A stretch of DNA of 64,000 nucleotides, taken from positions 41,602,001-41,666,000 of the forward strand of contig CM119371.1 in assembly GCA_051294905.1 (NCBI GenBank). The letters are read 5' to 3'. A program made the translations under genes and the position numbers. The notes under the pieces are model-generated. The model saw only the letters and a program-made list of their open reading frames with translations. It was not told where the DNA came from and did no database searches. This document shows positions 1 to 64,000 of this stretch, piece by piece. Source of the stretch: Botryllus schlosseri (lineage: Eukaryota). Position 1 is the stretch's first letter. Each line of letters starts with the position of its first letter.

Positions 1-349
1 ACGCGGCTATTGTTGGTATTTGAATCGCTGTCTACGCCGGCTCTGTGGCAAACTAATTACCAAAACATTACCATGCGAGTGATTCCTAGATTTAGCAAAC
101 TATTTCACACCCTTTTTTCTGAAAGTACGACATGCCGCTCGCAAGTCTATACCCGAAATTACGAATCATCGCCGCGTCCATAAGAATAACGATATATCAT
201 TGTCGTACTCACCGTAATTTGAAATATACACATTAATTAAGGACCAATCACGTGACTATTTACTTGATACATATTCAACACGAAGTACGACATACCAACA
301 ACGAAGCCGCGTGCGACCGATCCCTATACTGAAAAGGGTTACCGTACCA

Positions 350-672
350 CCGCACCCATAAGACGCAATAGTCGCTTGCCACCTCCGCCATAAGACATAA
401 GAGCCGCTTGCCACCCCCGCCATAAGACATAAGAGCCGCTTGCCACCCCCGCCATAAGACACAATAGCCGCTTGCCACCCCGCCATAAGACATAAGAGAC
501 GCATGCCACCCCCGGTTTCCCAGCCGCATGCGACCACCGCCATAAGACATAAGAGCCGCTTGTCACCCCCGCCATAAGACGCAATAGCCGCATGCCACCC
601 CCGCCATAAGACATAAGAGCCGCATGCCACCCCCGGTTTCCCAGCCGCATGCCACCGCACCCATAAGAGCCC
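350..672. repeat. ~32-bp minisatellite (GCCATAAGACATAAGAGCCGCTTGCCACCCCC), about 10 units; also at 9911-10233 and 19472-19762
   Basis: Direct tandem units are visible. The third copy is one unit (32 bp) shorter. Confidence 0.95.
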
Positions 673-964
673 ATTACGAATCGCCAACGATCTACTATAC
701 TACTATTGTTTGCTTGTATAATTAAAAAGTCTTTTATAATTGAAAAGTCTTGAGTACTCAGATTGCGGAGGATCTATTACACCTTCATTACTGGATCATT
801 TTGTGCAATGCATTGCTAATATGTACCATTGTCTGTTGTTTTTGCAGCGGCATGTCTGATATCAGTCGAGTGCATCGGAAGCAGTGGTGACAAAAAGCGA
901 TGGCGACAGAGTTCGTCAGATGCGTTGATCTAGCCATTACGATTTGCAAATTTCTTCATCTTCA

Positions 965-1171
965 AGTCATATATAATAAGTCAAGTCAATGACTTGGGTC
1001 GAATCATGCGCAATGACTCGAGTCCAAGTCGAGTCATTCCAAATATTGACTCGAGTCGAGTCGAGTGATTTTCCCATTTCAAGAAAATGACTCGAGTCAA
1101 GTCGAGTCACAAAGAAATCGTGACTCGAGTCAGACTCGAGTCGAGTCATGACTCGAGTCATTACAACCCTG
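965..1171 (+). mobile_element. Right end of a GACTCGAGTC-rich non-autonomous hAT-like element; also at 10526-10732 and 20055-20261
   Basis: Subterminal GACTCGAGTC/CAAGTC repeats end in GACTCGAGTCATTACAACCCTG, which parallels the right end of the complete element at 40034-41008. Confidence 0.7.
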
Positions 1172-1749
1172 ATAATACCCAGATTAGAGTGGCAATACTC
1201 AGTGATTGCTTGAGCGCATTAACATGTATAGCAAATTTCAATATCGCAGCCCCTCTCCTTATTACCGAGATAGTCGAGAAGATACCAATTGAAACAATGC
1301 GAGGTCACAATATCACTTGTATGTGGATTCCAGCACACTGCGGTATTCAGCACAATGCAATCGCCGACCTATTTGCAAGACGCGCTACAGCATCAGAAAC
1401 ACCGCCCCGTCAACAGTTGGACTTCGTCTCCGCAGGGATGCGTACTCGCTCCTGGGGTCAACTGTAGAGGACAAGCGACGCCGGAAGTAAGTACAAGCTC
1501 ATCAAAGACACGATTTACAAGAGGTTACCAAGTTTAGCATCGAGAAAAGGGCAAATCATTCTGTTTCGGTTGAGATCAGGCCATTGTCGGCTCAACTACC
1601 ACCTGCATAAGATTGGATGCAATGATTCTCCTCTATGTGAACAATGTTCGTTGCCCGAAACCGTCGATCATTATCTAATAAACTGTTTGAAGTATGTACG
1701 GCAACGTGCAAATCTGAAACGCTATATTAATAATGACAGTCTTTTTTAA
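1172..1749 (+). pseudogene. 3' fragment of a non-LTR retrotransposon ORF2 (RNase H plus C-terminal CCHC knuckle, I/Loa-like); also at 10733-11310 and 20262-20839
   Basis: Frame 1 gives VAILSDCLSAL...WIPAHCGIQHNAIADLFARRA (RNase H). After one in-frame TAG at 1465-1467 it continues RLRSGHCRLNYHLHKIGCNDSPLCEQCSLPETVDHYLINCLKY, then a stop at 1747-1749. Confidence 0.85.
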
Positions 1750-1766
1750 TATAGTAGACCTATTAA

Positions 1767-2289
1767 TAGGGCTGGGCACAATGATTCGAGTACTCGAATC
1801 TGAATCGAGTAATAATTTTAATGATTCGAGTCGAGTAGTAAAAGACGATTTTTTCGAGTACTGAAATTATACGCTCCCCACCACTGAAAGTTGATTTATC
1901 AACGAGAAGTTTATCAACGATCAGCGAGTTTATGCTAATTTCACTGTTGAAGCCTTGAAACCTTGATTGGCCGTATTGTAGCATACGGAACATGAAGTAC
2001 AAAGCTTCGAACGTTACTGAAATAGCACATTTCCGAATTCATGATCATCCCACAATCACCAAGTGCAATGAAATCGGTATGGTCGAAAAAAATAACAAAG
2101 TATCCTTAATGTGATGGATAACAGGCATTATATTCTTTGTGGTCGCTTAAAAGGTACTTATTCGAACTTTGACAAATAATATTCTGCTATGGCGTCATAA
2201 TGAGTGATACTCGATTACTCGACTCGACTCAAAGCATTCTACGTGATTCAGAATCGAATCACTCAGGTACTCGATTTTGCCCAGCCCTG
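1767..2289. mobile_element. MITE with TAGGGCTGGGCA / TGCCCAGCCCTG terminal inverted repeats; also at 11328-11850 and 20857-21379
   Basis: 12-bp TIRs with 1 mismatch and internal TCGAGT/ACTCGA subterminal repeats. The TSD is not clean. Confidence 0.75.
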
Positions 2290-2603
2290 CATGCCTATTA
2301 ACTAGTGAATGCATGTTAGATCATGTCATTCAATATGTCAAGGAAACAAGGCGCGGTATTCAAATTTTTATATGTATGAATTTGTAATGGTTATATCTCT
2401 GAATTTGATGTGTGCCAACAGATCACTGAAATATGCCTACGTATGCCTCTGTCGACGATTTATTTTTCCATCGTTCTAATATTTCTTGCGTGATAAGTTT
2501 GTGCATTTCTCATATGCATGCTATGGTGTGACGCAAAAGGCTTTAATGTGAAAGGCGTCACTATCTTTTCATCGTTTTTACCAATAATAATAATAATAAT
2601 AAT

Positions 2604-3381
2604 CGATGTCGATAAAATCACTGTGTCTTGCATATGGTCAGATTGTTCGCAAAACGCTGGTGTGACCCGTGAAAGCAACCAATCAATCATTCAATGATCT
2701 TGTGTTTTACAGAGCCTCCATTGTTCTCTCACAAATCAATTGACCGCAAATGAAGTGATCGTAGCTTACAGCTTACGCTGCCGTAAACTAGTATAGTAGA
2801 GTAATTTAATAGCAAAATGTATATTTCTGTTTTTTGTTCTTACCTTAACCAAAACTCTTGTTTAATTGAAATTGAATTCGAATAAGGTATATAGTCATCA
2901 ACCATTGGCACAGGCTCGAATTGTATCATATCAATTTGTAAATGGGTGATGCATTGCATCTTACCAATTCGTTTCTCTATTCTCTATTTTGGCTGGTAAC
3001 TATAAACTTAGGCTATGTAATTATACCTAGTTTATCATTTATATGTATATGTGAGCGATACAGCAACTTCTTGTGTGCATATTTAACTCTATATTTGTTC
3101 ATCGGTTCCGAATCAATGTCCACTGAATCTGTATTTCAGGCAACTAGCAAAATGCAATGACGCAAGCATGCCTCACTTTGAAAAGAAAACTTGACTTGAA
3201 TTGTGCCTTGACTCGTGACTTGACTTGACTCGACTTGACTCGAGTCACTGCCAAAAATCGATTGACTTGACTTGACTTGAGTCACCTTCGAAAATTGATT
3301 GACTTGACTTGATTCGAGTCAAAATCTGCAATAACTCGAAATGACTCGTGACTCGAAGGTAGTGACTTAATCCCAACACTG
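2604..3381 (-). mobile_element. Truncated copy of the CAGTGTTGGGAT hAT MITE family; also at 12165-12942 and 21694-22471
   Basis: ATCCCAACACTG ends at 3381. The interior is the reverse complement of the elements at 33759-34598 and 40034-41008. Confidence 0.8.
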
Positions 3382-4399
3382 TCCTGTGACTATTCATAAC
3401 ATGACTAATCGCGATTCGGGTGCGCATAGTAAGCTAATATTAGTAGGCTAAATAGGTCCGAAGTTCACCGTCAATGAATTTGAACATGGACCCTTTAACG
3501 TGGATATTTGGTCAGTTAGTTCGTTACGACTATTCACTGGAATGCGGCCGTAGGCTACGCAAGTAGGCCTAATCGAAATGCGGCCGTGAATACTACAAAG
3601 GATGGCCATACCTGCTTTAGTTGCTGAAGAGTGTTTTCAGGTATCGTGCTCATCGTTCAAAATATAATGAAAATGAGGATCATGATATTTTTTGTTGTGT
3701 TTGTATTTCTTCAATATACTATTATTTCTCTTTTGGTAACTAACTATGCCCGTCAACCATGTTAGAGAGCACAGCGTTGTACTGACGACGAGTTATCAAA
3801 ACGTGGTTGCCAAACTGCGTGGCCTATTTTTATCTCGATATTGAAGTCATGCGGCCTCTACGAATTTTGAAAAGTGGCCCGCGACCCCTGGTATAAGTAG
3901 AGTGTATGATCCATTCACTTGGCTAACATCACTTATATTTCAATCCACGCGGCAGCAAGTTTCTGAATCAACAATGACACATAGATTTATCTCAGTGAGA
4001 TATAGGCCTATGAGATATGTAAGCTGACTCAAGTCACCGAGCGATATGATTTGTTTGTTTCCGTTGGTCATTCAATATTATACGTGGAAATGTGCTGATT
4101 GACATTGTTACGTATCAACTTTAGTTCAAGTATTGCAGCGTCGCATTCATGGCGACTGAGAATTCGCCTCATACAGCGACGAAGTTAAATATGCGATTGC
4201 GGTTATTATTGTTGTATATGTCGGGTTAATTATGCGTAACTACTATGGTTTTGTGTGCACCAGACCACTTCGAAAATCCGCAACATTACATTTATCGGCG
4301 ATCTAATACGAATTCATTAACAGGCCGACTTGTATGTATAGACGCTACTACGGGCCGTATATTATCAGGTCGTCATGGTTCCGCCTTTAGCCACACACT

Positions 4400-5200
4400 C
4401 CACATACCCTATACTTGGAAGGCATATACTGGACACACTAGCAAGAAGTGTTCGACCATCTCTTCTACCAGCAGGTTTGGCACAGATCATCTTGGAGGCA
4501 CTTTATACGATAAAGGTGAAAATTCAACCGGCAATGCTCTGATTTCATCCTCAGTATAATAAAGTATTTGAAATTCTCATTGTATGTACGCACATTTCTA
4601 ATTCCAGTAGAATATTATGACAGTTTCCATGTGACAGAATATACGTAATATCCGCCCCAGTAGGTGCATTTGTCCGGTTACACGAGTGATGTTGGACACG
4701 TTGCAATCATGGTTTGCATGCACCGGTGGTAGTGGAATAACATTGTCAGAGATAGTTTTATACAACAGCACCGGTGATAATTGTTACGTCTATATCGCCA
4801 TATCCATCTCTGTGCCACTTACGGCGGAGATAATAAAGTTGGATTAGCAATAAAGTCGATTATCGCGTTCGTCAAGATTTATCAACCCAGGATTAAGGAA
4901 ACCGGTTGATCGCAGCTCATAAAGTTGGTGTAACTGCGTACACTGCGTACCATTCCTACGCACGAATATTTCCGATAATGACCGTGCCGACTCTCTTCTA
5001 AGTAATGGCTTCACTAACAATCTACGAATTATGTACCTGCAATTGCAGAGCGATATCAATATTCTATAATCCGTTTCTTAGCCGAACCGAACGAACTGGA
5101 CTTTCATTTCCCCATGATGGTAATTCTAGCTATTGCAGTGGCGGTATCGTTATAAGCATCAGGCTGGTGTTTCATTCAACAAATTGCCTGTAACGCATTT
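4400..5200 (-). pseudogene. Highly decayed non-LTR retrotransposon 3' remnant; also at +9561 and +19090
   Basis: The minus-strand frame at ~4415-4480 reads EEMVEHFLLVCPVY, resembling the ETVEHFLLxCPxY C-terminal knuckle. The surrounding frames are full of stops, so the extent is approximate. Confidence 0.35.
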
Positions 5201-5769
5201 TCGCATTATGATGCAACAGATAACGCTACTTGATTGAAAACTCGGACACCTCGACTAACCATCGCGCAACCCTTTCCAACTTTATGCACCTCGATTAGCA
5301 GTATTTAGTCACGCGATTGGCATTCTTCCGGATCAGCTAACTTTATTATCTTCGCCTAAAATGTGTCCCGATTAGCAGTTTTTATTCACATGATTAGCAT
5401 TCTCCCTGATCAGCTAACTTTATTATATCCGCCCTAAGTATGCAAATGAATTGTTCTTATCCAGTTTTCGATCTAACCAGGGATATCTATAAATCTCTGG
5501 ATCCAATCGGCGTTTTTTGTGCGAATCTATTGCAGAGGATTAGTGGTATCACTGATTTTCGGTTAGATGCCACTACGATTCCTACATATATTGTCACGAC
5601 GCCATATTGATCGGCGCACCATATGTTTTGGGGATCGTCCGAACCTACGATCCGAGACTGCAGTAACATAAATCGACAACTGTAAAGCTTCGTCTCAACA
5701 ACATTATATGCTGGTCTTGTTGCATTGAACTACTTCGAAAGACATAATATTTTAGCAATAATTTCACAA

Positions 5770-5819
5770 TAGGGTTACCATACGTCCTCCTTTCCTGATT
5801 CCAAAATCTGGTAACCCTG
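5770..5819. mobile_element. 50-bp internally deleted mini-MITE of the TAGGGTTACCATA family; also at 15331-15380 and 24860-24909
   Basis: TAGGGTTACCATACGTCCTCCTTT is joined directly to CCTGATTCCAAAATCTGGTAACCCTG. These match the two ends of the 336-bp element at 62598-62933. Confidence 0.75.
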
Positions 5820-6010
5820 CTTCAGATCATCTTCGTCTAAATCAGGGGTCGCCAACTCAAAACGGCTCGCGGGCAACTTTTCAAATTTTGTAGAGGTAGC
5901 GCCGCATGAATTCGATATCTAGATAAAATTTGCTCGTTATCAGACATTTTTTTGGACATGGGATGTGATGCGATGCGTTGAAGTTGAATTATAATCTAGC
6001 GAAGTTGTAC

Positions 6011-6216
6011 GACCTCATTAGCGAAGTGGTGAGATAGCGAGGCTGCAACGTCAATGGGTACGTGTTCGAGTCCGACCGAGGTCGACTTCAGAATACCTAC
6101 CTAACTGTTGGAGGGTTATCTAGGCTCCTCCTCGCCTCCTCATCCGCGTATAAGTGGAGTCTTATAAAAAGCCTACGAGTAGGCCGTGCTATAAGTCGGC
6201 CGTTACGGAAATAAAA
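6011..6216 (+). mobile_element. tRNA-derived SINE-like element; also at 15572-15777 and 25101-25306
   Basis: A box TAGCGAAGTGG (6019-6029), B box GTTCGAGTCC (6064-6073) and acceptor-like pairing GACCTC/GAGGTC (6011/6083). The anticodon arm does not pair. The element ends near ATAAAA. Confidence 0.65.
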
Positions 6217-9200
6217 TGAAGAACATCAGCCTGTTTTAAATGACATGTCGACGAATACCACAAAACAATCAAAAACAAACTTCGAAGGTCATGAAATTTT
6301 AGCAATCATTTCGCCATTGTTTCGAATCATGACGGCAAATGAGTATCTTTTCAATTAACCGTCACGTTCCCATGACTATGTGATTAAGAATGAAATTAAA
6401 ATACGCTGGAAAATATAGCAAATATTTTTCACTCGGCCCGCCACCGTATTTCTACATCTCATTTGGCCCCCGGAGGGGGATAATTGCCCACCCGTGGTCT
6501 CGGCGATTGCAACGGTGTGGTGTTCATGGTTGTTAAACTCCGCCAAACTAAAAATATAATGTAATGCTCCTGCGCAGTCAGCAAAATAACAAAAGTATTT
6601 GCTAGAAGCAATACTGCTGGTGGAATAGGCATTCCTTTCCATTCCATATTTAGCCTCAAAATACTGTGCTGAGAAACTTTCTTATACCTTGACTAAATTA
6701 TGGTTTCTAACTCGAAGGAAGTCTGATAACCGACCAGCTGCACAAATCTTCTGGTTGACATCAGACCATACACTAGCTACAGTTTTGGCTGATACATATT
6801 GCGAGCCTACTAAAGCGCAACTTAACTTACAAATGCGATGCAATATAATGTTGCATCTTCATCCATCAGTAACATTGCAATGTGTTAGTCAGGCGGTTTA
6901 TCGGCCGCGTTTTAAATAGCCAGTTGATCGTTATTCATTTGCTATCTAGCAAACATTCCGCACTCCTATAAATTATAGGACTTGACATTTTGCTCTCGTG
7001 GCTTGCGATATCAACCAATCACGCGTAGCTCATCTCATAATTATGCAACGTCTCGCGTCAATGCTGTATTTCATCCAAAATTTTACAAAATCTTTAATCA
7101 ACAAATCAATTTATTTCGCCCGATAGAAATGAATTTGTATCAATAGTAACGAGAAACGTGTTTATTATTTTCGGTGTTGGTTGTGACCCTGATTTCGACG
7201 CCGGTATGTACTCTATAAATAATTTCTGCATACTGAGTTAGGATGCGTTTAACAAATATCATACAAATTGTTTTTGTGGTGGAAATGACTTTCAGTAGTT
7301 TGGTTTTTTATGATTACGATTACTTTAGAATATCCCAATGATAATGTATGATCACTACTATGAACAACAATACAATCACATTTTGTAGATTTAAGTGTAG
7401 CGCATATTTCGATTTTATTAATGTTAAGAGGTTTCTGTATTACTCAAGTATAGTTGAATAGGAGGTGGCTAGCAAACATATTCCAATTTATTTTTTGTAA
7501 TGATCAAAGTGTGTGTGAAATGGTGTGAACGGATTAAGCATTAATCAAGCGGCGGTATGTCAATTCACCTATAGTGTGATATCTTGACACCGGATAATGC
7601 GCGAAAGTGTTTCAATTCTCAACCGCAGATTACGACAATAAAGTATTGTACCGGTTATTGTTCAACAAAGGAAATTGTTGTTTTATCTTAAGTCTTGGTT
7701 ACTGGAGAAAATAACATTTGTAAATTATTTCCTCATTTCCACAATACGCTGCGTGGTTTTTACGAACACGGCGTAATCTTCCCAATCAAAACATTTCAGA
7801 CATGTTAATCTAGTTTTACAAATCGATATGTTAATAACAATGTTTCTGAAAAGTTTGTTGGTATCGTACTAACCTTCAACACAACCCTGGTCTAATAATG
7901 TCATAATTTAATAATCAAGTCATGATCGACTATCACAAAATCTCATATGTCAAAATCAATGTGTCAATTCATATGTTTACATCGTGAAAATTTTCAATAT
8001 AACACCTCCGTTCGATTGTAAGAAATGAATTCTCAATTACGTTGGTCAGACATTCAAATCTCGTATACTCAAATGCAATGTGTTAATCTCAAACCGCACA
8101 CCGAGTGGTATTTACTTTGGTTTATAAAATATACCGAGTAGTAATTACTTTATCTTACGGAATAGTATCGACTTTTACAGTTGAACAAAATAGACGATTT
8201 GGCGGTACATGACTACAACCGGACTTGCTATGGATTTCAGACTGTAGCGATTGTATGTACTCGCGTAATCTTGTCTTCTTTCTGTACGGGTACTGTCTAG
8301 TTAGTTGGCTAAGTTACAAACGGATTTAATTGACAAGGTTTTCATGATTGACTCTTTTGGTAAGATGTTAAAATTTCGAGGTGTAATACTATTTCCATTA
8401 ACTCGATTGTGACAAAAAATACCCAGCTAACTTGTTCAAGGCTTCTTTTGTTTCAAATCAACATGTGAATAATCAGTTATTGTGACAAGTTGAAATATCG
8501 TACCGAAGTTGCGAGTGGGAACAGTACGCGATTGTGTAAGTGTAAAGACAGCGAGATGGTGATCGTGTGAATAAATAAATCTGAAACGCAGTGGAGTGAA
8601 AGTTTACCAAACCTGTCTGGCAATCCTACTTCAAATCGCGATATGACAGAGTAGCTTGAAATATTCCGATTCAACTCATCGCATTGCAACTCGATCGCGT
8701 TATGTGCAAGCGGTTGTCAAGTTGGAAATGTTTTCAACAACGGGCAATATTTCATTAATTGACTCTATTTTGTGTAGTAACACATTAAAATATCGCGATA
8801 GTATTTACTGAAACTGACAAACGGAAAATCAACTCGCGAATACAGTTGTAAGTTTTCGTCACTTGTTTCAAATTAATGTGCGTATAATTTCGAAATATGG
8901 GTGGGTTGAAAGTTGGTAGTCATGTTTGTCAATCCTATTTCAATTCACACTATGTCAAGTCAAAATATTTCATTTTTGATTATCTCAGTTACCTGTAGTA
9001 CATCTGACGAACGGATTTAAAGTTGGTAAATTACCAAAATGATTGAATATTATCGGGTTAGAGATAGTTAATATTGATTCTATAAGTGTTAAAACGGCGT
9101 GGAATGTGTGAATGATCCGGAAACGGAGTTGAAAGTTGGTCAAGTCAAGTAATATTCAGTTTCAAAAGGATTATACTCTTAAAAATATTGGAGTTCAAGT

Positions 9201-12200
9201 CGTTGCCGTTGTGGATCTGTTATTCCTTACCCTTGTGAGCGATCGTGGGATTTTATAATTATTTCACACCTATTTGAGTATGCGGTAACCTCGCAAAGGA
9301 TTAGGGTTAGGCCGGAAATAAGTGGCAATTTGTTGCTATTCAAGTTACCGACACTGGCGGTTCTGTTAGTCGTTACTTATTAAATCTTGCCAGCGAAATA
9401 AAGTTCTGTGACAAACTGATTACTAAAATTCCACCGCGTGAGCGATCGGTATGGCTATGACATCAAGTCGTGAAAGATGACTATGTCTGAGGTGTTATCT
9501 TGTGGGCGATCGTAGGATTTTACAAATATTTCACACCTTTTTGAAGTGTTAGTATGTGAACGCGGCTATTGTTGGTATTTGAATCGCTGTCTACGCCGGC
9601 TCTGTGGCAAACTAATTACCAAAACATTACCATGCGAGTGATTCCTAGATTTAGCAAACTATTTCACACCCTTTTTTCTGAAAGTACGACATGCCGCTCG
9701 TAAGTCTATATACCCGAAATTACGAATCATCGCCGCGTCCATAAGAATAACGATATATCATTGTCGTACTCACCGTAATTTGAAATATACACATTAATTA
9801 AGGACCAATCACGTGACTATTTACTTGATACATATTCAACACGAAGTACGACATACCAACAACGAAGCCGCGTGCGACCGATCCCTATACTGAAAAGGGT
9901 TACCGTACCACCGCACCCATAAGACGCAATAGTCGCTTGCCACCTCCGCCATAAGACATAAGAGCCGCTTGCCACCCCCGCCATAAGACATAAGAGCCGC
10001 TTGCCACCCCCGCCATAAGACACAATAGCCGCTTGCCACCCCGCCATAAGACATAAGAGACGCATGCCACCCCCGGTTTCCCAGCCGCATGCGACCACCG
10101 CCATAAGACATAAGAGCCGCTTGTCACCCCCGCCATAAGACGCAATAGCCGCATGCCACCCCCGCCATAAGACATAAGAGCCGCATGCCACCCCCGGTTT
10201 CCCAGCCGCATGCCACCGCACCCATAAGAGCCCATTACGAATCGCCAACGATCTACTATACTACTATTGTTTGCTTGTATAATTAAAAAGTCTTTTATAA
10301 TTGAAAAGTCTTGAGTACTCAGATTGCGGAGGATCTATTACACCTTCATTACTGGATCATTTTGTGCAATGCATTGCTAATATGTACCATTGTCTGTTGT
10401 TTTTGCAGCGGCATGTCTGATATCAGTCGAGTGCATCGGAAGCAGTGGTGACAAAAAGCGATGGCGACAGAGTTCGTCAGATGCGTTGATCTAGCCATTA
10501 CGATTTGCAAATTTCTTCATCTTCAAGTCATATATAATAAGTCAAGTCAATGACTTGGGTCGAATCATGCGCAATGACTCGAGTCCAAGTCGAGTCATTC
10601 CAAATATTGACTCGAGTCGAGTCGAGTGATTTTCCCATTTCAAGAAAATGACTCGAGTCAAGTCGAGTCACAAAGAAATCGTGACTCGAGTCAGACTCGA
10701 GTCGAGTCATGACTCGAGTCATTACAACCCTGATAATACCCAGATTAGAGTGGCAATACTCAGTGATTGCTTGAGCGCATTAACATGTATAGCAAATTTC
10801 AATATCGCAGCCCCTCTCCTTATTACCGAGATAGTCGAGAAGATACCAATTGAAACAATGCGAGGTCACAATATCACTTGTATGTGGATTCCAGCACACT
10901 GCGGTATTCAGCACAATGCAATCGCCGACCTATTTGCAAGACGCGCTACAGCATCAGAAACACCGCCCCGTCAACAGTTGGACTTCGTCTCCGCAGGGAT
11001 GCGTACTCGCTCCTGGGGTCAACTGTAGAGGACAAGCGACGCCGGAAGTAAGTACAAGCTCATCAAAGACACGATTTACAAGAGGTTACCAAGTTTAGCA
11101 TCGAGAAAAGGGCAAATCATTCTGTTTCGGTTGAGATCAGGCCATTGTCGGCTCAACTACCACCTGCATAAGATTGGATGCAATGATTCTCCTCTATGTG
11201 AACAATGTTCGTTGCCCGAAACCGTCGATCATTATCTAATAAACTGTTTGAAGTATGTACGGCAACGTGCAAATCTGAAACGCTATATTAATAATGACAG
11301 TCTTTTTTAATATAGTAGACCTATTAATAGGGCTGGGCACAATGATTCGAGTACTCGAATCTGAATCGAGTAATAATTTTAATGATTCGAGTCGAGTAGT
11401 AAAAGACGATTTTTTCGAGTACTGAAATTATACGCTCCCCACCACTGAAAGTTGATTTATCAACGAGAAGTTTATCAACGATCAGCGAGTTTATGCTAAT
11501 TTCACTGTTGAAGCCTTGAAACCTTGATTGGCCGTATTGTAGCATACGGAACATGAAGTACAAAGCTTCGAACGTTACTGAAATAGCACATTTCCGAATT
11601 CATGATCATCCCACAATCACCAAGTGCAATGAAATCGGTATGGTCGAAAAAAATAACAAAGTATCCTTAATGTGATGGATAACAGGCATTATATTCTTTG
11701 TGGTCGCTTAAAAGGTACTTATTCGAACTTTGACAAATAATATTCTGCTATGGCGTCATAATGAGTGATACTCGATTACTCGACTCGACTCAAAGCATTC
11801 TACGTGATTCAGAATCGAATCACTCAGGTACTCGATTTTGCCCAGCCCTGCATGCCTATTACCTAGTGAATGCATGTTAGATCATGTCATTCAATATGTC
11901 AAGGAAACAAGGCGCGGTATTCAAATTTTTATATGTATGAATTTGTAATGGTTATATCTCTGAATTTGATGTGTGCCAACAGATCACTGAAATATGCCTA
12001 CGTATGCCTCTGTCGACGATTTATTTTTCCATCGTTCTAATATTTCTTGCGTGATAAGTTTGTGCATTTCTCATATGCATGCTATGGTGTGACGCAAAAG
12101 GCTTTAATGTGAAAAGCGTCACTATCTTTTCATCGTTTTTACCAATAATAATAATAATAATAATCGATGTCGATAAAATCACTGTGTCTTGCATATGGTC

Positions 12201-15200
12201 AGATTGTTCGCAAAACGCTGGTGTGACCCGTGAAAGCAACCAATCAATCATTCAATGATCTTGTGTTTTACAGAGCCTCCATTGTTCTCTCACAAATCAA
12301 TTGACCGCAAATGAAGTGATCGTAGCTTACAGCTTACGCTGCCGTAAACTAGTATAGTAGAGTAATTTAATAGCAAAATGTATATTTCTGTTTTTTGTTC
12401 TTACCTTAACCAAAACTCTTGTTTAATTGAAATTGAATTCGAATAAGGTATATAGTCATCAACCATTGGCACAGGCTCGAATTGTATCATATCAATTTGT
12501 AAATGGGTGATGCATTGCATCTTACCAATTCGTTTCTCTATTCTCTATTTTGGCTGGTAACTATAAACTTAGGCTATGTAATTATACCTAGTTTATCATT
12601 TATATGTATATGTGAGCGATACAGCAACTTCTTGTGTGCATATTTAACTCTATATTTGTTCATCGGTTCCGAATCAATGTCCACTGAATCTGTATTTCAG
12701 GCAACTAGCAAAATGCAATGACGCAAGCATGCCTCACTTTGAAAAGAAAACTTGACTTGAATTGTGCCTTGACTCGTGACTTGACTTGACTCGACTTGAC
12801 TCGAGTCACTGCCAAAAATCGATTGACTTGACTTGACTTGAGTCACCTTCGAAAATTGATTGACTTGACTTGATTCGAGTCAAAATCTGCAATAACTCGA
12901 AATGACTCGTGACTCGAAGGTAGTGACTTAATCCCAACACTGTCCTGTGACTATTCATAACATGACTAATCGCGATTCGGGTGCGCATAGTAAGCTAATA
13001 TTAGTAGGCTAAATAGGTCCGAAGTTCACCGTCAATGAATTTGAACATGGACCCTTTAACGTGGATATTTGGTCAGTTAGTTCGTTACGACTATTCACTG
13101 GAATGCGGCCGTAGGCTACGCAAGTAGGCCTAATCGAAATGCGGCCGTGAATACTACAAAGGATGGCCATACCTGCTTTAGTTGCTGAAGAGTGTTTTCA
13201 GGTATCGTGCTCATCGTTCAAAATATAATGAAAATGAGGATCATGATATTTTTTGTTGTGTTTGTATTTCTTCAATATACTATTATTTCTCTTTTGGTAA
13301 CTAACTATGCCCGTCAACCATGTTAGAGAGCACAGCGTTGTACTGACGACGAGTTATCAAAACGTGGTTGCCAAACTGCGTGGCCTATTTTTATCTCGAT
13401 ATTGAAGTCATGCGGCCTCTACGAATTTTGAAAAGTGGCCCGCGACCCCTGGTATAAGTAGAGTGTATGATCCATTCACTTGGCTAACATCACTTATATT
13501 TCAATCCACGCGGCAGCAAGTTTCTGAATCAACAATGACACATAGATTTATCTCAGTGAGATATAGGCCTATGAGATATGTAAGCTGACTCAAGTCACCG
13601 AGCGATATGATTTGTTTGTTTCCGTTGGTCATTCAATATTATACGTGGAAATGTGCTGATTGACATTGTTACGTATCAACTTTAGTTCAAGTATTGCAGC
13701 GTCGCATTCATGGCGACTGAGAATTCGCCTCATACAGCGACGAAGTTAAATATGCGATTGCGGTTATTATTGTTGTATATGTCGGGTTAATTATGCGTAA
13801 CTACTATGGTTTTGTGTGCACCAGACCACTTCGAAAATCCGCAACATTACATTTATCGGCGATCTAATACGAATTCATTAACAGGCCGACTTGTATGTAT
13901 AGACGCTACTACGGGCCGTATATTATCAGGTCGTCATGGTTCCGCCTTTAGCCACACACTCCACATACCCTATACTTGGAAGGCATATACTGGACACACT
14001 AGCAAGAAGTGTTCGACCATCTCTTCTACCAGCAGGTTTGGCACAGATCATCTTGGAGGCACTTTATACGATAAAGGTGAAAATTCAACCGGCAATGCTC
14101 TGATTTCATCCTCAGTATAATAAAGTATTTGAAATTCTCATTGTATGTACGCACATTTCTAATTCCAGTAGAATATTATGACAGTTTCCATGTGACAGAA
14201 TATACGTAATATCCGCCCCAGTAGGTGCATTTGTCCGGTTACACGAGTGATGTTGGACACGTTGCAATCATGGTTTGCATGCACCGGTGGTAGTGGAATA
14301 ACATTGTCAGAGATAGTTTTATACAACAGCACCGGTGATAATTGTTACGTCTATATCGCCATATCCATCTCTGTGCCACTTACGGCGGAGATAATAAAGT
14401 TGGATTAGCAATAAAGTCGATTATCGCGTTCGTCAAGATTTATCAACCCAGGATTAAGGAAACCGGTTGATCGCAGCTCATAAAGTTGGTGTAACTGCGT
14501 ACACTGCGTACCATTCCTACGCACGAATATTTCCGATAATGACCGTGCCGACTCTCTTCTAAGTAATGGCTTCACTAACAATCTACGAATTATGTACCTG
14601 CAATTGCAGAGCGATATCAATATTCTATAATCCGTTTCTTAGCCGAACCGAACGAACTGGACTTTCATTTCCCCATGATGGTAATTCTAGCTATTGCAGT
14701 GGCGGTATCGTTATAAGCATCAGGCTGGTGTTTCATTCAACAAATTGCCTGTAACGCATTTTCGCATTATGATGCAACAGATAACGCTACTTGATTGAAA
14801 ACTCGGACACCTCGACTAACCATCGCGCAACCCTTTCCAACTTTATGCACCTCGATTAGCAGTATTTAGTCACGCGATTGGCATTCTTCCGGATCAGCTA
14901 ACTTTATTATCTTCGCCTAAAATGTGTCCCGATTAGCAGTTTTTATTCACATGATTAGCATTCTCCCTGATCAGCTAACTTTATTATATCCGCCCTAAGT
15001 ATGCAAATGAATTGTTCTTATCCAGTTTTCGATCTAACCAGGGATATCTATAAATCTCTGGATCCAATCGGCGTTTTTTGTGCGAATCTATTGCAGAGGA
15101 TTAGTGGTATCACTGATTTTCGGTTAGATGCCACTACGATTCCTACATATATTGTCACGACGCCATATTGATCGGCGCACCATATGTTTTGGGGATCGTC

Positions 15201-18200
15201 CGAACCTACGATCCGAGACTGCAGTAACATAAATCGACAACTGTAAAGCTTCGTCTCAACAACATTATATGCTGGTCTTGTTGCATTGAACTACTTCGAA
15301 AGACATAATATTTTAGCAATAATTTCACAATAGGGTTACCATACGTCCTCCTTTCCTGATTCCAAAATCTGGTAACCCTGCTTCAGATCATCTTCGTCTA
15401 AATCAGGGGTCGCCAACTCAAAACGGCTCGCGGGCAACTTTTCAAATTTTGTAGAGGTAGCGCCGCATGAATTCGATATCTAGATAAAATTTGCTCGTTA
15501 TCAGACATTTTTTTGGACATGGGATGTGATGCGATGCGTTGAAGTTGAATTATAATCTAGCGAAGTTGTACGACCTCATTAGCGAAGTGGTGAGATAGCG
15601 AGGCTGCAACGTCAATGGGTACGTGTTCGAGTCCGACCGAGGTCGACTTCAGAATACCTACCTAACTGTTGGAGGGTTATCTAGGCTCCTCCTCGCCTCC
15701 TCATCCGCGTATAAGTGGAGTCTTATAAAAAGCCTACGAGTAGGCCGTGCTATAAGTCGGCCGTTACGGAAATAAAATGAAGAACATCAGCCTGTTTTAA
15801 ATGACATGTCGACGAATACCACAAAACAATCAAAAACAAACTTCGAAGGTCATGAAATTTTAGCAATCATTTCGCCATTGTTTCGAATCATGACGGCAAA
15901 TGAGTATCTTTTCAATTAACCGTCACGTTCCCATGACTATGTGATTAAGAATGAAATTAAAATACGCTGGAAAATATAGCAAATATTTTTCACTCGGCCC
16001 GCCACCGTATTTCTACATCTCATTTGGCCCCCGGAGGGGGATAATTGCCCACCCGTGGTCTCGGCGATTGCAACGGTGTGGTGTTCATGGTTGTTAAACT
16101 CCGCCAAACTAAAAATATAATGTAATGCTCCTGCGCAGTCAGCAAAATAACAAAAGTATTTGCTAGAAGCAATACTGCTGGTGGAATAGGCATTCCTTTC
16201 CATTCCATATTTAGCCTCAAAATACTGTGCTGAGAAACTTTCTTATACCTTGACTAAATTATGGTTTCTAACTCGAAGGAAGTCTGATAACCGACCAGCT
16301 GCACAAATCTTCTGGTTGACATCAGACCATACACTAGCTACAGTTTTGGCTGATACATATTGCGAGCCTACTAAAGCGCAACTTAACTTACAAATGCGAT
16401 GCAATATAATGTTGCATCTTCATCCATCAGTAACATTGCAATGTGTTAGTCAGGCGGTTTATCGGCCGCGTTTTAAATAGCCAGTTGATCGTTATTCATT
16501 TGCTATCTAGCAAACATTCCGCACTCCTATAAATTATAGGACTTGACATTTTGCTCTCGTGGCTTGCGATATCAACCAATCACGCGTAGCTCATCTCATA
16601 ATTATGCAACGTCTCGCGTCAATGCTGTATTTCATCCAAAATTTTACAAAATCTTTAATCAACAAATCAATTTATTTCGCCCGATAGAAATGAATTTGTA
16701 TCAATAGTAACGAGAAACGTGTTTATTATTTTCGGTGTTGGTTGTGACCCTGATTTCGACGCCGGTATGTACTCTATAAATAATTTCTGCATACTGAGTT
16801 AGGATGCGTTTAACAAATATCATACAAATTGTTTTTGTGGTGGAAATGACTTTCAGTAGTTTGGTTTTTTATGATTACGATTACTTTAGAATATCCCAAT
16901 GATAATGTATGATCACTACTATGAACAACAATACAATCACATTTTGTAGATTTAAGTGTAGCGCATATTTCGATTTTATTAATGTTAAGAGGTTTCTGTA
17001 TTACTCAAGTATAGTTGAATAGGAGGTGGCTAGCAAACATATTCCAATTTATTTTTTGTAATGATCAAAGTGTGTGTGAAATGGTGTGAACGGATTAAGC
17101 ATTAATCAAGCGGCGGTATGTCAATTCACCTATAGTGTGATATCTTGACACCGGATAATGCGCGAAAGTGTTTCAATTCTCAACCGCAGATTACGACAAT
17201 AAAGTATTGTACCGGTTATTGTTCAACAAAGGAAATTGTTGTTTTATCTTAAGTCTTGGTTACTGGAGAAAATAACATTTGTAAATTATTTCCTCATTTC
17301 CACAATACGCTGCGTGGTTTTTACGAACACGGCGTAATCTTCCCAATCAAAACATTTCAGACATGTTAATCTAGTTTTACAAATCGATATGTTAATAACA
17401 ATGTTTCTGAAAAGTTTGTTGGTATCGTACTAACCTTCAACACAACCCTGGTCTAATAATGTCATAATTTAATAATCAAGTCATGATCGACTATCACAAA
17501 ATCTCATATGTCAAAATCAATGTGTCAATTCATATGTTTACATCGTGAAAATTTTCAATATAACACCTCCGTTCGATTGTAAGAAATGAATTCTCAATTA
17601 CGTTGGTCAGACATTCAAATCTCGTATACTCAAATGCAATGTGTTAATCTCAAACCGCACACCGAGTGGTATTTACTTTGGTTTATAAAATATACCGAGT
17701 AGTAATTACTTTATCTTACGGAATAGTATCGACTTTTACAGTTGAACAAAATAGACGATTTGGCGGTACATGACTACAACCGGACTTGCTATGGATTTCA
17801 GACTGTAGCGATTGTATGTACTCGCGTAATCTTGTCTTCTTTCTGTACGGGTACTGTCTAGTTAGTTGGCTAAGTTACAAACGGATTTAATTGACAAGGT
17901 TTTCATGATTGACTCTTTTGGTAAGATGTTAAAATTTCGAGGTGTAATACTATTTCCATTAACTCGATTGTGACAAAAAATACCCAGCTAACTTGTTCAA
18001 GGCTTCTTTTGTTTCAAATCAACATGTGAATAATCAGTTATTGTGACAAGTTGAAATATCGTACCGAAGTTGCGAGTGGGAACAGTACGCGATTGTGTAA
18101 GTGTAAAGACAGCGAGATGGTGATCGTGTGAATAAATAAATCTGAAACGCAGTGGAGTGAAAGTTTACCAAACCTGTCTGGCAATCCTACTTCAAATCGC

Positions 18201-21200
18201 GATATGACAGAGTAGCTTGAAATATTCCGATTCAACTCATCGCATTGCAACTCGATCGCGTTATGTGCAAGCGGTTGTCAAGTTGGAAATGTTTTCAACA
18301 ACGGGCAATATTTCATTAATTGACTCTATTTTGTGTAGTAACACATTAAAATATCGCGATAGTATTTACTGAAACTGACAAACGGAAAATCAACTCGCGA
18401 ATACAGTTGTAAGTTTTCGTCACTTGTTTCAAATTAATGTGCGTATAATTTCGAAATATGGGTGGGTTGAAAGTTGGTAGTCATGTTTGTCAATCCTATT
18501 TCAATTCACACTATGTCAAGTCAAAATATTTCATTTTTGATTATCTCAGTTACCTGTAGTACATCTGACGAACGGATTTAAAGTTGGTAAATTACCAAAA
18601 TGATTGAATATTATCGGGTTAGAGATAGTTAATATTGATTCTATAAGTGTTAAAACGGCGTGGAATGTGTGAATGATCCGGAAACGGAGTTGAAAGTTGG
18701 TCAAGTCAAGTAATATTCAGTTTCAAAAGGATTATACTCTTAAAAATATTGGAGTTCAAGTCGTTGCCGTTGTGGATCTGTTATTCCTTACCCTTGTGAG
18801 CGATCGTGGGATTTTATAATTATTTCACACCTATTTGAGTATGCGGTAACCTCGCAAAGGATTAGGGTTAGGCCGGAAATAAGTGGCAATTTGTTGCTAT
18901 TCAAGTTACCGACACTGGCGGTTCTGTTAGTCGTTACTTATTAAATCTTGCCAGCGAAATAAAGTTCTGTGACAAACTGATTACTAAAATTCCACCGCGT
19001 GAGCGATCGGTATGGCTATGACATCAAGTCGTGAAAGATGACTATGTCTGAGGTGTTATCTTGTGGGCGATCGTAGGATTTTACAAATATTTCACACCTT
19101 TTTGAAGTGTTAGTATGTGAACGCGGCTATTGTTGGTATTTGAATCGCTGTCTACGCCGGCTCTGTGGCAAACTAATTACCAAAACATTACCATGCGAGT
19201 GATTCCTAGATTTAGCAAACTATTTCACACCCTTTTTTCTGAAAGTACGACATGCCGCTCGTAAGTCTATATACCCGAAATTACGAATCATCGCCGCGTC
19301 CATAAGAATAACGATATATCATTGTCGTACTCACCGTAATTTGAAATATACACATTAATTAAGGACCAATCACGTGACTATTTACTTGATACATATTCAA
19401 CACGAAGTACGACATACCAACAACGAAGCCGCGTGCGACCGATCCCTATACTGAAAAGGGTTACCGTACCACCGCACCCATAAGACGCAATAGTCGCTTG
19501 CCACCTCCGCCATAAGACATAAGAGCCGCTTGCCACCCCCGCCATAAGACATAAGAGCCGCTTGCCACCCCGCCATAAGACATAAGAGACGCATGCCACC
19601 CCCGGTTTCCCAGCCGCATGCGACCACCGCCATAAGACATAAGAGCCGCTTGTCACCCCCGCCATAAGACGCAATAGCCGCATGCCACCCCCGCCATAAG
19701 ACATAAGAGCCGCATGCCACCCCCGGTTTCCCAGCCGCATGCCACCGCACCCATAAGAGCCCATTACGAATCGCCAACGATCTACTATACTACTATTGTT
19801 TGCTTGTATAATTAAAAAGTCTTTTATAATTGAAAAGTCTTGAGTACTCAGATTGCGGAGGATCTATTACACCTTCATTACTGGATCATTTTGTGCAATG
19901 CATTGCTAATATGTACCATTGTCTGTTGTTTTTGCAGCGGCATGTCTGATATCAATCGAGTGCATCGGAAGCAGTGGTGACAAAAAGCGATGGCGACAGA
20001 GTTCGTCAGATGCGTTGATCTAGCCATTACGATTTGCAAATTTCTTCATCTTCAAGTCATATATAATAAGTCAAGTCAATGACTTGGGTCGAATCATGCG
20101 CAATGACTCGAGTCCAAGTCGAGTCATTCCAAATATTGACTCGAGTCGAGTCGAGTGATTTTCCCATTTCAAGAAAATGACTCGAGTCAAGTCGAGTCAC
20201 AAAGAAATCGTGACTCGAGTCAGACTCGAGTCGAGTCATGACTCGAGTCATTACAACCCTGATAATACCCAGATTAGAGTGGCAATACTCAGTGATTGCT
20301 TGAGCGCATTAACATGTATAGCAAATTTCAATATCGCAGCCCCTCTCCTTATTACCGAGATAGTCGAGAAGATACCAATTGAAACAATGCGAGGTCACAA
20401 TATCACTTGTATGTGGATTCCAGCACACTGCGGTATTCAGCACAATGCAATCGCCGACCTATTTGCAAGACGCGCTACAGCATCAGAAACACCGCCCCGT
20501 CAACAGTTGGACTTCGTCTCCGCAGGGATGCGTACTCGCTCCTGGGGTCAACTGTAGAGGACAAGCGACGCCGGAAGTAAGTACAAGCTCATCAAAGACA
20601 CGATTTACAAGAGGTTACCAAGTTTAGCATCGAGAAAAGGGCAAATCATTCTGTTTCGGTTGAGATCAGGCCATTGTCGGCTCAACTACCACCTGCATAA
20701 GATTGGATGCAATGATTCTCCTCTATGTGAACAATGTTCGTTGCCCGAAACCGTCGATCATTATCTAATAAACTGTTTGAAGTATGTACGGCAACGTGCA
20801 AATCTGAAACGCTATATTAATAATGACAGTCTTTTTTAATATAGTAGACCTATTAATAGGGCTGGGCACAATGATTCGAGTACTCGAATCTGAATCGAGT
20901 AATAATTTTAATGATTCGAGTCGAGTAGTAAAAGACGATTTTTTCGAGTACTGAAATTATACGCTCCCCACCACTGAAAGTTGATTTATCAACGAGAAGT
21001 TTATCAACGATCAGCGAGTTTATGCTAATTTCACTGTTGAAGCCTTGAAACCTTGATTGGCCGTATTGTAGCATACGGAACATGAAGTACAAAGCTTCGA
21101 ACGTTACTGAAATAGCACATTTCCGAATTCATGATCATCCCACAATCACCAAGTGCAATGAAATCGGTATGGTCGAAAAAAATAACAAAGTATCCTTAAT

Positions 21201-24200
21201 GTGATGGATAACAGGCATTATATTCTTTGTGGTCGCTTAAAAGGTACTTATTCGAACTTTGACAAATAATATTCTGCTATGGCGTCATAATGAGTGATAC
21301 TCGATTACTCGACTCGACTCAAAGCATTCTACGTGATTCAGAATCGAATCACTCAGGTACTCGATTTTGCCCAGCCCTGCATGCCTATTAACTAGTGAAT
21401 GCATGTTAGATCATGTCATTCAATATGTCAAGGAAACAAGGCGCGGTATTCAAATTTTTATATGTATGAATTTGTAATGGTTATATCTCTGAATTTGATG
21501 TGTGCCAACAGATCACTGAAATATGCCTACGTATGCCTCTGTCGACGATTTATTTTTCCATCGTTCTAATATTTCTTGCGTGATAAGTTTGTTCATTTCT
21601 CATATGCATGCTATGGTGTGACGCAAAAGGCTTTAATGTGAAAGGCGTCACTATCTTTTCATCGTTTTTACCAATAATAATAATAATAATAATCGATGTC
21701 GATAAAATCACTGTGTCTTGCATATGGTCAGATTGTTCGCAAAACGCTGGTGTGACCCGTGAAAGCAACCAATCAATCATTCAATGATCTTGTGTTTTAC
21801 AGAGCCTCCATTGTTCTCTCACAAATCAATTGACCGCAAATGAAGTGATCGTAGCTTACAGCTTACGCTGCCGTAAACTAGTATAGTAGAGTAATTTAAT
21901 AGCAAAATGTATATTTCTGTTTTTTGTTCTTACCTTAACCAAAACTCTTGTTTAATTGAAATTGAATTCGAATAAGGTATATAGTCATCAACCATTGGCA
22001 CAGGCTCGAATTGTATCATATCAATTTGTAAATGGGTGATGCATTGCATCTTACCAATTCGTTTCTCTATTCTCTATTTTGGCTGGTAACTATAAACTTA
22101 GGCTATGTAATTATACCTAGTTTATCATTTATATGTATATGTGAGCGATACAGCAACTTCTTGTGTGCATATTTAACTCTATATTTGTTCATCGGTTCCG
22201 AATCAATGTCCACTGAATCTGTATTTCAGGCAACTAGCAAAATGCAATGACGCAAGCATGCCTCACTTTGAAAAGAAAACTTGACTTGAATTGTGCCTTG
22301 ACTCGTGACTTGACTTGACTCGACTTGACTCGAGTCACTGCCAAAAATCGATTGACTTGACTTGACTTGAGTCACCTTCGAAAATTGATTGACTTGACTT
22401 GATTCGAGTCAAAATCTGCAATAACTCGAAATGACTCGTGACTCGAAGGTAGTGACTTAATCCCAACACTGTCCTGTGACTATTCATAACATGACTAATC
22501 GCGATTCGGGTGCGCATAGTAAGCTAATATTAGTAGGCTAAATAGGTCCGAAGTTCACCGTCAATGAATTTGAACATGGACCCTTTAACGTGGATATTTG
22601 GTCAGTTAGTTCGTTACGACTATTCACTGGAATGCGGCCGTAGGCTACGCAAGTAGGCCTAATCGAAATGCGGCCGTGAATACTACAAAGGATGGCCATA
22701 CCTGCTTTAGTTGCTGAAGAGTGTTTTCAGGTATCGTGCTCATCGTTCAAAATATAATGAAAATGAGGATCATGATATTTTTTGTTGTGTTTGTATTTCT
22801 TCAATATACTATTATTTCTCTTTTGGTAACTAACTATGCCCGTCAACCATGTTAGAGAGCACAGCGTTGTACTGACGACGAGTTATCAAAACGTGGTTGC
22901 CAAACTGCGTGGCCTATTTTTATCTCGATATTGAAGTCATGCGGCCTCTACGAATTTTGAAAAGTGGCCCGCGACCCCTGGTATAAGTAGAGTGTATGAT
23001 CCATTCACTTGGCTAACATCACTTATATTTCAATCCACGCGGCAGCAAGTTTCTGAATCAACAATGACACATAGATTTATCTCAGTGAGATATAGGCCTA
23101 TGAGATATGTAAGCTGACTCAAGTCACCGAGCGATATGATTTGTTTGTTTCCGTTGGTCATTCAATATTATACGTGGAAATGTGCTGATTGACATTGTTA
23201 CGTATCAACTTTAGTTCAAGTATTGCAGCGTCGCATTCATGGCGACTGAGAATTCGCCTCATACAGCGACGAAGTTAAATATGCGATTGCGGTTATTATT
23301 GTTGTATATGTCGGGTTAATTATGCGTAACTACTATGGTTTTGTGTGCACCAGACCACTTCGAAAATCCGCAACATTACATTTATCGGCGATCTAATACG
23401 AATTCATTAACAGGCCGACTTGTATGTATAGACGCTACTACGGGCCGTATATTATCAGGTCGTCATGGTTCCGCCTTTAGCCACACACTCCACATACCCT
23501 ATACTTGGAAGGCATATACTGGACACACTAGCAAGAAGTGTTCGACCATCTCTTCTACCAGCAGGTTTGGCACAGATCATCTTGGAGGCACTTTATACGA
23601 TAAAGGTGAAAATTCAACCGGCAATGCTCTGATTTCATCCTCAGTATAATAAAGTATTTGAAATTCTCATTGTATGTACGCACATTTCTAATTCCAGTAG
23701 AATATTATGACAGTTTCCATGTGACAGAATATACGTAATATCCGCCCCAGTAGGTGCATTTGTCCGGTTACACGAGTGATGTTGGACACGTTGCAATCAT
23801 GGTTTGCATGCACCGGTGGTAGTGGAATAACATTGTCAGAGATAGTTTTATACAACAGCACCGGTGATAATTGTTACGTCTATATCGCCATATCCATCTC
23901 TGTGCCACTTACGGCGGAGATAATAAAGTTGGATTAGCAATAAAGTCGATTATCGCGTTCGTCAAGATTTATCAACCCAGGATTAAGGAAACCGGTTGAT
24001 CGCAGCTCATAAAGTTGGTGTAACTGCGTACACTGCGTACCATTCCTACGCACGAATATTTCCGATAATGACCGTGCCGACTCTCTTCTAAGTAATGGCT
24101 TCACTAACAATCTACGAATTATGTACCTGCAATTGCAGAGCGATATCAATATTCTATAATCCGTTTCTTAGCCGAACCGAACGAACTGGACTTTCATTTC

Positions 24201-26570
24201 CCCATGATGGTAATTCTAGCTATTGCAGTGGCGGTATCGTTATAAGCATCAGGCTGGTGTTTCATTCAACAAATTGCCTGTAACGCATTTTCGCATTATG
24301 ATGCAACAGATAACGCTACTTGATTGAAAACTCGGACACCTCGACTAACCATCGCGCAACCCTTTCCAACTTTATGCACCTCGATTAGCAGTATTTAGTC
24401 ACGCGATTGGCATTCTTCCGGATCAGCTAACTTTATTATCTTCGCCTAAAATGTGTCCCGATTAGCAGTTTTTATTCACATGATTAGCATTCTCCCTGAT
24501 CAGCTAACTTTATTATATCCGCCCTAAGTATGCAAATGAATTGTTCTTATCCAGTTTTCGATCTAACCAGGGATATCTATAAATCTCTGGATCCAATCGG
24601 CGTTTTTTGTGCGAATCTATTGCAGAGGATTAGTGGTATCACTGATTTTCGGTTAGATGCCACTACGATTCCTACATATATTGTCACGACGCCATATTGA
24701 TCGGCGCACCATATGTTTTGGGGATCGTCCGAACCTACGATCCGAGACTGCAGTAACATAAATCGACAACTGTAAAGCTTCGTCTCAACAACATTATATG
24801 CTGGTCTTGTTGCATTGAACTACTTCGAAAGACATAATATTTTAGCAATAATTTCACAATAGGGTTACCATACGTCCTCCTTTCCTGATTCCAAAATCTG
24901 GTAACCCTGCTTCAGATCATCTTCGTCTAAATCAGGGGTCGCCAACTCAAAACGGCTCGCGGGCAACTTTTCAAATTTTGTAGAGGTGGCGCCGCATGAA
25001 TTCGATATCTAGATAAAATTTGCTCGTTATCAGACATTTTTTTGGACATGGGATGTGATGCGATGCGTTGAAGTTGAATTATAATCTAGCGAAGTTGTAC
25101 GACCTCATTAGCGAAGTGGTGAGATAGCGAGGCTGCAACGTCAATGGGTACGTGTTCGAGTCCGACCGAGGTCGACTTCAGAATACCTACCTAACTGTTG
25201 GAGGGTTATCTAGGCTCCTCCTCGCCTCCTCATCCGCGTATAAGTGGAGTCTTATAAAAAGCCTACGAGTAGGCCGTGCTATAAGTCGGCCGTTACGGAA
25301 ATAAAATGAAGAACATCAGCCTGTTTTAAATGACATGTCGACGAATACCACAAAACAATCAAAAACAAACTTCGAAGGTCATGAAATTTTAGCAATCATT
25401 TCGCCATTGTTTCGAATCATGACGGCAAATGAGTATCTTTTCAATTAACCGTCACGTTCCCATGACTATGTGATTAAGAATGAAATTAAAATACGCTGGA
25501 AAATATAGCAAATATTTTTCACTCGGCCCGCCACCGTATTTCTACATCTCATTTGGCCCCCGGAGGGGGATAATTGCCCACCCGTGGTCTCGGCGATTGC
25601 AACGGTGTGGTGTTCATGGTTGTTAAACTCCGCCAAACTAAAAATATAATGTAATGCTCCTGCGCAGTCAGCAAAATAACAAAAGTATTTGCTAGAAGCA
25701 ATACTGCTGGTGGAATAGGCATTCCTTTCCATTCCATATTTTGCCTCAAAATACTGTGCTGAGAAACTTTCTTATACCTTGACTAAATTATGGTTTCTAA
25801 CTCGAAGGAAGTCTGATAACCGACCAGCTGCACAAATCTTCTGGTTGACATCAGACCATACACTAGCTACAGTTTTGGCTGATACATATTGCGAGCCTAC
25901 TAAAGCGCAACTTAACTTACAAATGCGATGCAATATAATGTTGCATCTTCATCCATCAGTAACATTGCAATGTGTTAGTCAGGCGGTTTATCGGCCGCGT
26001 TTTAAATAGCCAGTTGATCGTTATTCATTTGCTATCTAGCAAACATTCCGCACTCCTATAAATTATAGGACTTGACATTTTGCTCTCGTGGCTTGCGATA
26101 TCAACCAATCACGCGTAGCTCATCTCATAATTATGCAACGTCTCGCGTCAATGCTGTATTTCATCCAAAATTTTACAAAATCTTTAATCAATGGGTCGAA
26201 TGAGTAAAAATGTTGCGGTATGTATGGATTTCTTGAATCTTCAAAAGAATTATTGCAACGATCACGACAACTTGTCCAATTTAATTTCATATCACGATAT
26301 TAGCTTGTTACGTCAAAATATGTCCATTGCCCAACTATAGAGCCAACGATATCTCGCTGCCACGATTTTCATTCTAACTATATCCCTACAGCCCATGTTA
26401 ACATGGTGTACAAGAGGATGGCTATGGCGGCAATTCAAGTATTTAGTTTGTTTTTGGTTTGTTTTTATTGAACGATTTTTGGAGCTTATCGCCGATAAGG
26501 TCATTTGGGCCCGATCACGAATATTGTCCTTTGCTTGATCTTTTTACGTTGTCTCATTCGCGTCTTTCAC

Positions 26571-26592
26571 TCTCTCTCTCTCTCTCTCTCTC
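26571..26592. repeat. (TC)11 microsatellite
   Basis: Directly visible. Confidence 0.95.
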
Positions 26593-27141
26593 GCACGCGT
26601 CCCCGTCAGAGTCTGTTGCCTCCGATTTTCGAACGCAGTCAAAATCAGCAAAGACCAATAGCGACTTTGCCCTCAATTACTGCTGCAGGCGGATCGACAT
26701 TCACAAAGTCATCAAAGATATCTGGCCGTGTCAGTGTCGTGATATCCCGAGTGTCTACACCACCTTTGAGTACACGCTGGTGAAACAACGATTTCTAGCC
26801 TACCCGTCTCTAAATGAGAATAAGATATACTGAACTTAAAATTCTGCCATACTGAAAGATGTTTCTCGTAGTTGAACACGTTTATGATTATTGCCTGTAA
26901 TCCACTTTATACAGATACCGCAATTTGCCCTTATTCATAATTGCTCGGCAATGATTTATGACAGCATCCGATAATTTTTTGTTGCACAGATGTGGAAATC
27001 GCCATGTTTTATTTGACGAGTAACAAATACCCAGTCTTTGTCCGGTGCACAATTGCATAATGTACAACGTACATTAGGGGTGTTCAAAAAGGACTTTTCC
27101 TCTCAAATTGTATTGGCTATTGAATTGTTAGGTTACCTAAT

Positions 27142-27543
27142 TGTTTTGACGAGTCATGTTTTTAGTTGATCAGTTTGGATGTTTTAGTGAATCAGTTTAA
27201 TTCAACTGTCCTTTAATTTGCATTCCGTTATTTTCTTTGAAAAGTCCTAATTGTTCTGTTTGGTTGATGATTGGTTCTCGTTTACCTTCATATTGCTCTG
27301 TTGCTGTTATTTCTTTCCTCCATTCAACTGTAATCGGACGAGCAAGCAATCTTGCGAATCTCGCCATTTAACGTATCTGTATTCTGAACAAGCTATTCCG
27401 CATTCTACGTTTTGGACTGCTTCTATTTGGGAACAGAAGAGATTTGAGATACGCAACGCTTGCTTAGTATTCCTTGCCATATATAGTGTGCAGCAGACAC
27501 CTGATAAAGCGCCACTCATTGACTTCAGTGCCGCGTCGGAACA
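27142..27543 (+). repeat. 5' LTR (TG...ACA)
   Basis: Starts TGTTTTGACGAGTCATG and ends GCGTCGGAACA. It aligns with 29657-30087. Confidence 0.8.
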
Positions 27544-27752
27544 ATTCGCAAGAAGCCTATTAAAGCCGATATCTTCGAGACGCTCTTCGATTCAGGCGCC
27601 GCATGGTATTAGTCTACATTCAAGACTCTGCTGCCCTACGAAGATCTATCGACTCTGCTTGGCACTAAATCTGCTACATTTACGTAGTTGTTATATTCAA
27701 TTGAACGATGTTGTTTGTGAAGTCTACATCGGAATCCCGCAGGTCTCCAACC

Positions 27753-29530
27753 TTGGCACCGACTTGGGAGCCATTAGCTAAGATCACGGTCGACGATTTA
27801 CGACCCGAATTACAAGAACTTGGCGAAGCTACAAGTGGAAGCGAAGCTGTATTGACGGACCGATTAGGGAAAATCCGAGATTCCGACAAACCTTCACAAA
27901 AGAAAGAACTAAAGCGCTCTCTATTGAGCACCACCGAGAGTACATCATCTGAACTGGTTATATGCTTTTTCAGATGATGAAGCATGAGCTAGATCTCGAT
28001 CGCCAGCAGCAGCAATTAGATCGCGAAGCTTCTGACCATAAGTTTCAGTTGCAGCTCGAGAAGATCAAGCAGAAGCACGCCCAAGACCGTGAAGAATCCG
28101 AAAGACGATTCAGACTGCAATTAGAAGAAATTCGCCATCGGTCCGATAATCATTCATCGGGAAGCAGTGGACATTTATGTCTACATGAGGTTGTTATAAA
28201 GAAGTTCGGGCGCATGAATGCTGACCTCGTAGAGTCTTTGCAAGCTCTAGAGAAGAAACATGCACATTCCACCTCCGTCGAAGAAATTAACGTCTTCATA
28301 CGGTCGGTAGAAATATCAATGGCCGATCTCAAGGCATTTGAGGGTTCAAAAGTCGACGAGGTTGACGATGGTGATTTCAAGACCGAAATCATTGATGGCA
28401 TGAGAAGATCGAAAGAAATTTATTTTGCAAACATTCCTCTTGCCAAATCCAATTCTTCATCGCTGAAAGCTGCCGAAGAAGCGGAAAAAGCCGCTGGATC
28501 CCTCCCGAGTGAAATAGTGCCGCCTACATTCAATGGCGATATTTTGACCTTTCCTGCATTTTGGGAGTCGTTCGAGCCATTGGCTCAAAAAAATCCAAAG
28601 GTCAATCCGTTTTACAAAATCACGTATTTAAAGGCAGCTCTTAAAGGATCGTTATCCGGCCTTCTCAATGGTTTCCCCTCGGCGGCAATGAATTATGAGC
28701 CTGCAGTAGAAGCCGTTCTTAGTAGAAGCCGTTCTTAAAAGGTACGGGAAGAAGCAAGCGATCGTGAGAAATCACATCGAAGACTTACTACAAGGTGAGA
28801 AAGTAGAATTTAAAATCGACAAAGTCAGACAACTTTTAAATGCCGCTACTGCTAAAAGGGCCATTTTATCGCAGTAGGCCTATGACGTCTCTTGGGGCCA
28901 ACTTTTACACAGGTACTAGAGTCCCAGTTGCCTGGAACGCTGCATGAGCGTTGGATCAGAAAAACTAGCCCCTTGATCGAAGCCGATAAGATTCCTGATT
29001 CTGATCTCCTGTTTGAGTTTCTAGCAACCGAGTTGGTGACGATGGAATCGTTGCATAAGTCGCAGAATGGGCGTCGCCCTGTTGACGTACATAAAGATGA
29101 ACTGATTAGTGTTGGTACCGAGAAACCTGATAATTCATTTTCAGCTCAGTCTCTCGTGATTCAAACCGTCCCGCTATCATGCATCTGCTGCTCGAAACCT
29201 CATTTATTGAAAGATTGTTTTAAATTTCTGAAAATAAAAACCGCCCAGCGATTGGCTGACTTGGTTATGAAGCCTGGTAAAGTGTGTTTTAGATGCTTAC
29301 ACCCGGAAGGACACAGAGACCACCCGAAGCATTTTCATCAATGTAAGGAGCGTTGTTCCGTCACTTGATGTGGGAAACCCCACCACAAATTGTTAAACGT
29401 TTCTGCGGAACCATTGATTGACGCTAAGTGTATGGTATCAACTGTTGATGTTTCCACCCCTGCGTTTCGGGATTTCGATAGAGACACAATATTGCCTACT
29501 GCATTGGGACGAATCCACCACAGAGGTGAA
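27753..29530 (+). pseudogene. BEL/Pao gag pseudogene (SAP-like N-terminus, coiled coil, DUF1759-like domain, zinc knuckles, start of the protease region)
   Basis: PTFNGDILTFPAFWESF...KITYLKAALKG...KRYG, CICCSKPHLLKDC, CFRCL...H, C..CGKPHHKLL and ILPTA are present. The frame is broken by frameshifts, including a perfect 16-bp duplication at 28705-28736, and by stops. Confidence 0.85.
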
Positions 29531-29656
29531 GTTAAAATAGCTGCGTCAAAGGACGTTTCGTTGAAAACTGATCCATGGATTTCGTTGAACGACAGGATGG
29601 ACAGATTTGCTGATGGAAGAATCTGTTGACCGATCATAGTCGGTCAAGTGGGGGAG

Positions 29657-30087
29657 TTTTTTGACGAGTCATGTTTTTAGTTGATCAGTTTGGATGTTTT
29701 AGTGAATCAGTTTAATTCAGCTGTCCTTTAATTTGCATTCCGTTATTTTCTTTGACAAGTCTTTATTGTTCTGTTTGGTTGATGATTGGTTAATTTAATT
29801 GTTGCGCCGTCCGTTCTCCTTTACCTTTATATTGCTCTGTTGCTGCTATTTCTTTCTTCCATTCAACTGTTATCGAACGAGCAAGCAATCTTGCGAATCT
29901 CTTCATTCAACGTATCCGTATTCTGAACAAGCTGTTCCGCATTTTACGTTTTGGACTGCTTGTATTTGGGAACAGAAGAGATTTGAGATACGCAACGCTT
30001 GCTTACTATTCATTGTCAAATTCACTGTGCAGCAGACAGGTTCCCGACACCTGATAAAGCGCCACACATAGACTTCGGTGCCGCTTC
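29657..30087 (+). repeat. 3' LTR (TG mutated to TT, last few bases missing)
   Basis: Follows the PPT. Visibly diverged from the 5' LTR, with a ~20-bp indel. Confidence 0.8.
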
Positions 30088-30320
30088 TGATGCCTGCACA
30101 CCAAATTCGTTTAAATTCCAACCAGTAACCGCACTGCTACAGGAGAATGAAGTTTTTACTTATCATATAAAAATGATTTGAAAAAATCAAAATTTTCTGT
30201 TCACCCCATGAAATCGTTAAGTTGTCTATAGAAACGATGCTCACAAAATTTCACTCAATTCCAACCACTGGAAGCGGAGCAATTGCCGTCGAAAAACTTT
30301 GGATTTGAATAAAATAGTAT
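30088..30320 (+). mobile_element. Right part of the MITE-like repeat interrupted by the BEL/Pao element (left part 27075-27141)
   Basis: Joined, the two parts match the reverse complement of 45531-45784 (GGTTACCTAAT|TGATGCCTGC). Confidence 0.7.
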
Positions 30321-30654
30321 TTAGGGGGACCAAATCTTCAATTGTTTATTATAGTTGCAAATTGAATATTGATTGAAACAGGACATTTAAAACTCAATGA
30401 TCAAACCAATAAGTGTCGTAGGCCCCGCCCAACCATTATCTGAAGTAGTTATGCTAACTTGGACTTAGCATGTGCTTTATTTCCATAAACGTTTCACTCT
30501 AACTATTAATTCGAGGATCGAAGAGAGCATGGTTGTCATATTTTTTAGTGAAAAGTACTGATCCAACTCCGATCTGGCTCCTGCCAAAATGAGAAAATCC
30601 GGCCGGATATCCAATTCGGGTCCGGTCCATGCTCCGCCCTAGTACTTACTATCC

Positions 30655-30820
30655 TAGGGTTACCATACTTTGGAAATCTCAGAAAACGACACTTTTTCAA
30701 AATTTTCAAACTTGCGAAACCGGAAGAATATCCTTAAAATGGTAATTTTTTCCTACTTCGTGGTCGGTTGACTAAAAAAAAGGTCAACTTTCCGGCTCAG
30801 CTCCCGAAGTACCAGCCACA
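30655..30820 (-). mobile_element. Partial copy of the TAGGGTTACCATA MITE family
   Basis: Reverse complement of the right half of 62598-62933. Confidence 0.65.
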
Positions 30821-30869
30821 TATGGCCCGCAGGTCGCGGGTTGCCCTCCCCTGATATAGACGAGCACCT

Positions 30870-31020
30870 TCGATAGTTTTCAGAGCCGGAGCCGGAGCTC
30901 GAGCCGAAGCAGTGGTAATAATGCGGCTCCGGAGCTGGAGCCGGAGCTAATGTATGATATAAGAAAGCTCCGGAGCCGGAGCTGGAGCATTTCAAATTTA
31001 CGGCTGCTCCAAAGCCTTGC
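30870..31020. mobile_element. MITE fragment with GGAGCC/GGCTCC subterminal repeats
   Basis: Clustered GAGCCGGAGCCGGAGC repeats in both orientations. Confidence 0.5.
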
Positions 31021-33758
31021 TTATAACATCGATGTCTGCAAGAATTCCGTATGAATCGTGACTAATCACATTACGATTCGTTAGTCGCGCAAACATGTGG
31101 TGAATGTGTTATTCGTTTTCAGGTGCAGATGTAACAAAATAGGAGAGATGTGGTACCGATGGATCAAAAATTATAAAATGATCTCTGGCAGCCAAATGTT
31201 CAGCCGATAACAACAATTTTTTGCTGGCTCAACACTTTGATAGAAGCTCTACCTAACGCGGATATATACATGAATATCCGCCTTTTCATAAAATACTTGA
31301 GAACGTCGAAATTTGTTGCTCAAACGTACCATCGGTGAGCGCTTAATGATTTCTAATTTCGGACAGTGATGTATTGCCACCTACTGTTACTGCAAAAGAC
31401 CATAAAATTCCGCGCGGAAATCATCATTTCGCCATTTCAAAACACTTCGATGACATGCAAAGATCTTGCTAATCGCGGATGGATGGATCAGATTAATCAA
31501 AGACATATTGCGCGTACTGTGGACAATCGGGTTGTGAACTGACCTGCATTCATGTGCGACATAAAAATGACTGTTTCAGTCCCGATTTTGTCGTCACTGC
31601 GGTGGAGATCGATTCGTTGGAGACAAACCACACCGTTCAATGAGTGCATTTCAATGCATGTAATGTTAATTGTAAAACTGTAACAATGCAGTTTATGATT
31701 TGAATCATTTTTACGACATCTGCCACAACTCTTTTTCGTAATAAAGACTGGTTCTGAAAATGAATGACGCCGCGAACCCTATTTGCAAACACAATATGCA
31801 TCCATTCATCACAGTCGCTACAATTGTTATCATTCAGTAAATTCAAAATCGAACTCGGTACTGAAAGTTACACATATTCAGTTATGCATATTCAGGAAAA
31901 ATACAAAAATTAGAAATGATTTGAGATCGTAGAAACATGTCACAAATTAGATAGTTATTAGATGAGTGAAATTTCGCTATTTAATTAGTCCAATTCGTCA
32001 ACTAGAATTCTTGAGTCGTCCGATTTTGACTGTCCGTGTGAATGTTAGCATAGTATCAGCTAGGTGACGCTGGCGGATTGAATCCAGCAAGGCCTTCGAC
32101 CTCACGTAGCCTATTTTTTGACTTAGACATGCAAAACATCATGCAAAACATCACCTTTTCGGCCTTGCGGAAAATAGATATAAAAGTTTTGTAATCTCTA
32201 AAACTGTTCATTTTCACACCTGTTTCTGAGCAGCAGTTTGAATCTTGTGCTGCCGAATATAGGCTCATAAGCCGGACACGTATTCCACAATAGCACGCTC
32301 AAGTCGGATTCGAATGAGGATATAGCTGACAAATAGTGTAGCAACAGCAACATACAACTTGATGAAGATAGCAGGCACGTAGTAGCCTACTGCAACAGCA
32401 ACATACGACCAACGAGCGGTATAGAAGTAAGATTTTAACGTAGGAAGGACGTAGGTAAGGACCGAACGTAAGAAGATTTACAATTAATTTTGCGACAACG
32501 TTAATAACCAACAATTTTTGGTTCTCAGACGCTTTATACAGCGGTGTGAACATACTGAAAACACTGATCACAAATGATTACTAAAATCAGGATTAACAAA
32601 TGATAATGAAATGCGTAATCGAGAACAATACCTTATATTCTACTCCTGTATCTCAGTAACTGAATGTATTTATAAGAAAATTGCACTTTGTAAGCCTATC
32701 AGAGCCATCAACCTTAACTAGGGTCATTGTCATTACATGGACAGCCGTTTTTTTAACAATCGCAGTGACGCAAGACAATGACCATAATAATGATCTTTGT
32801 CATATCTTGGGTTGCATTTAAAATAAAAATCAATATAAAACAAACATGTTTAAAACAAGGCCCTAATTTAAAACATGTTTTTTTATTGTTTTTTATGTGG
32901 TTTTTTAAGCCATGACGTCACGAATATTCAATTGTGACGTCATTGTGGATTGACATTGACAATTGAAAATATAGGGTGAAAATATAGCTTCCTTGACGAA
33001 ATATATGTACCATTGCTGTTGAACCGACAGGTTCATATCGATATACGTGGGCTATATCGGGTGTTAATTATCCGTAGGCACATACAACATGTTTTGTAAA
33101 GTATTTACACAATTATGGCATAATTTTACCATAGGCCACCAAAGGCCCTTTTTTCAAACACGGTTTAAAACATGTTTTCAGCAAAGTGTTTTGAAACAAC
33201 GTTTGTTTTAAATGCAGCCCATAGTCATATATCGTATCAGATTGTAATGTATTTTTAAATTGATTTCGGAATCAGCGCAAACCGGAGATTTTCAATACAA
33301 AAATAACATGAACTAACGAACAGAACTGCTGCGAATTGCTTCTCCACAATTCCATAAAACAGATGAAATGTTGTTGGCCAACCATTGCCAGTTTCAGTGG
33401 TTGGTCGTTCGACATCGCCCCATCTGCGCTCATTGCATCGCATTGTGTGTCTTGTATAACGCACTGTACATTGTGTGTGTGTCTTGGTCAGATGAAAATA
33501 TCTGAAAATATTTGACGATTATATTTGATATTCGGGCGTCAGAACCTGTTTTAGCCTGTTTCAACCACCGATGATATTTTCTAGACGTGGAGTATATTCC
33601 CGCTGATCTGTTGATTAATCCGAGTCCTTTTGTCTGGACTCTGGAGTGCATGGTTGTTGAAGGTAAAACTAGGCGCAGAATTGCTTCCAATTTACGGCGG
33701 TAATATTAATTGTAAAGTTGGAAAATTCTGAAATTCTGTGTATATGCGTGTATAATAG

Positions 33759-34598
33759 CAGTGTTGGGATCAAGTCACTATATTTAAGTCACAAGTCATC
33801 TCGAATCATTGTAAATTTTGACTCAAGTCAAGTCAAGTTGTCTTTTAGAAATACGAGGTATGATTAAGTCATTGCATTCGCCATTTACTTTGAATAAAGA
33901 ACCGAATATAGAATTAAACAGACATGGAAGAAATTGCTGTATGGCTCACGCATTCGTATAATTGCTAAACTTTGTAAAGTTACTGTATACCTTTCACCTA
34001 TAATTATCCACCAAAATATAGAATATAATACGAAACCACGGATAGTTGAAACGAATTGATATGATGCACAACCCAATTAAATATCCATGGGATACAATGT
34101 ATGCAATGCATGCGCCTATAGTTGCCGACTAATATAAACTATATATATATCAATTTAAATCATACAAGAGGTTTGTTTGAAGTGAGCACCACGCACCAAT
34201 CACCAGGGACAAGAATATAGAACAGAGATTGATGTTTTGCTAATATATTGCTTTGCTACTATAACCACAACGTAAGCTGTAGCTCCAGTCATAGTTCGCT
34301 TGCAGTCAATTTATTAGTGATAGAACAATGGAGGTTCACTAAAACGTAAAATCATTGAAGAATGAAATTGGTCGCTCTCACAGGTCACACCATCAGTGTA
34401 TCGAGAACAATCCGAATATATGCAAGCTACAGCGACTTTATCGACACCGATTACTTGATCACTTAAAATTTACTCGTAAATTTTGCTCCGAGTCACGAAT
34501 CAATCTACTTTTTTAAAATACCGAGTCAAGTCAAGTAATTTTGCAAATGAATCGAGTCAAGTAATACGAAAATAGTGACTCGAGTCATCCCAACACTG
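33759..34598 (+). mobile_element. Non-autonomous hAT element (CAGTGTTGGGAT TIRs)
   Basis: Perfect 12-bp TIRs and the same family as 40034-41008. The TSD is not preserved. Confidence 0.85.
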
Positions 34599-37500
34599 GT
34601 TTATAATATATCTATTAACCCGTCTTCAAGCCGTTTCAACGCCATCATGTCTTTTCATTGTATCGCAGTTCCTGTGGTGTCTTGATTTTCAGAAAAATCT
34701 CAATAAAACGACAGACATCAAAGCGAAAGTTACGCTCTGCGAAGCTTGTCAAAGAATTCGTTACAAAATCGATAGTTTGACTCGTGCTGTACAATAGCAG
34801 ACTTTTACGCTGCTTGATTTCTGAAGAACACTTTAGTGGACTTGAATGAATTTGTCGCGGGTGAGCGGCTAAGCGTGTAACAGGAGTGTCTTTCATTACG
34901 CCTGATTCATTCCGTGTTTTGTCTTCGGCAGACTCGTACAAATTACCAGTCTAGTTGTTGACGATCAACTGACTATTGATTTTACGAATAGTTCTAGTTC
35001 TAGTTGTAATTGCGGATTTTATAAAGTAGTTCTAGTTGCGCATTGTCAAAAATCTAGTTGTAAACAACTAAAAATCAACATTCGTCGATTGGCGTGAATC
35101 GCGATACCCGTGTTCTGTTGTGAGATGTTCTTACAGACATTGCTAGCTCAGAGTCATCGCTATTAACAGTGGCGTAGCCAGGGGTGGATTTTAGCTTAAA
35201 CTATAGTACTTGTGCAAGTCCGGTCTGTTGCTTTCCTTGATCGGGCAACAAGTCGAGTTGTTTGCCGCAGTAAGTTACTGATTAACCCGAAGTCGACGGC
35301 TCAATGTTATGAAGGCAAACGGGAATGTTTACCGAGTCACAAGTCAAGAGGCGGGCGTTAGTGCTGGTTTCTATATCAATTCTAGTATATGGTCCTCGAG
35401 TTATATAGCAGACAGCTTACTCAGGTTCAAGCAGACTTTGACAACTTGAAAATCTTTCATCTTTTCCTAATTAAGTTAGAAGTAGACTGACTGAATTCGC
35501 AAAAATTTAGGAATTGATAAATGAAGTTCAGTTCAGCCTTTACGTCAAGCTTGGTTCGTTTCGCACGATAGATCTCTCCTGTAGCATTTTCAGGACAACC
35601 AGGTCAGATCTGAATTAAAATGAGAGCATAGGAACATCTTGCCTAAACACTGAAGGAAAAGTCCTAACATCTAACTAAACCTTGAGTAAGTGTAATGCGT
35701 GCTGCTGAGCAAAACCAGCTTGATTACTCGATTTATCAGATCGTGGCCAGGCAATTCCGAGCGCTGACTATAGTATTCAGTCAGTAGAAGCTGCTCGTTT
35801 TTTGACTTGACTGTTTGATGATACTGTCGAAATACTATATTCTCGTTGGCCATACGGCAATAGAAGCCTGGATTTGCGGTATCATATCATTTAAACCTCG
35901 AGGGCTCGTGATATAGTAGGTATGGTTATGGATAATTATGTTATAGTTTGTATACTAGTTATATATGTAGTAAGCACAGTTATATATAGTTACGGGTATA
36001 GCGTATATAGGCTACCAGTTATACGAAGAGCTTCTTGGAGGTATAACTTCAATATACAATTGAATAGTATATTCAATATATTTATATTGAAACGAACAGA
36101 ATATTTTCGGCTGACATTCGTCCCTTGACAGGGGTAATAGTCAGCAACTAGTTATACCTGTAGTAGTTACAGTCATATATAGTCATAGTTAGCAGATTTA
36201 CTAGTTATATCTGCAGTATTCATAGTTCTATTACACAAAGTAGATATACAGTAGTCGTATCTAGCAACGGAGCTTCTTTTCGTAGTGATTTGCAGACACC
36301 ATTCTTACGCAACAATTCCTATTCCCACAACAATGAGATGCTCGGGATTCATCCAGCTGTGACTCAGAGTTTAAACTTGCCGCATTTTTCTACCTGACCA
36401 TAAACTGTATCTACTTTTATGATCTAATACTTCTAACTACTATATATATATACGATTTGATAACTAACTACTATAACTGACTTCTGAAACTATAACTACT
36501 GCACATCTACGAATTGAAAACTAACTATACTAAAACTGACTGTGCTGAAACTATAAACACTTACTGTAGATCTCCTAATTGATATCTAACTAATGTAACT
36601 GACAACTGAAATTGTACCTACTATAAAACTGTTGTACCCAACTAACTACTACGACTGACTACTGAAATTAAAAGTACTGTAACGACCGTAATTATATCTG
36701 CAAATTATAACATCACGAAGCTATACTGGATATTCAAAACAGAGATGAACGGGTTCATTGTTTTCAAAGTTCTGTTGTCAATACCTTGATTCCGTTATAG
36801 ATTACTTTTCTATCATCTATAATGGATAATTTGGTATCTTATTCGCAAGTCGTGATGTCACACACATTACATCACAGCGCGCTTGACAATATTTCTCCAA
36901 ATGTCAATAATTTATCGCCTGAGGCTGTATAATTGGCAGTTCTAAGTCCAGATGTCAGCCGGCTCGATGCTTGACGTAGTTTTCAGTCATAGACTTACGA
37001 TAATGAAGAATATTGTCTGATTATGCGAGCTATAAGCTAGTGATACATGTCAGAATAGCAACGTCCGTGATTACTGTGAGCTGGTAGTTTTGAAATAATA
37101 GGTTCAGAGTTAAGTCTCAGTCTGGACATGGTCTGGAATTCAGGTGAGGCGGCCGGCCTGTCGTTGTAAGCGGTATGTTAGCTCGGAATTAAATTCAATT
37201 TATAAGTTTTTGCAAATTCAGTAACATGAACTGTATAATCATCTTGGAAAATAATGTATAGCCATTATTCTAAATCTAATCGAATTTTTAATAACACATA
37301 TTGTACAAATATTGCGATATTATAAAGGAGATACGTCCATTAAGTAATCCCTCGATACAGAAAATGTCGAGTATGTATTGCCAGTTGGCCACACTATAAC
37401 CACCAGGCTGTGGTCTTGTGGTTTCGCTCTAGTCCACTATAAGAAAAAGTCGGTGACATTGACATTCGATTTTGAGAAGGCAAATATGTGTATATTGAAT

Positions 37501-38875
37501 TCATAGTTTTATCGGAATAGACCAAAAAGTAGTTATTCACAGTAGTGAAAACGCCAATGCGGAACCGTTATATGCAGTTTATATCGAGAATATATTAGTT
37601 GCACAAAAATATAATTCAAATATGCGTGGCCGCACTGCTGTGTCACTTCCGACTCAAAATATCCCTACAATCCAGTGACACACCAATCGCGATTGTACCA
37701 AATTATTGCGCCCGCGTTTGTAGTTGAATCTCTTGTATTTCAAAACGCATATACACAGGCTAATCCCATCTCTGCAGGTCTGAGTTCGATCGACGACGTG
37801 ATTTGACACCCTCATTTAAATTGTCTGTAACGAATCAACTTTCACAGGACGTAGATTTTTAGCGATTACGTCATGCATAATGTCGTCATTTAGCTTAATA
37901 GCGATCAAACGCCGGAAGTTGAAGCCGATCGCCTCAGGCTCTGACAGTCTGATTGTGATATTCCATTCAGAATTTTGCCTGGTTCAGATTAGTGCAGTTC
38001 ACAATATTGCTATATTGTTCAGGCTGGGCTCAATGATTTCAGTACTCTGATTTGAAACGAGTATTAATTTTAATTATTCCAGTCGAATAGTCAGAAATTC
38101 CTTTACTTCTACTAAATTATACGCGCCATACCACTAAGAGACACCATATCAACGAAAATGATGGTTTGATACTATATCAAGTATCAAATCATGTAAGTCG
38201 TGTTTTAGTTATTAAGTTATAGATTTTCAAAGGTCGTTGGTTCTAGTTCTAGCTGCGAGTTATGAAAATTAATTAGTTCTAACTAGATCAATTTGCGAGT
38301 TTTGAAAAGTATATTGCTCTAGTTCTAGTTCTAGTTTTCAGTTCTGAAAAATTAGTAGTTTTTGTTTTAGTTCTAGTTGGGGATTTATAAAGGTCACTTT
38401 GTCTTAGTTATGGTTTTGCGTTTTTAAAATAAAGAAGTTCTGGTCCCATTAACGAGTTTTGAAAAGTAAATTGCTCTATAGTTCTAGTTCTAGATTCCAG
38501 TTATGGAGAATTACTATAGTTTTTGTTCTAGTCCTAGTTGCGGATTTGTAAAGGTCACTTGTTCTAGTTCCAGCTGTGGGTTTCGAAATGTGAGTAGTTC
38601 TATTTGCGAGTTTTTAAAAGCAAATTGGTCCAGTTTTAACTCTAGTTGTCAGTTCTGGATAATTAGTAATTCTTGTTCTAGTTCTAATTGCGAGTTTTGA
38701 AAAGTGAATAGCTGTAGTTCTAGTTCAGAGTTTTGAAATTTGACTAGTTCTAAGTATAAATATCGTTGCGGACTTTGAATGGTCGTTAGTTCTAAATCTA
38801 GTTACTAGTTTTGAATAGTGAGTAGTTTTAGTTCTAGTCGCGCATTTTGAAAAGTGGGTAGTTTTTGTTCTAGTT

Positions 38876-39778
38876 CAGTGGTTCTCCAAGTGGGAGGCGC
38901 TCCTCCCTTTGAGGGCTAGAAGTATAGGAGGAGCGATGCCGCCTGAAGAAATTATGTTTTTGTTACTTGGATTGAGTTTAAATCGTTCTGAAACTTCCAA
39001 GTGCCACCAACCGCAATAATCCTAATTACATTGATTACGATTTAAAGGCATAATTGCGTCCCATCATCCATATACCGATGCTATATTTGGTTCATTACCG
39101 GACCTTGCACCGATCATAATTTGTCTCTGAATCAAGAGTAGCTGTTAGCTGATGCTTTCATATATGTCTGTCAATCGATGGTCTGGGTAATATGCCTTTT
39201 GAATGTAACATGGAAGGATTTCAATCGAAGTCATTTCTAACGTCGAGGTAGCCACTCCCATTATACTCAAATAGGACACACATGTAGAATGTGCGTTTTA
39301 TGACATCCAAAAAGTGTTCAATTGAATTATTTTCTTGTCGAACAACTGCGACCAGCATAGACAAATATTGTTTGTTTCTTGAAATGCCAAGTTTTACAAA
39401 GATGTGGCCCGCACCGTTAGTCTTAATTTAGCTTTTGCTTTGGCACGTTTGAGCTAAGCTCAAGTTGGGTAATACTGGGGATTAGACACCGAATTCGATA
39501 AAAGATCTTAATGCTACGTGCTGCTACTATTGCATATGATTAATTTATTCGCGCTCGACGAGATTTACCTCTGTACGTCAAAATTATCGCTCTGTTCATA
39601 GCCCAAATTCCATATTTTAGAAATCTCGCAACAGTCAAAACCTGCCATGCCATCAAACTATGCGTTGGATTTGCAAACATTCTTGCAATACTCTTTCCGA
39701 TATGGCAATAAGGGGTCGGGGAGCGTTACATTTTTTACTATTAAGAAGGGGAGTGTAGAAAAAATTAGAGAAACACTA
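38876..39778. mobile_element. hAT-type MITE (CAGTGGTTCTC / GAGAAACACTA)
   Basis: Imperfect TIRs. The flanking 8-mers TTCTAGTT / CTCTAGTC match 6/8. Confidence 0.6.
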
Positions 39779-40033
39779 CTCTAGTCGCTAGTTTTGAAAG
39801 TGAGTAGTTCTAGTTCTAGATCATTTCTAGTTGCGATTCTTTAATGGGCGTTAGCTCTAGTTCTGGTTCTAGTTTTAAAAAGTGTGTAGTTCTAGTTCTA
39901 GTTGCGAATTTTTAAATGTCGTTACTTCTAGCTCTGGTTACAGGTTTCGAAAAGTCTGTTCTAGTTCTAGTTCCAGGTTGTTAGTTCTAGTTCTAGTTGC
40001 GAGCTTTGCAGATTGAGCAGTTCTAGTTCTAGG

Positions 40034-41008
40034 CAGTGTTGGGATCAGGTCACTACCTTCGAGTCACGAGTCATTTCGAGTCATTGCACATTTTGACTCG
40101 AGTCAAGTCAAGTCAATCGATTTTCGAAGGTGACTCGAGTCAAGTCAAGTCACTCGTTTTATGGAGGTGACTCGAGTCAAGTCGAGTCAAGTCAAGTCAA
40201 GTCAAGTCAAGTCAAGTCAAGTCACGAGTCAAGTCACAATTCAAGTCAAATTGGTTTTTTGAAGTATGAGTGATGATTCAAAGTCATTACGTTTTGCTAG
40301 ATATGTGAAAAACAGATGTATTTGTTATATATGTTGAATCAAATAACGATTATAAAGTCAAATATACATGCAAAAGGGCGTTGAATCGCTCACACAGATG
40401 TAGAGCAGCTAATAAAATTCGTGAGCTAAAATAGAGGATCGAATACGAAGCGACGAGAAGTAGAAACAAATTGATATGGTATAATATACTACCCATCTAC
40501 ACATCCGGTAGAATATAAACGCATAAACTATATTCGTTCGATTCGAATCATACAAGGGGGTTGGCTAAGGTGGGCAGTGCGCGAAGTAAGCACTGAGAAA
40601 CAGAGATACGTTGCTATTAGATTATGGTACTGATAGCACATAAACGTAAGCTGTCATCAGTTCGTTTTCGGTCAATTTAATTGTGATGTAACAAGAGGGG
40701 TCAGTGAAAGGTACAATCAGTGATTGCTGGTCAGTCATTACTTGTTGCTCTCACAAGTGACACCGGCGTATGTCGAACAATCCGAACATACACAAGATAC
40801 AGGGATTTATTCGACAGCGTTTACTTGATGACTTGAAATTGACTCGTAAATTTTACTCCGAGTCACGAGTCAATGCCCATTTTTGAAGCTCCGAGTCAAG
40901 TCAAGTCAAGTCATTTCTCCAAAGTGACTCGAGTCAAGTCAAGTCATACGAAAAAGTTGACTCGAGTCTGACTCGAGTCAAGTCATGACTCGAGTCATCC
41001 CAACACTG
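40034..41008 (+). mobile_element. Complete non-autonomous hAT element, 975 bp
   Basis: TIRs CAGTGTTGGGAT/ATCCCAACACTG. Perfect 8-bp TSD GTTCTAGG at 40026-40033 and 41009-41016. Confidence 0.93.
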
Positions 41009-41236
41009 GTTCTAGGTGCGGATTGTTAACGGTCGAGTTGTATTTCTAGCTGTGAGTTTTGAAACAAGAGCAGTTGTAGTTGTAGTTAGTCTAGTTGTAG
41101 TTGTAGCGAGCTTTGAAAGTCATCAGTTGCTCTAATTCTAGTTCTACTTGCGCATTCTGATTGACAAAATCCACAATCTGAACGATTCGACACCAAATCG
41201 CGTGTGAGGCTTCGGTTCGAGTTTAGAATTCTAGTG

Positions 41237-41476
41237 TCAATCTTTATAATTGAGGAGATGTAAAGCATAAAATTTGGGGAAATAGTCGAGATTATAATTC
41301 TCGTTTAAAATATGATCAATACTGGTAATACTCCGTTCGAATTTAAGTAAGTATCTGAGTAATATTGCCTGCTCTTGTGCCGAGTCTTCAAATTCTACAT
41401 AATTCACAACTGTGTCTCCAAATAAATTGCAGGCTTCGCGTTGAAATTCTATAATCGAATGAATAATTGATTGCAA
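41237..41476 (-). pseudogene. Possible 5' ORF remnant of a Penelope-like element
   Basis: Lies downstream of and co-oriented with the hammerhead motif. LLRYLLKFE...LDYFPKF loosely resembles PLE N-terminal regions. This is a weak match recalled from memory. Confidence 0.3.
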
Positions 41477-41535
41477 CTTGTTGAAATAATAAAAGCTGTT
41501 GGATCAAAAGCCGCGAAACAAGCGCATTGCTAAAA

Positions 41536-41597
41536 ATGAGTGCTCGGCATGTCGAGAATTTGACTCAGAAAAGACAACAGGAACGGAAAGGCAAAAG
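41536..41597 (+). CDS. Putative first coding exon (MSARHVENLTQKRQQERKGK)
   Basis: ATG with an upstream in-frame stop, and donor AG|GTAACT in phase 2. It overlaps a possible retroelement remnant, so it is uncertain. Confidence 0.35.
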
Positions 41598-44500
41598 GTA
41601 ACTTGTTACGACATACACGGGGTAACGACTAACGATATAGGTACTCAAGTAGAACTAGCGGCGGAAATTTCTTCCGGTGTAGAATTGGAAGTAGCGATTT
41701 GCAAGTAAGTATAAAGGTAAGTAATGTAATGCCTAGTTTTGGATAAAAACTGAAACCTATTAGTCAGTAGAAGCAGTCATTTTGCAAAAAGTAGAACAGC
41801 TTCTTGAGGCACAGTACTTTAATGTACAATTAAATAGTATATTCATATTGAAATGAACCCGAATGTTTTCGGCTGACACTCGTCAGGGGTAATCGTCAGC
41901 AACTAGTAGAGAATTGGAAAGAGCATTGTATATCAACAATCGTATCACTAAATGTGACGTCACCAACATGAAATGTCGAATGCGAGAGCGTTCAATGTAC
42001 TATTTTTAGATGGTACACGAACTTTTTTTGTTGACACAGCCTTGGCTGGTGTATTTTGATAAAAGTCGACGACTACCCTTGACGAGTGTCAGCCGAAAAT
42101 ATTCGGGTTTACTTGGGCGATTTTTTTGACATGTCAAAATATGTCAAAATTTTGTCAAAATGGAAGCGGTAGGTCAAAAACTGTCTCAATTGTTTTCAGA
42201 GTCAAAATTTTTTGACCCATTCATTCCAGAAATGAAGATAAGTAATACAATTTTACCGTTAGGTGCGAAAACACCTAATTTGCATACGTGAGGTCAAAAT
42301 TTGGACAAAATTAGTTTTTTTTATGTCAAAAAATGTCAAACTTTTGATTTTTAGGTCAAAATATACCGTTGTTTCAGGTCATAAAAATCGCTCTACTTAT
42401 CACATTTAGAACTGTAATGTTTGATTCTTCAATTAGTATACAGTTTTGTAAAATTGCAACCACTCAAACACAGAGATGCATCGACAAAAGATGAATCGGA
42501 AACGCAGAAAATCAAAAAAGTGCCCATTTACACAAAAGTCAACGTGATCGAAAAGACCGCAAAGTTCGACAGCGTCACCCAGGAAAAGAAAACGAAATCC
42601 AAAGCCGTAACTAGAGGTCAGAACCGCTCCAAACACAATAACGAGTATATTGATTTCTAAAATTCCGAATCCGAAACAAGATCATTCAAGAATCCGAAAA
42701 ATCCGAACCGAATAACTATTTCAGAAGGATCCTAATTGCACAGCTCCGATAAGATACAGTTAGATCACATAGCCTTTACAACGACTATGATTAGCGTTAG
42801 TCATATGGCAGGGTTCACTGTCAGTGTTTAGTTATACAGCCGATGACATTATTACTCTGCTTTGTAATCAAAACTCGTTTCTGTTCACAACTACCCGAAA
42901 TCAGAAGGATATTAGGAAAACGGTACTTTTAGATAACGGTAAAGATACATCGTTTTCCACATCCTTCAAATATGTGATAATTATCTATTTACTTAATCGA
43001 ATACTTGGTGTAGCTGATTTACACCTACTAATTGAAGTAATAACGTACGTTCTCACACCATTTCACTAGCTGGTATCTGACTCATTTCCACCCATGGAAA
43101 AGCGCATGAGGGCAATTCAGTACTCGAACGACCGTTTACCAGATTTAAACCCTGCGCTAAGGTAAAAATTGATTCAATCACCCGTGGTTCCCAATGTTTT
43201 TTTTAGTTAATTTCCACCAGAAGATGCAAATCAGGTTTTGGTACCATTCATGGATAACACCCTATCCAATGGGTGAAAATGATTAAATACACCATGATCA
43301 AATATATTCAAGGTGTATGTATTCGTTACCACTCAAAGCCAGTGGTTTTTCACGCAGACACACACTTGACGTTCATTTGATCATCTCCATCCATCGGAAG
43401 GGTGTCATAACGTAAATCAGTAATAAAAATTGAAAACATGATTTACACCCTCATAATGAGTGAGAATTGTCCAATACACCACTGTTACACATCTCGTCCA
43501 GGTGTATTTATCCGTTCTTACCCATTGGAAGGGTGTAAATCAGTTCAACTGTACTTTAGACTTTAGAGAGCTGAATGTGTTGCTTACACCCTTCGAACGG
43601 TTGAAAATAAGGAAATATAACTAAAGTAAATATATCCTTGGTATGCGAGGGGTTTATTTTTCGTGTGGCATGAGCTGGTTCACTAAAATGCACCCCCAAT
43701 CCCCCAAGACATATCTTCTTAAGGTATATTTCAATATTTTCACTCATTAGGGAGTAGTGAGAACATAATTTAGTACTTGAAGGAGCCATTCACCCGGTTC
43801 ACACCCTACGTAATGGGTAAAAATCGGCAAAATACTCCTATTTCCCATAACAGTGTGTCTATTCCATTTTATTTTGCGACAATGCTGTGAACTTTAAAAG
43901 TCTTACCCGCTATCACCGTCACAACTTTCAACACGAGTTCAAGTAGAAATAGCTAGTTCTAAGTAAGAAAGTAAGCATTCTAGGCTTAATTTTTGCATAA
44001 ATATAAACTCTAAAAACAAACAAACCATAGTACGTGGTGGAGTATTTGTAAAAGTAGATGTAGTTCGTTACTGAAAGCAGGAATACTGAGTCGATACCCC
44101 AAATCGCACTGTGTTTACGCATTCTTGGAAACGGATTCTCGTTCGAATCTGACTTTCAAGCAATTGTAAAATCATATCAGACAAAATTAGCCCAAATATA
44201 TTCTGAATCATGAAAAATTCAAATATTAACACAGTAAGTTAGTACAAAATATCTCATTTTTGTATTATATTTTTGAATATGATTTTTTTCTCCGACCTGA
44301 CTGTATATACGCATCCCTGCGGATCTATTCAATCCCCGAAAACGTGGTTTTCGATGCAGTTTTCAAATCTCCCCTATTAACTTCGTCGATTTACCCGTTT
44401 TCAGACTCAAATTCGTTCAAACGACAATCCGGAAAAGTCAGCGAACGACTTTCTAAATTCGAATCGTCTGAGCGCGGGAAAAAAGCCTCAGCGAGGCCAA

Positions 44501-47500
44501 AAGGGTGAGTGAAAGCAGTCGGGGATCCCACTCGAGTTAAAATAGTAGCAGTGACTCAAAATTCTAATCAATTATGGCACCATTATTGTTTATGTTTGAA
44601 TAATACTTGTACTTGACAGGCTGTCTGTAAGTGAAAAAGTATGTCTTCGTACAGTGGTTCTCAAACTTTTTCGGACACGACCGTTTCCACTTCGATATAA
44701 ACCCTTGTTTCTTAGATTCACAAAGCATATCATGCATGCAGATATCTTTTATTTTGTGGTATCCATGGTGTTTATCGACTACTGTGGACATTTACACCAG
44801 CGATATTTACACCAGCGATATTTGCACCAGGCCGATATTCTTCATTTTTATTCCGACTTCGCGCCCCCCTTCCCCAGTTTGAGAACCACTGTCTTAGTAT
44901 AGGCTTTTGAAATGAAATGCAATTTACTATTGTAAATTTTACTTCAGATCCAATACATCAGATCTAGTCCGCAAGAAATCACTGCGTAGTGAGAAAATAT
45001 CGGACAGGATCGCAAAACTCGAAACGAAGAATGCCCAAGAAAAGTAAGTCTCTCGCTTAACTATAGTCAAATTAAAACGAAATAACGCTGTTCTACAAAG
45101 AACTTTAAGTAGAAGGAAAAGTAACCACTGCTACTACTGCGAATTGTATTATAGTACACAAAACAAATTGTCTACTTTACAAATTGTAGAGTTTAAGAAG
45201 TAATACTACGACTTGACCCACCTGCGGACGTAGAAGGAAACTTGTGCGGCCGTGACACGTAATTTAATTAGCATGCGTTAGCGGCCCTCGACGCGAAAAC
45301 TGAATTTATGAATTGACTCCCGAATTTTATAGAGATTTTAATTGGTCTTGAAATTTTCATCGCGCTGCGGCGATACAATGCTTAACTTGAATTTTTCGAT
45401 TTTAATACAGTAGCGTACTGCGCAATATGAGCCCCACAAAACAGATGCGCTGTCGAAAAATTTGGATTTTAATAAAATAGTATTCATGGTGGGCACAACT
45501 ATAATAAATAAATAAAGAATTGGTCACCGTAAATACTATTTTATTCAAATCCAAAATTTTTCGACGGCAATAACTCCGCTTCCACTGGTTGGATTTGAGC
45601 CAAATCTGGTGACCATCGTTTCTATACACAATCTAACAATTTCATTTTTATTTAATAAATATAAAACTTTCTTCTCCTGTAGCAATGCGGCTACTGGTTG
45701 GAATTGAACCAAATTTGGTGCAGGCATCAATTAGGTAACCTAGCCAGTAGAATTTGAGAAAAAAATCATTTTTGAACACCCCTCACTGACAATCCTGATG
45801 GAATGTCGAGAGATAACAGCATGCAACAAAGTAACTAATAACAATTGGCCCGCCTGAAGATGCATCATCATTTATAGCTTACCCTAAATTTCCGAAGACA
45901 CTCTCTCAATGAAATCCACCATATCGTACCCCAGTAATTATTCAAAACATGGCCACTCGTGATTTTCGTGCGTGTAGAAAGCTGGTGTGAAAAATTAGAT
46001 TAGTCCAGATTTTACCGGAAATGGACATGGACAGTTTAGCATGGGTTTTGTCGCACAGTTGCTTCACAGTCAGCGACCATGCGCTGGAATGTGGTTCTAG
46101 GCTGCATAAGAAATCGAAAAGCCAAGTCGGTTGTAGAAGTAGTAGTTTGGCCGAAAAATTGTAGAAACAGAAGTCTGAAATGACCACAAATTGGATAAGT
46201 GGACAAACCTACTTGAGTACTCTCAAAAAGTACTTCGTCGCTGACCACTTATGCTTTCTGTGAGAAACGAGCACCGAGTAATTAATGAAAGTCGTAGAAC
46301 TGTCTATCTGATAAAATCAAAAGCGAGCAATCTTTGTTTTTCAGAAAGAGCGATTCCGCGTCGTCCTCGAAAAGTGAGTTCTGATTTTGAAACGAATTCG
46401 AACTCGAGCCGAATCAGTTTTTCTTTCAGATTCTTCCGCTACTTCGAGTAGATCTTCCATATCGGACACTGTGACTTCGACCGGCAAGACATTGACCAGG
46501 TCCATACTTGCTTCTACGCTTAATGGAGTTTTTGAAACTAGTGTCGTATATTTAATAGCTCGCGTAGCACAATTTTGAGTTGCATTTTCGGAATCAGTCC
46601 GTCGCTTGTTCTCGATCAAGACCAGTGGCGGTCGCTCCGCAGGCCAATGATGCGATTGCCAGAAATCGTATGTTCGCTCGTTGCACACAAACACACGCCG
46701 TGATAGCTGATCAGTAGACAAACTTGAAAAACCGATGCAGAGTGACACCTAAGTATATCCACAGGGCTGGCTTCTTATCTTCAGAGCTCAGCAAGCTTTG
46801 GAAAGTCACAAATCTCGTATGAGAAGCAGCAAATCGGACAAAAAATCCCCAAAATCCACGGATTCGTCGAAAAAACACAAACATAAAGGAATGAAAACGG
46901 CCGAGGAAGGTGATTATTGTTCGTAATTCGGTAAAAACTGCATTATTTGGCAAAACCACGTCATTGCTGCCTCTACTCGGAGAGGCAGGCTTGTACTTTA
47001 GAATACTTTCACTTCTACTTAAATTTTCAACATATATCTTGTCACTTCTTACGCCTGCGAATTTGTACCGCGGGGAAATATGATTTTAAACTACTCGTAC
47101 TTCGTCTTAAGTTTCCTGTTTTTTGATGAAAAGGAACACTTGCGCTTGCAATTCATTTGCTAGTTGAGTAGCCATTGCGAGCGCTTCAGTACCATTATTT
47201 TCCCCAACGCAGCACAAAGCAACTCAAAAGACAAGGGCCGCGAGATGAACGTGATCATCAAAGAACTTGCTCAGATCGAACCAGGTTTGTGGCACACCCG
47301 CTTTTATACGTGTTTTTTTTTTGTGTTTAGTTACTGCTGACTTGCACACGGCTGTCGAGTCAAGACCAGGCAACGTTTTGTTTCACATGTCGGTTGGCGG
47401 CATGATCCACACAATTCTGGAATTCTCTCGTTTCAGATTCGAGAGAAGAAGAGAGAAAGGCGACTTCCAGCAGCCACGTGACTCGTGACGTCACCACTGA

Positions 47501-50500
47501 CCGTCCGCCAACCGTCGTCGACGTGGTCGTCATAGAAACCGCCGACCGCTCTCCTGCTCCCCCTGACGGATCGGAGAACGGGCTCGGTCGATCCGGAGAC
47601 AACGAAAACCGGAGCGAGAAGCCGGATTCAGATTACACTCCGGAAGAAGCGATCCACGTGAGTAGTTGCACGTATTTGAGAGAAGATTACTCGTTCTGGT
47701 TGAGAAAGTCTGAAAATCAAAATTGACTCACACCAAAGTAAAAGTAGCGATATGCGTTTCTACTCAAGTACGAGTGATCGCTTTTGGACAATAAGCCCAG
47801 TTCACCCATAGAACAAGGTCAGTGACTTCACCGAGCAGGTATCAACTACTTGGCAGTGTGGATCTTGCAGTTGATGTTCTACAGAAGTTAACGCTACACA
47901 CATGCGTTGTTTTCGTGAGTATCGAAGCGTGCGTTTGTTTTTCAGATTTTGCAAAGACTTTGCGATCAAGTCCGGACCGGCGATGAAAACGTTAAAGTCG
48001 AACAAACAGGTTCCGATATTTTACTTCTTTCATTTATTAGCGCAATACGAAATACTTTTTAGATTTTCCAAATGTTCGTGAGCAACGAATTACTGTTAGC
48101 TCTGAGCCTACTTCGGTTAGATTTTTCCTATTTGCGATACTTACTCAAGCTGTTACGAATTTAGAATATTTTCACTTGTGCTGGAAAGCTTTAGACAAAA
48201 CTAGGACTGGAAGGCTTACATATATTTACTTATGGTGCATTCGAATAGATGCACCCACAGGAAGGATGCCACAGCGCTATTTAGCACTTGAAATCCCGGT
48301 TACATGATTTACACCACGCCGCAGGGTGAGAATTGATCAATACACCCATGGCACACAACAATTTCCACACGTTAGACGGTGTAAATCAGGTCGGCTGTAC
48401 TTTCATGTATTACATAGTGTTTTTCACGCCCAAACAAAGGATGAAGCTTAGGAATCTCAACTTATGGAGAGATATCCTCAGAATAGCGAATTAAGCTATG
48501 GCTGAGAAGTATTCAACCTTTATGGTAGTAAGGTAGGAACAACGTTGCGATTACTCACTTAGCGCACGGTCGCACTCTAGCGGGCAGTATTTATGGACCA
48601 GCGGAAGGCAAAATTGATCTCAAACTTTTCCGTCTTGTGCAACATTAGACATTGATAAAACTCTCGCGGTACATTTAGGTAGAGAAAACATGCTTTCAAA
48701 AAGATCGATATTTTTAATTATATGACCGGAACATATACAATAGAAATGTGGTTGAATTGTTCATAGACACAACCGCATTTTGTATTTCATTCCTTGCATT
48801 GTTTCTCGTTCATTGCTTTTAATTACATGTGCACTGTGCACATAGCCACGGACATACCAATTTTAATACGATAACAATCGTTTTCGCAACGATCATGAAA
48901 TGGGATTTGCTTGCTGACAACTAAAACTCATCCAATTTCTTTTGAAGAAATGCCATTATACTTCAAATTCACATTTTTGTAATCAGTTAGCTGTTATTTT
49001 GCTGATAGATGGCATGATTCATAAGGATGCTATAAATGGTTTTATTGCCAATTTTAGTTATTTATTAGCGGTTTAAAAATTTTAAGTCACATATGCTACT
49101 CCAGGCCTTTTTCAAAATATTTTTGCAGCTATTTTCCAAATACCTTCCAAATACTCACACAACAGACTTGCGAGGTAGTTTCTTAAATTTGTGAACTTGC
49201 AAGGCCAACCAAAAATTTGATTAGTCTGGTCGCAACACTTGAGATGTGATGCCTAAAATATCAGTTTCGACGCATTGGCAGATCCATGAGCCAGTCACAT
49301 TTTCGTAGATCTTCGTACACTACAATAAAGCAGAATGATTTGCGATTGACTTGACAAAAGTAAAAATTTTCTACACGCTTCGTGCAACATGTTGTCACTT
49401 GATTTCTTGCTTCTAATATTGTTACACCTATGTGAAAATGAAAGAACTCCTATTGTATCAGATTGAGTCTAACTATATTCGCGATTACGAGATAAAGTGT
49501 CGTTCAGCAAATGCGACCTTGCGTTTGCGCTCGCAGAAAGACCGTCGACTATGAAACCTAGGCACAAAATCATTGACGCATGTTGGTCGATATCGATATG
49601 TTCAGGCGCCGAATAGTCCAGTCCTTGCAAACTGAGCCCAGTGATATACAGCAGGCCCGCAATCTAGTCAAGCGAAAATATTATTGAACTATGAACTTCG
49701 AAAAATTTTCGCGCCTGGCGCGGCTAGTGGTCCGCGCTATAGTTCGTTAATCGAATGTGGCCCTTTATCTGAAAAGATTGGCCACCGCTGGCCTACATCT
49801 TATGCATATAATTCTGTAAAAAGGAATAAAACGCGTCATGAGTGCCAAAATACATGGAGTAAGGACAAGAAACGTTGTCGTCATTCGCCACGGGACATCA
49901 ATCTTCCGAAAATCGGTAAATCCAATCCTAACCCATTCATTTTAAAATCTCAACTCCTAATCCAATCCAAATCCAGGTTGGACACCCCTGCTCTAGCTTG
50001 ATTCAGTCTAGATTCGCAATTTGGCCAATTTCCATTCTCGCAACAACCACGCAAATGCCAGACATCTTGCTGCTGCTATGACGCATTTCTACGCATAACG
50101 ACGAACGGCCTCTCTCGCAAACACTGCGGTTTTCAGGACATGACATCATATCCTGAATAAGCCCTGCCTTGCTACAGGGCTGGGATCGTTTCAAGCAATA
50201 CCATGCACGCGTTGAGATTTAATATGCTGTTTTTCCATAACAGCAGCGTATCTAATCAAGATTGAGAATTGGTTTCATTCTATGATATGGAATGATCATA
50301 TTTGACCAAGCCATATGCTGTCTCCGATCACCAAAATTTGCTTTTCAGGATATATTTGAGATGTATTGATCTGTCTTACAGTGCAGGTAGATGATTGTCA
50401 AGACGCAGTCAGCCAAATATCGTGTCGGTAATTTCCAAGTTGCTCGATAGCTATTAAGATGCGCCGGGCAGAAAGATGCAAATCTAGCGTTGTATCGCGA

Positions 50501-53500
50501 TGGCAGTCACTCTATGTCTATAAGATGTGAATGCGATTGTTGATATACAACGTTCTTTCCAATTCACTACTAGTTGCTGACGATTATGCCTGACGAGTGT
50601 CAACCCAAAATATTCGTTGGTATCGAATCGCAGTTGATTATCACAAGCAAGAGAATATCAAATATCTGTACAGAAATCTTGGCTCGTTTCGCATTTCGCA
50701 AAGCAGAAATTAGAATATGGCTGAAAAAGAGCATATGAGAAACATTTCACGAATTAGATTACAATTAGATTACCGGCATTTTGATTTAATTGGTCTGATC
50801 ATGCATTTGTCCAAGTCTGCTTGATAAATTATACCGTCTATGTCAGTGGTTCCCAATCTTTTTGGATGTCAAACTTATCACGAGAATTTAAAGGTAGCTA
50901 GCCCACATATAGGCTACTCCATATCGATTCTGTATCGGTTATTTAAGCATTGATAGACGCAGATCGGCGAGTGCTATCTATTGAATTAAACAGTAAATGC
51001 ATATCATTACTACAGGATACTATTGTGTCGTTGTGTGATAGCTCAACATACATTTCAGCACTTAATGCACAAGTTTGCAGGGGATTATACGCTGAGTAAT
51101 ATTGGAGTTATTGCAATTCATACTTGACTGAAAACCGTCCTTTTGGTGTTAGTCAAATTGCGTCGAAATTTCCTTCACAAAGACGATATATAAAGGTCAA
51201 TGACCAACAGAACTCAAAACGTATCATTGTCCGACGGCTGTTCTTCGATGCGTTTGACGCTTGAATTCTCTTCTTCAGAAGCGGCCTTGGACGACTTTAG
51301 ACATAACTAATATTGCTCATTTAGCATTCATATACAAAAATTGAATAGAAATGTTCATAGAAACAAACTAGAACTGTCGTCTATTATATTTTGTGGGATA
51401 TTTAGAGGTCAATCAAATCCGCAAAATGCTACCTTGGATCTGCGGTTGGGAATCACTGGTCTATACACTCAGGTCTCAGGCACTTGGTATTTTTGCTCGA
51501 TATTATGATGCAATAGTGTTGTACGCAGTATTCAAGTTCATTAACACCATTCACATATTAACGATTGTTATTATTGCCTTGAATCTACAGAAAATTTCTC
51601 TCGTGAAATTTTTAAGGTAATAAATCGTACTGCAAATGAACGTAGCATTGATAGCATTATGGTATCGAGTCGATGAAGACTAATGCGTGTATAATTGTAC
51701 AATTAGTTCAACCGCCAATGTTCATTTTTACGACGTTTCAATATGGCCAATTCAATTCTATACTATATATACGCTAGTATATAGTTTGCTACAAGCAGCA
51801 AACTCTAAATAGGTAATTATCTCAGCAGCATCACTGGCGCGTGATGCTGCTAATCCCATAGGGAGTAGGAACTGTATTGACTCCTGTAGCTTGTACTAAA
51901 TGGCGGGTTTACGACATTAATGAGCGATTATTACAGTGATACACTCTGATTTGAAATGAGATGCTCAGGGCCAACGATTAAACAGTATCTAATGTAGCTG
52001 TTGTTCAATTTACCCCTTCGTATAAGGCAGTCTTAAATGCCATTCGCAAGCATTGTGCTTTTATAGACTGGTTAGGAAGCGGTCGCTGTTAGGCAGGCAG
52101 ATAGCTCAGAACGAAGATTTTATAGGGTGTATAGAAGTGCTATCAAGTCACAGCCTTTAAGTGATAAGTTCTTTCGACTCGATTTCTTGTCGATTTTAGG
52201 TAAATTGCAATGTCGATTTCAAGTATTCAAGTTGATTTGCAGTTTTCATGTCCAATTTTCTGGTCCATATCCAAGTTTTCAGTCGAATTTTCAAGTTTGT
52301 TGCCATTTCCAGTTTTTGATCGATTTCTGGTTGAATTACAGGTTTTCAAGTAGATTTCTAGTCGATTCATAGAAGATCGATTTTGATAAATCTCAAGTCA
52401 AAAAATTTCCAAATCAAGTTTCACACATTTTCAAACAAACTCGATAAAAATATAGGTCTACTTATAATTTCGAACCAACTCGTTTGCATAGTATTGCTTA
52501 GCATTGCATAGGATATACATACCTCACCAAACTCAGTAAACTTATCGACAAGCTATTTCTAAACTATTGATGCGGCATGAGTCACGGGCTAGTTATGTAA
52601 GTAGCTGTAAGCATCAAGGTCGCATGCTACAGCATATAGACACTCTGTGCTAAAACAATGGCAGTCAATTCAAATCAATGGACTCTTAGCGACTGTAATA
52701 TGAGGCTGTATTGCTTCATAATTTAGCATACCTTATTTCCTTCCAATATCGCTTATAAAAGATCTATCTAGACATTTTGCGATACACATTTGCTGAACTA
52801 CGCTAATTTCGCGCATTGAGCAAATTTTCTGCAAAATATGCAATTAACTAAGTCAATAGCTATGCTCACCTTGATTAAAGTATATCGAAATATGACAAGT
52901 GTCTGTGGACAGAGATATGCGTGGTTATCTATTAATCACCCTGGAAATAAATAGATGAAGGGTTAGTTTTCATGGAGTTGTGATTTCCAGGTTTATTTTG
53001 AGGCTCATAATATGTTTTCAGGTGGAACATTAGATGACTTGATACTTTGTGTGTGATTCATGACTGATTTTAGGACATTGACTCGAAAAGCGTGACTCAA
53101 ACTATCTAAACACTGTAAAAGCTCGTCGTGGGTTGTAACTTGAGGTGAACTGTTTATATTTGTAACGAATTCTATACACGTGGGACCTTCACCAGCTGTT
53201 TATTGCTTGGCCTTGTCATCAGGTGAAGCGCTTTCCGTTTGTGAGTCATCAATCTGAGCTGATCCGTTGTTCCTTCGTACTTTGAACTATTCAAAGCAGT
53301 TTGAGTTTCAAGTTATGATTAGGAAAAAGCAGAAATAATTCTACTTTTGAAAGGCTTCAGGCAGATTTTGCCTATACTCGCATTATTTACTCCAGTTAAC
53401 TCACGTCAAGCTGACAGTTTTGATAATACTTAGAATTTACTTGCAGATCGTTAGTGACACTTTGCGTACATAACAATGACTTACATGAACTTGAGTAGGA

Positions 53501-56500
53501 ATTATCGGCGATACTTCTATTTATACTTAAACACTTTTCAAATATATTTTCACCAAGTTATGAATTTAGGCTACTTGTCCTTGTACTTGTATAGAAATTT
53601 AACCTTCAACTTGTTCAGGTTGTAGCTATCTGCACAGAGGCATTTTAAAAGCAAACAATGATAAAATATATATTTTTCATGTTTCAGAAAATATTTCCAA
53701 AGTAGAGCCGAGATTGAGGCCTGATTCACTTCCCATTGTCGACGTCACAAACCAAACGAATCAACAATCTTTCTCCGAAGCTCTGAGGATTTTCGGCGGT
53801 GACAGCTCCGGATCTCCGGTTAAATCGATATCCGGATCCCCCATTACCTCCACACCAGGATCTCCGGATAAATTTCCGGTGTTCACCACCAAGTCCTACC
53901 CCATTCCCGTGTCTCCACTTAAATCTCCGGATAAATCCGTATTCTCATCTCCACTTAACTCTCCGGTTAAATCCGTATCCTCATTTCCAGTTAAATCTCC
54001 GGTTAAATCCGTATCCTCATCTCCAGTTAAATCTCCGGTTAACTCCACATCTGGATCTCCGTATAAATCTCCGACTCTTTTGACCGAGTCACCCTCGATA
54101 TTCGGATATCCGGCAACGTCCCAAGATTCCATATCTCCGGTTTTTACCAAGTCTCAATCCGTAACCGCGTCTCCGGTTACATCTCCGGATCCCGTCATAC
54201 TGATTCCATCGCCTGACACCCGGATATCGATCGTAAGCTCCGGATCCGGAACTGACCACGAAATGCTGTCGTCTAGAAGCCGGCCGAGGTTCGTTTTGCA
54301 ATTTCATGTTTAAATTGATTTTTAAGATATTTACTACTTTTTAATTGATTTCCAGGCTCCAAAAGTGTTGGTTGGACGAATCCGACTCTGACTCTGTGTC
54401 GCTGTTGTCGGACGCAGCCAGCGACGCTTCTGAAGTCGATTTGGAATGGCTCGGATACGATCCGGAAGACGTGAGAGCATATGCTGATATTTCACGGCTA
54501 CTAAGTTACTTATGCCCAAAGATTATTTTTTGCTACAAGATTCGTCGTAGGCTTTCATGTTTTGTTCTTACGTAGCAGGATCGCAGTCACGTGTCCGTGG
54601 GGAGGACCGCGTCTTCTGCTCAGGAGATGATGAGAATGTGGGAGGAGAAGGCGAGGGCGCGCGACGATGACGTCAGCGGGAAACAAACCACCAACGGGCA
54701 CTCCCCTGACGTTGTGACGTCACCTAGACGCGTGGTGACGAGCGCCGAAGAATCTCAGGTTTGCGAAATCCGAGTTCGAGTCATTTTTGAGTCACGCTCA
54801 AACCCGGTCTGTTGCAGCCACGCACGGTAGGTGGCGCCAAAGCTCTCTTCGAAAACCTCTCCAAGTCCCCGAGGAAGAGTCCGCTCAGGTGAGTGCGTGT
54901 GACGTCACACACGGTGTTGGTTTGGATGTTGGCGCTCTTTTCAGAAGCCCACGAAAAAGAATCGAACTCGGATCCGAGTCTTCGAACGAATTTCAAGGTT
55001 CGGATTTTGTTTCCATTTGTTTCTCAGCGCGTAGCGTAGCGTAGTTCTCACATCATTGCGAATATGACCAATTTTGCCAATTGACCGTCTTTGTCATTTT
55101 TAGTTATCAGGAGGCTGATGTTAAGCAACAAGATCAGTGACAATAATCGCGCAAAAGTTTACCACACGCTCCGATAATTCACCTTGCTAGTTGCTTGGGC
55201 CATTTTTTATTTTCATATTTTTAGAATTATCTCTCGCGCAACATTTGGCCCGCGGCGCACCGGTTGGACGCTCCCTATCATGACATGCTTTTTGAAAAGA
55301 AAATGACCTCTCCAAACGTGAATGACCCGCAGAATTGATATTTTCAGGGCGACATCTCAAAACTATAACTATAGTAACTATAGCAATGTCATTAGAGCGT
55401 CCCTCCCTCCCTCTAAAAATGCTAATTTCCAGGAGAAAACTAACTATTGCCTTATCAGTCATCACAATCTAATCTAGGGCTTTATTGACCTCCCAAAACA
55501 CGAGGCAACCTATGTCACCCGCAATCAGGCTACTTTTCAATAACTCAAAAACTAGAGGTAGGCCTACTTCAGCGAAAGTAATGTCATTTTCAGACTCAGT
55601 GCCCATAATATACCCGTGAAAATGTCATGATTCTCGCAATAAAAATGATGTTTTCATTCAACCTAATTGCTTTGGAAAGAACTATGCTACTTTTCACTCG
55701 ATACTAAAAAGGTACTAAATTACGAATAGTACTTGTCTTGTGTCGCACTTGGAGAAGCATTTTAAACAGTCCTCAGTACTTTGTACTCAGCTCAATTCTG
55801 CAGCGGAATATGCAGGATATAGCTGGTTGTGTCTTTTTAATCGATTAGACATAGTTATAGTAGCTGTTCATTAAACAAAAGATGTCGGCTTATCGGCTGA
55901 CGAGTGTCGAAAACCATTTCCACAGAGATAGGTATAATGGTTGAGCATGTGACAAAATGGAATAATAAAGTTGAGCATGGGACACTTTAGCATGCGTCAT
56001 TTCAGCATGTGGCTTTGTAACCCCAAAACTAACTCTAACCGGAGGCAAAATCCTGAAATTATCGCTATATATATATCCTATCCGATTCCGGCTCATATTG
56101 AGAAGGGCGCTACTATATTAAAATCGAATAATGAAGTAATGTTGAATTGGACCAGTGGTTCCCAACCTGTGGTACGCGTACCACTAGTGGTACGCGAAGG
56201 TCTTCCAGGTGGTACGCGAGTAGATTCTGTTTCTTTTTTTCTGCCGAAGGGAGTTATTAGTTCAGGTGGGATTGATTTTGAATTTTTTGAAGTTTATTGA
56301 CTAGTGGTGAAAAAACGATCCCATCGGCCGTGGCTGATAATGCCTAGTTTAATGGAATTTGTTATTACTAGGGCGATTTTTTTGACATGTCGAAATGAGT
56401 CAAAATTTTGTCGAAATTGAAGCGCTAGGTACAAAAATTGCCAAAATTGTTTACAAAATCAAAATTTTATCGACCCCTCCATTTCGTTTGTAGAGTTTGC

Positions 56501-59500
56501 ACTGTCGGTGAACTTATCATTTGATATTTTACAGCTTATAGCCTACTTTATGGGCCTACCGTTGTAGGTCCATTGTCTGCTCATGGTGAATCATAAACGG
56601 TTAATCGAAACAAATAGATTGACATGGTGTTATGCTCAACGTGGCGCAATATCCCAACGGGAGCACGACTGTTTGTGATTGTTTGTGATGTTGACAACAT
56701 TGTCATAATAAAGCAACATGGTGTGTCACCAGCAGTGTAGGCTAGAGGTGGTCAGTAACGAAGTACTTCTACTTTTTGGAAGTACTCAAGTAGTTTTCCT
56801 CTACTTCTGGCACTTACTCAAGTAGATCTGATTTTCTCTACTTCTACTTCGTAATATTTTGTGATCTACTTACTTACTTTTCGCTATTTTCAGTTTGTCA
56901 AGTAGAAGTAGTTTAATCCCCTAATACGAATGATAGCCTGACGAATTTCGAGGCTGTTTTTACCGAGTACCAACATTTAATATTCATAATAGTCAAGTAA
57001 AGCCGAGAAATTTTGTTGCGCTTCGCGAACAGTAGTTATATGGAGTGAGAAATATGTTTTCACGAAAGTATCAGTGAATATTATTTAGGTACCGGATTGG
57101 TTGATTCCTCTCGCACGTATTGTCGCCCAGCATATTAAATATTTCAAATATGGGCCACCATACGATTTGAAACTACCGTTTCGCAATCTAGCAATTAGGC
57201 TACCTATCATATCGTAATCCATAGCAGCCCATGACGTGTCCTGCAAATCTGGAAAATGCGGCTTTTTTGAACGTTACACCTGTTTTAGCAGATCACCTTT
57301 GAAGCTTTATGGACAAAAGACATGAAACATATTTTTCGCTTTTTAGAAGTGCTATATATATTTCACTTTCAATTCCGATGAGTATCATACTTTAAGTTTT
57401 AATTACTTTCAGTTCTTGTGTCCGCAGAACATACATGTTGAAGCATAAAAGCAAGTGTAGCAATGCCTCTATTTTCCGAAAATAAAGCTACACTAAATAT
57501 AAATTTTACGATCCAAAATATTTGTAATTATTGTATACTAATCGCGCAAAGTGTTGAAACGGTATCCGATACAACTTCTCCGTATTGCTCTTCGCCTAAA
57601 CTTGGGACCTTATAATATGGGGTAGGGCGCTATGTAATGATATTCTCTAAGACGGGGTTTTCTAGTAAACAAAGGGTTAGTATCGCAATTTGATATCAAT
57701 ACTATAATTTGCATCCCATGATGCGAAAGAATGCTTATTCTGTCGAAAATTGATAGCTCCTAGGATATGCATCAATACGAATCAAGCTCTGTGCACCTAT
57801 CGCATAACTCAATTTGCAGCTTTTGACAGTCCATGCGAACGAATTAAGACTGTTTTTAAAACTACTTACTTACTTGAGTAGACTTAAAGTCAGTCAATTC
57901 TACCTCTACTTCAAGTAGTTTTAGGTGGCTTACGGAAGAAGTACTTCTACTCGTACTTGAGTATATTTTTTGCCGCTACTTCTACTTCTACTTGAGTAGC
58001 TTTCTTGACTACTTTGACCACCTCTGGTGTAGGCCTACGGACAACTTCAGTGTTGTCAGCCAACAACTGCTGCTGTTGAACGCTCTTTCTCCATTCTTGG
58101 CAAGCTACTTATAGTAAGGACAGACACTTTCTATCCGAGAATGTAGGAAAGTATCTTTCGTAGTACTACAACACATTTTAATCAACTCTACCATAATACG
58201 TGATGTAGCTACTGGAATTCTTCATAGGGCCAGATATCGTTGAAATAAAGTTTTTTCATGTAAAAATTTGTCTGTTTTAAGTCAAAAACGCTTTTTCAGG
58301 CCAATCTACTTCTAAGGACAGACAGTCCCAACCAAAAATGAATATAAGTAGTACAGTGTTACAATTATGAGCGAAAACACGTAATTTGCATACATTGGGT
58401 CAACATTTGGTCAAAATTAAGGTTTTTTAGGTCAAAATCCTCTGTTTTTTAGGTCAAAATTCGCTCTAGTTCTTACCCCACATAGGTCAAATACGTGATT
58501 ATGACGTCATAAATAGTGAAAACATTTTTGACCGCCTACGGCACGCGTAACTTATGTAGGTGGTACGCGAGCACTGCATAAAACCTCGAAGTGGTGCGTG
58601 GATGGAACCACTGAATTGGACGGATCGCGAAAAAAAATTCAATATTAATTAAAATATCTCAAAAACTCGGGAGTGAATTCGTAATTTTAATTTGCATGTC
58701 GACGGCCGCCAACACATACTAATTGAATTAGTTGTCGAAGGCAGCAAAAATTCCCTTATACGGCCGCACTTGCCCATACCGGATCTAATAGTATAGTATA
58801 ATATAGTATATCTATCTACGCCAAGTTTGAATCCGCATTCCAGTTGTTGAGTCTTTCACATTTCTGACAAATTTCCCCAAACTTGTTTGAAAATAGCAAA
58901 AACTGTGAACAGGACATCAATTAATTTCAAGGTATAGTTTGCGCTGCGTCGTTCTGTCCTGCCATGCTAAATTTGATAAGTTTTGGAATTGAATTAAATT
59001 GTGCTGACTTAGCAGCCTAATTGAGGGTGAAACCGGGCGACCTATATTGCATCTAAGTCTGTCTTAGGCAGTGCAATTCGCCAGCTAATAACAACAGCTA
59101 CCCAGCGCACCGAACTTGAGGCTACTGCCAAAGCTTTGAAGTAATGAATGACTTAGACATTGGAATTGCTGTAAATCTTTTAGGAATATCAAATATTTGC
59201 TCAAATGAAGTTAAAATCAGCCTTGTTGAGCACGACTGCGGGAGTTTGAATTTGGCGAGCTTTCTTGAATACGAAATAAGTTTCAACTTCAACAATCGTC
59301 TTCTCAGAATGGTTGTATACTTTGTTGCGCCGATAGCAGACGATATATATTAACGTAAGACCTTGGTAGCTTTCACACTATATTTAACTTAAAAATAAAT
59401 AGAGTTAAATAGAGTGTGAAAGCTACCAAGGTCTTACGTCAGAATGGTTGTGAAACACATGTTTAGTCAGAATTCATTTTCGGTTTATCGCCCTCCCCCC

Positions 59501-62500
59501 CTGAGAGCCGCCCGAGTCCCCCAAGGGGCTATGAATACTAGTGAATGAATACTAGTCAGCCTTCAGGATAACCGGACCACGACCTAACATATCGATGCCA
59601 TCTCATTTTGTCGCTTGCCATTTATATTTTCTGCTTTATTGTTCTTTCACTTGGCATGCCTCTTTTCATCGCGAAGGTCTGATTTCAAAGACTACTCCAA
59701 ATCGTTTCGACAACTTCCTGTCTTTCATTGCATCGCATGGTGTTTTGAAATGATAAAAAATAAAATTACATTGATACTGACTATTTAATCCACGTGCTCA
59801 TGTGTCGCATGCCTAATTGTCGCATTATGAAGTGGCGCAAGCTCTATAATGTCGTACGCTCATTAGGGCTGTTCAAAAATCCTTTTTTTCGGATTTCAGC
59901 CTATCACTTATCAGGTTACCCTAAAAAACGCTGCACACCAAATTTGGTTCAGTTCTAACAAGTATAAGAGTCTGCAGACGCAATTAATATTATTCATTTA
60001 TTAGGGAAAATTAAAACAAAATTCAAATTTTTCTGTCAACCCCATGAAATTGAGTTATTTGAGTTTTTCGTTTGTAATTCAATCTGTATATTTGCACAGA
60101 TCAGGAAAAACACTTGTCACTAATTTGCTAACACATCAATGAAAAAAGTGTTTCAAACTTTAGGAAGTCCGCCCCATTGACCTCCAGCTTTTTTTAAATG
60201 TTTCCACAAACCGCAAACAATCTGACAATCGAAAATAATTGGTTTAGCAAAATATTTCACCCCATCTGTAGATCTCAAACGAGGTTGGACTCAGCGGAGA
60301 ATCAGTCTGTTTGACACAAGTAGCAGTAATGATGTCAAAGTAAGCAGCTTTGCAACTACTCCGCACTGGGCTGACAAAAACTGAATAGACATAGAAGTAT
60401 CATTTAATGACAAGGTCGGGAATAATTAGGCAAGCACTACTTGACAGGGCAGGGGTGGAAGTAGTGCTATCGATTCCAAGTTGGTTCCAAGTAGAAGTAG
60501 GGAGTTCCAAGTTATGCCCAAAAACTTCAAGTCAACTAATTTTTTGAAAAAGTAGAATCGGTTCGCAAGAGGTAAGAAGTAACGATTTCAAGACTACTTG
60601 AAGCCGTGCAAAATGAATGAGGTGAGAATGCTCCAACGCCCCATTTCACCCCATGGTCGCACACAAGCAGTATCGCAGTTGTAGAAAGCTTCACCAAAAA
60701 TAACTGCTATTGGAATTGATCTCAACCTCTTATTTCCAGGCTCCAACGGCCAACCGTCCGACAACGAGGACTCTCAGATGGTTGGAAATATCCGCGCCAT
60801 GTTCGAGAACCGGAAGCAGGATAAGAAACAAACAAAGAAACAGAAAACGTGAGAAGCGTGCTTAGTGTAGTGCGACGGTGACGTCACAACAGCGCACGCG
60901 GTTGGATTCGAAACTCGGGCTCTGATTGGCGAGCGCTCGTGCGTGCACTGTTGTGACGTCATCGTCACGATTCGGATCCGGTCGTGGCCGTTCCATCTCC
61001 GGAATGCGATTTCGTCTCCGGATCGAGAATCCTGAACGAGGCGAGCTTCGTATTCACAAACTCTGCCTCTTATTCGACCTCCCGACCCGCGTGTGTGACG
61101 TAGGCCTAGCCGACAATGGTTTGTGAATACGGGGCTTGTTTCGTTGCAGGACTCTCGCGGAGATGCTCGACCGAGACCGACAGCAGTGTGACGTCACCGA
61201 CGTGGGAAGCGTGAAGGCCATGTGGCAGTCGATGGCGTAACAATCGACACAATCCCTTTACACGACATGCCATTCTCCGCAATTGTGACGCGCAATTCCT
61301 CCAGCCAACTTTTGTTGCGTTCTATGCAAAGACAATAGCAATAACAATGCTCAGTTCCAATTCTAATTCTTTTGTTTCTAACCGCGTGTAGTTGGACTAA
61401 TAAAGATGACGTAACAGACGAATATTCTTGAGAGCCGTGTAACAAGAGGCTTTAGTCAACGACTATAACAGTTGGGATGACTTTCGGTAGCCAACCACTG
61501 AATTGGTGTAGAACACTATTGTACGGATGTGCCGATTGGCATCAAACCTTCGCTGCGTGTCCCGATAGGAGTAACCTGACTGAGTAACACAAAATGCTGC
61601 TACTGTCTTTTAAACAAGTGATTTGTGGTACAGAACTTCAGAATAACGCGAAACAATAACTTCATATTGTTAATTTATTCGCTAAAAGCTTTTCGACTAA
61701 CTCTCATCAGTAGCGAACGTTAGTGATGGGGTGAATCAAATTCGAAATGTAAGAACTATTTTGTCTGTATGACGTAATAATAACAAAAACAAACAACTAG
61801 TAGACGGGCTGGATACGGTAGTAACGGTACAAAACAAACGTTACGAGTACATATTCGGTTATAAATAACCGAAAACACAACACATAACATTAATGAAATA
61901 TTCCAAGAGTGTAGAGGCGTTCCTTCTGGCGACAGAGAATCGGCTTTCGTAGCTTTATGATCGTAGATTCCAGGACCTTTAAATGAAAAAGAGAACGGCC
62001 ACGAGCAAGTATAGAAAATTGACTGTCGTTGTAATGATCAGCACAATCTGGATGGGATAAGAGATGCTGTCCAATAGCCGAATTACAAGCAGTAACTTGA
62101 TCATAATCACGCAGTGTGTCAACAGACTGCGATGAAGGAGTTTTAAGCTCAACTCAGTGCAGACAGATAGATCGATTTCCCATAGGTTGTCTGTAGCCAT
62201 TAATCACAAACGCTCATGTTTGTCGAGAGCACTTATCAAGATGGCGTTTTGTTGTGTTAATGGCGTTATGACGACACTTCACGCCGAGGGTCGAAATATA
62301 ATTCGCTCACTTACGCAAAGATGCGAAACTAGATAGTGCTAGCAGTTTCAGGTAGCTTCGATAATGGAATTGTGATAGTTTAGTGATATTTAGTGCGGAA
62401 ATGATGGAAACCAGTCTTTAGCGAAAACTTCTGATTGCTAAAAAATATGTTTTGAGATAGTCCAGGCTATGACAGTAACCCAAAATCGTTCTATCCTAAA

Positions 62501-63409
62501 TGGTAAGGTTCAAGACTACTTCGACTTATTTAAGCTCTACTTTAGGCTAATGTTACTTGGACTATTTTCAGTTCGCAAGGCAAAACTGGCCCTAGAATAG
62601 GGTTACCATACGTCCTCCTTTAGGAGGATTTGTCCGCCTTTTTCCTCGGAGGACGCCCAAATGTACTCTTTTTTGAGAATTTCCGTCAAATTGACTGTGA
62701 AATAGGAGTGAAGTACCGTAAATCAGCCCGGCAGAAAAGCTCCGGCGGGCATTTTGGGAGTCGAGCCGGAAAAATGACATCTTTTTTTAGTCAACCACCT
62801 GTAATCGTGACGGAAAAACCTGCATTTTGGGCGCTCGGCGAGAAGGTTGACTTTAGATTTTTCTCCGGAATTCTTGGTGTGAAAATTTTGAAAAACTATC
62901 CTATTTTTCCGATTCCAAAGTATGGTAACCCTACACTAGAATAAATTAATGTTTTACTACTTGATAACTATGGTGGTAACTGAGAACCTCTGCTTCTGCT
63001 TCAAGAACATTTTGACCACTTGGACTACTGACTCAAGTTATCATGAATTTAGGCTACTTCTACTTGACGGTTTTCTAGCATCTTTTCCACATCCTCGAAA
63101 ATCGCTATAATTCCACCTAACTTCAGCATAATAGTAGCATTTTTCTTCTACTTGACAGCTTTCAGTTTTGAAGCCAAACCAAGTCCTATAATATTGACAT
63201 ATCAGTAGATTATAATAATCCGTAGATTCGTTAGCGATTGTCAAAATAGATCATTTTTGATTTAAGCTATAGTTTACGTTATACAGTCAATTCTTTCAAC
63301 AACGGAACAATACTGCAGGTGAAGGTGTTAATATATTCATGAAATGCTTTTTTTATTTCGCAGCTCTGAAAGCGAACCGCACAAGAAAAAGCATCGCTCT
63401 AATGTCCAG
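41536..63409 (+). CDS. Multi-exon gene, uncharacterised Ser/Lys/Pro-rich disordered protein with repeated short helical motifs (~750 aa in the window, 3'-incomplete)
   Basis: 18 GT-AG exons chain with consistent phase and no stop: 41536-41597, 42444(or 42474)-42616, 44405-44504, 44948-45043, 46345-46373, 46430-46499, 46785-46909, 47213-47284, 47437-47657, 47946-48009, 53688-54288, 54356-54470, 54579-54758, 54818-54888, 54945-54997, 60740-60848, 61150-61236, 63364-63409. Confidence 0.8.
41857..41890 (-). ncRNA. Candidate minimal type I hammerhead ribozyme in a dispersed repeat; related copies at 42075-42108 (+), 36096-36135 (-) and 50586-50619 (+)
   Basis: The minus strand reads ACCC-CUGACGA-GUGUCAGCC-GAAA-ACAU-UC-GGGU. 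This gives an intact core, a 4-bp stem I, 1-bp stems II and III, and a UUC cleavage triplet. Confidence 0.5.
42113..42395. mobile_element. Short MITE of the TAGGGCGATTTTT family (same family as 56369-58468)
   Basis: TTGGGCGATTTTTTTGAC ... AAAAATCGCTCTA ends and GTCAAAA subterminal repeats. No TSD. Confidence 0.7.
42444..42616 (+). CDS. Exon 2 (...DASTKDE...NVIEKTAKFDS...KAVTR)
   Basis: Acceptor at 42443 or 42473, both phase 2. Donor G|GTCAGA, phase 1. Confidence 0.65.
44405..44504 (+). CDS. Exon 3 (DSNSFKRQSGKVSERLSKFESS...)
   Basis: TTTTCAG acceptor and GG|GTGAGT donor; phases 1 to 2. Confidence 0.8.
44652..44891. mobile_element. 240-bp hAT (Charlie/Buster-like) MITE
   Basis: TIRs CAGTGGTTCTCAAAC/GTTTGAGAACCACTG. 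TSD TCTTCGTA/TCTTAGTA matches 7/8. Confidence 0.9.
44948..45043 (+). CDS. Exon 4 (SNTSDLVRKKSLRSEKISDRIAKLETKNAQE)
   Basis: TTTTACTTCAG acceptor and AA|GTAAGT donor; phases 2 to 2. Confidence 0.8.
45531..45784 (-). mobile_element. Uninterrupted copy of the repeat that hosts the BEL/Pao element
   Basis: Homologous to 27075-27141 plus 30088-30320. A related copy lies at ~59865-60050. Confidence 0.65.
46345..46373 (+). CDS. Exon 5, 29-nt micro-exon (KSDSASSSK)
   Basis: TTTTTCAG acceptor and A|GTGAGT donor; phases 2 to 1. Confidence 0.7.
46430..46499 (+). CDS. Exon 6 (NSSATSSRSSISDTVTSTGKTLT)
   Basis: TTCTTTCAG acceptor. The donor AG|GTCCAT is weak; phases 1 to 2. Confidence 0.6.
46785..46909 (+). 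CDS. Exon 7 (AQQALESHKSRMRSSKSDKKSPK...)
   Basis: CTTCAG acceptor and G|GTGATT donor; phases 2 to 1. Confidence 0.75.
47213..47284 (+). CDS. Exon 8 (AQSNSKDKGREMNVIIKELAQIEP)
   Basis: CGCAG acceptor and G|GTTTGT donor; phases 1 to 1. Confidence 0.75.
47437..47657 (+). CDS. Exon 9 (DSREEERK...DYTPEEAIH)
   Basis: TTTCAG acceptor and CAC|GTGAGT donor; GC-rich; phases 1 to 0. Confidence 0.85.
47946..48009 (+). CDS. Exon 10 (ILQRLCDQVRTGDENVKVEQT)
   Basis: TTTTTTCAG acceptor and G|GTTCCG donor; phases 0 to 1. Confidence 0.75.
53688..54288 (+). CDS. Exon 11, Ser/Pro-rich with 12-aa SPxKSPxKSxSS repeats
   Basis: TGTTTCAG acceptor and AG|GTTCGT donor; 601 nt open; phases 1 to 2. Confidence 0.85.
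53912..54073 (+). repeat. 36-nt coding minisatellite (~4.5 units)
   Basis: TCTCCACTTAAATCTCCGGATAAATCCGTATTCTCA-type units. Confidence 0.85.
54356..54470 (+). CDS. Exon 12, acidic (LQKCWLDESDSDS...WLGYDPED)
   Basis: TTCCAG acceptor and GAC|GTGAGA donor; phases 2 to 0. Confidence 0.85.
54579..54758 (+). CDS. Exon 13 (DRSHVSVGRTASSAQEMMRMWEEK...)
   Basis: TAGCAG acceptor and CAG|GTTTGC donor; phases 0 to 0. Confidence 0.85.
54818..54888 (+). CDS. Exon 14 (PRTVGGAKALFENLSKSPRKSPL)
   Basis: TTGCAG acceptor and AG|GTGAGT donor; phases 0 to 2. Confidence 0.8.
54945..54997 (+). CDS. Exon 15 (SPRKRIELGSESSNEFQ)
   Basis: TTTTCAG acceptor and G|GTTCGG donor; phases 2 to 1. Confidence 0.75.
56743..58026. 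mobile_element. Inner hAT MITE (TAGAGGTGGTCA / TGACCACCTCTG)
   Basis: Perfect 8-bp TSD GTGTAGGC at 56735-56742 and 58027-58034, with TACTTCTACTTGAGTA subterminal repeats. Confidence 0.9.
58042..58172 (+). pseudogene. hAT transposase C-terminal (dimerisation) remnant
   Basis: QPTTAAVERSFSILGKLL[frameshift]SKDRHFLSENVGKYLS*YYN matches the hAT T[SA]xxVERSFS motif. Confidence 0.8.
59353..59439. repeat. 87-bp near-perfect palindrome (37-bp arms, 1 mismatch, 13-nt spacer)
   Basis: The left arm 59353-59389 is the reverse complement of 59403-59439. Confidence 0.95.
60740..60848 (+). CDS. Exon 16 (GSNGQPSDNEDSQMVGNIRAMFENRKQDKK...)
   Basis: TATTTCCAG acceptor and AC|GTGAGA donor; phases 1 to 2. Confidence 0.8.
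61150..61236 (+). CDS. Exon 17 (TLAEMLDRDRQQCDVTDVGSVKAMWQSM)
   Basis: TTGCAG acceptor and GC|GTAACA donor, phase 2. If unspliced it would stop at 61238-61240. Confidence 0.75.
62598..62933. mobile_element. 336-bp hAT MITE (TAGGGTTACCATA TIRs)
   Basis: Perfect 13-bp TIRs. TSD CCCTAGAA/CACTAGAA matches 7/8. Confidence 0.9.
63364..63409 (+). CDS. Exon 18 (SESEPHKKKHRSNVQ); the gene probably continues beyond the window
   Basis: TTTTTTTATTTCGCAG acceptor and CAG|GTAAGT donor; phases 2 to 0. Confidence 0.7.
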
Positions 63410-64000
63410 GTAAGTTATTATGATATTTTTCCGGGAAAATGTTCGATTACGGAGCCTCCCGGATATGACTGGCTCGATCTCCAACTGGTTTGCTATCCGA
63501 AAGACATTTTGCTCTGACAGAGAGCCTAAAACGTCACATCCTATCGCAAATGATTCAGCCTCTAGTACGGAGCCTATAGTCCAGGAAGCAGGCTGCAGTT
63601 TGCTAGGCAGCTCGCTGATTATACTCGAAATATAGAGGCTTCCAGCCTCTGTTGTTGAAATGTGACCCTCAGCCTGATAGCTCAATGGATGAATAGGTTA
63701 ACTTAATTGTAGTTTACATTTTTGATATCCTGAGCATAAGCAATATGTAGCAATATGTGTTCGAAATGTCTGATAGCCTGATGGCAGAATACATGAATAC
63801 TGAATAGGTTAGCCAGCCGTTCTTTGTTGATTACAGTGTACGAACAATGTGCTGTACAATGTACATACACACTGGACACTCTGTACAGTGGTTTAAATAT
63901 ATCCTGAACCTAAGCTGGTAATTAGGTACAAAAAAGCTTAATAATAAGTCTGATAGAATCGCTGAATAGCTTTGCTTAGTTATGTTCTCTGATGAAATGA

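What the first reader, a model, noticed from the sequence alone, without database searches (positions are those of the whole stretch)
42444..63409. Uncharacterised disordered protein with seven exon-encoded copies of a short amphipathic motif
Seen after manual splicing: NVIEKTAKFDS (exon 2), KVSERLSKFES (3), KISDRIAKLET (4), SAQEMMRMWEE (13), TVGGAKALFEN (14), MVGNIRAMFEN (16) and DVGSVKAMWQS (17). Each lies on its own small exon in a low-complexity S/K/P/D backbone. Established: similar V-x-x-x-x-x-x-F-E helices occur in disordered actin-associated proteins such as frabin/FGD4 and supervillin N-termini, and Xin repeats are related in style. Inference: a multivalent cytoskeletal scaffold built by exon duplication. 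The six-frame ORF track misses this almost entirely.
Basis: partly seen in the sequence, partly recalled or inferred. Interest (0 to 1): 0.72.

Follow-up and report, generated by a model that had tools for sequence, protein, structure and literature searches.

The report
Disordered actin-binding protein beside supervillin
A sea-squirt gene encodes a floppy, roughly 700-residue protein with seven short helix motifs of a recently described actin-filament-binding type, and it sits just upstream of, and is partly duplicated from, a supervillin-like gene, so it is a new member of a known kind, not a new kind.

Summary
All seven peptides lie on the + strand where stated. Each sits on its own exon of a frame-consistent chain of 14 GT-AG exons (42444-61240, 689 codons, no stop).

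Spliced contigs from public runs join 48009 to 53688. That links the N-terminal and C-terminal halves.

Seven score at least 6, against 0.4 expected (0 of 2000 shuffles).

The gene is not an orphan. Downstream on the same strand lie exons with a gelsolin-like repeat and a villin headpiece, which is the supervillin architecture. Those exons also hold paralogous copies of the N-terminal motifs (SDRIAK, VSERL).

So the finding is either the 5' half of the ascidian supervillin gene or a tandem copy of its disordered N-terminus. An in-frame TAA at 61238 leaves this open.

Actin binding is inferred from sequence only; the complex prediction gave no verdict. Exon duplication is plausible but weakly supported.

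Rating: new member of a known kind, moderate interest.

The parts
41536..41597 (+). Candidate first coding exon (ATG, 20 codons, donor AAG|GTAACT, leaves 2 bases as exon 2 requires). Unverified.
   Evidence: the phase fits exon 2, but there is no RNA evidence
42444..42616 (+). Exon 2, motif copy 1: VIEKTAKFD at 42544-42570 (matrix score 7.6; Lys at P4 as in SHROOM3 VLEKVSKFE)
44405..44504 (+). Exon 3, motif copy 2: VSERLSKFE at 44437-44463 (score 14.8; compare neurabin-1 VSERISRFD)
44948..45043 (+). Exon 4, motif copy 3: ISDRIAKLE at 44997-45023 (score 11.0). It has a paralogue, KLSDRIAKIK, in the downstream supervillin-like gene.
46785..46909 (+). Exon 5, K/S-rich linker
47213..47284 (+). Exon 6 (72 nt, in-frame cassette, weaker signals; optional)
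47437..47657 (+). Exon 7, acidic/polar linker
47946..48009 (+). Exon 8, joined to 53688 in spliced contigs of runs X1 and X17
   Evidence: joint 48006->53685, cut +3, GT..AG; X1 contig of 1029 nt with 748 nt further upstream
53688..54288 (+). Exon 9, 200-codon S/P-rich exon with a 36-nt tandem repeat (53912-54073). It holds eight of the protein's twelve [ST]Px[KR] sites. Contigs read through the possible internal intron.
54356..54470 (+). Exon 10, acidic exon with EVDLEWLGYDPED
   Evidence: single copy in the genome
54579..54758 (+). Exon 11 (alternative in-frame donor at 54734), motif copy 4: AQEMMRMWE at 54618-54644 (score 6.9; Ala at P1, Trp at P8)
54818..54888 (+). Exon 12, motif copy 5: VGGAKALFE at 54827-54853 (score 9.2)
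54945..54997 (+). Exon 13 (53 nt, after a 56-nt intron). It restores the frame between exons 12 and 14.
60272..60325 (+). Possible 54-nt in-frame cassette exon with an eighth motif, TQRRISLFD (score 11.1). Speculative.
60740..60848 (+). Exon 14, motif copy 6: VGNIRAMFE at 60781-60807 (score 18.1, the best; compare caldesmon VRNIKSMWE and ABRA VGNLKGRWQ)
   Evidence: single copy in the genome
61150..61240 (+). Exon 15, motif copy 7: VGSVKAMWQ at 61202-61228 (score 8.6). TAA at 61238-61240; AATAAA at 61399. A weak donor GC|GTAACA at 61236 would bypass the stop.
63364..63409 (+). It is in frame with the 61236 donor, but its membership of this transcript is unproven.

Best explanation
The region holds a real, transcribed, multi-exon ascidian gene segment. 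It encodes a basic, serine/lysine-rich, intrinsically disordered protein of about 700 residues.

[quoted passage not shown] Its core is V(P1)xxL(P4)xxxF(P8)E(P9), the Lifeact/ITPKA/caldesmon/FGD4 type.

Inferred mechanism:
- Each copy folds into a short amphipathic helix on contact with F-actin.
- The P1 and P8 side chains insert into the hydrophobic cleft between actin subdomains 1 and 3, next to the D-loop of the neighbouring subunit.
- Each copy binds with micromolar affinity, so seven copies on flexible linkers give avidity. The protein could then decorate, tether or bundle filaments.
- The central exon with SPxK repeats is a likely proline-directed kinase (CDK-type) target that could tune binding.

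Genomic identity: the gene belongs to the supervillin lineage. It is either the 5' half of the supervillin-like gene whose gelsolin-like and villin-headpiece exons lie 23-44 kb downstream on the same strand, or a tandem duplicate of that gene's disordered N-terminal module.

Shown: the peptides, the exon chain, one RNA junction, the enrichment for the SFM pattern, the downstream domains and the paralogy. Inferred: actin binding, the helix, regulation, and the one-gene versus two-gene question.
For: - Exact peptide positions.
- A 14-exon GT-AG chain with one open frame of 689 codons.
- Spliced contigs join 48009 to 53688 in two runs from two studies.
- The published SFM definition and the list of 124 human instances, including FGD4, SVIL, CALD1, LIMA1, LSP1, XIRP1/2, neurabin, SORBS and ABRA.
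- A matrix from 58 of those instances ranks the seven peptides as the top seven of the protein. Three fall inside the training score range (at least 10.7). Seven hits are seen against 0.40 in shuffles, 0 of 2000. The locus six-frame background agrees.
- The published tolerated variants are exactly those seen here: Lys at P4 (SHROOM3), Gln at P9 (USP54), Trp at P8 (CALD1, LSP1, ABRA).
- Disordered-type composition, 12 [ST]Px[KR] sites and no Pfam domain.
- Downstream on the + strand there is a Gelsolin hit (E 8e-4, 19.6 bits, below the 21-bit cut-off) at C1:41686670-41686789 and a villin headpiece (56-57 bits) at C1:41707500-41707607.
- Downstream exons carry SDRIAK, VSERL/ISERM and LSFVEKL, which are paralogous to window exons 3 and 4 and to an exon at about 71.7 kb (z 4.8 and 4.3).
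- The supervillin architecture (an 830-residue disordered N-terminus with three F-actin-binding sequences, five gelsolin repeats and a headpiece) is described in PMC3842989.
Against: - No experiment or structure prediction supports binding. The actin-peptide complex job gave no verdict.
- Four of the seven copies score below every training SFM. Copy 4 has Ala at P1 and copy 3 has Leu at P8.
- Only one of 13 junctions is seen in RNA.
- The frame ends in TAA at 61238 with AATAAA 160 nt later. The bypassing donor is poor, and I found no frame-consistent chain through the 63.4-kb and 71.7-kb exons.
- The downstream gene appears to have its own start. An ATG lies 8 nt after the acceptor at ext 76225 (window coordinate system continued past 64000; the same applies to the other 'ext' positions in this report), and that gene's exons chain in frame on their own.
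- No orthologue could be retrieved, so conservation of the motifs is untested.
- The gelsolin match is below Pfam's cut-off.
Confidence: 0.6

Rival explanations
1. The three N-terminal copies ([VI]S[ED]R[LI][SA]K[FL]E) are not actin sites. They would be counterparts of the conserved N-terminal supervillin sequences that bind myosin II heavy chain and long MLCK (first and third conserved regions of bovine SV1-174). Only the four C-terminal copies would then be actin (or calmodulin) sites.
For: - The pattern [ED]R[ILM][AS][KR] occurs in coding exons on the + strand only four times in 111 kb: in window exons 3 and 4 and in the first two exons of the downstream supervillin-like gene. Alignment gives z 4.8.
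[quoted passage not shown] Key residues are K4, R6, R9, R10 and R107/Y108, R112/R113. These fit the ERIAR-type sequences I recall for vertebrate supervillin; that recollection is a lead, not a test.
Against: - The same three peptides score as SFMs (14.8, 11.0, 7.6).
- They closely match validated or predicted actin-binding SFMs of neurabin-1 (VSERISRFD), SORBS1 (VSSRITAFE) and SHROOM3 (VLEKVSKFE).
- The two functions are not exclusive.
Confidence: 0.3
2. The gene is an independent, lineage-specific disordered protein. Its motifs arose de novo (ex nihilo, as proposed for SFMs generally), and its position next to supervillin is coincidental.
For: - There is an in-frame TAA at 61238 with a nearby AATAAA.
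- No sequence relative was found with the largest exon in 1.8 billion representatives or in the word-indexed search.
- The paper argues that SFMs arise ex nihilo.
- Exon phases differ between motif exons.
Against: - The identical hexamer SDRIAK, together with VSERL, occurs in the same order in the window gene and in the neighbour's first exons. A second pair of similar exons (LNFVERL / LSFVEKL) follows, so three pairs are colinear.
- Within the C-terminal set, positions not required by the motif are also shared (Gly P2, Ala P6, Met/Leu P7, Asn/Ser P10), with z up to 7.7.
Confidence: 0.2
3. The C-terminal Trp/Phe-Glu copies act mainly as Ca2+-calmodulin-binding sites of the caldesmon type. They would switch the protein off actin rather than simply anchor it.
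For: - Copies 4-7 resemble caldesmon VRNIKSMWE and LSP1 VASTKSRWE.
- The SFM paper notes that caldesmon's SFM is displaced from actin by calmodulin.
Against: - No Pfam Caldesmon match was found for any exon at E up to 1.
- Nothing here tests calmodulin binding.
- This would add to the actin model, not replace it.
Confidence: 0.2
4. The repetition is a chance product of low-complexity, K/E/S-rich sequence, or of a wrong gene model.
For: Short motifs with loose positions are common. Four copies score below the published instances.
Against: - 0 of 2000 composition-preserving shuffles reach 7 hits; the mean is 0.40.
- There is a gap between the seventh (6.9) and eighth (2.5) scores.
- The open frame runs through 14 canonical exons, and one junction is seen in RNA.
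- Five of the seven listed strain differences in exon 9 fall on third codon positions, and four are synonymous.
Confidence: 0.03

Closest known systems
[quoted passage not shown]
   Same: - Nine-residue core with hydrophobic P1 and aromatic P8, acidic or amide P9, set in disordered sequence.
- All seven peptides are the top matrix hits.
- VGNIRAMFE and VSERLSKFE score like published instances.
- Published variants (Lys P4, Gln P9, Trp P8) recur here.
- Proteins with several SFMs are known (XIRP1/2, PLEKHG3, neurabin, SORBS, SSH2).
   Different: - This is a tunicate protein. The paper analysed human proteins and found most validated motifs to be of vertebrate age.
- Seven (perhaps eight) copies lie on separate exons.
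- The copies fall into two sub-types that share non-required positions, which hints at duplication. The paper favours ex nihilo origin.
- Binding is untested.
Supervillin (SVIL/archvillin)
   Same: - Long disordered N-terminal region with several F-actin-binding sequences.
- Supervillin is itself on the SFM list.
- A gelsolin-like repeat and a villin headpiece lie downstream on the same strand.
- Total predicted size, if joined, is about 1900 residues.
- ERIAR-like sequences occur near the N-terminus.
   Different: - Continuity with the gelsolin/headpiece exons is not shown (TAA at 61238).
- The downstream gene seems to have its own start and its own copies of the N-terminal motifs.
- The gelsolin hit is below Pfam's cut-off.
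- No vertebrate supervillin sequence was available for alignment.
Caldesmon / LSP1 C-terminal actin- and calmodulin-binding sites
   Same: Several spaced copies of V-x-x-x-[KR]-x-M-[WF]-E in a basic disordered C-terminus.
   Different: - No Pfam Caldesmon match.
- No E/K-rich helical spacer.
- No myosin- or tropomyosin-binding regions identified.
Xin repeats (XIRP1/2)
   Same: Many repeated actin-binding units whose core fits the SFM (for example VGTARWLFE).
   Different: - Xin units are 16 residues, GDV(K/Q/R/S)xx(R/K/T)WLFET(Q/R/K/T)PLD, in tandem arrays of 13-31 (PMC2478706).
- Here there is no WLFET core and no PLD tail.
- The copies are tens to hundreds of residues apart and on separate exons.
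- Xin was reported absent from Ciona and amphioxus.
Neurabin/spinophilin N-terminal F-actin-binding domain
   Same: Three SFMs within about 90 residues at the N-terminus. Neurabin-1 VSERISRFD is nearly identical to copy 2, VSERLSKFE.
   Different: No PDZ, PP1-binding or coiled-coil/SAM parts are seen in the gene model. The likeness is confined to the motif.

Membership tests
[quoted passage not shown] | Core V(P1)xxL(P4)xxxF(P8)E(P9) with conservative substitutions; P1 and P8 essential | tested here: met
   A matrix from 58 published human SFMs gives scores of 18.1, 14.8, 11.0, 9.2, 8.6, 7.6 and 6.9 for the seven peptides. The next best 9-mer scores 2.5, and the training minimum is 10.7. Seven hits against 0.40 in shuffles, 0 of 2000. 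So three copies score within the training range and four score below it.
[quoted passage not shown] | Located in an intrinsically disordered region | tested here: met
   Judged by composition only: S 16.5%, K 9.7%, P 7.1%, GRAVY -0.94, no Pfam domain in any exon. The peptide pLDDT was 47-49 in the complex job. No dedicated disorder predictor was available.
[quoted passage not shown] | Predicted or observed helix docked in the actin SD1-SD3 cleft (the paper required ipTM of at least 0.6 in the ITPKA orientation) | tested here: inconclusive
   The exon-14 peptide with a fish alpha-cardiac actin gave score 0.03 and 'no verdict'. A different predictor was used, without alignments.
[quoted passage not shown] | F-actin co-sedimentation or co-localisation that is lost on P1/P8 mutation | not testable with these tools
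   Bench assay.
Supervillin (SVIL) | Five gelsolin-like repeats and a C-terminal villin headpiece in the same polypeptide | tested here: inconclusive
   The headpiece is at C1:41707500-41707607 (+), 56-57 bits. One gelsolin-like exon is at C1:41686670-41686789 (+), 19.6 bits, below the cut-off of 21. Both lie downstream on the same strand, but no junction to the window's exons is shown, and there is an in-frame TAA at 61238.
Supervillin (SVIL) | Long disordered N-terminus carrying F-actin-binding sequences (bovine SV 171-830) and conserved myosin II/L-MLCK-binding sequences (SV 1-174) | tested here: inconclusive
   The disordered region with SFM-type motifs is present. ERIAR-like [ED]R[IL][AS]K sequences are shared with the neighbour's first exons. 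The link to vertebrate supervillin rests on residue numbers in PMC3842989 and on my memory of the sequence, not on an alignment.
Xin repeat proteins (Pfam PF08043) | 16-residue unit GDV(K/Q/R/S)xx(R/K/T)WLFET(Q/R/K/T)PLD in tandem arrays of 13 or more | tested here: not met
   Consensus taken from PMC2478706. No copy has WLFET or PLD, and the copies are dispersed on separate exons. No Pfam hit at E up to 1.
Caldesmon/LSP1 (Pfam PF02029) | Match to the Caldesmon family profile | tested here: not met
   No hit at E up to 1 for the nine exon-bearing frames scanned, which include all four C-terminal motif exons. This is a weak test, because single exons are short and the spliced protein could not be submitted.
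ABRA/STARS | C-terminal Costars domain (PF14705) after the VGNLKGRWQ-type motif | tested here: not met
   The genome's only two Costars matches are on contigs C16 and C14, not at this locus.

The most novel reading that the evidence does not exclude
A tandem partial duplication of the supervillin 5' region produced, in an ascidian, a stand-alone (or N-terminally appended) array of seven to eight exon-borne actin-binding helices. On this reading, SFMs can multiply by duplication as well as arise ex nihilo. It would also mean that supervillin's conserved N-terminal 'myosin-binding' ERIAR sequences and the SFM belong to the same helix class.
Probability: 0.2. Interest if true: 0.55.

Novelty: new member of a known kind. 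Interest (0 to 1): 0.4.

Why it matters
The SFM was defined in 2026 from human proteins. It was reported to be mostly of vertebrate age and to arise de novo, without motif-bearing exons.

An ascidian protein with seven such motifs would extend the class to tunicates. Here each motif sits on its own exon, the copies fall into two self-similar sub-types, and the gene is tied by paralogy and position to supervillin. Together these offer a natural case for testing three things:
- whether SFM arrays can grow by duplication;
- how multivalency of weak actin-binding helices works;
- how supervillin's disordered N-terminus evolved.

For genome annotation, it shows that this locus needs transcript evidence to decide between one long supervillin gene and two genes.

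Tried and rejected
Sequence and family searches that found nothing useful:
- Full HMMER search of 1.84 billion representatives with the 236-residue frame of the large exon. Only five low-complexity S/P-repeat hits came back, none a relative.
- Word-indexed protein search with the same frame, and later with the gelsolin-like exon. Neither gave a hit; the length window of that tool excludes full-length relatives.
- Pfam on nine exon-bearing frames: nothing at E up to 1 that is credible.
- Rfam on the whole window: nothing.
- ESM Atlas with the exon-14 peptide: no usable hit. A second Atlas query failed on my frame error.
- PDB sequence searches with exons 14 and 3: only designed helical repeats at E of about 1-2.

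Complex prediction: exon-14 peptide (35 residues) with a fish alpha-cardiac actin (P0093 residues 16-392, obtained through an Arp1/actin-exon profile). The result was 'no verdict', score 0.03, and no controls were run. This counts neither for nor against binding. The genome's only intronless actin-family genes are Arp1, Arp3 and BAF53-like, so its own conventional actin could not be submitted unaltered.

Identities rejected: an ABRA/STARS identity (Costars domains lie elsewhere) and a Xin identity.

Gene-model attempts that failed:
- An automatic dynamic-programming model for 45-54 kb inserted junk exons. It was replaced by the RNA joint.
- Chaining the window gene to the downstream exons in frame did not give a clean path through the 63.4-kb and 71.7-kb exons.

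Notes of the scan for supervillin, gelsolin or headpiece: none.

Full report
**What is in the sequence.** They lie at 42541, 44434, 44994, 54615, 54824, 60778 and 61199. The window has about 40% G+C, no N, no Rfam match, and several satellite arrays. Earlier notes of the scan describe this genome as a sea-squirt genome with a spliced leader. The assembly has 495 Mb in 219 contigs, and the window is C1:41602001-41666000.

**Gene model.** I rebuilt the splicing from splice signals and reading frames.
- Exons 2, 3 and 4 (42444-42616, 44405-44504, 44948-45043) join in frame.
- The C-terminal group also joins in frame: 53688-54288, 54356-54470, 54579-54758 (or -54734), 54818-54888, 54945-54997, 60740-60848 and 61150-61240. 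This worked once I recognised a 53-nt exon behind a 56-nt intron.
- In the middle, 46785-46909, 47213-47284 (optional, 72 nt) and 47437-47657 fit. No in-frame acceptor of the large exon could follow 47657 directly.
- The one reads call was therefore spent on 47850-53849. Contigs of runs X1 and X17, from two studies, skip 48006->53685 (cut +3, GT..AG). This defines a 64-nt exon, 47946-48009, whose length is exactly what the frame needs.
- The X1 contig is 1029 nt long and continues 748 nt upstream of 47946. That agrees with the summed length of exons 3-7 plus part of exon 2. It also reads straight through 53685-53849, so the large exon is not split.
- The final model has 14 exons, all with CAG acceptors, 2071 nt and 689 codons without a stop.
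- Exon 2 needs two bases from an upstream exon. 41536-41597 (ATG, 20 codons) fits but is unverified.
- Reads of a 2026 RNA run cover exon 9 with many differences from the window. Of the seven differences listed, five are at third codon positions and four are synonymous.
- Exons 10 and 14 are single-copy in the genome.

**The protein.** It is basic (pI 9.25), hydrophilic (GRAVY -0.94) and rich in S, K, V, D, P, E and T. It has 26 S/T-P sites, 12 of which are [ST]Px[KR], mostly in the tandem-repeat exon 9. No exon matches a Pfam family.

**What the motif is.** A literature search found Paraschiakos et al., Nat Cell Biol 2026 (PMC13364712). [quoted passage not shown] It shows that P1 and P8 are essential and that peptide affinities are 2-12 uM. 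It lists 124 instances in 103 human proteins. The list includes FGD4/frabin (validated), supervillin, caldesmon (VRNIKSMWE), LSP1, LIMA1, the Xin repeats, neurabin-1 (VSERISRFD), SORBS1/2, SHROOM3 (VLEKVSKFE) and ABRA (VGNLKGRWQ).

I built a log-odds matrix from 58 of the published 9-mers and scanned my 689-residue model.
The next best scores 2.5.
- Composition-preserving shuffles give 0.40 hits at or above 6, and none of 2000 gives seven.
- The six-frame background of 71 kb gives about the same rate.
- Three copies score within the range of the published motifs, and four score below it.
- Their departures (Lys/Arg at P4, Gln at P9, Trp at P8) are ones the paper documents in binding peptides.

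**Test of binding.** The genome's conventional actins are split by introns; only Arp1, Arp3 and a BAF53-like gene are intronless. I therefore obtained a fish alpha-cardiac actin through a profile of Arp1 plus actin exons. I submitted it with the exon-14 peptide. The job returned 'no verdict' (score 0.03), which I do not count either way.

**Duplication.** Among all exon pairs, the most similar are the C-terminal motif exons (z 7.7, 6.2, 3.9), followed by the N-terminal ones (3.3, 2.9). The alignments cover only 10-14 residues. The C-terminal copies share Gly P2, Ala P6, Met/Leu P7 and Asn/Ser P10, positions the motif does not demand. The N-terminal copies share an acidic P3, a basic P4 and Lys P7. 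Exon phases differ. Duplication is plausible but not shown.

**The neighbourhood changes the identity.** On the same strand I found:
- an exon with a gelsolin-type first repeat (Pfam Gelsolin E 8e-4, 19.6 bits, just under the cut-off);
- several further frames that read like gelsolin-family exons but gave no Pfam match;
- a villin headpiece at C1:41707500-41707607 that ends the frame (56-57 bits).

The genome has only one other headpiece, in a gene with strong gelsolin repeats at C1:37.94 Mb, which is villin-like. A headpiece behind divergent gelsolin repeats and a disordered N-terminus is the supervillin architecture, as summarised in PMC3842989.

The first exons of this downstream gene read MSESISERMSRL......SVSERLNSLK... 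and ...KLSDRIAKIKEG.... They chain in frame with one another up to the gelsolin exon.

The pattern [ED]R[ILM][AS][KR] occurs in coding exons on the + strand of the 111 kb only in window exons 3 and 4 and in these two downstream exons. Exon 4 aligns to the downstream exon with z 4.8, 0 of 400 shuffles. An exon at about 71.7 kb (LNFVERLKFFKQLS) aligns to the downstream LSFVEKLSKKG exon with z 4.3. The window gene and the supervillin-like gene therefore share a colinear set of N-terminal modules.

**One gene or two.**

For one gene:
- Same strand and close spacing.
- A summed size near that of vertebrate supervillin.
- The donor at 61236 is phase-compatible with both the 63364 and the ext 76225 acceptors.

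For two genes:
- The TAA at 61238 sits behind a poor donor, with AATAAA at 61399.
- An ATG lies 8 nt after the ext 76225 acceptor.
- No clean in-frame path runs through the 63.4-kb and 71.7-kb exons.

I could not decide this without further reads, and I put the odds near even.

**Function.** In bovine supervillin the conserved sequences of residues 1-174 bind myosin II and L-MLCK. The mutated residues are K4, R6, R9, R10 and R107/Y108, R112/R113. Three F-actin-binding sequences lie in residues 171-830. The three N-terminal copies may therefore be myosin-binding counterparts, not actin sites, or both. The four C-terminal copies resemble the caldesmon/LSP1/ABRA type and are the better actin candidates.

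**Verdict.** The interpretation as a multivalent actin-binding scaffold is well supported at the sequence level but untested. The protein is a new, tunicate member of a known motif class and belongs to the supervillin lineage. It is not an orphan.

Noticed in passing
C1:41678225-41707607 (+), i.e. 76-106 kb in the window's coordinate system continued (loci L019-L022): A supervillin-like gene lies here. Its exons begin MSESISERMSRL, chain in frame to a gelsolin-type exon, and end in a villin headpiece (Pfam VHP, 56 bits).
   Followed up: partly
window 60272-60325: An open frame in the intron between exons 13 and 14 holds TQRRISLFD (SFM matrix score 11.1). AG and GT sites flank it so that it forms a 54-nt in-frame cassette, possibly an eighth, alternatively spliced copy.
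   Followed up: partly
window 54356-54470: Exon 10 is strongly acidic (pI 4.1) and holds SEVDLEWLGYDPEDD, a tryptophan in an acidic run. By recollection it looks like the tryptophan-acidic motifs that bind kinesin light chain. Not tested.
   Followed up: no
window 53114-53144 joined to 53688: One low-depth contig of run X16 joins 53144 (GT) to the exon-9 acceptor. The upstream piece has a stop in frame, so this could be an alternative non-coding first exon giving a C-terminal-only product.
   Followed up: partly
window 49050-49850 and 50450-50850: Two stretches inside the 5.7-kb intron have very high summed contig depth in all runs, many loose ends and reads at 90-95% identity. They look like dispersed, transcribed repeats.
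   Followed up: no
window 1-28000: A unit of about 9.56 kb is repeated in tandem; the first two copies are 99.8-100% identical at an offset of 9561. Three identical copies of a 126-residue frame that looks RNase H-like (by eye, not tested) lie at 1087, 10648 and 20177.
   Followed up: partly
window 27962-29368: Two adjacent + strand frames (258 and 158 residues) may be the remains of a retroelement gag gene. One looks coiled-coil-like and the other has a Cys/His-rich segment (my reading; no family search run).
   Followed up: no
window 38400-41000: Satellite arrays with periods 150, 71, 36-37 and 5 (AGTCA) lie just upstream of the candidate first exon. Their translation gives spurious SFM-like hits (VLVLVASFE).
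   Followed up: no
window 53650-53849 (run X23): Reads of a 2026 RNA run labelled as the same species differ from the window at many sites; 344 of 449 laid reads are only 90-95% alike. This suggests a divergent strain, haplotype or cryptic species.
   Followed up: no
L003 (C3:19593232-19594470), L004 (C4:19102656-19103756), L005 (C12:548933-550138): The BAF53-like, Arp1 (centractin) and Arp3 genes are each a single open frame without introns. The conventional actins are split into three or more exons.
   Followed up: no
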